Source of the DNA: Pyrinomonadales bacterium
GTDB taxonomy: Bacteria > Acidobacteriota > Blastocatellia > Pyrinomonadales > Pyrinomonadaceae
Assembly: GCA_038230715.1 (NCBI GenBank)
Contig: JBBRMS010000009.1
Coordinates: forward strand, 4,945 to 68,944
Length of the DNA: 64,000 bases
Direction: 5' to 3'
This document shows positions 1-64,000 of this stretch, one piece after another. Numbering within the stretch: the first letter of the stretch is position 1; the number at the start of each line of letters is the position of its first letter. The notes beneath the pieces are model-generated. The model saw only the letters and a list, made by a program, of their open reading frames with translations. It was not told the DNA's origin and made no database searches. The translations under genes and the position numbers were made by a program.

Positions 1-2257
1 ACTGGATCGGAAACGTTCCCGAATTGTCGTCGGCTTCGCCGTGCATTAGCAGGATTGGGTCTTTGATCTCATGCGCGTACCAGAACGGCGACATCTTCGC
101 GTATAAATCCGGCACCTCCCAAAACGTTCGTCGCTCACTCTGAAAACCAAACGGCGTCAGCGAGCGGTTGTAGGCGCCGCTCTCGGCAAACCCCGCCCGG
201 AACAGGCGTGAATGGGCCAGCAGGTTCGCCGTCATGAACGCTCCGTAACTATGCCCGCCGACACCGATACGATCGCGATCACCGACACCCATTTCGACCA
301 GCTTGTCGATCGCAGCTTCCGCGCTGGCGACCAGTTGATCGACATAATGATCGTTGGCTGTCTCTCCGGGTCCGACGATCGGCATGGTCGGATTATCCAG
401 CACCGCGTAACCGGACAAGAGCAGGAATAGATGCGAGTAACCGCTGACGAGGGTAAAGCGATTCGGCGAACCCGTGATCTGACTGGCCGAATCAGCATCT
501 CCGAATTCCCTGGGATACGCCCACAGGATTACCGGCAAACGAGTACCCGGCTTGTAACCGGGCGGCAGATAGAGCGTGCCTGACAGTTTCACACCGTCCT
601 TGCGCTGGTAGGTAATGAACTGGTGCGAGGCCGCCCGCAGTTGCGGCTGCGGATCCTTGAATTCGGTGACGGCCCGTTTGGAATTACTCCCCAGATCGCG
701 CACGTAATAGTTCGGCGGATCGAGGGGCGTTTCATAGCGCGTCAGGACGGTCCTGGCATCATCGCTCAACGGCGCTACGACTGTTTCGTAGACCTTGGTA
801 TCACTGCGGAACAATCGTTCACTCGCCAGCGTTTTCAGATTCAGTCGATCTAGAAACGGACGATCGCCTTCGGGTGAAGAGCCCGTGCCGACGAGGTAAA
901 TGAAATCGCCGGTCTGCATAATCACGCTGGGGCCACCACCGAAACCGCCGCCAAGGTCGCGCCGCATCACGGGCGTGCCCGGATTGTCATAAGCAGCATC
1001 TTGCCGGCGATCCCAAAGCTTACGCGGCTCAGCGCCGGGTTCAAGAATCCAGGTGCGCGTCCGCCGCGAAGCCCGGTCTGATTCGCTCAACAGCGCCAGG
1101 CCTTTTTCGGTAAACGATAAAGTTGAGAAACGCCATTCCGTTTTGGCGAGCTCGCTGGGAGCGTCCTTGAAAGGTGCTGTGGCGCTCATCACCTTGTCAC
1201 GGAACGGGACTTTGTTCTTAAGATTTCCCTCATCCAAAGCTTCAGTCCAAACGATCGTGGCCGGCTGATCCGCTCTCCAGCGATACCCGCGCGGGCCCGT
1301 CTGCACCCCAGTCAGCGACACGCCTTCGCTTGAAGGGACATCAGCAATTTTGCGCGCCATTTCGCCACGGCGGGTCCAAATCTCGACATCCTCCGGAAAG
1401 CCACCCATCGGAATCAGGTGTGAAAAAGGGCGTTTGACCTTGGCGACCAGCAGGTAATCGCCACTGGGCGAAGGATTGACTGTATCGAAGATTGCCGGAC
1501 GTCCAATGAGAGTCTTGCTTCCCGTAATAGTGATCGCCGCCAGTTGGCTGGTGAAATAATATTCAAACAGCGCCTCATCATGGGCGGTCTTGATCATGTC
1601 TTCGTAGGTGGCGGCCGGTGCAGCCTTGCCGCTGCTCTCCTGAATATTTGGCCCGGTGGGCACGGTCGGCTCTTGCGGCGCAGGACCACGGCCGGCCGGA
1701 ACCAGTTCACAAATCAAGGTCGCGTTGTCGCGCAGCCAATCGCACGGATCCCCGGTCGTGGCATTCAGCCGATCATTACCGCTGATTAACTTCGCGCGGC
1801 CGGTGGCCGTGTCGGCCACCCATAATTCGATTCGATCGTCCTTACGGTTCTGAAACGACAGGTGCGTGCCGTCAGGCGAAAAGCGGACGTTCGAGATGCT
1901 GGCTTGGGGCGGGAGCATCACTTTGACTTCGCTGCCGTCCGCAATCTTCTTCAGGGTGATCGCATAGATCTCGACAAAGCGGTGGGGGCCGTTGTTGCGT
2001 GGGTTAACGCGCGCACCGGCCAGCCGCAGCATTGGCTGGGACAGTTCGGCAATCGTGGGCTGAGACTTGCGAAAGGTGAGGGCCATAACCTGCCTTGTCG
2101 GACTCAGCACGGTCTGCGGTAAAGGCTGAGCGTCAAAAGCGGCGACGATATCTTTCGGTGGCATCATGTAGGATGCCCCGTCAGGTGTCTGTCCAAATGC
2201 AGCTACAGCAGTCGCAGAGATCAGCAGAGTTACAAATGCCAAATGTCTCTTTCGCAC
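1..2257 (-). CDS. S9 family serine peptidase (prolyl oligopeptidase / acylaminoacyl-peptidase-like), secreted; 3' end runs off the left edge
   Basis: Absent from the ORF track because no stop lies inside the window. Manual minus-strand translation gives a GTG start at 2257 preceded by GGGAGG and a signal-like N-terminus VRKRHLAFVTLLISATAVAAFGQ. Near the left edge it reads VGGHSYGAFMTANLL (GxSxG nucleophile elbow) and DPILLMHGEADDNSGTFPIQ (catalytic Asp region). Both ends are in the same frame. Confidence 0.85.
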   Translation of the reverse strand, partial: MRKRHLAFVTLLISATAVAAFGQTPDGASYMMPPKDIVAAFDAQPLPQTVLSPTRQVMALTFRKSQPTIAELSQPMLRLAGARVNPRNNGPHRFVEIYAITLKKIADGSEVKVMLPPQASISNVRFSPDGTHLSFQNRKDDRIELWVADTATGRAKLISGNDRLNATTGDPCDWLRDNATLICELVPAGRGPAPQEPTVPTGPNIQESSGKAAPAATYEDMIKTAHDEALFEYYFTSQLAAITITGSKTLIGRPAIFDTVNPSPSGDYLLVAKVKRPFSHLIPMGGFPEDVEIWTRRGEMARKIADVPSSEGVSLTGVQTGPRGYRWRADQPATIVWTEALDEGNLKNKVPFRDKVMSATAPFKDAPSELAKTEWRFSTLSFTEKGLALLSESDRASRRTRTWILEPGAEPRKLWDRRQDAAYDNPGTPVMRRDLGGGFGGGPSVIMQTGDFIYLVGTGSSPEGDRPFLDRLNLKTLASERLFRSDTKVYETVVAPLSDDARTVLTRYETPLDPPNYYVRDLGSNSKRAVTEFKDPQPQLRAASHQFITYQRKDGVKLSGTLYLPPGYKPGTRLPVILWAYPREFGDADSASQITGSPNRFTLVSGYSHLFLLLSGYAVLDNPTMPIVGPGETANDHYVDQLVASAEAAIDKLVEMGVGDRDRIGVGGHSYGAFMTANLLAHSRLFRAGFAESGAYNRSLTPFGFQSERRTFWEVPDLYAKMSPFWYAHEIKDPILLMHGEADDNSGTFPIQ

Positions 2258-2333
2258 GTCGAACCTCCCGGAAGTTTTCAGGCTAGAAGTTTCGTAGTTG
2301 AGAGGGCGGATTCTATCAGAACGGCGGATCGTG

Positions 2334-2394
2334 CGACAAACTTGAGTTTGTCGTCCGTGAACCATCTCAGATCATCGACAAGCTGAAGCTTGTC
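2334..2394. repeat. Two copies of a perfect/near-perfect palindromic hairpin element (CGACAAACTTGAGTTTGTCG; CGACAAGCTGAAGCTTGTC)
   Basis: Read directly at 2334-2353 and 2376-2394. The same element recurs as a pair at 21948-22000. Confidence 0.8.
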
Positions 2395-2402
2395 TTACAA
2401 CG

Positions 2403-3089
2403 CTACCCTTTTACAAATTGGTAGGTGATATGCAAGGTCAGCCCGGCCGGCGTTACCTCGACCCGCATATCTTTGGCGCGGAACTGCAGTGCGCCTTTCG
2501 CCGGTTGGATATTCACTCGGGTCGAGAGTTGATCCAGGGTGATGAGATCAACCGGATTGTAGCGCCGGTCGATCGCCGTCTGCACCATGTTTACCAGCGC
2601 GCCATTCGCGAGCGGGGGCACATCGTTGAGATGAATGTCGCGTAAACGAAACCGCGCGACCAGGGCGCGTCGCTCGCTGTTGAATTCGAGATTCACCTCA
2701 GAATCCGCCCAGCCGGAGAACTCAAAACAGCCCAATAACGATGAGTAATACGCTCCCGCAAATGCCAGGGGACCGACGATCCGGCCGTTCTCAAAATGAA
2801 CCGCAGTACGCACGCCTCCCACTTCGCGCTTTAATCTGATCTCGCTGGCGCACTGAGTACTCGGGGCGGCCCCACCGAGCGTTAAAGGCATCGCAGGTTC
2901 CTGCAGGTTATCGAAGATGGCAGTGAGAAAGGAATTGAGAAACTGTTCGTTCACCATCACGGTCGCTTCGGCCGCGGGCACACTGGCGGCGCGCCGGCCG
3001 CGGGTGGCTGACTCCTGCGCCGGCACTGGGGTGGTGGAAACCAGAAAAACAATACCGATTAAGAGTTGCGTAACGGCGCTTGATCGCAT
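2403..3089 (-). CDS. Hypothetical secreted protein
   Basis: ORF 2403..3107. The internal ATG at 3089 is preceded by GGGAG. It has a signal-like N-terminus MRSSAVTQLLIGIVFLVSTTPVPAQE. No motif I recognise. Confidence 0.6.
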   Translation of the reverse strand: MRSSAVTQLLIGIVFLVSTTPVPAQESATRGRRAASVPAAEATVMVNEQFLNSFLTAIFDNLQEPAMPLTLGGAAPSTQCASEIRLKREVGGVRTAVHFENGRIVGPLAFAGAYYSSLLGCFEFSGWADSEVNLEFNSERRALVARFRLRDIHLNDVPPLANGALVNMVQTAIDRRYNPVDLITLDQLSTRVNIQPAKGALQFRAKDMRVEVTPAGLTLHITYQFVKG

Positions 3090-3194
3090 TCGATTTAACT
3101 CCCACATGAGCCGTGGCTCATACGATTTTAACGCAAAGCGCGCAAATGAACCTTGTCGAAGACTTTCGCGTCCTTTGCGTTTTGCCTCCTACCA

Positions 3195-4184
3195 CTACAA
3201 CCCACTGCGCACGATGTCATGCAAACGAACCAGTCCTATACATAGTCCCTGGCCATCAACCACCGGCAAAACATTAATTTGCGAAGGCCGATCTTCCATC
3301 AAACGTAATGCGTCAAAGGCCAGCATCTCCGCGTTGGCGACGATCGGGTCCCGCGTCATCAAGTCATCGCACCTGATATTGGCGAAGGCGAGATCGGCAC
3401 TGCTAATTCTCTGCAGCGACCGCCGCAGATCGCCATCAGTAATGATGCCTTCGAGCCGACCCTCGCGATCGATCACATTAACCGCCCCGAGGCCGAAGTG
3501 TGTGATGGTGGTAATGATCTCCATCCAGGCGGCATCGGCTGAGATGGTTGGATTCCCTGTTCCGGCGTGCATCAAGTCGGCGACTCGCAAAGTCAGGCGC
3601 TTGCCCAATTGTCCCGCCGGATGATTGTGAGCAAAGTCGTCTTCCGTTAGTCCCCTGGCACTCATCAGGGCCATAGCCAGCGCATCACCGATAGCCAGGG
3701 CCACAGTGGTACTGGTGGTTGGCGCGAGATTAAGCGGACAAGCCTCCTGATCGACCGAAGCATCGAGGACGGCATCGGCACGTTTAGCAATGGTCGATTT
3801 GAGATTGCCGACGATTGCCACTAAAGGCACTTGACGCCGTTTGAGGTAGGGCAGAAGCTGCAACAGCTCGTCTGTCTCGCCGCTGTTACTCAGCAGCAGC
3901 ACCACATCGTCTGCAGAGACAACTCCCAGCCCGCCATGCAAAGCGTCCGATGGATGAAGATGAACTGCTGCAGTACCGCTGCTGATCATGGTGGCGGCGA
4001 CCTTTTGCGCAATGATGCCCGACTTGCCTACACCGAGCAGGACGATCTTTCCCTTGCAGCCGGCTAGCAAAATCATGACCCGGTCAATCTCATCCGGACG
4101 CAAACGGGTAGCAGCTTTGGCTATCGCTTCGGATTCCGCGCGCAGCAAGTCAACCACTTGTGAGTAATCTGATCTCTCTTCCAT
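3195..4184 (-). CDS. kdsD: Arabinose-5-phosphate isomerase (KdsD/KpsF family; SIS domain plus CBS pair)
   Basis: SIS motif LLGVGKSGIIAQKVAATMISSGTAAVHLHPSDALHGGLG and a C-terminal CBS-like pair. The start is taken at the internal MEERSDYSQ because the 30 aa upstream look non-native. Confidence 0.85.
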   Translation of the reverse strand: MEERSDYSQVVDLLRAESEAIAKAATRLRPDEIDRVMILLAGCKGKIVLLGVGKSGIIAQKVAATMISSGTAAVHLHPSDALHGGLGVVSADDVVLLLSNSGETDELLQLLPYLKRRQVPLVAIVGNLKSTIAKRADAVLDASVDQEACPLNLAPTTSTTVALAIGDALAMALMSARGLTEDDFAHNHPAGQLGKRLTLRVADLMHAGTGNPTISADAAWMEIITTITHFGLGAVNVIDREGRLEGIITDGDLRRSLQRISSADLAFANIRCDDLMTRDPIVANAEMLAFDALRLMEDRPSQINVLPVVDGQGLCIGLVRLHDIVRSGL

Positions 4185-4413
4185 GCCGCAACCTTGATAT
4201 ACGACTGACGGCTGTATTTGCAAGCAGCCACGAGTGCGATTGTTGCCGGGGAGCAGGGATGCCTGACACGCCACACGTGTTCACGCTTCTTGCTCAATGC
4301 GGACGGGAAGTCCGCGCTCCCAGGATCGAGAATGGACAGGGCCCAACCTCTTCCGCTAATATTGCCCTTCTTCCAACTAACCAGGATACTTTCGGAATTC
4401 GCAGGAGTCTCAA

Positions 4414-5034
4414 ATGTTTGCCAAGCTGCTACCGCGTGAAGAACAATATTTTTCGCTCTTTACGCAGATGACTTCATACATTAATAATGCGGCCACTACC
4501 CTGGTCGAGATGTTTTCTCATCATGACGGCGACTACACTGAATATGTGCAGCGCATCAAGGGCATCGAGCATGCTTGCGACGACCTGACGCACAGCGTCT
4601 CAACCCGTCTGAATCAATCCTTCATCACGCCTTTCGATCGCGAAGACATTTATATGATGTCCAAGGCCCTCGATGACGTGGTGGACTTAATCGACGGCAT
4701 CGCCCGCGCCGTAGTGATGTACGATATTCACGAAACCACCGAGCCGGCAAAACAATTGGCCGGGGTAATCCAACGCATGGCAGTGCAACTGCACGAAGTG
4801 ATTTCAATGCTGCAAAAACCAAAAGGCGTGACCGAAAGACTGGTTGAGCTGCACCGGTTGGAACACGAAGGCGACGACATCTATCAACGCGCGGTGGGCG
4901 GACTGTTCCACGAGAATCGCGATGCGCTGACAGTGATCAAGTGGAAAGATGTCTATGAGAAGCTGGAATCGACGATCGACCGTTGCGAACACGTCGCCAA
5001 TATTATTGAAGGCGTGATCATCAAGCACTCGTAA
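4414..5034 (+). CDS. DUF47 / PhoU-like (TIGR00153) family protein
   Basis: N-terminus MFAKLLPREEQYFSLF and an all-helical PhoU-like sequence of 206 aa. AGGAG lies upstream of the ATG. Confidence 0.75.
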   Translation: MFAKLLPREEQYFSLFTQMTSYINNAATTLVEMFSHHDGDYTEYVQRIKGIEHACDDLTHSVSTRLNQSFITPFDREDIYMMSKALDDVVDLIDGIARAVVMYDIHETTEPAKQLAGVIQRMAVQLHEVISMLQKPKGVTERLVELHRLEHEGDDIYQRAVGGLFHENRDALTVIKWKDVYEKLESTIDRCEHVANIIEGVIIKHS

Positions 5035-5041
5035 GGTACGC

Positions 5042-5215
5042 CGACGTTAGTTTGTCGCCGTAGGAGCCCGATGCTTATAGCTCACGCAGTCAATTGAGTC
5101 TGGGCTCCCTAGGAGCGCAACCGCAAACATTCCGCTCCTAACGGAGCTGGTTTCAATTTGGGCTCCAGCGCTACAAACATCTCGCCTCTAACGAGCGAAG
5201 AGTGGGGTTGATAAC
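5042..5215. repeat. Cluster of degenerate GC-rich hairpin repeats (GGAGC...GCTCC type) upstream of tRNA-Arg
   Basis: Reiterated units: CCGTAGGAGCCCGATGCTTATAGC, CCCTAGGAGCGCAACCGCAAACATTCCGCTCCTAACGGAGC and GGGCTCCAGCGCTACAAACATCTCGCCTCTAACGAGCG. Confidence 0.6.
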
Positions 5216-5292
5216 TAAACCTGATTTAGCAGAGGCTGATCAGCCGCTAGCCCGCTTCCGCCCGCTGTGCTATCGTTTCCGTCCCAACATGT

Positions 5293-5369
5293 GCCCGCGT
5301 AGCTCAGTGGATTAGAGCGTTCGCCTCCGGAGCGAAAGGTCGCAGGTTCGACCCCTGCCGCGGGTACCA
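5293..5369 (+). tRNA. tRNA-Arg (anticodon CCG), CCA encoded
   Basis: Manual cloverleaf. Acceptor GCCCGCG/CGCGGGT, D arm GCTC-AGTGGATTA-GAGC, anticodon stem TTCGC/GCGAA with loop CTCCGGA, T arm GCAGG-TTCGACC-CCTGC, then ACCA. Confidence 0.9.
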
Positions 5370-5411
5370 AATCAGAGATTAGAAGTCAGAAATGACACCT
5401 ACCGACTTCCT

Positions 5412-6740
5412 CTAGGAAACGGCCGCGTCAGTAATCTCCAGCCCCTTATCGATAATCGCAAACGACTCGCGCATTTCGGCTTCAGTGATACACAAGGGCG
5501 GGTTGGTGAAGAAAGTATTCCAACGCACGAGGGTGTAGAGCCCTTCCTGCCGGAAGAACTTGCTCAGCGCCTGCATCTCAGGCGAGCTGCCGTTGAAGGG
5601 GGCCATCGGTTCGCGCGTCTCTCGATTGCGTACCAGCTCGACAATACCGAATAGGCCGATGTTCCGCGTGGCGCCGACCGACGGATGTCGGCTCTGCAGA
5701 TCCTCCATCAGCTCTCGCATCAAAGTACCCATGTTGCGCGCGTTCTCGATCAGGCGATCTTCTTCGTACACGGCAATCGTTGCCAGCGCAGCCGCACATG
5801 CGAGCGGATGGCTATTGTAGGTCAGCCCGCCATAGAAAACATTCTTCTCAAAGTGGTCGGCAATCTGCCGGCGCATGCCCACCGCACCCAGCTGCACATA
5901 TGCGCTGGTTAGACCCTTGGCCATTGAGATTAGATCCGGCTTAACCTGCCAGTGATCAATAGAAAACCACTCCCCTGTACGACCGAAACCGGCCATGACT
6001 TCGTCGGCTATCAGGAGGATGCCGTGCTTGTCGCACAGCGCGCGCAATCCCTGCATGTAGCCATCTGGTGGAATCAGAATGCCATTGGTGCCAACCACGG
6101 GCTCGACGATTATCGCTGCGACCGTTTGCGGTCCTTCGAGCTGCAGGACTTCTTCAGTTCGCGCCAGCACCTCTTCTGTTGTGTCAGAGCCTCGCTGAAT
6201 TCCATGATAGAAGTCGGGAATGCGAATCACTCCCGGGATGCCCGGCTCTGCGGCCCAGCGACGCGGATCGCCGGTGAGGGTGAGCGCGCCCGCCGTGCCG
6301 CCGTGGTACGAACGATAGCGCGCTGCGATTTTGTGACGGCCGGTGAACAAGCGCGCGATGCGGATTGCGTTCTCGTTCGCTTCGGCGCCGCCGTTGGTGA
6401 AAAAGAAAGCATCGATATCGCCGGGTGTGATCTCGGCGAGTTTCACGCTCAGGCGCGCGCGTACTTCGGTGGCCATGAACGGGTTGGCATAGGGGAGGAT
6501 CGCGGCCTGTTCCTGGATGGCGCGCACTACCCGCTCGTCTCCGTGCCCAATATTTACGCACATCAACTGGCTGTTGAAGTCGATGAAGCGCTTCTCTTCC
6601 GGCGTCCAGAAGTAGATACCCTTTGCCCGTGCCACCGGTATCGGATCCACCGCGGCCTGTGCGGACCACTCAAAGAGTGTGTGCCGGCGACAGAGTTCAA
6701 CGATTTGCTTACCCGTCAAGGTTTCAGAAGTAGTTGTCAT
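5412..6740 (-). CDS. Class III (omega) aminotransferase, PLP-dependent
   Basis: 442 aa with typical class-III blocks: FTNGGAEANENAIRIAR, LIADEVMAGFGRTGEWF and the PLP-lysine region DLISMAKGLTSAY. Confidence 0.85.
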   Translation of the reverse strand: MTTTSETLTGKQIVELCRRHTLFEWSAQAAVDPIPVARAKGIYFWTPEEKRFIDFNSQLMCVNIGHGDERVVRAIQEQAAILPYANPFMATEVRARLSVKLAEITPGDIDAFFFTNGGAEANENAIRIARLFTGRHKIAARYRSYHGGTAGALTLTGDPRRWAAEPGIPGVIRIPDFYHGIQRGSDTTEEVLARTEEVLQLEGPQTVAAIIVEPVVGTNGILIPPDGYMQGLRALCDKHGILLIADEVMAGFGRTGEWFSIDHWQVKPDLISMAKGLTSAYVQLGAVGMRRQIADHFEKNVFYGGLTYNSHPLACAAALATIAVYEEDRLIENARNMGTLMRELMEDLQSRHPSVGATRNIGLFGIVELVRNRETREPMAPFNGSSPEMQALSKFFRQEGLYTLVRWNTFFTNPPLCITEAEMRESFAIIDKGLEITDAAVS

Positions 6741-7014
6741 AGGAATCCGATGCTATCCAAATCGGCACGATTTCACAACCGCGTGTTGAGTGGATCGCGG
6801 AGACCTTTCCGCCAGCGTGCGCTGCACAATCAGCTTCCCGGCTACGTTTCCGGGAGGTGGTTCGCGGTGCGCACTCAGGCGAACAAGGTGTCCGCGATCC
6901 GTCCTCATCAAATATCCAGGTGCTGTTGACCCCGCTGGTTCGTTTGTCATATCGTCTTAATTCACCCAATCGTTTCGGGGTGGCCCCCTCTTGCCCGGTC
7001 CTCCAACAAAACTA

Positions 7015-7461
7015 ATGGATCAAAATGCCCAGACGCGCCGGGCCGTGACTCTGCCTACGATTTTGGTCGTCGAAGACTTTGACGACACGCGCATGATGAT
7101 GAAGTTGTGGTTGGCGCGAATCGGTTACCGGGTCATTGAAGCTGAAACCGGCGCGGAAGCCATCGAGGTGGCCCAGCGCGAGTTACCAGATCTGATCATC
7201 ATGGACGTGATGATGCCAGGCATGAATGGCCTTGACGCTACACAGCGAATACGCGAGTATCAGGCTCTGCGCCGGACACCGATCATAGCCGTCTCTGCCT
7301 ATGGCGCAAACGAATACGGAGCGCTGGCGCTCGATGCTGGCTGTAACGAATACGTCTCGACCCCGTTCGATCCGAATGCACTGGCTGACTTGATCAAGAA
7401 ACTGATTGCGAAAAGTGAAGCTTCCTCTTTCAACGCTCCGCCCTCAGATCTGGAACACTAG
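7015..7461 (+). CDS. Stand-alone response regulator receiver (CheY-like)
   Basis: ILVVEDFDDTRMMMKLWL...PDLIIMDVMMPGMNGLD...PIIAVSAY, and no output domain. The start is ambiguous between TTG 6991 and ATG 7015. Confidence 0.8.
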   Translation: MDQNAQTRRAVTLPTILVVEDFDDTRMMMKLWLARIGYRVIEAETGAEAIEVAQRELPDLIIMDVMMPGMNGLDATQRIREYQALRRTPIIAVSAYGANEYGALALDAGCNEYVSTPFDPNALADLIKKLIAKSEASSFNAPPSDLEH

Positions 7462-8164
7462 CAGAGTCCTCTGGCTACTTCTGTTGACGGCGTGTGCAGT
7501 TGTCACCGCCCCCGCCCAGGTTTCAACCTGCACGCTCAAACTCGATCAATTGCCTGAGTCAGCCGAACTCCGCGGGTTTCGTGTGGGGATGACTCTCGAC
7601 CAGGCCAAAGCCCGCGCACCTCAGATCAGACAGGCCAGTTCGGATGAATTCGGCGTGGCCAAGATCAGTATCAACCCATATTTCGATCCAAGTTTTGACA
7701 AGACGACGTTCGCGGATATACGCACGATTTCCCTCGACTTCCTTGACGGCCGGTTGGTCAGTCTATGGATTGGATACGAGAGCTCGTTCAAGTGGCAAAC
7801 CGTCGATGCCTTCGTCGCCGGGTTCAGCAAAGCGCTAAGCATTCCCTCTGAATGGCCATTGAAACGAGGCGGCCGGCAATTGAGCTGCAATGGGTTCACG
7901 GTGCTGGCATCCATGATTGCGGGTAGCCCCAGCGTGCGTATCAGCGACGATGCTGCGCAAGAGACGATTGCCTCGCGTCGCGAGGAAGCGGCCGCTGCCG
8001 CTGAGGCAGCGGAGGCCGTGGTTATAGGGGATCAGAAGACGAAGCTTTACTATCCATCTGATTGTTCAGAGGTAAGCGGCGTCAAGGAATCTAACCGAAT
8101 CAGATTCAAGAACAAAGACGAAGCCGAAAAGGCCGGCTTCAAACTAACAAAGGCCTGTCAATGA
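7406..8164 (+). CDS. Hypothetical secreted protein with C-terminal Ada-like metal-binding (sunset-type) motif
   Basis: Signal-like RVLWLLLLTACAVVTAPAQV. The C-terminus KLYYPSDCSEVSGVKESNRIRFKNKDEAEKAGFKLTKAC resembles the Ada N-terminal Cys motif. A TTG or GTG start overlaps the end of the receiver gene. Confidence 0.6.
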   Translation: MRKVKLPLSTLRPQIWNTSRVLWLLLLTACAVVTAPAQVSTCTLKLDQLPESAELRGFRVGMTLDQAKARAPQIRQASSDEFGVAKISINPYFDPSFDKTTFADIRTISLDFLDGRLVSLWIGYESSFKWQTVDAFVAGFSKALSIPSEWPLKRGGRQLSCNGFTVLASMIAGSPSVRISDDAAQETIASRREEAAAAAEAAEAVVIGDQKTKLYYPSDCSEVSGVKESNRIRFKNKDEAEKAGFKLTKACQ

Positions 8165-8174
8165 GGAGAAAACC

Positions 8175-8609
8175 ATGATCAAAGAATTCAAGGATTTCAT
8201 TGCTCGTAGCAACGTAATCGATTTGGCCGTGGGCGTGATTATCGGCCTCGCCCTGGGCAAAGTCGTCACCTCTTTGGTTGAAGGAATCATCATGCCGCCG
8301 ATTGGTCTGTTGCTTGGCCGGATCGACTTTGCGAGTCTGTTTCTGGTGCTCGACAAATCCAAAGGCATACCCGTTTCACTCGCGGACGCCAAGGCCAAGG
8401 CAATTCCCGTGGTGGCTTATGGTGCCTTCATTAACGACATCGTGAACTTCGTGATCATCGCCCTGGTGATTTTCATGGTGGTCAAGATTGTGAACAAGCT
8501 CAGAAAAACGGACCCCGCCAAAAAGGACTGCCCCTACTGCAAGAGCGCGATTCCTATCAGCGCGACGCGATGTGCCGCATGCTGTGTTGATTTGAGTGCG
8601 GCTCAATGA
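8175..8609 (+). CDS. mscL: Large-conductance mechanosensitive channel MscL with C-terminal CxxC...CxxC zinc-ribbon tail
   Basis: MIKEFKDFIARSNVIDLAVGVIIGLALGKVVTSLVEGIIMPPIGLLLG is the canonical MscL TM1 and periplasmic loop. The tail reads CPYCKSAIPISATRCAACC. GAGGAG lies upstream of the ATG. Confidence 0.9.
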   Translation: MIKEFKDFIARSNVIDLAVGVIIGLALGKVVTSLVEGIIMPPIGLLLGRIDFASLFLVLDKSKGIPVSLADAKAKAIPVVAYGAFINDIVNFVIIALVIFMVVKIVNKLRKTDPAKKDCPYCKSAIPISATRCAACCVDLSAAQ

Positions 8610-8661
8610 GGCTCGCTACAACTATGCGAGGTGTTCGGCTTGTCACATGAGAAGCCGGATA

Positions 8662-8760
8662 GCGGACATCTTGTCCCCTGAGGGCTGGGCGCGAACCACG
8701 TTTCCGGCGTCTCTGGGAAGCTGAGCCTGCGGCGCAAGCTGGAGGTCAGGATGTCTCCGC
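8662..8760. repeat. Inverted pair of GCGGACATCTTGTCC / GGTCAGGATGTCTCCGC type elements
   Basis: 8662-8676 and 8744-8760 are approximate reverse complements. Related words occur at about 55985-56000 and 56060-56072. Confidence 0.5.
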
Positions 8761-8921
8761 GCTTAAATCACATCAGGCGGCGGGTAGCTCTACCCAATCA
8801 GAAATCTCGACCCTCCAGCGAGGGCACCTCCTTGACGCTCCTCTGAACGCCTCCTTAGAATGAACTTGTAACCCCAACGAATCGTACAAGAGCTTACCAA
8901 AGTTTGAAGGAGCACTATCTA

Positions 8922-9347
8922 ATGAGCACATCATTTGAGCCACAAAGGGACGAGTCAGAAAAAAAAGAGGAGTTGATCATGCACGAAGGCGAAGCCGACC
9001 ACACCGACGACCGGGCGAACGTGAGTTCGTCCATGCGGGACATGGCCTCGCGCATTCCGGAACAGCTGTCAGCGATTGGCCGGGATATCAGCCGCACAAT
9101 TGAACGGGCCATTTCGGCCAAAGACGATTACATGCTCGCGGTGAAAGTGTCCCAGGATGCGCAGCATAAGCTGGGTCAACTGGTGCAGGCCGGCGTGTTT
9201 GGCACCAGGGCTGAAGCGGCGGCCTTTCTCATCGATGAGGGTATTAAGACTCAGGGCGCGCTATTTGAACGAGTGGAACTGAAGCTCGCCGAGATCGAGC
9301 GCCTGCGTGCCGAGCTGCGCGGCATGGTTGGCGAAAGAAAAGAGTAA
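8922..9347 (+). CDS. Hypothetical protein, acidic N-terminus, possible ribbon-helix-helix-like C-terminal half
   Basis: ATG 8922 is preceded by AAGGAG. MLAVKVSQDAQHKLGQLVQAGVFGTRAEAAAFLIDEGI looks like a strand-helix-helix, followed by a coiled-coil tail. Confidence 0.5.
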   Translation: MSTSFEPQRDESEKKEELIMHEGEADHTDDRANVSSSMRDMASRIPEQLSAIGRDISRTIERAISAKDDYMLAVKVSQDAQHKLGQLVQAGVFGTRAEAAAFLIDEGIKTQGALFERVELKLAEIERLRAELRGMVGERKE

Positions 9348-9380
9348 ACAAAGACCCTTTCACCAAGCCCGATAGTAATT

Positions 9381-9428
9381 CGCCCCATCCTGACCTTCTC
9401 AATATTGCAGGGTGGGGCGTCTTTGTTA
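9381..9428 (+). terminator. Rho-independent terminator
   Basis: CGCCCCATCCT...AGGGTGGGGCG stem followed by TCTTTGTT. Confidence 0.7.
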
Positions 9429-9494
9429 ATCGGGGGTCTGACGGGGTAAACTCTTAATCATAAGTTCTTCAAATATTGTTCAAATCACCGCGAT

Positions 9495-10940
9495 GTGCGG
9501 TTTGGATCGGGCTGTTACGTGCAGAAAACTTTTCAGGTTCCACACACCCCCATCGAAAAATACAGTTTAGCGAACGGCCTGCGCGTGGTCTTGAACGAAG
9601 ACCATTCCGTACCGGTCGTCTCGGTGGCGGTCTATTATGACGTCGGCTCGCGCAACGAACGCGAAGGCCGCACCGGCTTTGCTCATCTTTTCGAGCATAT
9701 GATGTTTCAGGGATCGGAAAACGTTCCCAAGGCCGCGCATTTTCAATACATCTCAAACGCCGGTGGCACCATGAACGGCACTACCTCAAGTGAACGAACA
9801 AACTATTTCGAGACCTTGCCGGCCAGCCAGTTGCCCCTGGCGCTGTGGCTCGAGAGCGATCGCATGCGGACGCTGAATGTGACGCAGGAAAACCTCGATA
9901 ATCAACGTTCGGCCGTGCAGGAGGAGAAACGGCTCCGCTATGACAACCAGCCGTACGTGAATGGATTTCTCCGGCTCTTTGAAATGTGTTTTCGCAACCA
10001 TGCGAATTCGCATTCGACGATCGGATCGATGGAAGACCTTGACGCCGCCACCGTCGAAGACGTGCGCGAATTCTTCCGCGTTTATTACGCGCCGAACAAC
10101 GCCGTGCTTTCGATTGCTGGTGATTTTGATATGGCGGCGACGCGATCGATGGTCGAACAATATTTCGCGACCATTCCCAGCCAGCCCGAACCACCTCCGG
10201 TGGACGTGAGTGAGCCAATTGAAATCGCGCAGCACAAGGATACCTTCCTCGACAAGCTGGCGCCGGTCCCCGCCTTCGCCCTCGGCTGGAAGATACCCGA
10301 GCGGCGCAGTCCGGACTTTTATGCCCTCTCGCTGGCCAGCCACCTGCTGTTCGAAGGCGAAAGCGCGCGGTTATATCAGAAGCTGGTCAAGGGCGAAGAA
10401 TCGGTCGTGCAAATCCAGGGTGGCATCGACGAGCGCCGTGGACCCTCGGGTCTCTTCATCGTCGTCATTCCCAAGCCCGACAGTGAGGGGGCACAGATTC
10501 GCGATGCAATCCTGACTGAGATTAGGAACCTCGCGACGCATGGACCCAGCGACGAAGAGATGGAGAAGCTGCGCAACAACCTCTTCAACAGCGCCGTGCG
10601 CAGCCGCCAATCGTCCCTATTCCGCGCCCAGCAGCTCGCCGAATTTACCTTGTACGACAACGACCCGGAACTGTTTAATTCGGATCTCGCCAACTACCTG
10701 AAAATTACGGCCGACCAGATCCGCGACGCGGTCCTGCAGTTTCTTAATACCGACAATCGCGTACTCCTGGAAATTGTACCGTCGCCACCGCAAGCTCCCG
10801 CCGCTGCGCCGTTGGAACCAGGCGAGAAGCAACAACCGACCGCGCCCCTGCCCCAGGTACCAGCCGCCCCCGATGATCCGGCGACGGGCACCCCAATTCT
10901 GCCGCCACCAGCATCTGAACCGGCAGTCGAATCGACTTGA
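9495..10940 (+). CDS. M16 family zinc peptidase (pitrilysin-like, active subunit)
   Basis: HxxEH motif in GFAHLFEHMMFQGS and the downstream E in NGTTSSERTNY. Pro-rich C-terminal tail. Exact start uncertain. Confidence 0.85.
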   Translation: MRFGSGCYVQKTFQVPHTPIEKYSLANGLRVVLNEDHSVPVVSVAVYYDVGSRNEREGRTGFAHLFEHMMFQGSENVPKAAHFQYISNAGGTMNGTTSSERTNYFETLPASQLPLALWLESDRMRTLNVTQENLDNQRSAVQEEKRLRYDNQPYVNGFLRLFEMCFRNHANSHSTIGSMEDLDAATVEDVREFFRVYYAPNNAVLSIAGDFDMAATRSMVEQYFATIPSQPEPPPVDVSEPIEIAQHKDTFLDKLAPVPAFALGWKIPERRSPDFYALSLASHLLFEGESARLYQKLVKGEESVVQIQGGIDERRGPSGLFIVVIPKPDSEGAQIRDAILTEIRNLATHGPSDEEMEKLRNNLFNSAVRSRQSSLFRAQQLAEFTLYDNDPELFNSDLANYLKITADQIRDAVLQFLNTDNRVLLEIVPSPPQAPAAAPLEPGEKQQPTAPLPQVPAAPDDPATGTPILPPPASEPAVEST

Positions 10941-10985
10941 TTCCTAATTGATATTTAATCTCGCAACCAAAGAACGGGCCTTTAC

Positions 10986-12386
10986 ATGACTGAGACCGAA
11001 GCCTTTCGCAGCAAAATGCCGCCGCCGCTCGCGCCACGGCCCCTGAATCTTCCTGAGCATGTCGAGATTACTCTTCCGAACGGCTTGGGTCTGGTCGTAG
11101 TTGAGGACAAGCGACTGCCGTTAATCAGTTTCAGACTGGCCTTTCGTTCCGGCGATGCAAACGATCCCGAAGAGTTGCCGGGCCTCAGCGATATGATGTC
11201 GAGCCTGCTGACCGAAGGCACGAAGAAGCGCAACAGCCGGCAGATCGCCGAAGAGGTTGAACGCTTCGGCGCGACCCTGGCCGTGGGATCGAGTTCCGAC
11301 TTCACCACCGTGGCCGCTTCGTCAATCTCGCTTTATGCCGATGAGATTCTGGATTTGATGGCTGACGTCACTTTGCATCCTTCGTTTCCTCAGAACGAAG
11401 TCGATCTGGCCCGCGAGAACACCAAGCAACTGCTGATTCAGCAGCGGGCTCAGCCGACCTTTCTCGCGTCTGAACGCCTGTCGCGGGTAGTGTTTGGGAA
11501 ACATCCCTATTCGCGCTTGTCGCCCACGCCCGAGATGCTGGACCTGATGACGCGCGACCACCTGGTTAAGTATAGAGAGGCCACGTACATTCCAAATAAC
11601 GCGGTCTTTATGGTAGTCGGTGACGTCGATCGCAACGAGATCATTGAACGCATCGAACAACTGTTTGGCGATTGGCAGCCGGGCGCTTTGCCAAAGCTGG
11701 ATCTACCGGCATTGCCTGGGCGGCACGAGCGTTCAGTCTATGTAGTTGATCGACCGGGTTCGGCCCAGTCGAACATCGTCATTGCAAATGTCGGGATTAC
11801 CAGGACCAACTCGGATTACTTTCCAATGCTCCTGATGCACACGATTCTGGGGGCCAATGCTTCGTCACGCCTGTTCATGAATCTGCGTGAGGAGAAGGGC
11901 TACACCTACGGCGCCTATTCAAATCTGGATGCGCGTCGCCTCGCGGGTACCTTCCGCGCATCCGCCGAGGTTCGCACTCCGGTAACCGGAGCTTCACTGC
12001 ATGAATTCTTTTTTGAGTTGGGACGGATTCGTGACGAGGAAGTCACCGCCGACGAACTGAAGAACGCCAAGGCCTATCTTTCCGGTGTCTTTCCCATCCG
12101 CATTGAAACTCAGGATGGACTCATCGATCAGTTGGTCAGTATTCGGATGTACGATCTGCCGCCCGACTATCTTGAAACCTACCGCGAACAGATTAATGCG
12201 GTAACTGCTGCCGACATTCAAAGAGTGGCCCAGGCCCACGTGACCCCCGATCGAGCCGCCGTCGTGATTGTGGGCGACGCCGCCGAGATTAACGAGCAGG
12301 TGAAGACCTATGCGGATAAGATCGAGGTTTACGATACGGAGGGGAAGCCGAAGGCAGGAGTCACTTCGCCGCCGAAAACCGGGTAA
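10986..12386 (+). CDS. M16 family peptidase-like protein (no HxxEH; probable non-catalytic partner)
   Basis: M16 fold blocks (LPNGLGLVVVEDKRLPLISF, FMNLREEKGYTYGAYS) without the zinc motif. It lies directly downstream of the active M16 gene. Confidence 0.8.
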   Translation: MTETEAFRSKMPPPLAPRPLNLPEHVEITLPNGLGLVVVEDKRLPLISFRLAFRSGDANDPEELPGLSDMMSSLLTEGTKKRNSRQIAEEVERFGATLAVGSSSDFTTVAASSISLYADEILDLMADVTLHPSFPQNEVDLARENTKQLLIQQRAQPTFLASERLSRVVFGKHPYSRLSPTPEMLDLMTRDHLVKYREATYIPNNAVFMVVGDVDRNEIIERIEQLFGDWQPGALPKLDLPALPGRHERSVYVVDRPGSAQSNIVIANVGITRTNSDYFPMLLMHTILGANASSRLFMNLREEKGYTYGAYSNLDARRLAGTFRASAEVRTPVTGASLHEFFFELGRIRDEEVTADELKNAKAYLSGVFPIRIETQDGLIDQLVSIRMYDLPPDYLETYREQINAVTAADIQRVAQAHVTPDRAAVVIVGDAAEINEQVKTYADKIEVYDTEGKPKAGVTSPPKTG

Positions 12387-12557
12387 TTCGACCGAGCCCT
12401 GCAAACTCTGCTGTCAAGCAAGCCTAACTAATCAAGGCGCCTTAGGGCGGTAGCACAGGCGCTTGGTGCAGCTAGTTAATGAGGTTTTGCAGAGACGCTG
12501 AAACTCCGCAAGTATGTGGAAAGGCGAAACGGAAATAGCGAAATGACGAAGCCATGT

Positions 12558-14741
12558 CTACGCTGCGCCCTGCAAACGCTCAACGTCAAGCACTCCGGTA
12601 ACTTTCTTGATCGAACTCATCACCTTATCCAGGTGCTTTACGTCGAACACTTCAACAGTCACTTCTATTCGTCCCTTTTGATCCGGGCCCACTGAAGCGC
12701 GCGCATCGCGAATTCCGGTCTTCATGTCAGAGATCGCTCCGGTGATTCCCGCGATCATTCCAGTCCGGTTCTCAGTCAACGCCAGCAACTTCACGGCGTA
12801 AGCTGTCTGCTCAGGTTTCGCAGCCCATTCCACACTCACGATTCGTTCGGGATTAATCATCAACTGCTTCACATTCTTGCAGCGCGCGGTGTGTACCGCC
12901 ACGCCTTTGCCGCGCGTGATGTAACCAATTATCTGTTCGCCGTGCAGCGGGTTGCAGCAGCGGGCCCGATTCACCATCAGGTCTTCGACGCCGCGCACCA
13001 CAATCGCGTCGTCTCCGGTAATTAATCGCTTTACCGCGCGCACCCCCGTGCGCAGGCGCGAGACTTTTTGATTGTCGAGCGCTTCAAATTTTTCCGGACC
13101 AAGGTATTTCGCGATGACGTTGCGCGGCACAATCTTGCCGTAACCCATCGCGGCCAGCAGATCATCAGTCCGACCGTAACCATACTCACCGGCAATGCGC
13201 TTAAGATCACCGTTGCCGGCACTCAGCATCTTCTTGGCCGAAAGCTGAAAGCGCCCAGCCTCCTTCTCGAAAAGCTTGCGTCCGATTTCGATCGACTCGG
13301 CGCGTTGCTGGTCCGCCACCCAGTGGCGCACGCGATTGCGGGCCCTTGAAGTGGCCACAAAGTTCAACCAGTCGCGTGACGGATGCGCATTACTGCTGCG
13401 AATTATCTCGACCATGTCGCCGTTTTGAATCAGCGTACGGAGCGGCACCATCCTGCCGTTGACGCGCGCACCGGTGCACGTATTGCCGACTTCAGAGTGA
13501 ATCATGTAAGCGAAATCAACCGTCGTCGCACCCCGCGGCAACTGAATTACTTTGCCCATGGGAGTGAACGCATAAACGTCCTTGGGATAGAGATCGAGTT
13601 TCAACGCATCGATGAACTCGCGCGAGTCTTTAACGTCCTGGGTCCATTCGACCAGGGAACGCAGGACCTTGAGAGCTTCGTCATCGTCTCGGGCTCCGCG
13701 GTTCCCTTCCTTGTACTTCCAGTGAGCCGCCACACCCTCCTCAGCGGTGACATGCATCTGTTCGGTGCGAATTTGAACTTCGAACGGCTGGCCCTTCGAG
13801 CCAATCACCGACGTATGCAAAGACTGGTAGAGATTGTCGCGCGGAGTGGCAATCCAGTCCTTGAAGCGTCCGGGTACGGGTTTCCAGGTGGTGTGAATCA
13901 CGCCGAGCGCCGCGTAACAGTCGCGAATCTCATTGGGCGTAATCACCCTGGCGGCAACCAGATCGAATACCTGTTCCAGCTCAATTTTCTGACGGGCCAG
14001 TTTCTTCCAAATCGAGTAGAGACGTTTGACGCGACCTTCGATGCGCACAAACGGGACGTCTGCTTCTTCCATCTTCTGCTGAATGGTTGAGGTGACATCG
14101 TTGAGGAATGCTTCGTTGGCTGCTCTTCGCTTTTCCATCTGGGCTGTCAGCTCGCGGTAATCTTCCGGGTGAAGATTCTTGAAGGCCAGATCTTCCAGTT
14201 CGCCACGCAGTTTGCCCATCCCCAGGCGGTGCGCGATGGGCGCGTAGATATCCATCGTCTCCTGGGCAATCCGCTGTCGCTTCTCAGGTGAAAGATACTC
14301 CAGCGTGCGCATATTGTGCAGACGGTCGGCGAGCTTCACCAGCACGACGCGCACGTCGTCGACCATCGCCAGTAACATCTTGCGCACGTTCTCAGCCTGT
14401 TGCTCTTCGCGCGAAACGCTACTGATGTGCGCAATCTTCGTCAGGCCCTCAACCAGATGCGCCACCTCTTCGCCAAAGTATTCGCGAATCGTCGCCGTGT
14501 CGGCGAGCGTATCTTCGACGACATCATGTAGCAGACCGGTGGAAACTGAGACGACATCCAACCGCATGTCGGCGAGAATATTGGCTACTTCCAACGGATG
14601 GACCAGGTAGGACTCGCCCGAAGCGCGTTTCTGACCTTTGTGTTCGCGGGCCGAGAACAAATAGGCACGCCGCAACAGATTGAGATCGGCCTGCGGATGA
14701 TTCCGTCTGACTTTCTCGCAGATTTCCTCTATTCGAACCAT
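12558..14741 (-). CDS. rel: Bifunctional (p)ppGpp synthetase/hydrolase (RelA/SpoT homologue)
   Basis: 727 aa with HD hydrolase motif HPLEVANILADMRLDVVSVSTGLLHDVVEDT, synthetase block YQSLHTSV, and TGS and ACT-like C-terminal regions. Confidence 0.95.
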   Translation of the reverse strand: MVRIEEICEKVRRNHPQADLNLLRRAYLFSAREHKGQKRASGESYLVHPLEVANILADMRLDVVSVSTGLLHDVVEDTLADTATIREYFGEEVAHLVEGLTKIAHISSVSREEQQAENVRKMLLAMVDDVRVVLVKLADRLHNMRTLEYLSPEKRQRIAQETMDIYAPIAHRLGMGKLRGELEDLAFKNLHPEDYRELTAQMEKRRAANEAFLNDVTSTIQQKMEEADVPFVRIEGRVKRLYSIWKKLARQKIELEQVFDLVAARVITPNEIRDCYAALGVIHTTWKPVPGRFKDWIATPRDNLYQSLHTSVIGSKGQPFEVQIRTEQMHVTAEEGVAAHWKYKEGNRGARDDDEALKVLRSLVEWTQDVKDSREFIDALKLDLYPKDVYAFTPMGKVIQLPRGATTVDFAYMIHSEVGNTCTGARVNGRMVPLRTLIQNGDMVEIIRSSNAHPSRDWLNFVATSRARNRVRHWVADQQRAESIEIGRKLFEKEAGRFQLSAKKMLSAGNGDLKRIAGEYGYGRTDDLLAAMGYGKIVPRNVIAKYLGPEKFEALDNQKVSRLRTGVRAVKRLITGDDAIVVRGVEDLMVNRARCCNPLHGEQIIGYITRGKGVAVHTARCKNVKQLMINPERIVSVEWAAKPEQTAYAVKLLALTENRTGMIAGITGAISDMKTGIRDARASVGPDQKGRIEVTVEVFDVKHLDKVMSSIKKVTGVLDVERLQGAA

Positions 14742-14749
14742 AAAAATTA

Positions 14750-14833
14750 AGTCAGTTGTCAGTTGCGCTTAGCAGTTGCCCATTCAATAGTCCCATGACC
14801 AACTGACGAACGACTGACAACTGACTAAGCGCA
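14750..14833. repeat. Simple-word inverted repeat (AGTCAGTTGTCAGT ... ACTGACAACTGACT, TGCGCTTAG ... CTAAGCGCA)
   Basis: Arms read at 14750-14763 / 14813-14826 and 14764-14772 / 14825-14833, immediately upstream of rel. Confidence 0.7.
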
Positions 14834-14835
14834 AG

Positions 14836-14880
14836 TATAACAAAATAGGTGACGCTCGACCCGAAAGCCTGCGTCACCTA
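14836..14880 (-). terminator. Rho-independent terminator of the exb/tonB/TPR transcription unit
   Basis: TAGGTGACGC...GCGTCACCTA stem. On the minus strand it is followed by TTTTGTTAT. Confidence 0.7.
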
Positions 14881-14925
14881 TTAGGAAACTAATTCGATTT
14901 AGCGCGGCGCGCTATTTTGCGATCA

Positions 14926-15777
14926 TCATGGAGTCGGTGAAGCCGCGGCAGCCTCAGCCGCCTCTTCCTTCTTGCGCCGGTCCTCAGCTAAAGCCCCGGC
15001 TCGCTTGCCGGCCACTTCGGCCTGCTTCTGATACTGAGACTTCAGGTCGGCTTTGCCGTCCATTTCTGCGAGTTTGGCAGCCTCCAGCAAGAGGTTCGTT
15101 TTGTAAGACCAGGCCGACTCGTTGTTGGGATCCATCTTGATTGCAGTTTCGGATTCCTCGAGTCCTCGCACCACACACTTCTGGGCGTTATCAAAATCCT
15201 TAGGATCCTTGGGCTTCTGGTATTTCACGCTGGGCTTGCCGCCCTCGTTGGAAGTGACCTTGACCTCCGGCAGTTCAGTGATACGGAAGGAGCAATCCCA
15301 GTCCTTGCCGCCCAGAATTGCGTATGCTTCAGCACGCTTCTCGGTAGGCATGCTGGAGTCGTTGGCCCGCTTCATGATCCATTCGCGCAGCTTGGTGTCA
15401 TCTTTGATCGCCGAATAAAGAACCGAAATCGCTTTGTAGGCCTCATCGTTGTTCGGATCTTTTTCGAGGATGTGTTTGTAGGCCTCGATGGCATCGCGGG
15501 CCTTGGCCACGTTCTCGGGGCTGTCAATGCCGGGCTTGTATTGCTGATGCGTGACCCGGGCGATAAAGACTGCGGCAGTCTTGTTGTCGGGATCGAGATA
15601 CAGCGCGCGTTTGGCGTGCTGCTCGGCTTCTTCGAAGTGTCCTTCTCTGTAGGCACGCGCCGTTTCGTTGAGCTCGTTCTTGGCCCTGATCTTATTGACG
15701 AGCGAGCAACCGGCGCCGGCACCGACAAACAAAGCCAGGATTGCTGTCGCGCCAACCCTGGACCAAGAGAGTCTCAT
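14926..15777 (-). CDS. TPR-repeat lipoprotein
   Basis: The start at MRLSWSRVGATAILALFVGAGAGCS gives a lipobox, and GGAG lies upstream. TPR-like repeats are present (AKRALYLDPDN, YKHILEKDPNNDEAY, IKMDPNNESAW). Confidence 0.75.
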   Translation of the reverse strand: MRLSWSRVGATAILALFVGAGAGCSLVNKIRAKNELNETARAYREGHFEEAEQHAKRALYLDPDNKTAAVFIARVTHQQYKPGIDSPENVAKARDAIEAYKHILEKDPNNDEAYKAISVLYSAIKDDTKLREWIMKRANDSSMPTEKRAEAYAILGGKDWDCSFRITELPEVKVTSNEGGKPSVKYQKPKDPKDFDNAQKCVVRGLEESETAIKMDPNNESAWSYKTNLLLEAAKLAEMDGKADLKSQYQKQAEVAGKRAGALAEDRRKKEEAAEAAAASPTP

Positions 15778-15879
15778 TCTATTAGCTCCGTTTTTAATAA
15801 AAGATGCCGCCCTGACCTTCGCGCAAAACGCGAAAGCCATCCGGCGGAAGAAATACCGGCGAATCGTTCCAGTTCTTAA

Positions 15880-16374
15880 CTACGGCAGATCGTCGACCTG
15901 CAAGCCGACCGGATTAGCACCGGCCCCTTTTATGGCGTCAATTACCTTTACGACGTCGCCATACTTCAGCGCCCGGGGCGCTTTTACGAACACCGTCTTC
16001 TCAATTTTTTGATCTTCCGGCACGGTGGATGTTTCCATGCCGACTTTATAAGCGTGCTGTTCCTTGCGCTGTAGGAATGTCTGCTGAAGTTTAGCCGCGA
16101 GCGCGCTGGTGTCGTTAACCGAACCCATGACATCCTGGTTCAGCTTGATTTGCAGATCCGGAGTGATCGAGACCACCAGCGTAAGTGGATTCGGTTTGAG
16201 ATTCTGGATGTTTTCGTTCGGGTCTCGCTGGGTCGGGATATCGGCCTTAAATCGACTCGGCTTGAGCGGCGTGACCACCATGAAGATGATTAGCAGCACC
16301 AGCAACACGTCAATCAGCGGCGTGACGTTGATATACGGAACAGCCCGATTACCGCTTCCTCCACTCATTCCCAT
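15880..16374 (-). CDS. exbD: ExbD/TolR family biopolymer transport protein
   Basis: INVTPLIDVLLVLLIIFMV anchor motif and a periplasmic domain. Confidence 0.9.
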   Translation of the reverse strand: MGMSGGSGNRAVPYINVTPLIDVLLVLLIIFMVVTPLKPSRFKADIPTQRDPNENIQNLKPNPLTLVVSITPDLQIKLNQDVMGSVNDTSALAAKLQQTFLQRKEQHAYKVGMETSTVPEDQKIEKTVFVKAPRALKYGDVVKVIDAIKGAGANPVGLQVDDLP

Positions 16375-16428
16375 AAACTTGTCCTCAATCTCTCTTTGCG
16401 AACACTATCGATAAACTTCAAACACGAA

Positions 16429-16881
16429 TCAAGTGGCCGGGGCCGCAACGGCTCCCTTTTTCTTGCGGTCAGCAACCAGCCCTATCTTATCGACGCCTTT
16501 TTCACGTACGGCGTTGATGACCTTCACCACTTCGCCATAGCTGACTTCGACGCCACTCTTGATGTAAACGATCTTATCTTCTTCCTTCTTATTTGCCAGA
16601 GCCTTCTCAACTGCGGCCTTCAGGTCGTCAAGACCGACCTTCTTCTTCGCAAGGTAATACTCTCCATCCTTGGGCACAGAGATAATGACCGAAGACTCCT
16701 TGTTTATGTTCTGATCTTCATCGGGGTTTCTCAGGTCGCGCGGAATCGCGACCGTTATGCCCTGCTGCAGAAACGGCGTGACCACCATAAAGATGATCAG
16801 CAGTACCAGCATGATATCGACCATCGGCGTGACGTTGATCTCTGAGGCAAATCCGCCGCCGCCACCAGCCTGCATTCCCAT
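16429..16881 (-). CDS. exbD: ExbD/TolR family biopolymer transport protein
   Basis: INVTPMVDIMLVLLIIFMV anchor motif. It is paralogous to the adjacent gene. Confidence 0.9.
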   Translation of the reverse strand: MGMQAGGGGGFASEINVTPMVDIMLVLLIIFMVVTPFLQQGITVAIPRDLRNPDEDQNINKESSVIISVPKDGEYYLAKKKVGLDDLKAAVEKALANKKEEDKIVYIKSGVEVSYGEVVKVINAVREKGVDKIGLVADRKKKGAVAAPAT

Positions 16882-16981
16882 AGCTTAAAGCTCCTTTCGC
16901 AGTCCAAGCCTGACGGGCAGAACGCCTCAGCGGAACACCGTAAGGGCACCCACCAGCGAAGCTTACCCGCCGCCTCGCGCG

Positions 16982-17758
16982 CTACGGTTTCAACTGTTTC
17001 GTCCGATTCTTGATGAAATAGTCAACCAACTCTGAAGCTGAGTTGTCCATTTCCACCACGAAGCCATCGACCTTGCCGGTAAAGTAGTTGAACAGCCAAA
17101 CTGCCGGAACCGCGACTACCAGACCAAGAGCAGTGGTAAAAAGCGCCTCGGAAATACCGCCGGCTACTGCCGCGATACCTGCCGTTTCGGCGTTCTTCAT
17201 GCCCCGGAAAGCGTTGATGATGCCGAACACCGTTCCGAACAAGCCTACAAATGGGGCGGTGGATCCAATCGTCGCCAGACCCGACAAGCCGCGACGAAAC
17301 TCGGCCGTCTTGATGGCGATCGCTCTTTGCAGAGCGCGCTTGGATGCCTCAATCTCGTCCCCTGAGATCTCATTCGATTGCTCGTGTGCGCGGAACTCCT
17401 GCAGTCCACTGTTAACCACCATCGCGAGGTGCGACTTGCGGTGCTTGTCGCTGATGTTAATGGCCTCTTCGATGCGATTGTTCTTCAGTGCCTGGGCCAC
17501 GCGTGGTGCAAACTCGCGAGACTGCTTCTTGGCTGCCGTATAGGTCAGGTAGCGTTCCACCATGATGGCAATCGAGTACACAGACATGATCAAGAGAATG
17601 ATCACGACCGTGATTGCCACGGCGCCCATGTTCTTGACCATCTCGGTGAGTGTGAACTCACTGCCCGTCGATGCCGCCGTGGACGGACTAGGAGTCTGCC
17701 AGAGAAAAAGAAGAAAGCCCATTGCTTTCGTTCCGAGGATGCTTGTCAAAATAGTCAC
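16982..17758 (-). CDS. exbB: MotA/TolQ/ExbB proton-channel protein
   Basis: C-terminal block LATIGSTAPFVGLFGTVFGIINAF...GISEALFTTALGL. Confidence 0.9.
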   Translation of the reverse strand: MTILTSILGTKAMGFLLFLWQTPSPSTAASTGSEFTLTEMVKNMGAVAITVVIILLIMSVYSIAIMVERYLTYTAAKKQSREFAPRVAQALKNNRIEEAINISDKHRKSHLAMVVNSGLQEFRAHEQSNEISGDEIEASKRALQRAIAIKTAEFRRGLSGLATIGSTAPFVGLFGTVFGIINAFRGMKNAETAGIAAVAGGISEALFTTALGLVVAVPAVWLFNYFTGKVDGFVVEMDNSASELVDYFIKNRTKQLKP

Positions 17759-17864
17759 GGTAACTCCTCCAAAAGGTTTTGATTACATTAATTCCTGACC
17801 GGCAGTTAAGACCGAGCGCTGGCAGCTCTCGGTTTTTCTGGAGCGAACCAGCGCGCCGGATTAT

Positions 17865-18653
17865 TTACTGCGCTACAAAGTTGTAGATGATTACGCCATT
17901 TACCTTTACCGGCTGACCGGAAAGCTTGGTTGGCGTAAATTTCGATGCTCGCGCGGCATTAGTTGCCGCTGCCTGCAACAAAGGATGCCCGGACGTTGCG
18001 TGTGCCGCGACCACGTTGCCATTTTCGTCAATCAGCACCTGCACCACGACCTGACCTGAAGCATGCGCACTGCGAGCGATTGGCGGATAAGGCGGTTGCA
18101 CCAGACGCACGGCCTTGCCGTTGAGCACTCCACCGGATATCGGCGCGTGCGGTGTCGGCTTGGGTGGTGGCGGTGGCGGTTCGTCCTTGATCTCAACCTT
18201 CGCCGGGGCGTTGGAAATAATCTGACCCGTGCCAGTTCCCGGCGCCATTGGCGCGGCCGCGTTAGAGTTGCCAGAGCCCACCATCGTCACGACGCCCTTC
18301 CGAACCGGGGGCACGTCGCTGGCCTTTGCTGAAATCTCTTTCGGCACCAGATCCGCACGCGTAACATCGGCCACCAGCTCTCGCCGCACATCAACGTTCT
18401 GATTGATGTTGACCTGCTTCTCAGGCTTAGGTGCTTCCTGTTTCTGTTGTTGCTGCTGCGGAACCGGAACCGGGGCGATCAAGGCCGTCAACTCGAGCGT
18501 CTGTTGGTCAATATTTGCGGTCGCCCACCAAATACCCGCGACGAAAGCCGCGAGCAGCAGCACGGCATAAATGGCCATCGTCACGAGGATAAACGAACCC
18601 TTGCGGGCCACATCCTTACTGTGCGAGCCAGACTCAACCAGGTTTTCGAACAT
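17865..18653 (-). CDS. tonB: TonB family energy transducer
   Basis: The start at MFENLVESG (ATG 18653) is preceded by GGGAGGA. It has a single TM segment, a Pro-rich spacer EPPPPPPKPTPHAP, and the TonB C-terminal domain PPYPPIARSAHASGQVVVQVLIDENGNV. The 83 aa upstream in the ORF track look non-native. Confidence 0.85.
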   Translation of the reverse strand: MFENLVESGSHSKDVARKGSFILVTMAIYAVLLLAAFVAGIWWATANIDQQTLELTALIAPVPVPQQQQQKQEAPKPEKQVNINQNVDVRRELVADVTRADLVPKEISAKASDVPPVRKGVVTMVGSGNSNAAAPMAPGTGTGQIISNAPAKVEIKDEPPPPPPKPTPHAPISGGVLNGKAVRLVQPPYPPIARSAHASGQVVVQVLIDENGNVVAAHATSGHPLLQAAATNAARASKFTPTKLSGQPVKVNGVIIYNFVAQ

Positions 18654-19074
18654 CCTTCTGTCCTCCCAAAATCGGTGCCAAATGGGTCCAGGCTTATAAT
18701 TACGTACTAGAAGATCGCGACAACCAACCCAGCGTTCGAAATCCGCTTGATGACTACTAAGAAGAGGGAATTGCAGCGGAAAGATCCGGCGCCTTCTTTG
18801 GTCGCGCCATGTCGTTGAACCCAGCCACAATGCGAGACACAAAGAAACTGGCCATCTCAACGTACAAACCACCGTGCATCCTACCCCTTGAAGCCAGGGC
18901 ACGATAACGAGCGTATTTAATTGGCCAGCAACGTCTGCAGTCTATGCCGCAATTGCTCGCAAAGTCAAGAACAAATCAGAATGCAAAACAGCATCTTTGG
19001 GCGTCTTAACCACGCACGTTGCCGGAAAAAGTACACGGCATGTTAGACCCCGGGGACGGGTCATTGGTTCCCGC

Positions 19075-20163
19075 CTAAGCAGCTTGTGAAGGCTTGCCGA
19101 CACCATCGCGTGAACGTCCGCTACGAGCCGAGTTAAGACCAGCGTCGCGCGCATTTGTCACCGGCGCCTTGTTGGCAGCGGCAATTCTTTTTTCCCACCA
19201 GACCATGATCGGCCCGGCGACTGCAATCGTGTCGTAGGTTCCAAACAGGATGCCCATCAATAGCGCGAGGGAAAACGGTCTCAGGGTTGCACCGCCCAGC
19301 AGCACCATCGCCACCACTGAGAGAAACACGAGACCTGAAGTAATCACCGTACGCGAGAGTGTCTGATTGATCGACAGGTTGGTCACATCGTACAAATTCA
19401 TCCGCCGATATAGCTTTCGATTTTCGCGAATGCGATCGAAGATCACGATCGAATCGTTTACGTCGAAGCCGACCAGAGTCAACAGTGCCGCAATAACTGT
19501 CAGGTTAATTTCAATCTGAAATATCGAGAACAGTCCCAGCGTCACCAGCACCGTATGGAAAACCGCGATGACTGCCGCCGCGCCATAAGTCCATTCAAAA
19601 CGGAAAGCAATGAACAGTAGCATGCCGATGAGGGCCGCAATCGTAACTGCGATGGCCTGATTCCGCAATTGTTTGCTCGCCACCTGGCCTACCGCGTCTG
19701 TGCCTTCGATCTTATAAGCCGCTTTGGGATCATCGTCCAGGGCTTTGGTGGCCTCCGCTTCGGCACCAAAGCTATTGAGCGCGTTGCGAATCTTGCTCCG
19801 CGCGGCATCCACCCCGGCCTGGCTTTCGCCAGACTCGGCTTCCTCAAATCCCTGGTGCGGCACCTTAACGAGAAACTCACCGGGCTTGTCCAAAACCGGC
19901 TGGATGGTGGCGTCTTTGACACCCGCCTTACTGATTGCGGCGCGCAGCGAATCCGCCGGAGGAGGCTGCTTGAACCTCGCGATGATTACGGTTCCGCCTT
20001 TAAAATCGACACCCAGATTGAAGGCCTCAGTGCCATTAGGATGAAACTTGTGCCGGTAAAGCGCAGTCCCCATGCCGGCCAACATCAAGACGATCGAGAT
20101 GCCGATAAAGAAACGGCGCTTGCCCAGCCAGTCTATTTTAGTGTCGTGAAATAGTCGAAACAT
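19075..20163 (-). CDS. secF: Protein translocase subunit SecF
   Basis: MFRLFHDTKIDWLGKRRFF..GVDFKGGT and C-terminal RND-like TM blocks. Adjacent to secD. Confidence 0.95.
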   Translation of the reverse strand: MFRLFHDTKIDWLGKRRFFIGISIVLMLAGMGTALYRHKFHPNGTEAFNLGVDFKGGTVIIARFKQPPPADSLRAAISKAGVKDATIQPVLDKPGEFLVKVPHQGFEEAESGESQAGVDAARSKIRNALNSFGAEAEATKALDDDPKAAYKIEGTDAVGQVASKQLRNQAIAVTIAALIGMLLFIAFRFEWTYGAAAVIAVFHTVLVTLGLFSIFQIEINLTVIAALLTLVGFDVNDSIVIFDRIRENRKLYRRMNLYDVTNLSINQTLSRTVITSGLVFLSVVAMVLLGGATLRPFSLALLMGILFGTYDTIAVAGPIMVWWEKRIAAANKAPVTNARDAGLNSARSGRSRDGVGKPSQAA

Positions 20164-20228
20164 GAAATTCGTTAACCGTGCCCCGCAATATTAATCGCCG
20201 GTTGCGGCGTTTTCTCCGCAACGTCCAG

Positions 20229-21935
20229 TTAGATACTGAGCGATTCGACGCGCCGGCCTTTGCGACTGAGGAGCCAGATAAAGATCGTCCGCGAAACGTA
20301 AACCGCCGAGAACAAATTCACCAGCAGTCCCAGCACCAGGGTCACAGCAAACCCGCGGATTGGCCCGGCGCCAAACGCATAAAGAAACAGCGACGAAACA
20401 ATCGTCGTGACGTGCGTATCGATGATCGTTACAAAGGCGTGGCCAAATCCCTGCTCCACTGCTGACGGGACAGTTTTGCCGGAACGAAGCTCTTCCCGAA
20501 TGCGCTCAAAAATAAGCACATTCGAATCGACCGCCATACCGATCGTCAGGATTATGCCGGCGATACCGGGTAAAGTAAGCGTCGCCCCAAAAATGATCAG
20601 TCCCGCCAACATCAGAAGCATATTGAGCAACAAGGCGATGACTGCGTTGATGCCCGAGCCGCGGTAATAGATCAGCATGAAAAGCACTACCAGCGTGAGA
20701 CCCAGGAGCGAGGCGCGTACCCCCGACCTGATCGAGTCAGCACCGAGACTGGGACCAACGGTCCGCTCTTCCTGATATTCAATTGGCGCCGGCAACGCGC
20801 CGGACCGAAGCGTCAGGGCCAGATCGTCGGCTGACTGCTTCGAGAAGCGTCCAGTGATTTGGCCCTGGTCGAAAATCTGTCCTTTGATGAACGCGATCGA
20901 TTTAACCTGATTGTCCAGGACCACGCCCATGTACTCGTTGATATTGGCGCCCGTCCACTCGCCAAATTTCTTTGACCCGATATCCTTCAACGCGAAGTCG
21001 ATTTCGTACTCGTCGGCGCCGGCCCGTGACTGATTTGCAGTGGCGCTCCGCAACTGGGCACCGTCGATAATCGCCGGGGACTCAATTACCACCCATTTTG
21101 TTGCTGCCGGTGTGTTTGGCGCCGTGGTGCCTGCCAACTCAGGGCGCTCAACATAAGGCATCACGCGCCGACTCGTCGGCACCTTACCGCCGCTGTTAAG
21201 CGACGCGGTCGCTTCGGCTTCCGATGCATAGGTCTGTACTGATCCCTGGGTGGAGGGCGGGCTGATCACGTGAACGAGTTCCAGATGGGATTGGCCCTTG
21301 AGCAATTGCTTGACCCGTTCCGGATCCTGAATTCCGGGCATCTGCAGAAGGATTTCGTGCGAATTCTGGCCGCCATGCCTTTGCAAAGTGGGCTCAGCAA
21401 CACCGACTGCGTTGATGCGAGTCTCAATGATCTTGAGCGCCTGCTCGGTGGCCGAATCAGCCATCGTCCGCTGGGCTGCGCCGGTCAACGACCAGGTCAG
21501 AGTGTTACCGGAGGTCGAATACGACCAGCCGGTAGTCTCCCTGAGATCGACCTTCGGCTCGACCAGATCACGTATTTCTTTGGCCTTGGATGGATCACCA
21601 ACCTGCAGCACCACCCGGTAGTTCCCCCCGGTAGTTTCCGCGCGAGCTTCTTTTACATCAAAGCCTGCTTCTTTGGCGAAGGTCTGGGCTGCGGTAGCGT
21701 TGTCTTCCGTGAGGCGTTTGAGATATTCGTCGACCTTCACCCGCATGACCAGGTGCGATCCGCCTTTAAGATCCAACCCGAGGTGAATGTTCTGCGCAAG
21801 GTTCGCTTTAATTCCGGTCCAGGTAAAGTCCTTCCCGTGCGGGCGACGACCGCGCGGCCCGCCGACCACGTAAATACCGATCAGGGTAACAATCGCGATC
21901 ACGATTGCGCGCTGGAGTAAGTTCCTTTTCTTCAT
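20229..21935 (-). CDS. secD: Protein translocase subunit SecD
   Basis: LGLDLKGGSHLV and GPSLGADSIRSG motifs. The ATG at 21935 (MKKRNLL) is preferred to the TTG at 21953, which lies inside a hairpin repeat. Confidence 0.95.
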   Translation of the reverse strand: MKKRNLLQRAIVIAIVTLIGIYVVGGPRGRRPHGKDFTWTGIKANLAQNIHLGLDLKGGSHLVMRVKVDEYLKRLTEDNATAAQTFAKEAGFDVKEARAETTGGNYRVVLQVGDPSKAKEIRDLVEPKVDLRETTGWSYSTSGNTLTWSLTGAAQRTMADSATEQALKIIETRINAVGVAEPTLQRHGGQNSHEILLQMPGIQDPERVKQLLKGQSHLELVHVISPPSTQGSVQTYASEAEATASLNSGGKVPTSRRVMPYVERPELAGTTAPNTPAATKWVVIESPAIIDGAQLRSATANQSRAGADEYEIDFALKDIGSKKFGEWTGANINEYMGVVLDNQVKSIAFIKGQIFDQGQITGRFSKQSADDLALTLRSGALPAPIEYQEERTVGPSLGADSIRSGVRASLLGLTLVVLFMLIYYRGSGINAVIALLLNMLLMLAGLIIFGATLTLPGIAGIILTIGMAVDSNVLIFERIREELRSGKTVPSAVEQGFGHAFVTIIDTHVTTIVSSLFLYAFGAGPIRGFAVTLVLGLLVNLFSAVYVSRTIFIWLLSRKGRRVESLSI

Positions 21936-21947
21936 TGAACTCAGGTT

Positions 21948-22000
21948 CGACAAACTTCAGTTTGTCGCTTTCTCGCTCATCGACAAACTGAAGTTTGTCG
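21948..22000. repeat. Two copies of the CGACAAACT(TC/GA)AGTTTGTCG palindromic hairpin
   Basis: 21948-21967 and 21981-22000. Same element as at 2334-2394. Confidence 0.8.
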
Positions 22001-22008
22001 TACCACTT

Positions 22009-22308
22009 TTATTTCGGCGGCGCTTCGTCTGCGTCAACCCCGGCCACGGCCGAGCGCGCAATCTCGAGGATCGTCTTTTCGGCGCTCCTGATGAAAAAAC
22101 TCGTGTCCCGCACGGCGGTGATCGTTCCGATCACTCCACCCGTGGTAATAACCTTATCGCCTGATTTTAGTTCCGCAATCGTCGCCTGCAACTGTCGCTG
22201 TTTCTTCTGTTGGGGCCTGATTAGAAGGAGATAAAAAACACCGAAGATGAGCAGCATCGGAACCAGGGCGCTACCCAACCCACCAGCCTGAAAGAGAAAT
22301 AAGGACAT
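22009..22308 (-). CDS. yajC: Preprotein translocase subunit YajC
   Basis: FYLLLIRPQQKKQRQLQATIAELKSGDKVITTGGVIGTI. Confidence 0.9.
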   Translation of the reverse strand: MSLFLFQAGGLGSALVPMLLIFGVFYLLLIRPQQKKQRQLQATIAELKSGDKVITTGGVIGTITAVRDTSFFIRSAEKTILEIARSAVAGVDADEAPPK

Positions 22309-22372
22309 ACAGTTTTATTTAGGGGTGCCCGCATTAGCGGGTGATTAGCGGGCTCAAATCAGAGGCTCGCAC

Positions 22373-23554
22373 TCATCCCAATCCGGAGCTTAGTTGCTCT
22401 GTGTACTCTCGCCGAAATTTCGCGAATTGACCAGAACGGATAGCTTGCCTGACACGTCGCATGGTGTCAAGGAAGAACGCCAGATTGTGATGGGTCAAAA
22501 GAATGCTGCCGAGCATTTCACCGGACTGATATAGATGCCTGAGAAACGCCCGGGTGTGACGCCCGCAAACCGAACAGCCACAGGCCTCATCCAGTGGCAA
22601 TTGGTCATCGACATACCGGGCATTCTTAATATTGAGCCGGCCGCGCGAAGTGAAAGCCTGTCCGTTGCGGCCATTGCGGGTCGGCAGCACACAGTCGAAC
22701 ATATCCACGCCCCTGGCCACGGCTTCAATCAAATCTTCCGGCGTCCCGACCCCCATTAGATAACGCGGCTTGTCGGCGGGCATTCGCGGGGCGATTTCTT
22801 CGATCACCGCCAGCATGGCCGGCTTTTCTTCACCCACGCTCAGACCACCGATGGCATATCCATCAAAGCCAATTTCGACTGTACGTTCAAGACTCTCGCG
22901 GCGGAGTTCAAGATGCGAAGCCCCTTGAACAATCCCAAACAGCGCTTGTCTCCCGGGGAGCGCAGGCGTGCCTGCCTGCGGTTCGCCGGCATCCTTGCCG
23001 ATCGCTAGCAGCGCAAATGCCTCGCGCGATCGTTTCGCCCAACGCAATGTTAACTCCATGCTCTGCCGCGCTTCCTCGAGACTTGCTTCTCCCGGCGCAC
23101 ATTCATCAAACGCCATCGCTATCTCAGCGCCCAGAGCCGTCTGCACCTCCATCGAAATCTCAGGTGAAAGAAAACACTTCGCGCCATCGATATGCGAACG
23201 AAACTCAGTCCCTTCTTCGCTGATCTTGCGCAGAGCGCCCAGACTCCAGACCTGGAAGCCGCCGGAATCCGTCAGCATCGCCCGATCCCAACCGATGAAT
23301 TTGTGCAGCCCACTACAGGCCCTGATCGTTTCCATGCCCGGTCGCAGCCAAAGGTGATAGGTATTGCCGAGAATGATCCGCGCATCGAGTTCCGGAGATT
23401 CCAGTTCCTCAAACCGAATTCCCTTCACCGTGCCGGCCGTACCCACCGGCATGAACACCGGTGTCTCGATCACCCCGCGGCGAGTTGTAATAGTCCCAGC
23501 GCGCGCTTCGCCCTCGCGCGCAGTAACACTGAAGTTGAACGGTTGTGATTCCAT
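22373..23554 (-). CDS. tgt: tRNA-guanine transglycosylase (queuine tRNA-ribosyltransferase)
   Basis: FMPVGTAGTVKG, LTDSGGFQV, and the zinc site CGCSVCGRHTRAFLRHL. Confidence 0.95.
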   Translation of the reverse strand: MESQPFNFSVTAREGEARAGTITTRRGVIETPVFMPVGTAGTVKGIRFEELESPELDARIILGNTYHLWLRPGMETIRACSGLHKFIGWDRAMLTDSGGFQVWSLGALRKISEEGTEFRSHIDGAKCFLSPEISMEVQTALGAEIAMAFDECAPGEASLEEARQSMELTLRWAKRSREAFALLAIGKDAGEPQAGTPALPGRQALFGIVQGASHLELRRESLERTVEIGFDGYAIGGLSVGEEKPAMLAVIEEIAPRMPADKPRYLMGVGTPEDLIEAVARGVDMFDCVLPTRNGRNGQAFTSRGRLNIKNARYVDDQLPLDEACGCSVCGRHTRAFLRHLYQSGEMLGSILLTHHNLAFFLDTMRRVRQAIRSGQFAKFRREYTEQLSSGLG

Positions 23555-23563
23555 ATAAGCAAT

Positions 23564-23654
23564 AACCGCAGAGGACGCCGAGGGACTCGCAGAGAGACGC
23601 AGAGCGATTTCCTCAACGTCCCCTGCGGAAACCTCTGCGGCCGCCGCGGTTAAT
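23564..23654. repeat. GCAGAGGACGC / GCAGAGAGACGCAGAG word repeat with inverted partner CCTCTGCGG
   Basis: AACCGCAGAGGACGCCGAGGGACTCGCAGAGAGACGCAGAGCG ... CCTGCGGAAACCTCTGCGGCCGCCGCGGTT, located between tgt and der. Confidence 0.6.
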
Positions 23655-23673
23655 CGGATCGTTCCACCAAAAA

Positions 23674-25071
23674 TCAGTGCCGCCGCTTCTTCGACTTATG
23701 CCGCTCGACAAACCTGATCGGCGTGGCCAGGAACCCAAACTCCTCGCGCATACGGTTCTCGAGGTGTCGGACAAAGGAAAAATGCAGTCCGGCTTTTCCG
23801 CCCGCGGTAAAAACGACGAAGGTCGGCGGGCGAATACCAATCTGGGTGATGTACTGCACGTGCAAGCGCGAGCCGCCATGCGGGCGCGCCGGCAGGATGC
23901 CTGACCCCTGCGTAATCTCGCGATCGAAGAATTCATTCAAGCGCGAAGTCGAAATGCGAATGTTGCGGGCCCGGTTGGCCTCAACCACGAGGGGCAGAAG
24001 CTTTTTCACTCGCTGGCCGGTTAGAGCCGAAATCGTAACCACCGACGCCCAACTCAAAAACTTCATCTGGTCGCGCACTTTGCGTTCAAACGCCGAGCCC
24101 GTATGCGTGTCCTTGTTCTCGACCGTGTCCCACTTGTTCACCACCAGGATGATTGAACAACCTGCTTCGACCGCGTAGCCCGCGATGTTCGCATCCAGCG
24201 CCGCAATCCCCTGTTCGGCGTCGAGCACAATGATCGCAACGTCGGCGCGCTCCAGACTCTTGCGCGCCATCACCACCGAGAGCTTTTCCGCCATCGCTTC
24301 GGTTTTACCCTTGCGGCGAATGCCGGCCGTATCGATGATGCGAAAGCTCTGACCTTCGGTTTCAAGCAGAGTATCGACCGTGTCGCGAGTCGTCCCGGCC
24401 ACGGGAGAGACGATCGCGCGCTCTTCGCCCAGCAGCCGATTCAGCAGCGACGATTTCCCTACGTTGGGGCGGCCGACGATCGCGAGACGCAATTCTTTGG
24501 TTGGGAAGGCTGGTGTTTCTTCGATCGTCCCGCCTTCTCTCACGCTTGGACTGCTGCCTATCAGTTCCGGCTCCAGCGCATCCAGCAACTCGCCGATTCC
24601 GTTTCCATGTTCAGCAGAGATCGCAAACACATCGGAAAAGCCAAAGCCATGAAACTCGCCGGCATCACTTTCCAGCACCACTGCGTCCGCTTTGTTGGCC
24701 GCGACCAGAACACGCTTTCCGGTCGAGCGCAGCAGCTGGGCCAATTCCTGATCGAGCGGCGTGATTCCTTTGCGCGCATCCACCACCCAGATAATCGCCT
24801 GGGCAGCATCGATGGCAAACCCTGCCTGTTTCAAAATGTTCGCTGGGATTAAGGCGTCGTCGTCCGGCACGATCCCGCCCGTGTCGACGAGGGCGAATCG
24901 CTTGGTGCGCCAGTTGGTTTCCCCATAGATGCGATCGCGGGTAATGCCCGGTTCGTCACCGACAATCGAGCGACGTTCGCCGATCAGACGATTGAACAGC
25001 GTCGACTTGCCCACATTGGGCCGGCCAACGATTGCCACGAGCGGCAGGAGTTTCTGCTTTGTTTCAGTCAT
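23674..25071 (-). CDS. der: Ribosome-associated GTPase Der/EngA (double G domain plus KH-like)
   Basis: Two P-loops (GRPNVGKSTLFNRL, GRPNVGKSSLLNRL) and two DTGG/DTAG motifs. The start is taken at MTETKQKLLPLVAIVG (ATG 25071). Confidence 0.95.
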   Translation of the reverse strand: MTETKQKLLPLVAIVGRPNVGKSTLFNRLIGERRSIVGDEPGITRDRIYGETNWRTKRFALVDTGGIVPDDDALIPANILKQAGFAIDAAQAIIWVVDARKGITPLDQELAQLLRSTGKRVLVAANKADAVVLESDAGEFHGFGFSDVFAISAEHGNGIGELLDALEPELIGSSPSVREGGTIEETPAFPTKELRLAIVGRPNVGKSSLLNRLLGEERAIVSPVAGTTRDTVDTLLETEGQSFRIIDTAGIRRKGKTEAMAEKLSVVMARKSLERADVAIIVLDAEQGIAALDANIAGYAVEAGCSIILVVNKWDTVENKDTHTGSAFERKVRDQMKFLSWASVVTISALTGQRVKKLLPLVVEANRARNIRISTSRLNEFFDREITQGSGILPARPHGGSRLHVQYITQIGIRPPTFVVFTAGGKAGLHFSFVRHLENRMREEFGFLATPIRFVERHKSKKRRH

Positions 25072-25203
25072 TACGAAATGAATCTTGATAATACCCTGTC
25101 GGAGCGTATTATGCAGAAAAGGGGTGGGACTGCCGATAGAAGTCATTCTGGGAACACAGATGCCGCGTCGATCTTTAGCCAACTGATTGTACGAGCGAAA
25201 AAA

Positions 25204-26322
25204 ATGAGTACCATCAATCCCATTCAACTTCCGCCGACAAATCAAGCGAGGCGCAAGGTCGTCTATACTTTCATCTTTGGCGATTACGACAACTTGAAGC
25301 CGCCCACCATCTTCACCCCGGGCTGGGACTACATCTGTTTCACGGACAGTCCTAATCTTCGCTCAGATGTTTGGACTGTGCGCGTGTCATTACCTGAGCC
25401 CGGAGACACTGGATTGGAGCCCAAGAAGCTTGCCGGCAAGCACATGATCCTCTTTCATCGATATCTCGACGGGTACGATCTCTCACTCTCAATCGGTGCT
25501 CAACTGGAATTGAATTGTAATCTCGACGATCTCATACGCGACCAGTTTCACCCGAACGATGACATGATGATCTGTAATCACCACGAACGCGACTGCATCT
25601 ATGATGAAGCGCAAATCTGCAAGACCTGGGGCCTGGATTACCCGGAACGAATCGACGCCCAAATGGAACGTTATCGCGCCCTCGGCTATCCGTCGCATCA
25701 CGGCCTGTACGCAACCGGAATTATTGCGCGCCGTCATGACCGGCCGCATCTCCAGGCAATGTGTGAGCTGTGGTGGAACGAATGCCGCTTTGGATCCAGA
25801 CGCGATCAGTTGAGCTTGAACTTTGCCATCTGGCAAAGCGCGCCAATCAAGATATCCGCGATCGAATACTCTCCGCAGTTTGTGGTTAACCCGAACTTCA
25901 TCATTCATCCTCATACAATTCCCAATCCCTTCCACGGCAAGAAGATCAGGTTCAGGACCGGGGACACTCGACTAAGCCGCGGCTTGCTCTCCATGATTGG
26001 CGCCAGGACGAGTTATGTCGGTTGTGTCGATGAGACCACTCATTATGGGATTCGCGGTTGGGCGGCGGATCGGGACCGGCTCAACCTTCCGATCAGTGTC
26101 AGCCTCTATGAGAGAGGAGTCCTCATCGCCACCGTACAGGCGAACCAGCCGCGTCCGGACGTGGGCGCATATCTCGGTGATAATGGACTGCATGGCTTTA
26201 CCATTCCGTTGCCAGCCAGTTTGAGGAACCGAACCCTGGACAAAATCACTATCAGGTTCGAGCCCAGCAACAGAGAGCTGCCAGTCTCGCAACCCGGGTT
26301 GTGCGAATTCACCGGCGAGTAG
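25204..26322 (+). CDS. DUF616-like putative glycosyltransferase with extra C-terminal domain
   Basis: VVYTFIFGDYDNLKPP...WDYICFTD...VWTV resembles the DUF616 signature. The start is taken at ATG 25204 (MSTINPIQ). Confidence 0.6.
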   Translation: MSTINPIQLPPTNQARRKVVYTFIFGDYDNLKPPTIFTPGWDYICFTDSPNLRSDVWTVRVSLPEPGDTGLEPKKLAGKHMILFHRYLDGYDLSLSIGAQLELNCNLDDLIRDQFHPNDDMMICNHHERDCIYDEAQICKTWGLDYPERIDAQMERYRALGYPSHHGLYATGIIARRHDRPHLQAMCELWWNECRFGSRRDQLSLNFAIWQSAPIKISAIEYSPQFVVNPNFIIHPHTIPNPFHGKKIRFRTGDTRLSRGLLSMIGARTSYVGCVDETTHYGIRGWAADRDRLNLPISVSLYERGVLIATVQANQPRPDVGAYLGDNGLHGFTIPLPASLRNRTLDKITIRFEPSNRELPVSQPGLCEFTGE

Positions 26323-26497
26323 TTCTGGGTCGTGACGTCTGGGGAAAGGATTATCCTCGTGAAAGGCTTTGTGTCCGCTCCACTCAGTCTGCAATTTGTC
26401 GGTTGCGAGTCGTTACCCGGTAAGTCATAATCACGTGCTCTTAACGCTTCGGGCTTTGCCGACGGAAGACGTAAACAAACGAAGGTGGCATTTATTG

Positions 26498-26710
26498 ATG
26501 ACTGAAGAAAACGTTGACGTATCTTATGAAATTCGCGTGGCCCCGGGCGCCGCGGGGAGCGATCCGGAAGCGCCGGACTGGCAAGTGTGTGAGTTGGAAA
26601 ACGGCGTGATCAGTAACGACGCGGACATCTATGACAATCTGACATTCGCCGAGGCCCAGCAGATCTGCGGCATGTGGACCAAGAAAAAAGAAGAAGCAGA
26701 AGGGTCCTAG
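26498..26710 (+). CDS. Small acidic hypothetical protein (70 aa)
   Basis: ATG 26498 is preceded by AAGGTGG. No recognisable motif. Confidence 0.35.
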   Translation: MTEENVDVSYEIRVAPGAAGSDPEAPDWQVCELENGVISNDADIYDNLTFAEAQQICGMWTKKKEEAEGS

Positions 26711-26811
26711 CGAAATGATCTTTTTGCGCCTTTGCGCGAATTCACCTCACGCCACGCGCAAACGCGCTAAATTTAGAACCCTGATCTTGAATCTCAGTTA
26801 AGACTTCTCGG

Positions 26812-27429
26812 ATGTCGGACAAACACACCGCGCTTACCAGGAATAATGTGGATCCTAATCCCCTCCGCCAGTTCCAGCGGTGGTACAAGGAAATGCGCGC
26901 CACCGGGGTCTCCGAGCAGGAGGCCACCTCGATGATCCTGGCCACAGCCACCCCTGACGGCCGTCCCTCCGCTCGAGTTGTGTTGTTGAAAGGCTTTGAC
27001 GATCGAGGTTTTGTTTTCTTCACCAACTACCAAAGTCAGAAAGGTAATGAGCTGAACCAAAACCCGCGCGCGGCTTTGCTCTTTTATTGGTCCGGACTTT
27101 GGCGACAGGTGCGGGTTGAAGGCAAGGTCGAAAAGATCTCTGCCGCTGATTCTGAAGATTATTTTCTAAGCCGGCCTTTGGGTAGCCGACTCGGCGCCTG
27201 GGCTTCAAATCAGAGTGAAGTCATCGACCAGCGTGAGACTCTGGAAACGCGCTTTGCCGATATGCAGAAGCGTTTTGGCGAGGACGTTCCCCGTCCGGAG
27301 CACTGGGGCGGCTACCGGGTCAACCCAAACTCGATTGAGTTTTGGCAGGGCCGCGATAACCGGCTGCATGATCGCCTGCGATACCATTATGAAGATGGCG
27401 CGTGGGTGATTGAGCGGCTGGCTCCCTAG
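26812..27429 (+). CDS. pdxH: Pyridoxamine 5'-phosphate oxidase
   Basis: NPLRQFQRWY..., RVVLLKGFDDRGFVFFTNYQSQKG, FWQGRDNRLHDR. Confidence 0.95.
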   Translation: MSDKHTALTRNNVDPNPLRQFQRWYKEMRATGVSEQEATSMILATATPDGRPSARVVLLKGFDDRGFVFFTNYQSQKGNELNQNPRAALLFYWSGLWRQVRVEGKVEKISAADSEDYFLSRPLGSRLGAWASNQSEVIDQRETLETRFADMQKRFGEDVPRPEHWGGYRVNPNSIEFWQGRDNRLHDRLRYHYEDGAWVIERLAP

Positions 27430-27471
27430 CTTCAATATGTGACCGACGGATCCGGTTTCATCAATGCGACC

Positions 27472-28545
27472 CTACCTCAGCCGCGGATGCTCCGTCACAA
27501 AATTCACGAGGGCCCCTACATATTCCCCAAACCCGGGACAGCGTATGCCGTGCGGATCGAGTAATCCGCGCGCGATCGTCGTGTCGTAGGTCTGCTCGAG
27601 AAAAAAGTAAGGCACTGCCGAATGCGGCAACCCGGTGATCTTCGGCGCCAGCGGCAGCCTCAGCACCGGATAGACGATCCCGGCCGGCACAGTGGCAAAC
27701 GAATCCCGCCCACGAATCGCCTTCGAAATTTCGTTGAACAACTGATGCGTGGTCAACGGCGCCGGATCGGCCAACTGCACTGTGACTCCAATTGCGCGAT
27801 CATCTTTGGCCAGGGCCACCATCGCTTCAATTAAAAAATCGATAGGCACCAGGTTCAGTCGCACCTCGCTGTTCCCGATATTCAAAAGGGTCAAACCCGC
27901 CGGCCACTTGCGCAGATAATGGATCAAATAATAAACGCCGTCGTACTTTGCCGTCTCGCCCGTGTGGGAATCTCCGCAAACCACCGCCGGCCGGTGAATC
28001 GTGACCGGCAGTTCCCGCTTTAGCGCTTCAACAGTTGTCTCGGCGGCGTACTTTGTTTCTTCGTAGTGATTGCGAAAGCCCGCTTCATGATGGAGTTCAT
28101 TTTCCCTGATCAAGCCTTCGCGTTTGCCAGCGACGTAACAAGTCGAAACATAGTGGTAGCGTTTCAGATTCTCAATCGACCTGACAAAATTATTGACGTT
28201 GCGGGTGCCGGCCACGTTCACGCGGGTCGCCGTCTCTACCGCCACCTCCAGGTCATAGATCGCCGCGAGATGAAACACGACCGTAGTTTCTCGGCGCGCC
28301 TCTGCCAACTCGGTTTCAGCAACCCCGAGGTTGGTCTGGGTAATGTCTCCGGCGACGATCCGGAAACGATCGACATCAACCGCGATCTCCCGCGCGATCT
28401 CGGTTGCCTCTGAGCGCGCTGTTTCAAGCAACGCGGGTTGGCTCAGCAAAATGAGCCTTGCGCCTTCGGCCGCCAGGCGCTTTACCAAACGAGTGGCAAT
28501 GAATCCCGGGAACCCGGTTAAGAAAACTGTTTCATTAAAAGGCAT
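27472..28545 (-). CDS. SDR-family NAD(P)-dependent reductase/epimerase (thioester-reductase-like)
   Basis: Rossmann motif VFLTGFPGFIATRLVKRL and the catalytic YxxxK region NHYEETKYAAE. Confidence 0.75.
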   Translation of the reverse strand: MPFNETVFLTGFPGFIATRLVKRLAAEGARLILLSQPALLETARSEATEIAREIAVDVDRFRIVAGDITQTNLGVAETELAEARRETTVVFHLAAIYDLEVAVETATRVNVAGTRNVNNFVRSIENLKRYHYVSTCYVAGKREGLIRENELHHEAGFRNHYEETKYAAETTVEALKRELPVTIHRPAVVCGDSHTGETAKYDGVYYLIHYLRKWPAGLTLLNIGNSEVRLNLVPIDFLIEAMVALAKDDRAIGVTVQLADPAPLTTHQLFNEISKAIRGRDSFATVPAGIVYPVLRLPLAPKITGLPHSAVPYFFLEQTYDTTIARGLLDPHGIRCPGFGEYVGALVNFVTEHPRLR

Positions 28546-28728
28546 AACAATGAAAGAACCCTCTAGTTTTGAGTCGGGCTACTGCCCGACCAAGCGGTGG
28601 TAGCCCGCTTCGAAACCACATCATGAAGAATAGATCGTCGGACATTCGCTTCCGCTCAAGTATAATCCAATCGAATTTGATCCAACACGTCACGGCTATT
28701 AACAAGCCAGGCTTGAAAGGCCACGCAC

Positions 28729-30309
28729 ATGAATTCTAATAGAGCTTCGTCACGTCGCATTGCGCTCGCATTACTTTGGTTGTTGTTTGCCGCAGTCATC
28801 AGCAGCTCAACCCTTCGAAAGGCGGAAGCGCAAGCGCAGGGCGAATGCCCGGTACGCGTCACCCTGCTGCAGGTCAACGACGTCTATCAGTTCGCGCCGG
28901 TTGATGGCGGCGCGCGCGGTGGCCTGGCGCGGGTGCTGACCCTGCGAAAACAGATCATGGGCGAATCACCCAACACCCTCTTCTTTCTCGCCGGTGACAC
29001 CCTCTCGCCTTCGATCGAATCAAACACTTACAAGGGCAAGCAAATGATCGAAGCCTGGGATGCCAGCGGGCTCGACTATGCCACGTTTGGTAATCATGAA
29101 TTCGATTTCGGACCAGACGTCCTGAGACAGCGAATAAGCGAATCGCATTTCAAATGGCTGGCGGCAAATGTCATAGACAAAAAAACCGGCCAGACATTTG
29201 CCGCTACTCCGGAATTCGTCGTGCGCGAATTCCAGGGAGTGAAAATTGGAATTTTCGGCATCCTGCTTCCCGACACACTGCTAACCTCGCGGCCCGGCCC
29301 CGACGTAGACATTCAGGATCCCTGCGCCACCGCCGCGCGCGTAATGCCCAAAATTCGCGCCGCCGGCGCCCAGGTGATAATCGCGCTCACGCATCTTTCC
29401 ATGGGCGAAGACAAACAACTGGCCCGCTGTTCGGGTGTCGATCTCATCCTCGGCGGGCACGAACATACGCTGCTAGAATCGATGTCCGGCCACGCGCCAA
29501 TTTTCAAAATGACCTCGGACGCGCGTGAGCTGGGCCGCATCGACCTCAACATCTCGAAATCAACCGGGAAGCTTGAAAGCATCGACTGGCAAGTCATCCC
29601 GGTGACCGACAAGGTGAAAGAAGATCCGGCCTTCGCGGCTCTCAATCAAAAATACGGACCATTGCTGAAGAGCCTGGAGCAGACCGTCGGACGCACTGCA
29701 GTTGAGCTCAATTTAAAGAGCGAGGACGTTCGTACCCGCGAAACAAATATGGGCAACTTTATCGCCGACGCTTTCCGCCTCGCAACCGGCTCCGACGTGG
29801 CCCTGGTCAATGGCGGTTCGGTTCGCGCCGACGCGATGATTGAGCCTGGCGTGCTGACCAAACGCGATGTACTTTCAACTCTGCCCTACAACAATCGGGT
29901 GGTGAAAGTGCAACTGACGGGGGCCGTGCTGCGCGAAGCACTCGAACACGGCGTAGCTTCGCTGGGAGTGGAAGCTCAGCCCGGCCGCTTCCCACAAGTC
30001 TCGGGCATTCGCTATGTGTTCGACACCAGCCGTCCACCCGGCAAGCGCATCACCAGCATCACGGTGAACGGCCAGCCGCTGGATGAGCGCAAGACCTATA
30101 CTCTGGCGACGACTTCTTATGTGGCAATCGACGCCGGGGACGGCTACGACATGTTCCGCAAAGGCACCCTCGTGACACCTCCCGAGCAGTCGCCGTCTGA
30201 GACCGATATTCTGCTGAAAGCGATCGGGGCGGTGCCCGCGATCTCGCCAAAGACTGACGGGCGCATCACACGGGTTGATGCAGGTAAGAATAAGAGCTCG
30301 TGTAACTAG
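28729..30309 (+). CDS. Bifunctional metallophosphatase / 5'-nucleotidase (UshA-like), secreted
   Basis: Signal peptide. Motifs are QVNDVYQF, LAGDTLSPS, FGNHEFDFG, LTHLSMGED and GGHEHT, plus a C-terminal 5'-nucleotidase domain. Confidence 0.9.
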   Translation: MNSNRASSRRIALALLWLLFAAVISSSTLRKAEAQAQGECPVRVTLLQVNDVYQFAPVDGGARGGLARVLTLRKQIMGESPNTLFFLAGDTLSPSIESNTYKGKQMIEAWDASGLDYATFGNHEFDFGPDVLRQRISESHFKWLAANVIDKKTGQTFAATPEFVVREFQGVKIGIFGILLPDTLLTSRPGPDVDIQDPCATAARVMPKIRAAGAQVIIALTHLSMGEDKQLARCSGVDLILGGHEHTLLESMSGHAPIFKMTSDARELGRIDLNISKSTGKLESIDWQVIPVTDKVKEDPAFAALNQKYGPLLKSLEQTVGRTAVELNLKSEDVRTRETNMGNFIADAFRLATGSDVALVNGGSVRADAMIEPGVLTKRDVLSTLPYNNRVVKVQLTGAVLREALEHGVASLGVEAQPGRFPQVSGIRYVFDTSRPPGKRITSITVNGQPLDERKTYTLATTSYVAIDAGDGYDMFRKGTLVTPPEQSPSETDILLKAIGAVPAISPKTDGRITRVDAGKNKSSCN

Positions 30310-30490
30310 ATCAAAGGACAACTACACCCCCGGGGGAACCCAAAACTGAAGCAGGGAAATTCACCTAACAGTATGATAGCGGGCGCCGTCGCCACCAATC
30401 CGGTACCAGCCGCCTAAGCGGATGGGATCAAAACTCAAGGCAGAGGGCTCTCAAACCCAACGACATTTAAATGTGAGGGATTAACCAAAC

Positions 30491-31819
30491 ATGATTCGAA
30501 CCACCCGGCTGCTGCTCGTCGTCAGCATTAGTTTTCTTTCGATTAGCATCAATGCTCAGACGCGAGTTGACGCGAATCTGCTTACCGAGATCTTCAAAAT
30601 CAAAGCCATTGACAACCACGCACATCCACTCCGGTACGTGGCGGCGGGCGAGAAGCCAGACGATGAGTTTGACGCGCTGCCGCTCGATGCCATTACCGCA
30701 TTCCCGCTGCCGCCGCGGATTAGTCCGACCAACCAGGAGTTCGTTCGCGCCTGGCACGATCTCTATGGCTATTCGCACAACGACATGAGCGCAGCACACA
30801 TGCGCGAACTTATGAGCGCAAAGCAGCGGGTGCTAACTGAACGCGGCGAATCCTTTCCAGCGTGGATTCTGGATCAGCTCAATATCGAAACGATGTTTGC
30901 TAATCGTGTCGCCATGGGCAGGGGATTAACCGCGCCGCGGTTTCGCTGGGTGGCATTTGATGACGCGCTCATCTTTCCGCTCAACAACGAAGCTGCCAAA
31001 AGATCCAGCCCTGACTATCGTGGTTTTTTTCCAGCTGAAGAGCGTCTCCTCAAACGTTACCTGGGTGATTTGAAAGTCAGCGCCCTGCCGCCTTCGCTTG
31101 ATGCCTATCTGCACATGGTCGTCACGCCGACCCTGGAACGGCAGAAGCGGAACGGCGCGGTGGCGATCAAATTTGAGGCTGCATACTTGCGTAAACTGGA
31201 TTTCGACGATCCTGACGAAGCTAAAGCCCGCCTCACTTATGCTCGTTACGTCAGAGGCGGTGAACCGCCGGCGAATGGTTACAAAGCCCTGCAGGACTTT
31301 CTCTTCTATTACGTCGCGCGCGAAGCGGGCCGTCTGGGCATGGCCGTACACATTCACTGCATTTCCGGCGCCGGCGGTTTCTATCGACAAAGCGGCAGCA
31401 ACCCGCTGTTACTTGAATCGGTCTTCAACGATCAGTCTCTGCGCCGGACCAATTTCGTCGTTGTTCATGGCGGTTATCCGTTCACAAAGGAAATGGCTTC
31501 CTTGATGAGCAAGCCGAATGTCTACGCAGACTTTTCCGCGCAGACTTTCTTTACCTATCCGCGTGAGCTAAGCGAGATCCTGCGTAATTGGCTGGAGTCT
31601 TATCCGGACAAGATTCTCTTTGGCACCGATGCCTTTTCGTTTGGGCCGGAAGTGGATTGGGGCGAGTTGGCGTGGCTCTCAAACAATACAGCGCGCACCG
31701 CTTTGGCGTTGGCCTTGACCGGAATGATGAACGATGGCGAGATTGATCGGGTGCGGGCGATGGAGCTAGCGCGAATGGTGCTCCACGATAACGCGAGCCA
31801 GCTTTACGGTTTCAAGTGA
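30491..31819 (+). CDS. Amidohydrolase-family metal-dependent hydrolase, secreted
   Basis: Signal peptide, AIDNHAHPL metal motif, VHIHC and VVHGGYPF blocks. Confidence 0.75.
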   Translation: MIRTTRLLLVVSISFLSISINAQTRVDANLLTEIFKIKAIDNHAHPLRYVAAGEKPDDEFDALPLDAITAFPLPPRISPTNQEFVRAWHDLYGYSHNDMSAAHMRELMSAKQRVLTERGESFPAWILDQLNIETMFANRVAMGRGLTAPRFRWVAFDDALIFPLNNEAAKRSSPDYRGFFPAEERLLKRYLGDLKVSALPPSLDAYLHMVVTPTLERQKRNGAVAIKFEAAYLRKLDFDDPDEAKARLTYARYVRGGEPPANGYKALQDFLFYYVAREAGRLGMAVHIHCISGAGGFYRQSGSNPLLLESVFNDQSLRRTNFVVVHGGYPFTKEMASLMSKPNVYADFSAQTFFTYPRELSEILRNWLESYPDKILFGTDAFSFGPEVDWGELAWLSNNTARTALALALTGMMNDGEIDRVRAMELARMVLHDNASQLYGFK

Positions 31820-31882
31820 CTGGCCCGATCGACCTGGACACTTCGCTGGTGGCCGACCCGTCGGCGGCATAATAAATTGAGC

Positions 31883-31917
31883 GAGGCAGCCCCTTGGTGA
31901 TCAAGGCTGCCTCACTC
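31883..31917. terminator. Bidirectional hairpin between convergent genes
   Basis: GAGGCAGCCCCTTG-GTGA-TCAAGGCTGCCTC. Confidence 0.6.
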
Positions 31918-31934
31918 GACTTGGTTTCTCAAGA

Positions 31935-32816
31935 CTAATTGGTCTTGTAGAGGTTGTTGTTTTCAACGGTCCAAAGCTTTCCGTTGAGCGTAGTCAGAAT
32001 CTTGGTTGCACCATAGTCGTCACCGAGTTTGGTCTTCGTCCCATCCTTGTCGACCTTCAACAGGTTACCGCTGGTGTCGATCATCCAGATGAAATTGCCG
32101 GTTCCTTCCATTACGGTGATGTTGGCGAAGTCACCGTCTTTGCCGACCTGCGTCCACTTGAGTGTCGCCGGATCGGTCTGATAAAGGGTGCCTTCCTCAA
32201 CCGTCCATAGTTTGCCGCCCATCTCGGTCAAGTGGGTAACGCCCTTAAAACCTCCCTTGTCGATCAGGGTGTCGACGCCACTCTTGTCGGTTTTCCAAAG
32301 CGAGCCATCCGGTTCGACCGAGTAAAGAATCCCGTTGAGAGCGACCATGTCGATCGTGCGGGCCCAGCCGCCGCCTTCGCCCATGCGTTCCCATTTGCCG
32401 CTGGCAGGATCACTCTTGTAGAGAGAATCCCCTTCCACGGTCCAGAGCATGTGGTCCATTCCTTCAATTAATTTCAGGCGGGTGAAGGCCCCTTTGTCAC
32501 CAACCTGGGTGAAGTTGCCGGTAGCGGGATCGGTTTTGTACAGCGACCCGTCGGCCTCGACACTCCAGATAAATCCGTCCATGCCGACCATATCGACGGT
32601 GCCCTTCCAATCACCTTCCTTACCGACCAACTCCCACTTGCCGGTGACCGTTACTTCCGCCGGAGCCGGGGTGCTGCTCGAGGTTGAAGCAGAACTGGTG
32701 CGGGCGGGACTCGCGGCGGGCGATGGCGAGGCAGGTGCTGTGGTTTTGCTGCCGCAAGAACTGACAGCGATCAACAAGCCGATCATCATACTTAAGAGGG
32801 AAACTTTTCTAAGCAT
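31935..32816 (-). CDS. Lipoprotein built of six ~45-aa repeats (putative six-bladed beta-propeller, lectin-like)
   Basis: Lipobox LIAVSSC, a Ser/Pro/Thr linker, then six repeats of the form W..VG..GDW......M.G.(I/L)W(S/T)VE.DGSLYKTDP.(T/S)G. Confidence 0.7.
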   Translation of the reverse strand: MLRKVSLLSMMIGLLIAVSSCGSKTTAPASPSPAASPARTSSASTSSSTPAPAEVTVTGKWELVGKEGDWKGTVDMVGMDGFIWSVEADGSLYKTDPATGNFTQVGDKGAFTRLKLIEGMDHMLWTVEGDSLYKSDPASGKWERMGEGGGWARTIDMVALNGILYSVEPDGSLWKTDKSGVDTLIDKGGFKGVTHLTEMGGKLWTVEEGTLYQTDPATLKWTQVGKDGDFANITVMEGTGNFIWMIDTSGNLLKVDKDGTKTKLGDDYGATKILTTLNGKLWTVENNNLYKTN

Positions 32817-32903
32817 TCGTTTTATTCTCCTTGAAGTTATAGCTGTTAATTGGGACCTGGGTTTCTTTCCTGAACCGCATGTGGATAAAAACCCAGAACA
32901 GAG

Positions 32904-34700
32904 TTATCTGATCTCGACCTCCACTGGCGTCGCATCGTGCGAAACGTAACCCTCCGGCCAGTTGGAGATATTTATGCCATAGAGCCAATCTGACTCGGGT
33001 GTGATTGCAAAACAAATTACCAGGGGCAATCCCCGCGCGGCGCGGAGACGCACTGACCAGGAGTCGATCTTCCAGTCTTGTATTAGAGGGCTCTTCGGAT
33101 CTTCGACCGGAATCAAACGTGAGCCGCAGTCCTTTCCGTCAATGAACAAAGTCACCCGGGTACGAATCCAGTCCGGCTTAGCATCGATCGGCAGTACGGG
33201 CTGGAGATGGGCCCGCACTACGATCTGACCTACTCGATGTCGATCAGATCGACCGGGCACGAGGTATTCAAAGTAGCCGGATCCTCCGCCCCAGATGTAA
33301 CCGTCTCCGCCGCCCAGCTTTTCAAATCTTCCCCGCACAGTCTGGTTCGGACCGAAGCGGTACAGCAGTGTGCCACCGGGGACCAACGTAAGCTGTGGCT
33401 GTGTGGCCGGATCGCTTTCGGCGCGCTCAAAAGCGAGTTGTCGGGGCACCAGATGTTTGCCGGCATCGAGCAGGACCGGCGGCGGCGAGGCGTTTCGAAG
33501 GGACGAAAAAAGATGAGCGGCGCCGGTGACTTCGCCCAGCACTGCGGCATCGCGCGGCGCAGAGTAAGTTACGCCATAGCCCCTCTGCGGATCGGGCGTC
33601 AGGATCCAAAACATTGCTCCGCTGGCACCGGCCCGGACCGAGTTTTCAAAATACGCGCGAAACCAATCAACCTGAGAAACGCCCTTGTAACCGTCAGCCG
33701 ACATCCCGAATTCACCAAGCACCAGCGGCTTTTTGATTGAGAACGCCGCCGCTACCCGATTGTCTATGAACTCGCCCAACGCCCTGGGAGAGTCGACGAA
33801 ACTGTCTGTGTCGTCACGCGGATAATTGTGCACGTCGCAGATATCGATTGCGGGCAGCGCGTGATCAATCAACCACTCATGCCGTTCGGCGGCCGAGCGA
33901 TAGCCCCACTCTCCAGGTGCGATCAGGTGATCGGGATCGAGCGTTTTCAAATAAGAGCTCATCTCGGCCATCCAGGCACGGCGCTCGGCCCAGCGCCCAG
34001 TGAGACACTGTGCTTCGTTCATCAACTCGTAACCAAAGATCGTCGGGTCGTCGAGGTACAGCACGCCGGTAACCGAGTTGCGTCGCGTGGCAATCTTCTC
34101 GAGGTGCTGCCGATAAAGACGGCGGGTAATCTCGTTCGAATAAAACTGCATCGCCTTTTCATTGTTGATGCCGAACGGAAACTTGTCGTCGTCGGCGCCC
34201 GCGACTCCGGCCCAACGCAGGTACTGGGTCACCCCACCCGTGTCTCGCCACCAGTTGGCCAGGCACAATTGCACGCGCAGACCATTGCGAGCCGCTTCCG
34301 CCAACACCTGATCAAGAAAGACAAGTTCGTCTTCGTTCCATTTGTTGGGGGAGGTTCTAAAGGAGTGTGTGCGCGGCCAATCATTCAGGTCGGCAATTGG
34401 CTGCACGTCGTTGGGGCCGCCTTCGCCCGAAGCCCAGACGCGCACCACCTTGATGCCGATTCGCGCGGCCTGTTTGAAGGTCTCAGGCATGCGCGCGCGA
34501 TCATCATCGCGATACATCACGGCCACGTTTGCTCCGACAAATCGAAAAGGCTCCCCGTCGATGACCAGACGCGGGCCATCGGCTTGGACAAACGCACGAC
34601 GAGGCCGGCGCGTGCTGGTGCGCCAGTTGGAAATGGCAAACAAAACTGCCGCGCCCGCTAGCAATGCGAACGCGGCGAAAAACAATTGCTTCCTAAACAT
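32904..34700 (-). CDS. Glycoside hydrolase family 5 (beta-mannanase-like) with C-terminal beta-sandwich region
   Basis: VVRVWASGEG, LANWWRDTGGVTQYLRWAG, the acid/base region FGYELMNEAQC and the nucleophile region PLVLGEFG. The start is taken at MFRKQLFFAAFALLAGAAV (ATG 34700). Confidence 0.8.
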   Translation of the reverse strand: MFRKQLFFAAFALLAGAAVLFAISNWRTSTRRPRRAFVQADGPRLVIDGEPFRFVGANVAVMYRDDDRARMPETFKQAARIGIKVVRVWASGEGGPNDVQPIADLNDWPRTHSFRTSPNKWNEDELVFLDQVLAEAARNGLRVQLCLANWWRDTGGVTQYLRWAGVAGADDDKFPFGINNEKAMQFYSNEITRRLYRQHLEKIATRRNSVTGVLYLDDPTIFGYELMNEAQCLTGRWAERRAWMAEMSSYLKTLDPDHLIAPGEWGYRSAAERHEWLIDHALPAIDICDVHNYPRDDTDSFVDSPRALGEFIDNRVAAAFSIKKPLVLGEFGMSADGYKGVSQVDWFRAYFENSVRAGASGAMFWILTPDPQRGYGVTYSAPRDAAVLGEVTGAAHLFSSLRNASPPPVLLDAGKHLVPRQLAFERAESDPATQPQLTLVPGGTLLYRFGPNQTVRGRFEKLGGGDGYIWGGGSGYFEYLVPGRSDRHRVGQIVVRAHLQPVLPIDAKPDWIRTRVTLFIDGKDCGSRLIPVEDPKSPLIQDWKIDSWSVRLRAARGLPLVICFAITPESDWLYGINISNWPEGYVSHDATPVEVEIR

Positions 34701-34735
34701 GAAAACGGAAGTCCGGAGCTTACGGGCGGCAAAAG

Positions 34736-35083
34736 TCAGCGCGGATTGGTCAATCGCACAAACCCCATGATGGCGCAAATCGCCCCCAGCACCACGAAGA
34801 TGTCAAAGAAAGTCAGGATTGCAAACACGGTTCGCAAATCCTTGATGATCAGACCGAAAGCCAGCAAAAGAAACTGGAGGTGGAACAGCAGCATACAAAC
34901 CGCCGCGAACGAAAACCAACGAGCCGATGCTCCAAAGGCCCGGGCCCGGGCGAAACCCAGCACCGCGGCCACCAACCAAAAGATGGCGCCAAAAACCAGC
35001 GATCCCAAAACCACCGGTACGAAGTAAGACGGCTCGTTGAAAGTGGTTTCGTTCTGGAAGAAAAAAAGCAAAACAAAAGTCAT
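34736..35083 (-). CDS. Hypothetical integral membrane protein (3-4 TM)
   Basis: The hydrophobic segments are evident. No motif recognised. Confidence 0.5.
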   Translation of the reverse strand: MTFVLLFFFQNETTFNEPSYFVPVVLGSLVFGAIFWLVAAVLGFARARAFGASARWFSFAAVCMLLFHLQFLLLAFGLIIKDLRTVFAILTFFDIFVVLGAICAIMGFVRLTNPR

Positions 35084-35321
35084 TAGATGCTCCCGTGAAA
35101 AATCCTGCGGACTCTGGACATCCAGGTCAGGTGCGAAAGTCTAAAACAAAAAACGGCCGTTTGCGCGTGCGAGTGCCGCAGACGCAAACGGCGTCGCTCT
35201 TGAATTGCATGGTCGTCGGATTCTGAGTTTTCCAAACTCATACCGGCGATCAGTGCTTTGGATTTTCTACAGGTCTGTCGCAAGCAATCATCCCGAGTCG
35301 CGCAGCGATACTTGCAGGGTT

Positions 35322-35537
35322 CTATTGGGTGATGTGAATTTCCTCTTCCTTGTTTACGTGCCGTAGGAATAACAGCAGCGCGCAGGCGCAGAAGACGACG
35401 GCCAGCACGAGGGCAATCCAACCGTTCATGTGTCCCCCGGCAGGACTATCGTTGGTTACGAACTTGTAGAACTCACAAATCGCGCCACCCAGCGAAGCCA
35501 CTCCGACAATTGACAGCAGAAAGTCAACCATAATCAA
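35322..35537 (-). CDS. Small hypothetical membrane protein (2 TM, 71 aa)
   Basis: Two hydrophobic helices and a charged tail NKEEEIHITQ. Confidence 0.45.
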   Translation of the reverse strand: MIMVDFLLSIVGVASLGGAICEFYKFVTNDSPAGGHMNGWIALVLAVVFCACALLLFLRHVNKEEEIHITQ

Positions 35538-35752
35538 CCTCCGGCGTTAACCAAGCTCTTCGAATGAAGGTTACAGATAAAGCCACGGGCCGATCCCGCT
35601 ATATTAATGAGTCTTTGTTAGACGGCTGCATGTTAACGCCAGCACTGCGGATAAGGCAAGCCCCTGATCGCGCAAGCTGTGTTCTATTTTAAGAAGGGAG
35701 AGGTCAGTACCGGGAGCGGCAGCGACCTCACTTCCACCCACACCGCAGCCCA

Positions 35753-37108
35753 TCACTGGTCAATCGTCAGCGCCCCGGCCAGATAGACATACTCGCCATC
35801 ACTGGACAGCAACCGAATGCTGTAATCACCGGGCGGCGCGTAGGGATCGATAGTGATCTCGAAACTGACGACTGGATAAGGAGCATCAAACTGCTCCTCA
35901 GTCACGCTCGACTGGTTCACGATAATAAAAGGAGAGGTGCTGGAAATTCCGCTCGCCGGAATTCGATCAACGCCTTCGCCGGCGACATAGATCGTAAAGG
36001 TGCCCCCAGCTGCGACCGGCAGCACGGTGGTCGACAGTTCACCATTCAGGCCAATCAGCCAGGGCTTAACGGACGGCGCGGGACTCGACGACACGAAAAA
36101 ACCAACCGCAGTCGTCGCGTCCGAAGTGACCAGGATTGATCGGACAGGCGAAGGACCGGCACGCAGGACACTCCGGAACGGTGGGATAGTGTCCAGCAGA
36201 CCGGCATAAGATCCGCCGGCGCCGGCAATGTCCGCAGCTGTTACCGGCCCATCGAGACTCTGCCCAACCAAACGATACCGGCCGGGCTCGAGCGACGCGA
36301 TTCGGTATTCCCCTGAAGCCAAACTAACGCTGCCGGCGATCAATCGTCCCGTCAGGGCATCTTCGGCAAAAACATGCCCGCCGAAAACCGGCTTTGACGA
36401 TCCAGCCAGACCCGTCGCAATCAACCTTCCGGAAATCGAGCCAGTCCCGGCCTGTGATCCGTAAAGGGCGCGCGCGCCGGCAATGTCATCTTCTGCCAGG
36501 GTCCGCTGGGTAAAGGCCGGCAGACCATACAATCCGTTTTGCGCCTGGCGCGGCTGCATGGTCGCGCTGATGACGGCAGAATGTTCCAGCCCGATCAGAT
36601 GACCAACTTCGTGGACCAGGGTCGATTCGAGATCGTACGTGCCGGGCGTACCATCGCTCGAAAAGGACTGGTTCGGATTCAGAGCTATGTCGGCTTCGAC
36701 GATCGCGCCACCAGAGTCTGAAAACACCCTCGTGCGTCCGGGGTTTTCACTTGAGCCGAATAAAACAGCGTTATCCCCAGAGACTGTGATCAAGTTAATT
36801 CTATCGCCTGCGTTCGCGGGGCTAACGGTCTGGGCGGTAGATCGGGTTTCGAGGAATTGAATATCAGCGATTCGCGACCAGCTTTCCAAGGCTCGTCGCG
36901 CCGCGCCAATCACGTCGCTGCCGGTTTTGATGTTGGGCTGTGGTGAACTGAGCGAACTTGAGAAGGCGACGATGATTGGTCGGACCAGCCAGCGCCGCGC
37001 AACTATGCCCGAGCTGTCGCGATATTGAAGGGTATACGCACGCCCCGGCACCGCCGCGCTAACGAGCGCGAAGAGGGACAGGATGGCGCTGAGTGCTTTT
37101 CGATTCAT
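35753..37108 (-). CDS. Secreted M10 (matrixin-like) metzincin metalloprotease with C-terminal Ig-like domains
   Basis: Signal peptide, and the zinc motif HEVGHLIGLEHS (HExxHxxGxxH) followed by SATM (Met-turn). Confidence 0.85.
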   Translation of the reverse strand: MNRKALSAILSLFALVSAAVPGRAYTLQYRDSSGIVARRWLVRPIIVAFSSSLSSPQPNIKTGSDVIGAARRALESWSRIADIQFLETRSTAQTVSPANAGDRINLITVSGDNAVLFGSSENPGRTRVFSDSGGAIVEADIALNPNQSFSSDGTPGTYDLESTLVHEVGHLIGLEHSAVISATMQPRQAQNGLYGLPAFTQRTLAEDDIAGARALYGSQAGTGSISGRLIATGLAGSSKPVFGGHVFAEDALTGRLIAGSVSLASGEYRIASLEPGRYRLVGQSLDGPVTAADIAGAGGSYAGLLDTIPPFRSVLRAGPSPVRSILVTSDATTAVGFFVSSSPAPSVKPWLIGLNGELSTTVLPVAAGGTFTIYVAGEGVDRIPASGISSTSPFIIVNQSSVTEEQFDAPYPVVSFEITIDPYAPPGDYSIRLLSSDGEYVYLAGALTIDQ

Positions 37109-37553
37109 CCGGAGAGCCGGTAAAAAACGATGGTTCGCGATTGCCTGGAAACAACAGCGGGGGACGGCACTGCGGGCGCAATCTTATCACGGAGAGGGGC
37201 GGGGCACGGAAGGTTTCTGGGGAACCTGCGGCTCTGCCGCAGCACATGGTGGTAAGTATCGGGCTTACCGGTCAGATGCTCTCGTAAACTCTTCGGGAGG
37301 ATACGCCTCCAAATCCAACATGAGGCACAGCCTCAACTAGTAAGAGGATGCGAGGAACGGAAAGGCAAAAGCCTTTCCGCTATGTGCTCCGGCAAAAGCT
37401 GCCAAAACCCCGCGCAACGGTGGCCCCTGTAATCTCAGGGCGGCCTGTTGTATATTGATCGCCCCGGACAATAGCCGGCGGGTTAACTCAGCCGCTGTTG
37501 GGTACCAGGCAACATCGACACGTCATAGACTTTCTGTAGTGATTATTCCCAAA

Positions 37554-40500
37554 ATGCGAATTCTGATCTTCCCTCGTGGTCGAAAAACTTTTCTGCCGCT
37601 CACCTTTGGCTTTGGGTTGCTGGTCGTCGCTGCGGTCCTTTTTCTCGCCCCTCGATCCGAGGCGAACAGGCCAACCGCTTCTCAAGAGTCTCAACTTGTC
37701 ACCAGCAGCAAACCCGCTCGAGCCGAGTTTGTGCCGGGTGAAGCGCTGGTGCGATTCAAGCAGAACCGGGCTTTCGAAGGCGTGAGAGAACTGGCAGTGC
37801 CCAATCAGGAAGCAATCGCTCAAGGCAATTCACGGGCGGGCTCAAGCGCTTCGGCCTCGACCGAAGAGGTTCTGGTACAGGTCGAACGTTTTGAAGGATC
37901 AGATCTGGTCGACGGGTTGCGAATCGCACGCACTGCTCCGGACGATACGCTCAAAGCAGTAGCTGCGCTCGCTGCCCGCGATGATGTCCTGTATGCCGAA
38001 CCGAACTACATCCTGCACACTGACAGGACGCCCAACGATCCGAGCTATGTGGTTATTCCTACTCAACTATATGGATTGAACAAGATCGGCATGCCGCAAG
38101 CATGGGACACCATTACCGGAAGCACCGGAGCCAGCCAGATTGTGGTGGGCGTGGTTGATGAAGGTGTCGACATCAAACATCCGGATCTCCAAGCGAACAT
38201 CTGGACCAACCCTGCGCCGGGTGCACTTCCGGGATTCAGTCCGAAGGTGCAATTGAGCGCCGCGAGTTACAGTGTTGGCGAAGGCGGCGGCGCAGCTACC
38301 GTTACGGTGAACCGAGATCCCGGCGATCTGCACGGCTTTGATTTTGTGAGAACCACTGGGGACATCCCGGCGGAATTTCACGGTACACACGTGGCGGGCA
38401 CGATTGGAGCAGTCGGCGATAACAGCGTCGGGGTGGTGGGAGTCAACTGGCAAGTTGGCATCATGTCTCTGAGGTTCATCGACCAGACCACCAATAACGG
38501 CAATGAAGCCGATGCAATCAAGGCGTACAACTATGCTCGACAGATGCGCGCGCTGTGGCTCAGCAGCGGAGGCACGCAGGGCGCCAATGTGCGGGTACTG
38601 AATAACAGCTACGGCGGCTCGTCTTTTTCACAGGCTTCCTTCGATGCTATCAGCGCCCTCAACACGGCGAATATTCTGTTCGTGGCAGCGGCTGGCAACG
38701 AGAAAGCGAACACCGACCTCTCTCCGCATTTTCCATCAAGTTACGATTTGCCTAATGTGATCTCAGTCGCTGCGACAGACTCGAACGACGGATTGGCTGG
38801 TTTCTCAAACTTCGGCGCCCGCTCGGTCCTGCTGGGGGCGCCGGGAGTCGGAATTCTCAGTACGACTCCGAATAACACCTACTCACCCCTCAGCGGCACA
38901 TCGATGGCCACACCTCATGTGGCGGGCGCTGCGGCTTTGTTGTTAGCCCAGAACCCCAATCTGACCGTGGCCCAGTTGCGTGCGCTGCTTGAGTTCAATG
39001 GCGATCCCGCCGCGGAGCTGGCCGGCAAGACAGTATCCGGGCGACGATTGAATGTGGCCAACTCTATGCAGGCGCTCGCGTCCAACGACGTCAACCCCCC
39101 GGGAACAGTCACCAGCTTTCAGATCTCATCGCAAACCGGCCGCACTGTAAATCTCTCCTGGATCTCATCGGGTGACGATGGACTTGTCGGCAACGCTTCG
39201 CTTTACGAAATTAGTTTTGTTGACTCGTCGACCAATGCGACCACTACTCTGACGACCGTTATTCCCACGCCCACCGGGCAGCTGCAAACTGTCAGCGTCA
39301 ACATTCCGTATCGCCACACGGCGGGCACAATCAAGCTCCGGGAATTCGATAATGTCGGCAACGAAGGCACGCCGGCGATGCTCAGCGTCAATGTCGATCC
39401 GCTCGTGGGGGATCCTTATATACCGAGCCTCGCCGCTCCCGCTGCTCTTTCATCCGGGGGAACGGGTCTGGTGTTCAATTGCGACGACTGCTATCGCACT
39501 AGGGCATTACCCTTCAACTTCACATACTTTGGAGTTACCTACCCTGCGAACAGCTTAATCAAGGTCGGAAGTAACGGGACAATTTATTTCGAGCCTCCTA
39601 CTGCGCCCACCCGCCTCAATGGCGAAGCAAATGATGTCCCCAGTTCAGTTGGCGGAATGTCGCCGTTCAGAATGATCGCAGGCATGTGGGACGATCTGGA
39701 TCTGCGTACTTCGAGACGCGCGGATGCAGACGTTTACTTTATCCAGCCCGATGTCAGCCGGTTCATCCTGCGCTGGCAGGGAGTGCAGTTCGGCAACGGT
39801 GTAACCGGCGGTCCGGTTAATTTCGAAATTGAGTTGAACTCTAGCGGCGTGATCAAAACCCGCTATGGCAGCGGCAACACGAACCTGCTGCCGGTAGTCG
39901 GAATCTCCGGCGGCGAGCCGGACGTTTATTCGATCAGCGCGCTCACTTCTGAGTCGAGTCCAATCAGTCTCACCAATGCTCAGAGCGCCGTCTTTACCCC
40001 GAGAAGCCTCGGCCCAATTGCACCGCCGGACGGGATTTCAACTGCGGAACAAACGCGTGCGCCTCTGCCGTCGTCGGCGGTCGATCCCAGCCCCGCCGCC
40101 GCAGAGATAACACCTCAGGTGAGCAACGTAACCGTCGCCTTTGCGACGAGCGACACAGCCGGCGCGCAGCCCTGCAGTACTGTGAACGGAAGGGCTTCGT
40201 CACGTTGCGACTACCTGACCACCCTCGGAACGATCAGTTTTGCCGATGGTGAAAATTCGAAGACCATCCGCATCCCCATCATCGACGACACCTTTATGGA
40301 AGGGCCGGAAACCTTCACGGTAACTTTGAGCAATGCTTCGGGCGTGCCGATGGGAACGCAAACGACCGCGACCATAAGCATTACCGACAACGACTCTACC
40401 AGTGCGGGGAATCCGCTCGACACCACCGGGTTCTTTGTGCGCCAGCACTATCTTGATTTTCTTAATCGCGAACCTGACGCTTCGGGCCTGGCTTTCTGGA

Positions 40501-41207
40501 CCGGCAATATCGACAACTGCACGCCGCAACCATCATGTACTGAAGCTCAGCGCATCAACACTTCGGCGGCCTTCTTTCTCTCGATTGAATTTCAGGACAC
40601 CGGCTATCTGGTCGAGCGGCTTTACAAAGCTGCTTACGGAAGTCCGAACGGCGACTCTACATTTGGCGGTGTGCACACACTTCCGGTACCCGTGGTCCGC
40701 TTCAATGAATTCCTCCCCGACACGCAACAGATCGGCCAGGGAGTTGTGGTGGGCCAGGGCAATTGGCAACTGCAATTAGAGAATAACAAAGAGGCCTTTA
40801 CGGCTGCGTTCGTGCAACGTCCTCCGTTTATCGCGGCTTTCCCGCTCTCGCTGACACCTGCCCAGTTTGTCGACAAGCTGAACTTAAATGCCGGTAATCC
40901 GCTGTCGCAGGTAGAGCGCGATCAACTGGTGAGCGACTTGACCGGGGGCATGAAGACCCGTGCGCAGGTCCTGCGTGCGGTGGCGGAAGACCCCGACCTG
41001 AAGACGTCCGAGTTCAATCGCGCCTTTGTGCTGATGCAGTTCTTCGGCTATTTGCGACGAAATCCCAATGACTTACCCGATATTGACTATACCGGCTATG
41101 ACTTCTGGCTGAGTAAGCTCAATCAGTTCAACGGGAACTACGCTAATGCCGATATGGTAAAGGCCTTTATTAATTCGGCCGAGTATCGCCAACGGGTCGG
41201 CCCCTAA
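37554..41207 (+). CDS. Protein A: secreted S8 subtilase (I9 propeptide, S8 catalytic, FN3-like, NIDO-like, Calx-beta) ending in the shared double-DUF4214 module
   Basis: Signal peptide from ATG 37554. Catalytic triad contexts are VGVVDEGVD, HGTHVAGTIGA and GTSMATPHVAGAAA. NIDO-like region LPFNFTYFGVTYPANSLIKVGSNGTIYF...MWDDLD. Calx-beta region ISFADGENSKTIRIPIIDDTFMEGPETFTVTL. The C-terminal module is at 40410-41204. Confidence 0.9.
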   Translation: MRILIFPRGRKTFLPLTFGFGLLVVAAVLFLAPRSEANRPTASQESQLVTSSKPARAEFVPGEALVRFKQNRAFEGVRELAVPNQEAIAQGNSRAGSSASASTEEVLVQVERFEGSDLVDGLRIARTAPDDTLKAVAALAARDDVLYAEPNYILHTDRTPNDPSYVVIPTQLYGLNKIGMPQAWDTITGSTGASQIVVGVVDEGVDIKHPDLQANIWTNPAPGALPGFSPKVQLSAASYSVGEGGGAATVTVNRDPGDLHGFDFVRTTGDIPAEFHGTHVAGTIGAVGDNSVGVVGVNWQVGIMSLRFIDQTTNNGNEADAIKAYNYARQMRALWLSSGGTQGANVRVLNNSYGGSSFSQASFDAISALNTANILFVAAAGNEKANTDLSPHFPSSYDLPNVISVAATDSNDGLAGFSNFGARSVLLGAPGVGILSTTPNNTYSPLSGTSMATPHVAGAAALLLAQNPNLTVAQLRALLEFNGDPAAELAGKTVSGRRLNVANSMQALASNDVNPPGTVTSFQISSQTGRTVNLSWISSGDDGLVGNASLYEISFVDSSTNATTTLTTVIPTPTGQLQTVSVNIPYRHTAGTIKLREFDNVGNEGTPAMLSVNVDPLVGDPYIPSLAAPAALSSGGTGLVFNCDDCYRTRALPFNFTYFGVTYPANSLIKVGSNGTIYFEPPTAPTRLNGEANDVPSSVGGMSPFRMIAGMWDDLDLRTSRRADADVYFIQPDVSRFILRWQGVQFGNGVTGGPVNFEIELNSSGVIKTRYGSGNTNLLPVVGISGGEPDVYSISALTSESSPISLTNAQSAVFTPRSLGPIAPPDGISTAEQTRAPLPSSAVDPSPAAAEITPQVSNVTVAFATSDTAGAQPCSTVNGRASSRCDYLTTLGTISFADGENSKTIRIPIIDDTFMEGPETFTVTLSNASGVPMGTQTTATISITDNDSTSAGNPLDTTGFFVRQHYLDFLNREPDASGLAFWTGNIDNCTPQPSCTEAQRINTSAAFFLSIEFQDTGYLVERLYKAAYGSPNGDSTFGGVHTLPVPVVRFNEFLPDTQQIGQGVVVGQGNWQLQLENNKEAFTAAFVQRPPFIAAFPLSLTPAQFVDKLNLNAGNPLSQVERDQLVSDLTGGMKTRAQVLRAVAEDPDLKTSEFNRAFVLMQFFGYLRRNPNDLPDIDYTGYDFWLSKLNQFNGNYANADMVKAFINSAEYRQRVGP
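40410..41204 (+). repeat. Shared C-terminal module, copy A (265 aa)
   Basis: NPLDTTGFFVRQHYLDFLNREPDASGLAFW...AAFFLSIEFQDTGYLVERLYKAAYG...EFNRAFVLMQFFGYLRRNPND...GYDFWLSKLNQFNGNYANADMVKAFINSAEYRQR. Confidence 0.9.
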
Positions 41208-41383
41208 GAAAAGTCGACAATTCCGGGCCGGGCCGCGTCAAAATGATGGCAACTAATTGATTGACAGCCCTAAGCCGGGCCGCTACACTTCGTGATGCCT
41301 CTCAGGTGAAAGCACCTTTTATCAGACCAGACGCCAGCCCCAATTCTGGTTGGTTTTCCAACAGGGACCAGGAGCCGCAAAAG

Positions 41384-42364
41384 ATGAAAATCGCAGTTAC
41401 CCTTTTAGTGATCGCGCTTGCTGGCGTGAGTGCGTTGGCGCAGAGTCCGACTCTACGCGTAGTCACCGACGACCCTAACCTGCCGTCCGAACTCTACTAC
41501 GGCAACGTAAAAGTTAAACCGTTGCGAGTCAGACCCGGAACCAATCCACCACAGCTGATCACGATTGATGATTCTGATTTCTTTGTGCAACAGCAGTACG
41601 TGGACTTTCTGAATCGCATGCCGGACCAGAGCGGCTTCGCCTTCTGGAACAACAACATCACCAACTGCGGGGCAAACGCTACGTGCATTGACGCCGCGCG
41701 GGTTAATACTTCAGCCGCCTTCTATCTCTCGATTGAATTCCAGACAACCGGATACCTGGTCGAACGCATGTATAAGTCGGCCTATGGAAGCGCGAATGGA
41801 ACCTCGACATTTGGCGGGACCCATACACTGCCGGTGCCGATCGTGAAACTGAGCGAGTTTATACCCGACACCAAACAGATTGGTTCAGGACTAATCGTCG
41901 GTCAGACGGGTTGGGAGGCGGTCCTGGAAGCGAACAAGCAGAGCTTTGCGGTCGCTTTCGTGCAACGCACCCCCTTCACCGCCGTGTATGCTCCCTCGAT
42001 GACCCCAGCTGCGTATGTCAACGCTCTCTATGCGAATACCGGCATCACGCCTTCAGCGACAGACGTCAGCACAGCCGTCGGGGAGTTCGGCGGCGCCTCT
42101 GACATCAGCAACGTGACCGCGCGGGCGAAGGCGCTGCGAGACGTGGCCGACAATCCGGCTTTGTCGACCCAGGAATTCAATCGGGCTTTTGTGCTGATGC
42201 AGTTCTTCGGTTACCTGCGACGAGATCCGAACACCGGCAACGACACCGACTACACCGGCTATGACTTCTGGCTGACCAAACTGAATCAGTTCAGCGGCAA
42301 TTTTCAGAATGCCGACATGGTCAAGTCGTTCATCGTCTCAAGTGAATATAAAGCCAGGTTCTGA
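41384..42364 (+). CDS. Protein B: secreted protein consisting almost only of the shared double-DUF4214 module
   Basis: ATG 41384 gives signal peptide MKIAVTLLVIALAGVSALAQS, then about 37 aa, then the module at 41558-42361. Confidence 0.85.
   Translation: MKIAVTLLVIALAGVSALAQSPTLRVVTDDPNLPSELYYGNVKVKPLRVRPGTNPPQLITIDDSDFFVQQQYVDFLNRMPDQSGFAFWNNNITNCGANATCIDAARVNTSAAFYLSIEFQTTGYLVERMYKSAYGSANGTSTFGGTHTLPVPIVKLSEFIPDTKQIGSGLIVGQTGWEAVLEANKQSFAVAFVQRTPFTAVYAPSMTPAAYVNALYANTGITPSATDVSTAVGEFGGASDISNVTARAKALRDVADNPALSTQEFNRAFVLMQFFGYLRRDPNTGNDTDYTGYDFWLTKLNQFSGNFQNADMVKSFIVSSEYKARF
41558..42361 (+). repeat. Shared C-terminal module, copy B (268 aa)
   Basis: DSDFFVQQQYVDFLNRMPDQSGFAFW...AAFYLSIEFQTTGYLVERMYKSAYG...EFNRAFVLMQFFGYLRRDPN...GYDFWLTKLNQFSGNFQNADMVKSFIVSSEYKARF. 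It shares the exact 23-mer TTTGTGCTGATGCAGTTCTTCGG with copy A (41025-41047 vs 42188-42210). Confidence 0.9.
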
Positions 42365-42391
42365 GACCTGCTTTACTCCGAACATTCAAAG

Positions 42392-42419
42392 GGCCGGCGC
42401 TTGGACGCCGGCCTTTTTG
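42392..42419 (+). terminator. Rho-independent terminator
   Basis: GGCCGGCG-CTTGGA-CGCCGGCC followed by TTTTT. Confidence 0.8.
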
Positions 42420-42507
42420 CTGAGGCTACGTGTGATCTCGTGGAACGATCCACGAAACCTCGCGAACCACGGGAAGAAGGAGTGGGCCTGAACTGTGAAC
42501 CCGATTG

Positions 42508-43638
42508 CTATCGCAATAGGAGTTCTCTGTAGACCTCCAACGTCATCCGCGCCGTCCTCTCCCATGAATACTGTCCGGCGTGCTCCCGCCCCGCTGCCCC
42601 CAACGCCTGTCGCTGATTGGTATCCTTGAGCAATTCGACAATTGTGCCGGCCAGGGCATTCACATCGAGAGGTTCGACCAACCGTGCGGCACTGCCTAAA
42701 ACTTCCTGCAAACTCGGAATCCGGCCAGCAATTACCGGCGCACCGCACGCCATCGCCTCAAGAGGTGGCAAGCCGAATCCTTCGTATACAGACGGATAAG
42801 CAAAAACTTTACAGGACGAATAGAGCCCTCGCAGTTCCTCGTCGCTTAGATAGCCAGTAAAGCAGAGGCGATCACTAATGCCCGAGCTCCGAATGAAGGC
42901 AAACATGTCATCCATCAACCAGCCTTCACCGCCGGCGATTACAAGTTGAGGACGCAGATCCGTATGCTCGATTATCTGTTTGAATGCCTTGAGCAGGGTG
43001 AGCAGGTTCTTGCGCGGTTCGAGCGTGCCGACAAAAAGCACGAAATCGTCTGCGATTCCCAAACGCTTTCTGAGTTCGGCGCTTTGCGCGAATGGTAACG
43101 GCTTAAAGCTGCCTCGCGCGGCTGAATGAATGGCCGTTACGCGATCGGGTTTGATCTTGAAACGCTCACAGATCTCGCGCTTAACGCTTTCAGTTGGGGT
43201 GATGATCCGGTCGGCAAAGCGGACCACCAAAGGCAAACGCAAACGGGCGCGGCGCACGAGCCGTGAGCGATGCTTGTCGGGGTGCAACAGTGCTGACAAA
43301 TCATGGATGGTAACGACACTTCGTCCCTGCTTCCATAACGGCACGTCAAAGTTGGTCCCATGAAATAAGTCAAAGGCAGCCCGGCGGATGTACATCGGCA
43401 AACCGATAGACCACCAGTGGCCCCGGATCGAAGAGGCTCGCGGATTTTTGGTGAGCAGGTTGGGCAGGCTCGCGTGCTTAATTTCAGCCAGGGCGGTGTC
43501 ATTGAAAGGAGCCGGCGAAACCAACTCAAACTCATCGCGGGGCGAGATGAGGGCCAGCGAGCGCGCCAGTTCCAGCGTGTAGTGACCGACTCCGGTTCTG
43601 GGTTCAGCCAGCGGATATCCGTCAATTCCTACACGCAT
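42508..43638 (-). CDS. GT4-family (group 1) glycosyltransferase
   Basis: GT-B C-terminal signature [33 protein letters not shown] (EX7E region) and an N-terminal GT4 domain. Confidence 0.85.
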
Positions 43639-43697
43639 TTATGGCCACCGCAAATTTCGGATTTGCGCGGGCAGGCTTCGGACCTGCGCGATTTGGA

Positions 43698-46600
43698 TCA
43701 GAGTCCGAATCGCTGTTTGTATTCGGTTGAGGTGATGAACGCCTTGACCATCTCGGCGTTGACGAAGTTGCCGTTGAATTGATTCAGCTTGGCCAGCCAG
43801 AAGTTGTACCCTCCGAAATCGAGGGTTGCTTCCGGCGCATCGTTTGGATTGCGCTGCAGGTAACCAAAATATTCCATCAGCACAAAGGCCCGGTTGAATT
43901 CCTGTTGGGCCACCATCGGATCCTCGGCGACCAGGCGGAGGGCGCGGGCCCGCGCCGCTGCATCGGCGGGTGTAGTCGAGTTGAACTCACTGACGGCCGC
44001 GGCCCGATTTGTTCCTGACGCCGGAGCGAGCCCAACATTTGTATAAAGCTTGTCCACGAACTGCTGGGCAGTTAACCCGGAAGCAAAGGCCGTGGTAAAG
44101 GCAGAGCGCTGTACGAAATCATTAAAGAACGTTTGCTTGTTCGACTCGAGCAGAGATTCCCAACCAGTCTGATTCACGATCACGTCGTGACCGATCTGTC
44201 TGGTATCAGGCAGAAACGCACTCAACCGCACAGGCACCGGCGTGCCGGCGATATCACCGTAGGCGGCTTTGTAACTTCGATAAACCAGGTAACCGGTCTG
44301 TTGGAACTCAACCGAAAGAAAGAACGCCGCCGAGACATTGATGCGCTTGATCTCGATGCACTGCTGATCGCTGCCGCATGAATTGATCTGGCTGGTCCAG
44401 AAGGCAAAGCCGGCTGAATCAGGTTCGCGGTTGAGGAAGTCCAGATATTGCTGCCGCACGAAATAATCGGTGGTGGTGATCGGATTTGGAGCCGGGGAAC
44501 CACCCGCATTAATCGTGACGTGGGGAGCGGTGTCGTTGGGCCGGCTGCCCGCGCCCCCGACTGCCACCACGATAGGTAGATCTCCGGTATCAACGGTTGA
44601 CGGCAAGGTAAAGTCAAACTCATCATTCCCTGGCAAATCAATGAATCTCGCCGCCCTCGGTGTAATCACTGTCGTACCCACCCGGACAGTTAACGAACTG
44701 GCGAGGGTGTTACGGATGCCCGTTAGGGAAACTCTGAGGACAGTGGGCACCTGCGCACCGGTACCGTCATTCGTAGTCACAAAGAACGGCTCAGGCGTGC
44801 ACACGGTTGGATTAGTAATGTTGCAAACCTTGGCCCGCCCCAAAGGTCCGTTCGTGCTGGTAAATATGTCGGGTTGAGTCGCGACGATCACGATCGAACC
44901 CCGAACGACTGTGCCTTTGTTGTTGATGACGATGTTATAGGTACCAGGCGCTAAACCAATCGGCGCGACAAATTTGATCTCGCCCGAGGCCACCGCATAG
45001 AGGCCGCAAGCGGCGTTATTGATGGCTACCGAAACACCATTCAACTCAATCGGCAGAGCGGGTGCGCGTCCCGATTCCGAGGCGTTGCTGTTATTGACTG
45101 TGACAGTCGCATCGGACAGGCTGGTGCTGGACTGGAAAAATCCCAACTCGCCGGGCGCCAAACCCAGAACCACGAACGGAGTCGGACTACCGGTTGGTGT
45201 AGGTGACGGCGATGGCGACGGACTGGGTGATGGGCTGGCCGTGGCCGTCGCGGTTGGACTCGCGACCGGCACCGGGATGCGGCTGGCGCCCGTGGACGAT
45301 GTAAGTGTTCCCGCTGACTCGGTCGCGATGGCTGGCGTTAGCTGATAAAAGGTCTCGACTGTGCTATCCGAATTGCCGCCGCCCAACTCCGCCGTGATGC
45401 TCATTACCATCCGCCGACCGGTGCGCCCTGCGGCGGCGTTGACACCGTTATCGGGAATGCCCCGCAGCGCGACAAAGCTCGGAATATTTGTCAGTCGCGA
45501 AAACGGTCCGGTTGAAATGGCCGGCAAAGGAGCCAGGAAAACCTGCTCGACATGCCTGGTATTTAAACCTGTCGTCGCATCCTGCGCTTCCGTTGGGAAA
45601 GATCCATCGGTATTAAAGTTCAGCGCCGAAGTAAAGATTACCGAGGCCGGCCGCAAGGCTGCGTCATAGTCGGTAAACGTCGGGTAATGGAGTATGTCTC
45701 CGCTGAGGGATCGCGGTCCCACCTGCGCAAAGGTGTCGGCTGAGACATCGTAAACAAAGGTAACCGGGTACTTGATTGGGACGGCGTCAGCTTTTGGATC
45801 AGCAGCAGCAGACTCGAAAGCAATCAATTTTCCGTCGCGACTCAAGCGGCGGCCAAACTGAAATCCATTCGTCGTCGAAGTCACATTCCCGTTCGTATCG
45901 AGGGCGTCTTTTGTCTTCGTGACCTGTTTCAGGCCGCTGACCACACCCGACGCGGGGTTGAAATTCGCCAGATAGATCTCGGCATTCAAATCGGTATTCG
46001 TAGTCAACAAATTCGAGTTTGAGACAAAAGCCAGGACCGACCCATTACTGGAAAGAGTTGGATTCGAACTGAAGATGGGGTTCTTGAACGACGTCGACTT
46101 TGTGTTCGTTATCTGTGTAAACGGTCCCGTTCCTACAGCGTTGTCACTGGCGACAGTCCGATAGAGAAACACCTCCGGATTGGCAACTCCCGCCGGCACG
46201 GCATCGGCATCAACATTACCTCCCGCGACAATGTCCCGGTTTGAGGTAAAGGCTATGACTGCGCCGTCATCACTGATGGTGGCATCGCGGTTATCAAAGG
46301 CAACTCGCGGCGCCGGCGAGGTCGACGAACCCGCGACTGGGGGGGCGCTCGCAGGTGTATTGGTAATCCGCGTGAACGTTCCTGTAGCTAGATTGACCGG
46401 CCCTACATCTGCTCCACTTGCCAGCGCTGACTGTGGAATCTCGGGCACAGTAAACCTGTAAGTCCAAATCTCCTGATTCATGTCCGTAGCGATCGTGCCG
46501 CCCGGATTAGTGCCGTCAAAGCTCGCCGGGGTGACGGGAGCGTTCGAACTAAAAACAATTGTGTACGTGCGTTGACCGGCAACCAGCAGCGGCTCGAGCG

Positions 46601-47111
46601 TAATCATCGGCTCGTTGTTGCTGATTTCAATGGCCACGTTGCTCGGATCTACCGGCGTCGGAGTGGGACTGGCCGTTGGTGTCGGACTGGCTGATGGACT
46701 GGCACTCGGACTGGGGCTTGGACTTGGACTTGGACTCGGAGTTGGCGAAGGGCTGCCGGGCGGATTCAGGACGCTCTTGGTATTCGTCAGCTGAAAAATT
46801 CTACGCTGCGCATAGTCAAACAGAAACAGCTCGCGATTGCCGTCCTCGTTGTTGCGAGGATTCGCGTTCGGGGTGCCACTGGCATTAAACGTAGCGATCT
46901 TCTCGGTCGCAATATCACCGTTTGATTCAATGACGACAAAGCGTCCGTTGGCCGAGATATCTCCCGCAAAGGAATCGCGGTTGGTGCGAGTTATCTGGCT
47001 GACAAACGGATCCGGAGTGGAATTGGCAGGCGCTTGCGCCGTAGTCAGCGCGCTGGCGACGAGCATACACGCCGCCGCGGCGCACAAGAAAGCAATAACC
47101 AGTCTTATCAT
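43698..47111 (-). CDS. Protein C: secreted PD40/TolB-like beta-propeller protein with two Pro/Ser/Thr linkers and an Ig-like (TIGR03437-like) domain, ending in the shared module
   Basis: The start at MIRLVIAFLCAAAACMLVASALTTAQA gives a signal peptide. Repeats of the type ISANGRFVVIES...NEDGNRELFLFD, ISDDGAVIAFTSN, LSSNGSVLAFVSN and LSRDGKLIAFES. Linkers PSPTPSPSPSPSPSPSASPSASPTPTASPTPTP and ASPSPSPSPSPSPTPTGSPTP. Ig-like region LNGVSVAINNAACGLYAVASGEIKFVAP. The module is at 43701-44486. Confidence 0.85.
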   Translation of the reverse strand: MIRLVIAFLCAAAACMLVASALTTAQAPANSTPDPFVSQITRTNRDSFAGDISANGRFVVIESNGDIATEKIATFNASGTPNANPRNNEDGNRELFLFDYAQRRIFQLTNTKSVLNPPGSPSPTPSPSPSPSPSPSASPSASPTPTASPTPTPVDPSNVAIEISNNEPMITLEPLLVAGQRTYTIVFSSNAPVTPASFDGTNPGGTIATDMNQEIWTYRFTVPEIPQSALASGADVGPVNLATGTFTRITNTPASAPPVAGSSTSPAPRVAFDNRDATISDDGAVIAFTSNRDIVAGGNVDADAVPAGVANPEVFLYRTVASDNAVGTGPFTQITNTKSTSFKNPIFSSNPTLSSNGSVLAFVSNSNLLTTNTDLNAEIYLANFNPASGVVSGLKQVTKTKDALDTNGNVTSTTNGFQFGRRLSRDGKLIAFESAAADPKADAVPIKYPVTFVYDVSADTFAQVGPRSLSGDILHYPTFTDYDAALRPASVIFTSALNFNTDGSFPTEAQDATTGLNTRHVEQVFLAPLPAISTGPFSRLTNIPSFVALRGIPDNGVNAAAGRTGRRMVMSITAELGGGNSDSTVETFYQLTPAIATESAGTLTSSTGASRIPVPVASPTATATASPSPSPSPSPSPTPTGSPTPFVVLGLAPGELGFFQSSTSLSDATVTVNNSNASESGRAPALPIELNGVSVAINNAACGLYAVASGEIKFVAPIGLAPGTYNIVINNKGTVVRGSIVIVATQPDIFTSTNGPLGRAKVCNITNPTVCTPEPFFVTTNDGTGAQVPTVLRVSLTGIRNTLASSLTVRVGTTVITPRAARFIDLPGNDEFDFTLPSTVDTGDLPIVVAVGGAGSRPNDTAPHVTINAGGSPAPNPITTTDYFVRQQYLDFLNREPDSAGFAFWTSQINSCGSDQQCIEIKRINVSAAFFLSVEFQQTGYLVYRSYKAAYGDIAGTPVPVRLSAFLPDTRQIGHDVIVNQTGWESLLESNKQTFFNDFVQRSAFTTAFASGLTAQQFVDKLYTNVGLAPASGTNRAAAVSEFNSTTPADAAARARALRLVAEDPMVAQQEFNRAFVLMEYFGYLQRNPNDAPEATLDFGGYNFWLAKLNQFNGNFVNAEMVKAFITSTEYKQRFGL
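43701..44486 (-). repeat. Shared C-terminal module, copy C (262 aa)
   Basis: NPITTTDYFVRQQYLDFLNREPDSAGFAFW...AAFFLSVEFQQTGYLVYRSYKAAYG...EFNRAFVLMEYFGYLQRNPND...GYNFWLAKLNQFNGNFVNAEMVKAFITSTEYKQRFGL. Confidence 0.9.
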
Positions 47112-47472
47112 TAAGAATATGAACGAACTATCAAAGTGCTCACTGGGGATTTGAGCCAAGCCAGCAAGAGCGACTACCTCGAATTATTAAGCAGTCAGGC
47201 CGCACATTGTAAGCGTTGGGCTGCTGTAACCGCAAGCCGCCACTCAGTTTTGTGGCACGCGCATCGGGCACGTGATCCACGGGCGGCCCGCCCGCACGAC
47301 TATTTCAGCACTCCGCTTAGTTTCAGGTGGCCCTCTGCTGGTTGCTCTGAACCCGCGGTTTCGTGTGATTTCGAGGATGGAATCTCTGCTCCATCGTGAT
47401 GGCCTATAAAATCACACGAAAAACAGCCAATTCCCGATCGACCGGCAATCACCGAAACTGACTTCAATACAA

Positions 47473-50400
47473 TCAGTTCCCGAAGCGCTGCTTGTACTCA
47501 CTCGAGAGAATAAATGACTTAACCATCTCGGCGTTTACAAAGTTCCCGCTAAACTGGTTCAGTTTGCCCAGCCAGAAGTCATAGCCGGAATAATCTGAAT
47601 CCTGCGGGTCGTCCGGATTACGCCGCAAGTAGCCAAAGAATTGCATCAACACAAAAGCGCGATTCTTTTCCGCGTCGGCGAGTGCCTGATTCTCGGAGAC
47701 GGCGCGCAGGGCCTGGGCTCGCGTCTTCATACCCGCGGTCAAGTCGCTCACCAGCTGGTCACGTTGCGCCGTTGATAAAGGCATCACGCCCCCGGTGGCG
47801 GCCCGGGCATTTAGCTGATTGACGAACTGAGTTGGCGTCATCGTCAATGGGTAATCCGTCAGGAAACGCGCGCGCCCGACAAACTCTTCCGCGAAGGCGG
47901 CCTTGTTGTCATTAATCTGCTGTTGCCAATTTCCCTGTCCCACCACCACGCCCTGCCCGATCTTTTGTGTATCGGGCAGAAACTCGTTCAGACGAATTAC
48001 TGGCACGGCTATTGGGTGCGCCCCGCCGATCGCTGAAGTGCCGGTAGCATCACCATACGCCGCCTTGTAAATGCGATACACCAGGTAGCCGGTATCCTGA
48101 AACTCGATCGAAAGAAAGAACGCGGCCGAGGTGTTGATCCGCTGCACTTCGATGCACGAGGGCTGTGGCGCGCAGCCGTTGATGTTGTTAATCCAGAAGT
48201 TCAGGCCGCTCGCATCCGGCTCGCGATTAAGAAAGTCGATGTAGTGCTCGCGCACAAAGAAACTCGACGTGTCGACCGGATTAACGCCATTCGCCGTTTC
48301 ATCGTCGATGATCGTAAGCGTAATCGTGCTGGGCAAGCCGAGGGTCACGTTGCTGCCGCCGACCGCGCTGAGTGTTACGGTGAATGTCTCAGGCCCTTCA
48401 AGATACCGATCGTCGACGATCGGTATCAGGATGTTCTTTGAAGTCTCGTTCGCGGCAAAGTTCAGGGTCCCGGATGTGGCGATATAGTCGCAACGCGAAG
48501 ACGCGGATCCACTGACGACGTTGCAGTTGTTGGCCCCCGATGTATCGCCGGTCGAGTAGTTAACTGAGGCCGGGAACGAGGTGTCGCCGCTGCGCGTAAT
48601 CGTAACCGTCTTGCTTACCTCGGCCTCGCCCAAAGCATCCGCTGCCGCGCTGAACTGAACCGTGCTCGCGGCCGGGCTAATCAAGGGTGTCTCCCAGACA
48701 CCGCGGCCGTGCGTGGCGGCGCGCAGCAGACGGAAGCTCGGCTGAATCTTCAGATCAAACACCGCCGAACGCGGCAGACCGGTGCCAAACGGGACCCAGT
48801 TCGCGCCGCCGTCGGTGGAGTTGTAAACGCCAATGTCGGTGCCGGCGTACAGGTTGTTTGAGTTCAGCGGATCGATCACCAGGGCATTGACCGGAATGCT
48901 GGGCAGGCCGTTGCCGGCGGCGGTCCACACTGGGGCCGCGGGCGAAGCACCCGATGCCGCAATCAGATTTGAGATCTTCCAAATCCCCTGCCCGGCCGGT
49001 GCAAAAAACGAAAATGTGACGTAAGCCACATTCTTGTTGTTGGGATCGATGGCCGCGCGGCCAACGAACTTGTTGGTGAGGCTGCCGTTGGGATTTGTGG
49101 GAAATGAACCGCTGGTAAGGTTAACCATCGTCGATGAACCAGTCGACGTGGCCCATACCTGTCCATTCTGTAATCCCACCAGACGCACGTTATCGCCGCC
49201 GGACCAGACCGCAATGGAACTGATGGGCGAACCGACCCCACCGGGGCTGCTGAGTGACCCCTGACTTACGACAGCCATCGTGTCGCCTCGATCAGTCGAA
49301 CGATAAAGCCGGTCGGTTCCGAAATAGACCGTGTTCGGGGAGCCCGGCCCGAGTGCCATCGGCGCGTAGAACAAAACATTGTCGGTAAGACTGAGCCCGT
49401 TGTGGAGATAATCAGCGGTCCCATCGCAGGAAAGGCTGGGCTGCTCAGCATCACCTCCGCTCACGAAACCAATGCCGCGAGTCGGCCAGAAATTCTTAAA
49501 CGGCAGGCAGGTTGTGTTAACGGCTCGGTCGAAACCGATCTGGGTTCCAGTCTGATTGAAGAACGTGTGATACATATTCACGTTCGTGGCATTGGTCGCG
49601 CTTTGATCGATCAGACAATAGCCGCCATCGCCACCTTCGGCGTTGCTCCAATTCCCTGCCGAGGCTGACTGGTACTCAGTCCCATTGTCCTGGGTCCCGC
49701 CGATCATCAGAAATCGATCGGTTGGATGAACTGCGATGCTCTCGAATTGGAGAGTATTTAGCGGCGCGCTATTGAGATTCGTCCAGGAGGTCGCAACTGT
49801 GTTGGTGGCCGGCTTCTTCCACACTCCGCCGTCGTTGCCTGCAAAAATCGTCCCACCGGTCGCATCAAAGGTAAGCGCGTGGGAATCGGCGTGAGTGCCC
49901 GTGTCATCGCGGAAAAAGGTCGCGCCGCCGTCAGTTGATTTCTTCATACCATCTGAACAGGTGCTGTGCGCATTCCCAGCCAGATAAATTTCACTAGCGT
50001 TGTTCGGGTTGACGGCCACCGCGATGTCATAGAAACACTGGCTGCCACAGAAGCCTCCACCTCCCGCAAGTATTGACCACGTGCCAACGCCAAATGGGTC
50101 GACCCCCTTGCGAACAGTGCCCGAGCCAGTCGTACACGTCTGACCGTTTGAAGAAAATGGCGTCTCGCTGGTGGCCGCGTATGCCGTCACCACCGAACCT
50201 ACTTTATTAATCGTTAGATTCGACCGCACGCCCAGGGCGAGGGATCGAACCTGGGTAAAGGTCGGAGTGGCGGCGGTGGCGTTGGTCGTGCGATAGATGC
50301 CGCCAAAAGTCCCTGACGCTCCGATCACCGACACCAGGATGTTATCCGGGACTCCCGGCTCCATTACCATGTCAGGCGTGTCGAGGTTCCCTGTTGCCGG

Positions 50401-51414
50401 AGTGTCCACACTCGTCAGATCAGCGGTAACCACAAGCTTTTGAAAAGTCACCGAGCCGGCGTCCGAAGTTGCAGTGGTTGAACGATAGACACCGCGAGTA
50501 CCCATCGGTGGGAGTGTGTTACTCAGAGAGCTTCCGCCGCTGCCAGCCACGCCGCGGCCGGTCGAAACAAAGATGGTCGCCGGATCAGTTGGGTGCACCA
50601 AAATTTTGGTGATGCCGCGACCGTTGAAAATCTGGTAAGTAAGATTATTCACGGTTGTCAGTGGATTAATCGGACCCACCAGAGTCGGCGAAGTATTCAC
50701 GTTATCAATGCGATAGAGGCCCGCGCCAAAGAAGCAGTCTGCACAACCGTTGAATTCGCCGGTGCCTACGTAAAGCTTGCTCGGGTCCGAGGGCGCGAGC
50801 GCCAGAGCTCCAACCGCCATCGATTGGGCGCTATCAAATATCGCTGCCCACGTCGTGCCGCCATCGAGCGAACGCCAAACTCCTCCCTGGGCGGTTCCCA
50901 GGTAAACGTTGTTCGAGTTGCTTGGATCCACGGCGATAGAAGTTACGCGGCCGCTGACTGCGGTATCGCCGCCCGATACAGCCTGCCCATTCGCGATGCT
51001 GGTCGGGCCCAGCGGTGTCCACGCCGCATCGGGGGTGAGGGTCGTGGTCAAACCGCCATTCACTAAAGATTCAAGCCGCCGCCCTTTCTCCTGACGATCC
51101 ATCTGTTCCATCGCGCGGTTGCGCCACTCGGGATCGAACGGCCGGCCCGGCTCGATACCCCGCAGGCGTCCAAGATATTCTCCGCGCAAACGAAGGTACT
51201 TATCGCGATCGATTTTGGATCCGAACTTTCCCAAATCGGCATCGACGTATTCGTCTTCGTCGGCTTGCGGGGGAAGGTTCGACTCGACTTCTTGCTTCGA
51301 GTAGTTGGTAGTTGCCTTGCCATTGTTGCTGGCCGCCGACGAACCAAAACTCCACACCATCAAAGCCAGCAGCAGGCTCGCGATGGAAAAAACTGTAATC
51401 GTTCTGTGTTTCAT
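47473..51414 (-). CDS. Protein D: secreted BNR/Asp-box (sortilin/Ycf48-like) multi-propeller protein with Calx-beta, ending in the shared module
   Basis: Signal peptide MKHRTITVFSIASLLLALMVWSFGSSAA. Asp-box motifs are SLDGGTTW, STDGGATF, STDRGDTM and STDGGANW. Calx-beta region LNFAANETSKNILIPIVDDRYLEGPETFTVTL. The module is at 47476-48282. Confidence 0.85.
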   Translation of the reverse strand: MKHRTITVFSIASLLLALMVWSFGSSAASNNGKATTNYSKQEVESNLPPQADEDEYVDADLGKFGSKIDRDKYLRLRGEYLGRLRGIEPGRPFDPEWRNRAMEQMDRQEKGRRLESLVNGGLTTTLTPDAAWTPLGPTSIANGQAVSGGDTAVSGRVTSIAVDPSNSNNVYLGTAQGGVWRSLDGGTTWAAIFDSAQSMAVGALALAPSDPSKLYVGTGEFNGCADCFFGAGLYRIDNVNTSPTLVGPINPLTTVNNLTYQIFNGRGITKILVHPTDPATIFVSTGRGVAGSGGSSLSNTLPPMGTRGVYRSTTATSDAGSVTFQKLVVTADLTSVDTPATGNLDTPDMVMEPGVPDNILVSVIGASGTFGGIYRTTNATAATPTFTQVRSLALGVRSNLTINKVGSVVTAYAATSETPFSSNGQTCTTGSGTVRKGVDPFGVGTWSILAGGGGFCGSQCFYDIAVAVNPNNASEIYLAGNAHSTCSDGMKKSTDGGATFFRDDTGTHADSHALTFDATGGTIFAGNDGGVWKKPATNTVATSWTNLNSAPLNTLQFESIAVHPTDRFLMIGGTQDNGTEYQSASAGNWSNAEGGDGGYCLIDQSATNATNVNMYHTFFNQTGTQIGFDRAVNTTCLPFKNFWPTRGIGFVSGGDAEQPSLSCDGTADYLHNGLSLTDNVLFYAPMALGPGSPNTVYFGTDRLYRSTDRGDTMAVVSQGSLSSPGGVGSPISSIAVWSGGDNVRLVGLQNGQVWATSTGSSTMVNLTSGSFPTNPNGSLTNKFVGRAAIDPNNKNVAYVTFSFFAPAGQGIWKISNLIAASGASPAAPVWTAAGNGLPSIPVNALVIDPLNSNNLYAGTDIGVYNSTDGGANWVPFGTGLPRSAVFDLKIQPSFRLLRAATHGRGVWETPLISPAASTVQFSAAADALGEAEVSKTVTITRSGDTSFPASVNYSTGDTSGANNCNVVSGSASSRCDYIATSGTLNFAANETSKNILIPIVDDRYLEGPETFTVTLSAVGGSNVTLGLPSTITLTIIDDETANGVNPVDTSSFFVREHYIDFLNREPDASGLNFWINNINGCAPQPSCIEVQRINTSAAFFLSIEFQDTGYLVYRIYKAAYGDATGTSAIGGAHPIAVPVIRLNEFLPDTQKIGQGVVVGQGNWQQQINDNKAAFAEEFVGRARFLTDYPLTMTPTQFVNQLNARAATGGVMPLSTAQRDQLVSDLTAGMKTRAQALRAVSENQALADAEKNRAFVLMQFFGYLRRNPDDPQDSDYSGYDFWLGKLNQFSGNFVNAEMVKSFILSSEYKQRFGN
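47476..48282 (-). repeat. Shared C-terminal module, copy D (269 aa)
   Basis: NPVDTSSFFVREHYIDFLNREPDASGLNFW...AAFFLSIEFQDTGYLVYRIYKAAYG...NRAFVLMQFFGYLRRNPDD...GYDFWLGKLNQFSGNFVNAEMVKSFILSSEYKQRFGN. Confidence 0.9.
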
Positions 51415-51822
51415 GCTTGGTACTCGGAATTCAGGAGTAGCTTCGTTAACTGGAGTCTGTGCCAGTAGCCGTGTGTCAGACTTTTGCTTTACTGGTGATG
51501 CGGCCGGGGCTGTATTTGATGCACTTCAAGAAGGTTTGGATACACCGGCCAGAAGAAAAATCAGGGTGGTCTAAGTTTTCAACCGACAGGAAATAAGAGT
51601 TATAGATGATCCCGTCTTTCGGCAAAGCAACTTTATTATTGGCGCCGGAGGATGTCAACGGAACGGCGAGGTCGGTCTGTGCTTTGCCCTCTGAGAAAAC
51701 GACGCAACCGCGTTGCGGTTGAACCGGGAGGAGAACCCCGTCGCTACCGCTCCCGGTACTGACTTCAACCTTCTGCGGCCTCGCTATGCCGGTATTGGGC
51801 AAGCTGAAGAGTGCGTTACAAA

Positions 51823-54357
51823 CTACTTCATCCACTGACCGATCTTCTCGGTCCCGAAGGTGCCGATGCCGTTTAGCCGGAAGGCGAAGACAATTCGATT
51901 CTCGTTCCGCAGGCCCACGTTGAAAGTGTAGTCCTGCACCGTCACTGAGCAACATTTCCAGGTGTAGCCGAGGGTGGCCGTCGAACTAATCAACGAACGG
52001 TTGCTGCCCGCAAACGGGTGTTTCTGAAAATCGAAGAAGAGCGACAACCCGCCAAACAATCCTTTGTCGCGATTGCCGAGAAAGACCGACGGGCTCCATT
52101 GCGACCCGCGCAAGGTGCCCGGCTCGCGGCCGGCCGCGTTCGCGTATTGCGCCAAACTGGGAACCAGTTTCACCGCCCGCGTGTAATAAAAAGTCGAGAA
52201 GGCCTGGACCAGTGCCCGGTTAAGTCCGAAGGTAGCGGACATCGCCCGCAATCCACCGCCCTTAGTATTCAAATCAGCGCGAAAGTCAGCAAACAAATGC
52301 TCTGACGGGCGATACCGAACGTCGACATTGACGGGCGAGAACTTGCGCGGCACGGCTCCATAAGTGAAGCCGGAAAAAGTATCGATGGGAGCGAACTGGT
52401 TGCGTCTTCCGGGAATCAGGGCCCCGCCGAAATACGGATCAAAGAAATACTTGCCCCGGATGGTAATCGTTAAGGCTTCGTAAGGCTGGGTGGCCAGCGA
52501 AGCTTTCTTCTCGCGGGCCGCGCGCTCGGCTTTCTTGCCCACAGTCTCGATCGATCGGCGAGTGTAGAAGCGATTGGAAATGCCGTACTCAATTTCGTTC
52601 GTGTCCGCGATAGCGTCGACATAGTCGAAGCGGAGAATCTGATTAAAGTTATCGATGCCCGCGACGCGCCGGTAGATGACATAAGGCTCAATCACATGTC
52701 GAAACCTGACCGACCCGTCATCGCGCCGGAAATTGCGCGCCAGCGCGGGCGGCCGCAAATCAAGCTCCAACTCGCCGTAACCTCGCACCACGTCGCGCGG
52801 CGTTACCAAACCAGTGACCGGATTAATCGAGTTTGAATAGTAAGTGGCGCGCGCGCCGAGCGTGGTCGTCAACGACCAGCCCGAGAAATTAAGCGGGATG
52901 GCAATGTTGGGATGAAGATCAAAGCGCTGCACCACCGAAGGCGTGATAATCGGGTCACGTCCGGCTTCGGCGCGGAACGTCGCGAGGTCGCTGGGCGTCT
53001 CTTTTCGGCTGACGCCTTCGACAGCGGTTTCAAAGGAGTAGTAGACGGGAACGTTTCTGAACCAGTGCACCGGCGACGGCCGCCGATCGAGGGAAACGCT
53101 GGGCAACTCGCGAATACGAATCCGTGAATTTTGCAGAGTGGTCGCCTGTGAGTTGAGCCGCAGATTGAAACTGTAGGCGTGATAGTTCTTGTTAATGAAA
53201 ACCTGGGAGCGTTCCTCCGGCGAGATTGCGGCCTGAATCGAGTCAGAGAAGATCTGTCTAAACGCAAGATTCGAAGTAATGTTTACGTCGGCCGCCGCCA
53301 GAAATCCATTGGGGAAATAATGGACCGCGTCGATATAAAAACTCGAGCCTCCCTGGTTCGGATGGGTGGCGTCCTCTTTGGGTCCAAACATGCGGTCCTT
53401 GACCGCATAGAAACCCAGATTGAGAAACGAACGGGAATTAGCGCGGGTACGCAAATCGCCGCCAATGCCAATGCCGCGCTGAGAAAAAAAGTCACCGCGA
53501 AGAGTCAAGTCGGCCGAGCGGCCCAGCGTCAGATAGTAAGCGTCGGATATCCGAAAGCCCTTGGCGCCTGAACCACTGAAGGTCGGGGTCAGGAAACCGG
53601 ATTGGCGATCGTCATGCTTGAGAGATAACGACGCATACGGAAGATAAATCACCGGCAGGTTCTTGATGCGAAAGGTAGGCGAGGAAAGCTTCACCTTATC
53701 GCCGGCCTTGATCCTTGCCTTCTTTGCACGAAAACTCCATTTGGGAACTTCTTCGTCGCACGCAGTGATCTCGCCATTCGTGACGATGATCGTGTCGAGG
53801 CTGATTCTGTCGACTCGATCGGCAGTGAAATACATGCGCGTGCCGTCATTGGTCTGATTGCTATAACCGGTCGAGTTGAGAAAGAAGCCGGTCTTGGTCT
53901 TGTAATTCCATTCCGCGCGGCTACCGGTGATGCGCTGCTGATCGCCCTGATCAAAAACCACGTTGCCTTCGGCGATCACCTTGTTGGTGGCGTCGTAGAC
54001 CGTGACCTTGTCAGCCTGCAAACGGTAAGTGCCGATGCGCGCATCAACGTTGCCTTCACAAACCGATACCTGCGATCCCTTCGCACCGGTTACAGTCTCC
54101 TTGTTGCACTCCAAAGAAAGTTTGTCCCCCGGTTGAATCGCGACAGGTTTTCCCGAAGTCGTCGGCTTAACCGGCTGATCCTGTTGCAGCGGATTTACGT
54201 TCGGCGTGTCCGTGATCGGATTTTCGACTTTGCGATCGACGGGATTGGTTTGTTGCGCGTAAGTGGGGACGGTGAACAAACAGCCGAGCGCAACGCCTGC
54301 CAGCAAAGGCAAAACGCGCGTCACTCGGAACCTGATTGTCGAAGCCATGCCGAGCAT
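51823..54357 (-). CDS. lptD: LPS-assembly outer-membrane protein LptD (OstA family)
   Basis: Signal peptide from MLGMASTIRFRVTRVLPLLAGVALG. N-terminal OstA-like beta-jellyroll (LQADKVTVYDATNKVIAEGNVVFDQGDQQRITGSRAEW) followed by a very large beta-barrel-like region. Divergent from lpxB. The ORF track's TTG start at 54396 is less likely. Confidence 0.75.
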   Translation of the reverse strand: MLGMASTIRFRVTRVLPLLAGVALGCLFTVPTYAQQTNPVDRKVENPITDTPNVNPLQQDQPVKPTTSGKPVAIQPGDKLSLECNKETVTGAKGSQVSVCEGNVDARIGTYRLQADKVTVYDATNKVIAEGNVVFDQGDQQRITGSRAEWNYKTKTGFFLNSTGYSNQTNDGTRMYFTADRVDRISLDTIIVTNGEITACDEEVPKWSFRAKKARIKAGDKVKLSSPTFRIKNLPVIYLPYASLSLKHDDRQSGFLTPTFSGSGAKGFRISDAYYLTLGRSADLTLRGDFFSQRGIGIGGDLRTRANSRSFLNLGFYAVKDRMFGPKEDATHPNQGGSSFYIDAVHYFPNGFLAAADVNITSNLAFRQIFSDSIQAAISPEERSQVFINKNYHAYSFNLRLNSQATTLQNSRIRIRELPSVSLDRRPSPVHWFRNVPVYYSFETAVEGVSRKETPSDLATFRAEAGRDPIITPSVVQRFDLHPNIAIPLNFSGWSLTTTLGARATYYSNSINPVTGLVTPRDVVRGYGELELDLRPPALARNFRRDDGSVRFRHVIEPYVIYRRVAGIDNFNQILRFDYVDAIADTNEIEYGISNRFYTRRSIETVGKKAERAAREKKASLATQPYEALTITIRGKYFFDPYFGGALIPGRRNQFAPIDTFSGFTYGAVPRKFSPVNVDVRYRPSEHLFADFRADLNTKGGGLRAMSATFGLNRALVQAFSTFYYTRAVKLVPSLAQYANAAGREPGTLRGSQWSPSVFLGNRDKGLFGGLSLFFDFQKHPFAGSNRSLISSTATLGYTWKCCSVTVQDYTFNVGLRNENRIVFAFRLNGIGTFGTEKIGQWMK

Positions 54358-54500
54358 GCTGTAAGCTGCCGACCTCCGCGCTGGGGCTATAATCAAAATG
54401 CGCCTTCTGCGAACTCGAATGAACCCCCAGCAGGCGCGCCGTTTTCGCTAACGGAATGCGGCGATGCTAACATGCGCGCGCGACGCGTCACAAGGAAGGA

Positions 54501-54597
54501 TCATTTTTCATCTGTCATTTTAGATTTTTCACTTTTCATTGGCGATTGAGGCCGCGACAGTAATCGAGGTAATGGCAAATGAGAAATGAAAAATGAC
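54501..54597. repeat. AT-rich simple-word inverted repeat (TCATTTTTCATCTGTCATTT ... AAATGAGAAATGAAAAATGA)
   Basis: The arms at 54501-54520 and 54578-54597 are reverse complements at 18 of 20 positions. They sit in the lptD/lpxB divergent intergenic region. Confidence 0.75.
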
Positions 54598-54624
54598 TAA
54601 TGGAAAATGGTCTTTAGACTATCC

Positions 54625-55800
54625 ATGGGCCAGAAACCGAAAGACCATTTAAGACTAATGATCGTCGCTGGCGAAGCTTCAGGCGACGCGCATGCGGCGG
54701 CGCTGGTCGGCGCGCTTCAGACAGCCGCGCCTGAAACTCAATTCGACTTCTTCGGCTCGACCGGGGCACGAATGCGTGCCGCCGGGGTTGATTCAGTGGT
54801 CAAGGCTGATGAACTGGCGATCCTCGGGCTGTGGGAAATCGGCAGAGCTTTGCCGAAGTTCTGGCGCGCCTTTGGCGAACTGAAACTGGCGGTGAGTGAA
54901 AGAAAACCTGAAGCGGTAATCCTGGTTGACTGGCCCGACTTTAATTTGCGGCTCGCGCACTGGTTACATCGCCAGGGTGTGCCGGTCATCTACTACATCA
55001 GCCCGCAACTTTGGGCCTGGCGTTCTTACCGCGCTCACAGCGTGGCTCGCGACGTTGACCTGCTGTTATCGATCCTGCCATTTGAAAAGGACTGGTACGC
55101 CGCTCGCGGTATCACGAACGTTGAATATGTCGGTCACCCCCTGGCTGGTGAAGTTCGACCGAGCTATGGACGCGAAGAGTTCTGCCGGCGCAACGATCTT
55201 GATCCCGGTCGCCCGGTGGTGGCCCTCCTGCCCGGCAGCCGGCACAAAGAACTCGTGCGAATTCTGCCGCCGATGATCGAGGCGGCTGCCCTCATAGCAA
55301 AGCAGCGCTCGGACGCTCAGTTCGTCGTGGTGGTCGCGCCAAATCGAGACCCAACGGAAGCGCGCGGGATAATCGCAAAGGGCGAGTACGATCCGGCATT
55401 CAAAGAATCGCTGCGGCTGGTTCATCACGAGACCCGCGAGGCGCTGGCTGCCGCAGACGTCGCGGCAGTAGCCAGCGGCACGGCCACCCTCGAAGCTGCC
55501 TTGTTGGGAACACCGCTGGTTATCGTCTATAAAGAGTCGGCCATAAATTGGCACACGCTGGGGAGCCTGATCACGGCCGAACATTATGGCCTGGCAAATT
55601 TAATCGCGGGCCGGCGGATAGTGACTGAGATGATTCAGAATCAATTGAACGGACCCGACCTCGCAGCAGAGTTGCTGAGAATGCTGGAACCCGCATGCAA
55701 CGCTGCGATGAGATCTGAGTTGAAGAGTGTGGCTGAGAAGATCGGTGAGCCCGGAGCATCGGCCCGCGCCGCTGGCGCGATCCTGAGATTCATGAGGTAG
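54625..55800 (+). CDS. lpxB: Lipid-A-disaccharide synthase
   Basis: LMIVAGEASGDAHAAALV, YYISPQLWAWR, ATLEAALLGTPLVIVYK. The start is ambiguous among 54607, 54625 and 54658. Confidence 0.9.
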   Translation: MGQKPKDHLRLMIVAGEASGDAHAAALVGALQTAAPETQFDFFGSTGARMRAAGVDSVVKADELAILGLWEIGRALPKFWRAFGELKLAVSERKPEAVILVDWPDFNLRLAHWLHRQGVPVIYYISPQLWAWRSYRAHSVARDVDLLLSILPFEKDWYAARGITNVEYVGHPLAGEVRPSYGREEFCRRNDLDPGRPVVALLPGSRHKELVRILPPMIEAAALIAKQRSDAQFVVVVAPNRDPTEARGIIAKGEYDPAFKESLRLVHHETREALAAADVAAVASGTATLEAALLGTPLVIVYKESAINWHTLGSLITAEHYGLANLIAGRRIVTEMIQNQLNGPDLAAELLRMLEPACNAAMRSELKSVAEKIGEPGASARAAGAILRFMR

Positions 55801-56123
55801 CGGATCCGGGCTTTGCCAAAAAAGTCGATCATCCATTGGCCACGAAACAGAACGGCGAGCGGGACAAAGAATCAGCATAGGGCGAGGAAGGAATTTCGTG
55901 TATGAGTAGTATCCTGGTCCCGCTCGCTACCGCTCGCGGTTCTGTACTGCTCAGCAATGATTGGGGCGCCCGAATTTTCAGGCAAAGCCACGGATCCTGT
56001 CCGCCAGCGGCCTTACATCTGCGGCAGGTTCGACTTGAAGAGGTTGCGAGCTGCGCACGGGCGGACATGATGTTGGCGATCCGAATCGTTGGTTATTGAA
56101 TCATCTGGGAGGCTATCGATCGT

Positions 56124-57137
56124 ATGGCTAGTCGCTGGAGGAAAATCACACTGATCAGCCTGGTGGTAATTATCACCTTGCTCGCCGCGGGCATTACTTT
56201 CACTGTGGGCTGGCGGCCCATCATCGGGGCAAAGAAGCGTGCGCTCACCGATCGCAAATTTGAACCGACGCCAATGAGACTTGCTCGCGGGAAATACATG
56301 GTCGATGCCGTGATGGGATGCTTTGCTTGTCATACAGAGCAGGACTGGTCAAAGCCGGGCGCGCCGCCGGTGGCGGGGCGGGAAGGCTCGGGACGATCGT
56401 GGGCGAATGACGGACTGCCATGGTTGATTGTTCCCAACATCACGCCGGACAAAGAAACCGGCGCCGGCACGTGGACTGATGACATGTTTGCGCGTGCCAT
56501 TCGCGAAGGGATTGGTCACGATGGCCGGACTTTATTTCCCGTCATGCCTTATCAGAACTATCGCCAATTATCCGATGAAGACCTCGCTTCAGTGATCGCT
56601 TATGTTCGTTCAGTGCCGGCGGTGCGGAACCAACTGCCGATGACTAAGATCCCTTTCCCGCTTAACTTCCTGATGCACAGCATGCCGCAACCGGTTGAGG
56701 CCGCGGTGCCGGCGCCCGATCAATCAACGCCGGTAGCGCGCGGCGATTACCTCGTGCGCATGGCCTCATGTTCGGACTGTCACACGCCGCGAGAGAAGGG
56801 CCAGACGCTGCCGGGATTGGAATTCGGCGGCGGCGCCCCATTTAACGAACCGACCGGCACTGTTTTTTCACATAATATTACCCCCGCGCCTTCGGGCATC
56901 GGCTACTACAGCGACAACTTGTTTGTGCAGGTGATGCACACGGGCAAAGTCGGCGCGCGCCAATTGCACTCATCGATGCCCTGGTATTTATATGGAAAAA
57001 TGATTGATGACGATCTGAAATCCATGTTTGCTTTTCTGCAAACGCTCAAGCCGGTCAAGCATCAGTTGGACAATACCGAGCCCCCGACTTACTGCAAGCT
57101 GTGCAAGCACAAGCACGGGTTTGGACATACGAATTGA
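56124..57137 (+). CDS. Membrane-anchored di-haem c-type cytochrome
   Basis: N-terminal TM segment and two CxxCH motifs (CFACH, CSDCH). GGGAGG lies upstream of the ATG. Confidence 0.8.
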   Translation: MASRWRKITLISLVVIITLLAAGITFTVGWRPIIGAKKRALTDRKFEPTPMRLARGKYMVDAVMGCFACHTEQDWSKPGAPPVAGREGSGRSWANDGLPWLIVPNITPDKETGAGTWTDDMFARAIREGIGHDGRTLFPVMPYQNYRQLSDEDLASVIAYVRSVPAVRNQLPMTKIPFPLNFLMHSMPQPVEAAVPAPDQSTPVARGDYLVRMASCSDCHTPREKGQTLPGLEFGGGAPFNEPTGTVFSHNITPAPSGIGYYSDNLFVQVMHTGKVGARQLHSSMPWYLYGKMIDDDLKSMFAFLQTLKPVKHQLDNTEPPTYCKLCKHKHGFGHTN

Positions 57138-57194
57138 TGTTACTTAAAACGATAAGCAGCGGGCAGGGACACCCGCGGACCGCACATAGGATGC

Positions 57195-57887
57195 GTGCGC
57201 TCCGGATATGAAATGAAGCGAGTTACTCAGAGACGTCTGCAGATTCTTTTGGGCTTCGGAGCCGTGGTGCTGGCCGTCTCTGTCTTTGTGGCGCGCACGA
57301 ACCGGCTGGTTAAGCCCGGCGGGCTCGTGCCCTCGCCTCAGTCACAACCGCACACTTCAACCCAGCCCGCACCGGTTTCCTCTTGGCAGCCCAACAACTC
57401 TCCACCAGTCGCTTTATCGACGCCTTTACCATCGCCCAATCCCCCAACTCAGGAAGGCCCGAGCGATAAATTGATCGTTCCCGTAGCCGGAGTCGCGCGA
57501 GATCAATTGCGCGACACCTTTTCCGATTCACGCTCTCAGGGACGTGTTCATGACGCGATCGATATCCTCGCGCCACAGGGAACACCCGTTCTGGCTGCTG
57601 CCGATGGCATGATCGTGAAGCTATTTCATAGCGACCGAGGCGGCACCACGATTTATCAATCGAGTGTCGATCGCAAATTCATCTACTACTATGCACACCT
57701 TGATCGATACGCCGATGGTCTGGCCGAAGGCCACCTGGCCAGGCAAGGCGAAACGATCGCCTATGTCGGCGACACCGGAAATGCGGGAGCCGGCAACTAT
57801 CATCTGCACTTCTCAATCGCGATCGTTTCGGATCCTAAGCGATACTGGGAAGGCACCAACATCAATCCTTACCCACTCCTAAAATAA
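57195..57887 (+). CDS. M23 (LytM-type) peptidase
   Basis: HDAIDI, YYYAHL and GDTGNAGAGNYHLHF motifs. The start is GTG 57195 or ATG 57213. Confidence 0.85.
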   Translation: MRSGYEMKRVTQRRLQILLGFGAVVLAVSVFVARTNRLVKPGGLVPSPQSQPHTSTQPAPVSSWQPNNSPPVALSTPLPSPNPPTQEGPSDKLIVPVAGVARDQLRDTFSDSRSQGRVHDAIDILAPQGTPVLAAADGMIVKLFHSDRGGTTIYQSSVDRKFIYYYAHLDRYADGLAEGHLARQGETIAYVGDTGNAGAGNYHLHFSIAIVSDPKRYWEGTNINPYPLLK

Positions 57888-57890
57888 TCA

Positions 57891-57920
57891 GAACAGGCTG
57901 GCTGCCTGTTCTATCTTTAA
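57891..57920 (+). terminator. Rho-independent terminator (GAACAGGC...GCCTGTTC hairpin)
   Basis: GAACAGGCTGGCTGCCTGTTC followed by TATCTTTAATT. A second related hairpin GAACAGACCGGGCAGACTGTTC lies at 57929-57950. Confidence 0.7.
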
Positions 57921-58131
57921 TTGTTGAGGAACAGACCGGGCAGACTGTTCTACAATCGTGATCGACGTTCGCTTACCATGCAACACCGGCGAACTCTTCT
58001 CGCATAATCCCTGTTATTGCTGCTGATTAACGTTCCCTGCGAGGGAACGACCATTGCAAGCTGTTTGCTTCACTCGGCCCAAAATTTCAAGACTCAAAGA
58101 TCAAAAACAATTGGTATAGGAGCAGTTACTT

Positions 58132-59556
58132 ATGAAAAGGTTTTTCGGTCAGATGCTTTCTTTCGCAGCTTGCCTGGCAGCATTGGGATGCGTGACTCAA
58201 CCTGCCGGGAACCAGCCGGTAGCGAATTCAAATTCGTCGCCGGCCGCATCCGCGACGGTTTCTCCTTCGCCCTTGGCTGAAGCAAAGGCGCCCGCACAGC
58301 CGCTGACGCTGCCGGTGCTGGATGCGTTTCTGGCTGACAACGCCTCCGCTGATTTGCTGAAGACGCGACTGCAACTGACGGGCGACCAGGTGACTAAGCT
58401 CAAGCAGATGGCCCATGCGGAAACTTCCAAGCTGAACGAAACCAGCGCCGGTAATAGCGAAGGCGAATCCGCCAACGCGCGCGCACAGGCCGAAGAAAAG
58501 ATCGCAACTCTGATCGGCGCTGAGAAAACCAATCAGCTCGCTGGGCTCGTCGGTGAATGGTGGAGTTCCAATCCCACCGACGGCACGGCTCCCGCGAAAC
58601 AGGAAAACCGCGAACAAGCCTCGACCGGACCAAACGCGGTACCGACTGATTCGCGGATCGTTGTCAATGCTCCGGCTTTTCGCATGGATGTTTTCGATAG
58701 TGGTCGCTTAATCAAGACTTACAAGATCGGCATTGGCTATCCACAATTTCCGCTGCCAACCGGTTTGCGCAAGGCCAGCGTAATCATTTTCAATCCCACC
58801 TGGACACCGCCCGACGAACCCTGGGTGGCTAAAATGAAGGACGTCACCGCAGGCGAAAAGGTGGAAGCCGGTAGCAAGCTCAACCCGCTCGGTCCCATCA
58901 AGATTCCGATCGGCGGACCTTCGCTGATTCATGGCGGCAAGTCGCCGGCCAAGCTGGGCACGTTCGCCTCACATGGTTGTGTGGGACTGACCACTCCGCA
59001 AGTTCAGGACTTTGCCAAAGTCCTGGCCCAACTGACGGGCATTCAACTAAGCGATGCTGACGTGACCGCTTATGGCCGCGACAAGACCAAGACAAAAAAC
59101 GTTAAGCTGGGCCAGCCGGTGCCGGTCGAACTGCGCTACGAAACGATCGTGGTCGAAGACGGCAAGCTGCACATCTATCGCGATGTCTACGATCGGGGGA
59201 CGAACACCGAAGAAAATCTGCGGGCCGTTTTGACCTCCAACAACGTCAAGCTGGAAGACCTTTCAGAAGCGGAACGAAACCAGATTTCCAATGCGCTGGC
59301 ACAGTTGTCAGGAAAGCCGACTTCGCGGACAGAAACGCCTGCGAAAGAATCTTCGCCTGCCGCTTCGCCCAAAGCATCACCGGCGACCAAGCCGACCGCA
59401 GCCAGGACAACGCGCATCACTAAAAACCAAAAAGAGGTGGTGATCGAAATTGCCGCGTTGGCCGGCAAGGGATACCCAGCGCCCGTGGCTTTGGATACCG
59501 GCAGTGGCAAAACGAAGGCGGCGCCGCCCATCGCCAAAAGCGCGGCCCGACCGTAG
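58132..59556 (+). CDS. L,D-transpeptidase (YkuD domain) lipoprotein with long low-complexity tail
   Basis: Lipobox-like FAACLAALGC. YkuD catalytic region IHGGKSPAKLGTFASHGCVGL. AGGAG lies upstream of the ATG. Confidence 0.85.
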   Translation: MKRFFGQMLSFAACLAALGCVTQPAGNQPVANSNSSPAASATVSPSPLAEAKAPAQPLTLPVLDAFLADNASADLLKTRLQLTGDQVTKLKQMAHAETSKLNETSAGNSEGESANARAQAEEKIATLIGAEKTNQLAGLVGEWWSSNPTDGTAPAKQENREQASTGPNAVPTDSRIVVNAPAFRMDVFDSGRLIKTYKIGIGYPQFPLPTGLRKASVIIFNPTWTPPDEPWVAKMKDVTAGEKVEAGSKLNPLGPIKIPIGGPSLIHGGKSPAKLGTFASHGCVGLTTPQVQDFAKVLAQLTGIQLSDADVTAYGRDKTKTKNVKLGQPVPVELRYETIVVEDGKLHIYRDVYDRGTNTEENLRAVLTSNNVKLEDLSEAERNQISNALAQLSGKPTSRTETPAKESSPAASPKASPATKPTAARTTRITKNQKEVVIEIAALAGKGYPAPVALDTGSGKTKAAPPIAKSAARP

Positions 59557-59759
59557 TAACGCGCCCGGTGTGGAGTGCGCTGCCTTGCGAGCGCGACTTG
59601 TCACCGCGGTCTGAAACGAAACCAGTCTCGTCCGGTCGAGGCTTTTGAAGGGCGGCAACAAGGTGCCGCCTTCCACGTCATCGTATTCAATTGAAAAGGC
59701 GCCGCTCACTTGAGAGCGACGCCTTTATCTTCCATTCACAGACTACAAGTTTGACTTCG

Positions 59760-62135
59760 CTACTTCGGAAAACGCCCGCGGTATTCAGCCGAGGTGATGA
59801 ACGCTTTCACCATATCCGCGTTTACGAAGTTGCCGTTGAACTGATTGAGTTTGCCCAGCCAGAAATTGTATCCCTGATAATTGAGCGTCGATTCCGGTGG
59901 ATCGTTCGGGTTGCGTCGCAGATAACCGAAGTACTCCATCAACACAAACGCTTTGTTGAACTCAGCCGATTTTAGCTCCTGGTCTTCGGCGACGATCAGC
60001 AGCACCTGGCCGGCGGTTTTGGTTTCGGATATCAGATCGGCCACCAATTGGTCTCTCTCGGCAGTCGTCAGCACACCGCCGGCGTTCGCATTGATGGTGT
60101 CCACGTATTGATCAACCGATGTGCCGGCCCGAAAAACTTCGGCAAACCGCGAACGGCGCGCAAAGCCCTCAACGTATGTCCGCTTATTATTCTCGAGAGT
60201 AGCTTCCCAACCCGTCTGGCCCACGACCACGCCCTGTTGCAGTTGTTGCGTATCCGGCAGAAATTCGCTGAACCGAAGCGGGACTGGCGCGTCGGATATA
60301 TTCCCGTAAGCGGTCTTGTAAGTGCGATAGACCAAATAACCGGTCTGCTGAAATTCAATCGAGAGGAAGAACGCCGCGGAGGCATTCACCCGTTTGAGAT
60401 CTCGGCAATTCGCGTCCGAGCCGCAACTATCGATCTGATTCACCCAGAAGTTAAAGCCCGCTTCGTCCGGTTCGCGACTGAGGAAGTCCAGGTAGTGCTG
60501 GCGCACAAAGTATTCAGTGGTGTCCAGCGGGTTCAATCCCGCCGCCGTGAAGGTCGCGGTAAACGACGCGTCGGTATGCAGCCCCGGGTGAACAAAAGTT
60601 CGCAGCGCCGGAGTGAAAGCGTAGTTGGCGCGGGCCGGTGTCGCTGTGTATGAACTATTGACGCCCACGCCATCAAAGCGATAGTTACCCTGAGAATCCG
60701 TAATCGTTAACCGGGTCTGGGCGCCCTTCAATCTAATAGCCACGCCTTCCACCGGGGCGCTATTGGTATCGAGAATGCGACCGGAAATATCGCTGGCCTG
60801 CACCGTGACCAGATAACGAGCGAGCGCGATATCAGCCTGTCCAATCGTGGCGGTCGATCCAGTCACGACAATCTTGTTGTCTGCCTGGATTACCAAGCCT
60901 CTGCCGTTTTCGACGTTACCGGAAAAATCAGTAGTAACTTTTCCACCCGCGCCGAAGGTCGCGTCGAGAGAGCCGTTGGGATTGTAGCGAGCCAGTCCAA
61001 AGTCGCCAGTTGAGCCCGTAGTCAGCTTCGCCGCTCCGGCCAGAACTATCTTTCCATCGATCTGCAGGGCAATCGCTTTCGCCCGGTCAGTTGTGCCGTT
61101 GAAGTCGGTCGTGACGATTCCGTTGGTACCGAACGAGGTGTCTATAGAACCGTTCGCCAAGTATCGCACCATGCCAAAGTCCTGTGCAAAATTCGCCTGG
61201 CCGCCGGCAATTATTCTTCCGTCCACCTGAATGGCGAGGGCAAAAATTTCATCGTCTTCACCGTCGCCGGGTACGACCTGTGTGGTGACTTTGCCACTGC
61301 TGCCGAAACCAAAATCGAGCAACCCACCGGCCGTGAAACGCACCAGTGAGAACATTACAAACGCCCCACCCGTGGTCAGCGTGGATCCGCCCACAACGAT
61401 CTTACCGTCGGATTGAATCGCGAGGGCATTCCCAAAATCGCGGGTGTTGTTGATATTAATGACGACCTTGCCAATTCCGAAGCCGCCGAAGGTGGTGTCC
61501 AGCGCCCCGTTAGTGGTGTAACGCGCAAGGGCTGTGTGCGCATCACCGACCGTGGCGAAGCCCGCCAGGACGATCTTTCCATCGCTTTGCAAGCCGATTG
61601 AAGTTGCTTGATCAAGACCTCCGTTGAAGTCGGTCGTAACTTTGCCGCCGGCGCCAAAAGTTGAATCGAGAGAGCCGTTCGAGTTGTAACGGACGAGCGC
61701 AAAATCGAACTGTGTCGCAGATCCGAGATTAGCGGTGCCGGCCACCAGGATTTTACCGTCAGGCTGAACTGCTATGGCAAAGCCAACATCGCTGAGACCG
61801 GCAAAATCTGTGGTGACCCTTCCACCGGTTCCAAACGAAGCGTCAAGTGAGCCGTCAGCATTGTAACGAGCCACGGTGAGATCGGGCGCACCCTGCGCGC
61901 TTAGCCCGTCTCCGGTCACGACAATTTTTCCGTCCGGCTGCAACGCAATTGCATTCGCGGCATTACTGCGATTGGAGAAATCAGTGACAACTTTCCCTGC
62001 TGATCCGAAAGCTGGATCCAGATCACCGTCAGTCGCGGCGCTGGTGCCGCTCACAAAAATAAACAGAGTAGCTATGACAATCGCGGTCGATACAATAATG
62101 GTAGTTCGTACAGAATTTTGGTAATGGAATCTCAT
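59760..62135 (-). CDS. Protein E: secreted delta-60-repeat protein with carboxypeptidase-regulatory-like domain, ending in the shared module
   Basis: The start at MRFHYQNSVRTTIIVSTAIVIATLFIFVSGTSAA gives a signal peptide. There are about 9 repeats of the form DGSLD.(S/T)FG.GGKVTTDF......A.A...Q.DGKIV.(A/T)G. CarboxypepD_reg-like region ISGRILDTNSAPVEGVAIRLKG...TDSQGNYRF. The module is at 59763-60533. Confidence 0.85.
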   Translation of the reverse strand: MRFHYQNSVRTTIIVSTAIVIATLFIFVSGTSAATDGDLDPAFGSAGKVVTDFSNRSNAANAIALQPDGKIVVTGDGLSAQGAPDLTVARYNADGSLDASFGTGGRVTTDFAGLSDVGFAIAVQPDGKILVAGTANLGSATQFDFALVRYNSNGSLDSTFGAGGKVTTDFNGGLDQATSIGLQSDGKIVLAGFATVGDAHTALARYTTNGALDTTFGGFGIGKVVININNTRDFGNALAIQSDGKIVVGGSTLTTGGAFVMFSLVRFTAGGLLDFGFGSSGKVTTQVVPGDGEDDEIFALAIQVDGRIIAGGQANFAQDFGMVRYLANGSIDTSFGTNGIVTTDFNGTTDRAKAIALQIDGKIVLAGAAKLTTGSTGDFGLARYNPNGSLDATFGAGGKVTTDFSGNVENGRGLVIQADNKIVVTGSTATIGQADIALARYLVTVQASDISGRILDTNSAPVEGVAIRLKGAQTRLTITDSQGNYRFDGVGVNSSYTATPARANYAFTPALRTFVHPGLHTDASFTATFTAAGLNPLDTTEYFVRQHYLDFLSREPDEAGFNFWVNQIDSCGSDANCRDLKRVNASAAFFLSIEFQQTGYLVYRTYKTAYGNISDAPVPLRFSEFLPDTQQLQQGVVVGQTGWEATLENNKRTYVEGFARRSRFAEVFRAGTSVDQYVDTINANAGGVLTTAERDQLVADLISETKTAGQVLLIVAEDQELKSAEFNKAFVLMEYFGYLRRNPNDPPESTLNYQGYNFWLGKLNQFNGNFVNADMVKAFITSAEYRGRFPK
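59763..60533 (-). repeat. Shared C-terminal module, copy E (257 aa)
   Basis: NPLDTTEYFVRQHYLDFLSREPDEAGFNFW...AAFFLSIEFQQTGYLVYRTYKTAYG...EFNKAFVLMEYFGYLRRNPND...GYNFWLGKLNQFNGNFVNADMVKAFITSAEYRGRFPK. Confidence 0.9.
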
Positions 62136-62387
62136 ACTTAAGTTGAACCTCTGGGTATCAGACGGGCAATGACCGTGCCGCCGGATTCCTACTCTAATGC
62201 CGCTATTTAGCACCTTCTACTGAGTTCTCCTGGGGAATTATGCTCCACATGAATGAATTTAGAGTCAGTATCGAGACAACCACGGTCGCGACCAGATAGA
62301 AGCTAAAAAGCGCAGGAAGCGCGCAACGAATCACTTCGTTGGCACCTCCTGCGCTCCTCGCACTTCTGCTGCGACTGTGTTGGATCT

Positions 62388-62432
62388 GAAAAACTGCCGC
62401 AGTGCTACTGCGATCCACGAAACCTTCGTGGA
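62388..62432 (-). terminator. Tandem hairpins / Rho-independent terminator downstream of the TonB-dependent receptor gene
   Basis: On the minus strand: CCACGAAGGTTTCGTGG, then CGCAGTAGCACTGCG followed by GCAGTTTTT. Confidence 0.65.
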
Positions 62433-62443
62433 CTGTGCTTAGC

Positions 62444-64000
62444 CTAAAACCTGAACTTCGCCGCCAGTTGGATCTGCCGCTCTCCCAGGAAGGTGCGAGC
62501 AAAACCAAATGGAGTGGACAACGCCGGATTGGCAAAGACCGTCGCCGACGAACTGGCGATCGTGTACCGTCCGGTGTTGACCGAAGCGATGTTCGAGCGA
62601 TTGAACAGGTTGAAGGCTTCCGCCACCAGACTCAACTTGTATTTCTCTCCGAACATGAACGACTTGGTCACCCGAGTATCGAAGATATAAATGCTGGGTG
62701 TAGTGAAGCCGTTGCGCGCCGTTCCGGGAACTCGGTCAGTAGCCGAGTTGCCGTCGCGATTAGCATCACCCGTGATCGTCGCCGAGTAGGCAAAGCCACT
62801 CTGCAATGTCGCGATGCCTGAGAAGGTCCAGTTACTCAGGAAAGCACTGGCGAATGCATTGTCTTTCGCCACCCGCCCGATTTCGTAAACCGGGCTGAAA
62901 ACCAGGCGATGCCGGATATCCAGATCGCTGCGACCGTAGTCAGCGTTGATGTCCAGATTGTTCTGCAGGCCCTTTACGTCATCGGTGCCGACCACAACCA
63001 TCGTCTGATCAGGCTTGCTGTCTTTTGCGCTCGAGAAGGTGTAAGCCGCGATGAATTGGAAGCCACGCGAGAAACGCCGCTTCAGTTCTACCGCCAGACC
63101 GTTGTACTGCGAACGGGCCGAACTTTCGAACAGACTGATGCGAGTAAAGCCGGCGATGGGCCGAGTCGCCGGATGACGCAGGACGGTAAAGGCAGTCCCG
63201 CTCGGATCCGTCACCGTCGTGGCCACCGGGGCGCTCAGGTTCGTATCCCGCGTGCGCGAGAGGTTCACACCTTTGAAGTAAAGGTAAGTCACCGAGAGAC
63301 TCGTGTTCGAGAAGATCTCGCGCTCGACACCAAGGCGTGCCTGATGAACATAAGGCTGCTGGTAATTCTTGTCGAACAAATAGAGACTCGGAGTTTGCGC
63401 CCCTGCCGCCGGCGGGGTGGTAAAGATGGCCGGATAGGTCAGACAGGGATTCGGAACGGTCGTACAGTTCAGCGTAACACCAGTGACCTGAATGCCATTC
63501 TGCGAGTGCGAGGTGCCCAGCATGATGCCGGTCGTGCGACCCACAAAGATTCCATAACCACCGCGGATCACAGTCTTCTGATCAATCGCATAGCTTAGGC
63601 CAATACGCGGCGCGAAATTGTTGCCGTCTTTCACTCGCGTGGTCGTGTCCAGGCCAGCCGCCGCCAGGACAGCGCTGGGATTGAACACCGTCGGAGGGGC
63701 CAGCTTCTGATAGTCGTAACGCAGACCGAGGTTCAGCGTCAGCTTTGGATTAACTCGCCAGTCGTCCTGCGCGAAAAATCCGTAGTCGTTCAAATTAGGT
63801 TTAGTCGTGCCTCCCGAAGTCCCCGCTCCGCCAAAATTCTGGGTGTAGGAAGCCGGCGTGTTCGACGCGAACAGAGCATAAGAGTTAAAGGTGTATTGTC
63901 CGGTGAACAACCCCGGGAAGAAATTGAAGATGCGATCAAAATTCAGGTCGGCCCCAAACTTCAGATTGTGCGCGCCATGTGTGTAGCTGATGTTGTCGAT
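62444..64000 (-). CDS. TonB-dependent outer-membrane receptor, C-terminal barrel part (5' end beyond right edge)
   Basis: The frame stays open to position 64000 (…IDNISYTHGAHNLKFGADLNFDRIFNFFPGLFTGQY…). The barrel-type sequence has alternating aromatic residues and ends in the terminal aromatic LAAKFRF. Confidence 0.85.
   Translation of the reverse strand: MDNISYTHGAHNLKFGADLNFDRIFNFFPGLFTGQYTFNSYALFASNTPASYTQNFGGAGTSGGTTKPNLNDYGFFAQDDWRVNPKLTLNLGLRYDYQKLAPPTVFNPSAVLAAAGLDTTTRVKDGNNFAPRIGLSYAIDQKTVIRGGYGIFVGRTTGIMLGTSHSQNGIQVTGVTLNCTTVPNPCLTYPAIFTTPPAAGAQTPSLYLFDKNYQQPYVHQARLGVEREIFSNTSLSVTYLYFKGVNLSRTRDTNLSAPVATTVTDPSGTAFTVLRHPATRPIAGFTRISLFESSARSQYNGLAVELKRRFSRGFQFIAAYTFSSAKDSKPDQTMVVVGTDDVKGLQNNLDINADYGRSDLDIRHRLVFSPVYEIGRVAKDNAFASAFLSNWTFSGIATLQSGFAYSATITGDANRDGNSATDRVPGTARNGFTTPSIYIFDTRVTKSFMFGEKYKLSLVAEAFNLFNRSNIASVNTGRYTIASSSATVFANPALSTPFGFARTFLGERQIQLAAKFRF

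Follow-up and report, generated by a model that had tools for sequence, protein, structure and literature searches.

Five open reading frames in one stretch of Acidobacteriota DNA end in the same C-terminal module of ~260-272 aa (ORF list and translations), placed behind N-terminal parts that differ from gene to gene. What could a constant C-terminus do on such different proteins? The window, that is, the whole stretch of 64,000 nucleotides analysed here, comes from the Blastocatellia (Acidobacteriota subdivision 4), which are known chiefly from soils and whose cell-surface biology is almost unstudied.

Five genes with a common C-terminus

A first-pass annotation of this DNA had described five signal-peptide ORFs with a common C-terminal module, and a tblastn search of the window with every module copy as query recovers these five and no more. 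The copies are 47-69% identical to each other pairwise (E 1e-81 to 1e-128) and there is no sixth copy in the window, the next best tblastn match having E >= 0.35. Hydrophobic N-termini resembling signal peptides can be read from the translations of all five proteins. Gene starts are the likely ATGs (A 37554, B 41384, C 47111, D 51414, E 62135), and the extent of each module copy follows from tblastn and the alignment.

37554..41207, + strand: gene A, 1217 aa; signal peptide, S8 subtilase, Calx-beta, C-terminal module
40146..40394, + strand: Calx-beta of A, Pfam residues 865-947, immediately N-terminal to the module
40410..41204, + strand: module copy A, 265 aa
41384..42364, + strand: gene B, 326 aa; signal peptide, conserved N-terminal segment of ~45 aa, module only
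41558..42361, + strand: module copy B, 268 aa
43698..47111, - strand: gene C; signal peptide, weak PD40-like region, Pro/Ser/Thr linkers, Soli_cterm (TIGR03437), module
44541..45119, - strand: Soli_cterm (TIGR03437) of C, NCBIfam query residues 666-858, E 6.8e-14, abuts the module
43701..44486, - strand: module copy C, 262 aa, without a 9-aa beta-hairpin insert
47473..51414, - strand: gene D, 1313 aa; signal peptide, BNR/sortilin-like propeller region (weak matches), Calx-beta, module
48301..48663, - strand: Calx-beta of D, Pfam residues 918-1038, abuts the module
47476..48282, - strand: module copy D, 269 aa
59760..62135, - strand: gene E, 791 aa; signal peptide, seven delta-60/DUF5122 repeats, CarboxypepD_reg, module
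60567..60788, - strand: CarboxypepD_reg of E, Pfam residues 450-523, abuts the module
59763..60533, - strand: module copy E, 257 aa, without the 9-aa insert

The N-terminal domains named in the first-pass annotation were recovered in part. For A, the subtilase and Calx-beta assignments hold (Pfam Peptidase_S8 E 7.5e-50, Calx-beta 4.8e-16, together with DUF4214 5.5e-11), and the beta-sandwich of its Calx-beta domain in an AlphaFold2 (AF2) model matches the CBD1/CBD2 structures of the Na+/Ca2+ exchanger with probability 1.0; the FN3-like and NIDO-like domains also claimed for this protein were undetected at E <= 0.01. Protein B indeed has no further domain: DUF4214 is its sole Pfam match and the NCBIfam scan gave no match. 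It is 100% identical to a database protein of 326 aa and has orthologs in 10 genome loci. The PD40 domain of C and the BNR domain of D are present only as weak matches below cutoff (PD40 E 0.0012 in Pfam; for D, NCBIfam adds an F510_1955-like match, E 7e-19, also under cutoff), and the 'Ig-like' domain of C exists and was identified as Soli_cterm. Calx-beta of D (Pfam E 4e-13; DUF4214 E 2.4e-11) and the delta-60 repeats and CarboxypepD_reg of E (Pfam DUF5122 E 2e-68, CarboxypepD_reg 1.9e-8, DUF4214 2.4e-10; NCBIfam TIGR02608 E 6e-105) were found as described.

A composite of two DUF4214-like repeats

The module is a composite: a DUF4214 repeat that contains a C-x5-C loop is followed by a helical middle part of ~110 aa and by a divergent second DUF4214-like repeat. 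Mean column identity in the alignment of the five copies is 70% and conservation continues up to the final residues; the motifs quoted previously and the two Cys are invariant in it. Across 400 unique module copies on unrelated proteins, 99 of the ~266 positions are >=90% conserved, and both Cys are invariant here as well.

Two matches to PF13946 had been expected. The first repeat gives such a match in all five proteins (40.8-51.3 bits, E 2e-10 to 1e-13, with a Pfam gathering cutoff of 23.2 bits), and DUF4214 is likewise matched by Pfam in all 59 family representatives. The second repeat stays below the cutoff: its last ~75 aa, scanned alone, match DUF4214 and no other family in 5/5 proteins at 19.7-22.9 bits (E 9e-5 to 9e-4). 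The two repeats do align with one another (hhalign probability 84%, E 7.6e-6, 50 columns). No Pfam family matched the ~110-aa middle, no NCBIfam model covers the module, and searching PDB sequences with a profile of the module returned nothing relevant, the single match being a cement protein with E 0.38. The composite form of ~265 aa found in Blastocatellia appears to be uncatalogued in Pfam and NCBIfam.

A large family of old paralogs

The module family comprises 9,782 clusters at 50% identity, of which 2,807 reach E <= 1e-30; among the matches listed, those from genomes all came from Blastocatellia. For each window copy a closer relative is found in another genome, with 81-100% identity, and the window copies therefore do not stem from local duplication. 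A recent local duplication of the five, which had been considered at the outset, is ruled out by these nearer relatives; the five paralogs are old. One assembly contains >=10 module copies, 33 of 80 genome loci carry 2-4 copies each, and module-only proteins form a conserved and abundant subgroup of the family.

C-terminal position and diversity of cargo

In 114 of 119 full-length copies (80 genome loci) the module ends <=6 aa before the stop codon, and 50 Pfam families co-occur with it in 59 representatives, showing that a constant C-terminus on unrelated N-terminal domains, noticed earlier in the five window genes, is a property of the whole family. The associated domains are mostly of extracellular types, such as Calx-beta, FG-GAP, cadherin, Big_3_5, propellers and Ice_binding. 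Calx-beta is present in 42/59 representatives, and the family consensus puts it immediately before the module, which usually follows directly on a beta-sandwich domain (Calx-beta, CarboxypepD_reg or Soli_cterm). A crude hydrophobicity test found an N-terminus resembling a signal peptide in 88 of 112 complete representatives. The module marks a very large family of proteases, propellers and adhesin-like proteins in Blastocatellia.

Variable cargo, a constant C-terminal unit and many substrates per genome are features shared with the T9SS CTD, PEP-CTERM, LPXTG, SLH and dockerin systems. The module might thus act as an outer-membrane translocation or sorting signal for a dedicated secretion machine and might perhaps be removed later; its C-terminal position and the many kinds of Sec-dependent cargo would follow the logic of known C-terminal sorting domains. 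However, a helical unit of ~265 aa is far bigger than these and unlike them, since they are built as a beta-sandwich of ~80 aa, as a motif plus transmembrane helix or as a Ca-binding dockerin. The five proteins have no Pfam or NCBIfam match to the T9SS CTD (TIGR04183 / Por_Secre_tail, a beta-sandwich of ~80-100 aa) or to PEP-CTERM and LPXTG, no Pfam match to SLH (PF00395), and no match to dockerin models. Their C-termini read ...MVK(A/S)FIxSxEY(K/R)xRFG, without a hydrophobic stretch or transmembrane helix, and the view that the module differs from these four tags (T9SS CTD, PEP-CTERM, LPXTG, SLH) was well founded. Furthermore, no secretion genes recur near module genes, and the conserved, cargo-less protein B is hard to account for as a substrate. 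We consider a sorting signal quite unlikely.

Predicted fold

The better of two AF2 models, calculated from 125 sequences for the Calx-beta domain and module of A, shows an all-helical module with ~15 helices (pLDDT 84.6, pTM 0.82; pLDDT mostly 83-98 along the module of A). It supersedes an earlier model of mature B (73 sequences), which was of moderate confidence (pLDDT 70.6). For both, the sole notable fold match of the module in the PDB (Foldseek) is the N-terminal LPS-binding anchor of RsaA, which aligns end-to-end over 255-258 columns with E 0.11-0.13 and TM < 0.5. The match to 6T72_A is sub-threshold with the better model (probability 0.87, TM 0.41, RMSD 8.1 A, 258 columns, 11% identity) as well as with the earlier one (probability 0.85, TM on target 0.37, RMSD 12.1 A); 6Z7P_A matches the better model with probability 0.91. 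A viral fold library yielded Calx-beta matches plus a few non-significant phage DUF4214 proteins and nothing else.

At the sequence level, RsaA_NTD (PF19198) has no Pfam match on the modules at E <= 10, and DUF4214 has none on the RsaA-NTD. Comparing module and RsaA_NTD with hhalign gave E 0.17 for a single sequence, E 0.12 for a 7-sequence profile and E 0.31 (probability 0.2%) for a 65-sequence profile. One DUF4214-like motif does align, VrqhYxDFLnRePDxsGxxFW of the module with RsaA [20 protein letters not shown]. Since four sequence tests, Pfam on the RsaA-NTD and the three hhalign comparisons, are all non-significant, sequence homology to RsaA is unsupported and was rejected, which leaves the similarity in fold as a lead.

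Phycobilisome linkers (PF00427; Gene3D 1.10.3130.20) are also among the Foldseek matches. They are helical and work as protein-protein adaptors, and DUF4214 has been likened structurally to the linker domain with PDB entry 2KY4 (PMC3371716); the same Gene3D class is given alongside DUF4214 in a study of Psh (bioRxiv 10.64898/2026.09.02.748959). By analogy with these linkers or with dockerins, the module might dock to itself or to a conserved scaffold protein and build up a multi-enzyme assembly at the surface or in the matrix, in which B would be a structural subunit. The conserved and abundant module-only proteins, the clustering of module genes and the very high conservation, which would suit a protein interface, are in line with such docking. 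However, the linker matches are very weak (probability 0.08-0.2, TM <= 0.25), PF00427 has no Pfam match on the module at E <= 10, and no conserved partner gene adjoins the module genes in the 80 loci. Phycobilisome linkers themselves are cytoplasmic and cyanobacterial. Docking to a protein partner is in our view unlikely.

Genomic neighbourhood

Three further genes lie next to or near the module genes of the window.

42508..43638, - strand: GT4 glycosyltransferase, between B and C; Pfam Glycos_transf_1 E 2e-36
51823..54396, - strand: LptD-like LPS-assembly outer-membrane protein, directly upstream of D on the same strand; Pfam LptD, LptD_2, LptD_N
54607..55800, + strand: LpxB lipid-A-disaccharide synthase, divergent from lptD; Pfam LpxB E 6e-83

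As LpxB and LptD are both encoded in the window, the organism makes LPS. The GT4 gene is the commonest recurrent neighbour of module genes, with orthologs adjoining them in 8-9 loci from different assemblies, and lpxB is co-syntenic in 6 genome loci. Of the LptD-anchored metagenome loci with >= 5 kb flank, 16/27 have a module gene downstream of lptD and 4/26 have one upstream. The adjacency is lacking in ~40% of the related loci, the LptDs are 71-87% identical, and the arrangement may simply mirror the common ancestry of close relatives. A universal partner gene was not found next to the module, no neighbour family exceeding ~10% of the 80 loci. LPS genes as a family-wide neighbourhood were rejected: they are confined to one syntenic block and to the 16 LptD-anchored loci, and most of the 80 module loci are without them. 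The annotated window ORFs include no T1SS genes. Secreted hydrolases of the GH5 and M10 types are also encoded nearby in the window, and an L,D-transpeptidase (YkuD) and an M23 peptidase gene lie in the same region.

The module might also target an external polymer or mineral, such as plant, fungal or microbial polysaccharide or the soil matrix, and bring enzymes to their substrate in the manner of a CBM. Proteases and glycosidase-like propellers among the cargo, the abundance of aromatics among the 99 conserved positions (12 F, 5 Y, 3 W) and the nearby GH5 and M10 hydrolases would fit this. However, much of the cargo is made up of binding or adhesin-like domains without enzymatic function, protein B carries no cargo, and near-invariance over thousands of proteins favours one self-encoded ligand. 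In addition, helical carbohydrate-binding modules are unusual. Substrate targeting is probably not the role of the module, and we rate it as improbable.

Retention in the periplasm, by peptidoglycan or another periplasmic structure and without further export, would agree with the fact that Sec is the only export signal evident and that no outer-membrane route was identified. The YkuD and M23 genes in the region point in the same direction, and short helical repeats superficially resemble domains of the PG_binding type. However, at other loci the YkuD and M23 genes show no synteny with module genes, and PG_binding, LysM, SPOR and OmpA have no match on the module at E <= 10. Moreover, the cargo (Calx-beta, cadherin, FG-GAP, Ice_binding, S8 with prodomain) is typically extracellular, and the published DUF4214 cases are all extracellular or surface proteins. 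Periplasmic retention is very improbable.

A possible role in surface retention

The reading that we prefer, tentatively and at somewhat less than an even chance, is that of a putative non-catalytic retention module which tethers diverse exported proteins non-covalently to the cell's own surface. Its extreme conservation on unrelated proteins suggests a single conserved partner. Its ligand would be a single conserved part of the envelope of the cell itself, with LPS/O-antigen or a different surface glycan as the most likely candidate. Each genome would thereby put dozens of different proteases, propellers and adhesin-like proteins on the outer face of the cell. The cargo-less protein B might take up or arrange these binding sites. 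The pointers to anchoring are indirect: the weak fold match to the RsaA NTD, the published proposals on DUF4214 as a surface anchor and the partial adjacency to lptD/lpxB.

Should the module serve to retain proteins at the surface, the displayed exoproteome of these bacteria would be defined by it and could be predicted from a simple sequence handle. A near-invariant module would then also be a tractable model for the role of DUF4214, with protein B being essentially the module alone, and such a portable anchor might also be of use in surface display.

A more far-reaching version is doubtful. According to it, the composite module, and DUF4214 generally, would be a remote structural relative or a functional equivalent of the RsaA NTD and would anchor proteins to LPS or a surface glycan; Blastocatellia would then use an LPS-docking display with the cargo-less B and a conserved core locus linked to GT4, lptD and lpxB. 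If true, this RsaA-like reading would give a function to the widespread DUF4214.

Comparison with known systems

Anchoring roles have likewise been proposed, not demonstrated, for DUF4214 in gut segmented filamentous bacteria (SFB) and in Pseudomonas phage resistance. The nearest structural comparison is the RsaA NTD of the Caulobacter S-layer (PF19198; 6T72, 6Z7P). It is, like our module as predicted, an all-helical unit at one end of an exported protein, measures ~250 aa, and in RsaA anchors the protein non-covalently to LPS O-antigen. The RsaA_NTD family is sometimes fused to peptidases. The RsaA anchor is N-terminal and the protein is secreted by a T1SS, whereas the window module is C-terminal.

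Psh of Pseudomonas putida KT2440, an RTX-DUF4214 protein, resembles the window proteins in carrying a helix-rich DUF4214 on an exported surface protein of a diderm; it acts at the cell surface and has been proposed to bind O-antigen, a proposal based on Boltz-2 modelling and gene context, with psh located near O-antigen genes, and made without a binding assay (bioRxiv 10.64898/2026.09.02.748959). The same study notes fusions of DUF4214 to peptidases, peroxidases and Ig-like folds (bioRxiv 10.64898/2026.09.02.748959). Psh differs in being a T1SS substrate with RTX repeats that is encoded next to its own T1SS, whereas those of the window carry Sec signal peptides and show no Pfam match to RTX repeats (PF00353).

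The organisation as a whole is closest to that of SFB. There, 19 predicted secreted proteins with low mutual similarity and a common C-terminal DUF4214 region were reported in 2012 (Pamp et al., PMC3371716), and the novelty that the first-pass annotation had seen in a variable N-terminus on a constant C-terminus was therefore overstated. As in the window, the 'Cluster.1' proteins of SFB combine dissimilar N-terminal parts with a conserved, helix-rich PF13946 C-terminus, for which a role as surface anchor was proposed (PMC3371716; PMC12780176); DUF4214 on SFB surface proteins has been termed a 'likely surface-anchoring domain', again as a proposal and not a demonstration (PMC12780176). SFB are monoderm Clostridia without LPS, which would require a different ligand. 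Their proteins, known here from published descriptions, are little alike overall, whereas the Blastocatellia module is near-invariant and has a defined architecture of repeat, ~110-aa middle and repeat with a C-x5-C loop, usually placed after Calx-beta. The variable-N, constant-C organisation of DUF4214 proteins has thus already been described in SFB, and the composite Blastocatellia form is a new version of it.

Five secreted proteins share one C-terminal module

Translation of the window revealed a common sequence of ~260-272 aa at the C-terminal ends of five long ORFs (proteins A to E, listed below). Comparison of each module against the whole window with tblastn returned the same five copies, with 47-69% identity (E 1e-81 to 1e-128), and no sixth one, since no other match was better than E 0.35. 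Both approaches thus bear out the first-pass annotation, which had described five ORFs ending in one module. Mean column identity in the five-way alignment is 70%; the motifs quoted in that annotation and its two cysteines are invariant here, and conservation reaches the final module residues as described. All five N-termini can be read as Sec signal peptides, again as proposed (for B, MKIAVTLLVIALAGVSALA followed by QSP).

Genes carrying the module, with N-terminal parts from a Pfam/NCBIfam scan, and the GT4 gene located among them
A: likely start ATG 37554, module 40410-41204 (+); S8 subtilase and Calx-beta
B: likely start ATG 41384, module 41558-42361 (+); only a ~45-aa segment
GT4: 42508-43638 (-); GT4 glycosyltransferase between B and C
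C: likely start ATG 47111, module 43701-44486 (-); weak PD40-like region, Pro/Ser/Thr linkers, TIGR03437 "Soli_cterm"
D: likely start ATG 51414, module 47476-48282 (-); weak BNR/sortilin-like propeller matches, Calx-beta
E: likely start ATG 62135, module 59763-60533 (-); seven delta-60/DUF5122 repeats, CarboxypepD_reg

The earlier list of N-terminal domains stood in part: S8 and Calx-beta in A, the lack of a domain in B, Calx-beta in D and delta-60 repeats with CarboxypepD_reg in E were recovered, PD40 (C) and BNR (D) are weak matches, and the FN3-like and NIDO-like domains of A were not found in the Pfam/NCBIfam scan. Immediately N-terminal to the module, A, C, D and E each have a beta-sandwich domain.

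Several details of these N-terminal parts were observed in addition. Protein C, which has long SPSPSPTP-type linkers, contains an internal TIGR03437 "Solibacter uncharacterized C-terminal domain" (44541-45119, -), with the DUF4214 module behind it; a domain whose description, from another lineage of acidobacteria, places it at the C-terminus thus stands here ahead of a different C-terminal module. The S8 domain of A (~38200-38400, +) has an apparent ~40-aa insert between the catalytic Asp and His regions, which opens like a Calx-beta strand (VQLSAASYSVGEGGGAATVTVNR). The mature ~45-aa segment of B (41384-41557, +) is conserved at 93-96% in the orthologs of loci L001, L004 and L006 and at 69-85% in those of L041, L035 and L049; a small beta-hairpin is predicted for it with low confidence.

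Anatomy and predicted fold of the module

The first ~30-60 module residues match Pfam DUF4214 (PF13946, cutoff 23.2 bits) in all five proteins with 40.8-51.3 bits. Scanned alone, the last ~75 residues have DUF4214 as their sole match in all five, just under the cutoff (19.7-22.9 bits, E 9e-5 to 9e-4), and profile-profile comparison aligns the first and last thirds of the module over 50 columns (probability 84%, E 7.6e-6). Since both repeats resemble DUF4214 and align with each other, the earlier suggestion of two DUF4214-like repeats was right; the second is overlooked by standard annotation. The ~110-aa middle matched no Pfam family, and no NCBIfam model was found for the module.

An AF2 model of mature B has moderate confidence (pLDDT 70.6). 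A second one, built from 125 aligned sequences for the Calx-beta domain plus module of A, is confident (pLDDT 84.6, pTM 0.82) and predicts the module as one all-helical unit of about 15 helices. A 9-aa insert, present in A, B and D and absent from C and E, forms a small beta-hairpin in the model. The two invariant cysteines (C-x5-C) are placed in the loop joining helices 2 and 3, so that a disulfide would likely staple this loop. Such a putative staple would fit an extracytoplasmic location. Retention in the periplasm is the least probable of the readings considered here.

Comparison with solved structures

Searching solved structures with the module sequence gave no match, and Foldseek against the PDB gave none at E <= 1e-3 for either model. 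For both, the top and sole notable PDB match of the helical module was the LPS-bound N-terminal domain of RsaA, the Caulobacter S-layer protein (6T72_A). The first model matched with probability 0.85, TM (target) 0.37 and RMSD 12.1 A over 255 aligned columns, the second with probability 0.87, TM (target) 0.41 and RMSD 8.1 A over 258; the second also matched 6Z7P_A (probability 0.91). Phycobilisome linkers reached a probability of 0.08-0.2 only. Pfam classes the 6T72 sequence in its own family, RsaA_NTD (PF19198), without a DUF4214 match, and in hhalign the module profile scored E 0.17 against a single RsaA sequence, 0.12 against a 7-sequence profile and 0.31 against a 65-sequence profile, every run recovering only one short motif (VrqhYxDFLnRePDxsGxxFW on the module side). 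Thus, homology between the module and RsaA is not supported, and the resemblance of the predicted fold is a reproducible, sub-threshold lead.

By eye, up to three degenerate DUF4214-like motifs of the form Y...LG.xPDxxG... can be seen in 6T72 (residues 8-32, 60-87 and 135-165; example LVTAYTNANLGKAPDAAT). Profile comparison recovered solely the second copy, non-significantly (E 0.03-0.3). In a Planctomycetales MAG, RsaA_NTD is joined to a trypsin-like peptidase, and it also lies within a protein named "serralysin" by one source (P0331, P0299); portable use of an LPS-anchoring helical domain has a precedent in these fusions.

A large family with variable cargo

A profile search of a 90%-identity database yielded at least 7,250 matches at E <= 1e-5 among the 8,000 candidates that were scored, and an exhaustive search of 50%-identity representatives yielded 9,782 clusters at E <= 1e-3 (2,807 at E <= 1e-30). 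At least 560 matches were confirmed in GTDB species genomes, the best 80 all from Blastocatellia, Pyrinomonadaceae, Chloracidobacterium, "Acidobacteria gp4" or generically named Acidobacteriota MAGs. Of these 80 loci, sampled by the module, 33 carry 2-4 copies; they represent 50 assemblies, and copy numbers per assembly, up to at least 10, are lower bounds.

In 114 of the 119 full-length modules of these loci, no more than 6 aa separate the module end from the stop codon. The module might accordingly be read as an outer-membrane sorting signal, which we regard as unlikely. Pfam and NCBIfam scans of A-E identified no T9SS CTD, PEP-CTERM, LPXTG or SLH, in agreement with the earlier statement that the module is unlike any of these.

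Fifty Pfam families co-occur with the module in 59 representatives. Calx-beta is present in 42 of them and directly precedes the module in the family consensus; other cargo includes FG-GAP, SBBP, PQQ, PD40, Kelch and BNR propellers, Big_3_5, cadherin, CarboxypepD_reg and Ice_binding. A constant C-terminus on variable N-terminal domains, as first noticed in the window, therefore holds family-wide. With such cargo the module might target its proteins to a substrate, a reading slightly more doubtful than that of a sorting signal. A crude hydrophobicity test assigned a signal-peptide-like N-terminus to 88 of 112 complete representatives. In metagenomes, proteins with the module only (321-327 aa) form an abundant subgroup.

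The nearest relative of each window module lies outside the window (81-100%, versus 58-69% inside), so that the five are old paralogs with orthologs elsewhere. This rules out an origin by local duplication only, which the first-pass annotation had raised against its own proposal. An alignment of 400 unique modules shows >=90% conservation at 99 of ~266 positions. Such conservation is striking in a domain carried by unrelated extracellular proteins and suggests one conserved binding partner. Our preferred, still tentative reading is a shared non-catalytic surface-retention unit that would bind a conserved part of the envelope, with LPS or a surface glycan as the most plausible candidates. Anatomy, export signals, the architecture across the family and its conservation are shown by the data; where the proteins reside, what the module binds and how the outer membrane is crossed are inferred.

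Genomic neighbourhood

The window is ordinary chromosome (RelA/SpoT, SecDF, Tgt, Der, PdxH and TonB are present), and envelope genes are interspersed among the module genes: the GT4 gene, LptD and LpxB (between D and E), an M23 peptidase and a YkuD L,D-transpeptidase. The block is found again in other species: the order D-C-GT4-B-A recurs in L006 and L035, and LpxB / LptD / A / (other module) / B / GT4 in L049, L080 and L021; LpxB / LptD followed by module genes is retained in L033, L043 and L060. Because this first sample was chosen by the module, 80 metagenome loci sampled by LptD (L081-L160, LptD 71-87% identical) were added. With at least 5 kb of flank, a module ORF lies downstream of lptD in 16/27 loci versus upstream in 4/26. 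The linkage is frequent and has a preferred side but is not universal; much of it can be accounted for by common descent of close relatives.

Within the window lptD and lpxB are divergent (51823-55800), and the module gene adjoining lptD varies by genome (A, D or another). A 159-aa ORF (51476-51955, -) overlapping the lptD 3' end and occupying part of the 408-bp lptD-D gap has no Pfam match, lacks a homolog in the related loci and probably does not represent a gene. Two hydrolases of secreted type that lack the module lie just upstream of A (32904-37108, -). One is a GH5 cellulase-like protein; the other is an M10 matrixin whose CarboxypepD_reg-like region is weak. Both are syntenic with A and B in L004 (82% identity).

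Clustering of all neighbours in the 80 module loci revealed no family in more than ~10% of them; the commonest were GT4 (8 assemblies), a pair of 776-aa and 562-aa ORFs (6), LptD (6) and LpxB (6). Thus, there is no dedicated partner gene beside module genes in general. Docking between proteins or co-assembly through the module, the latter also named in the earlier proposal, is clearly less probable than surface retention, and the likeliest of its rivals. GT4, the most recurrent neighbour (identity down to ~51%; L006, L011, L035, L041, L049, L080, L021), might add sugars to the Pro/Ser/Thr linkers or synthesise the glycan that would serve as ligand. The 776-aa/562-aa pair (L017, 888-4755; L030, 979-4799; four more assemblies), whose second ORF has a twin-arginine-like N-terminus, presumably resembles DUF1800/DUF1501-type pairs.

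Comparison with known DUF4214 proteins

In the literature searched we found nothing on DUF4214 in Acidobacteria. For SFB, Pamp et al. (2012) reported 19 proteins that are predicted to be secreted and have little overall similarity, united by conserved C-terminal regions that match PF13946, are helix-rich and resemble the phycobilisome linker 2KY4 (PMC3371716), and DUF4214 was termed a "likely surface-anchoring domain" there in a 2025 paper (PMC12780176). In P. putida, the RTX-DUF4214 protein Psh leaves the cell through a T1SS and blocks phages at the cell surface; O-antigen binding was proposed from Boltz-2 modelling and gene context (2026 preprint, bioRxiv 10.64898/2026.09.02.748959). An RTX/T1SS architecture of this type was not found in A-E. 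An extracellular DUF4214 protein adjoins an S-layer gene (bioRxiv 10.1101/695007), and a Halomonas protein was discussed as a possible anchored extracellular enzyme (PMC11970703).

Both the DUF4214 family and the idea of one DUF4214 tail shared by otherwise variable secreted proteins have thus been published before. What looks new is the composite of two repeats and a middle region, its huge expansion, confined to Blastocatellia among the best 80 genome matches, its common association with Calx-beta, the conservation of a module-only protein, the partial linkage to lptD, lpxB and GT4, and a reproducible, weak resemblance of the predicted fold to the LPS anchor of RsaA.
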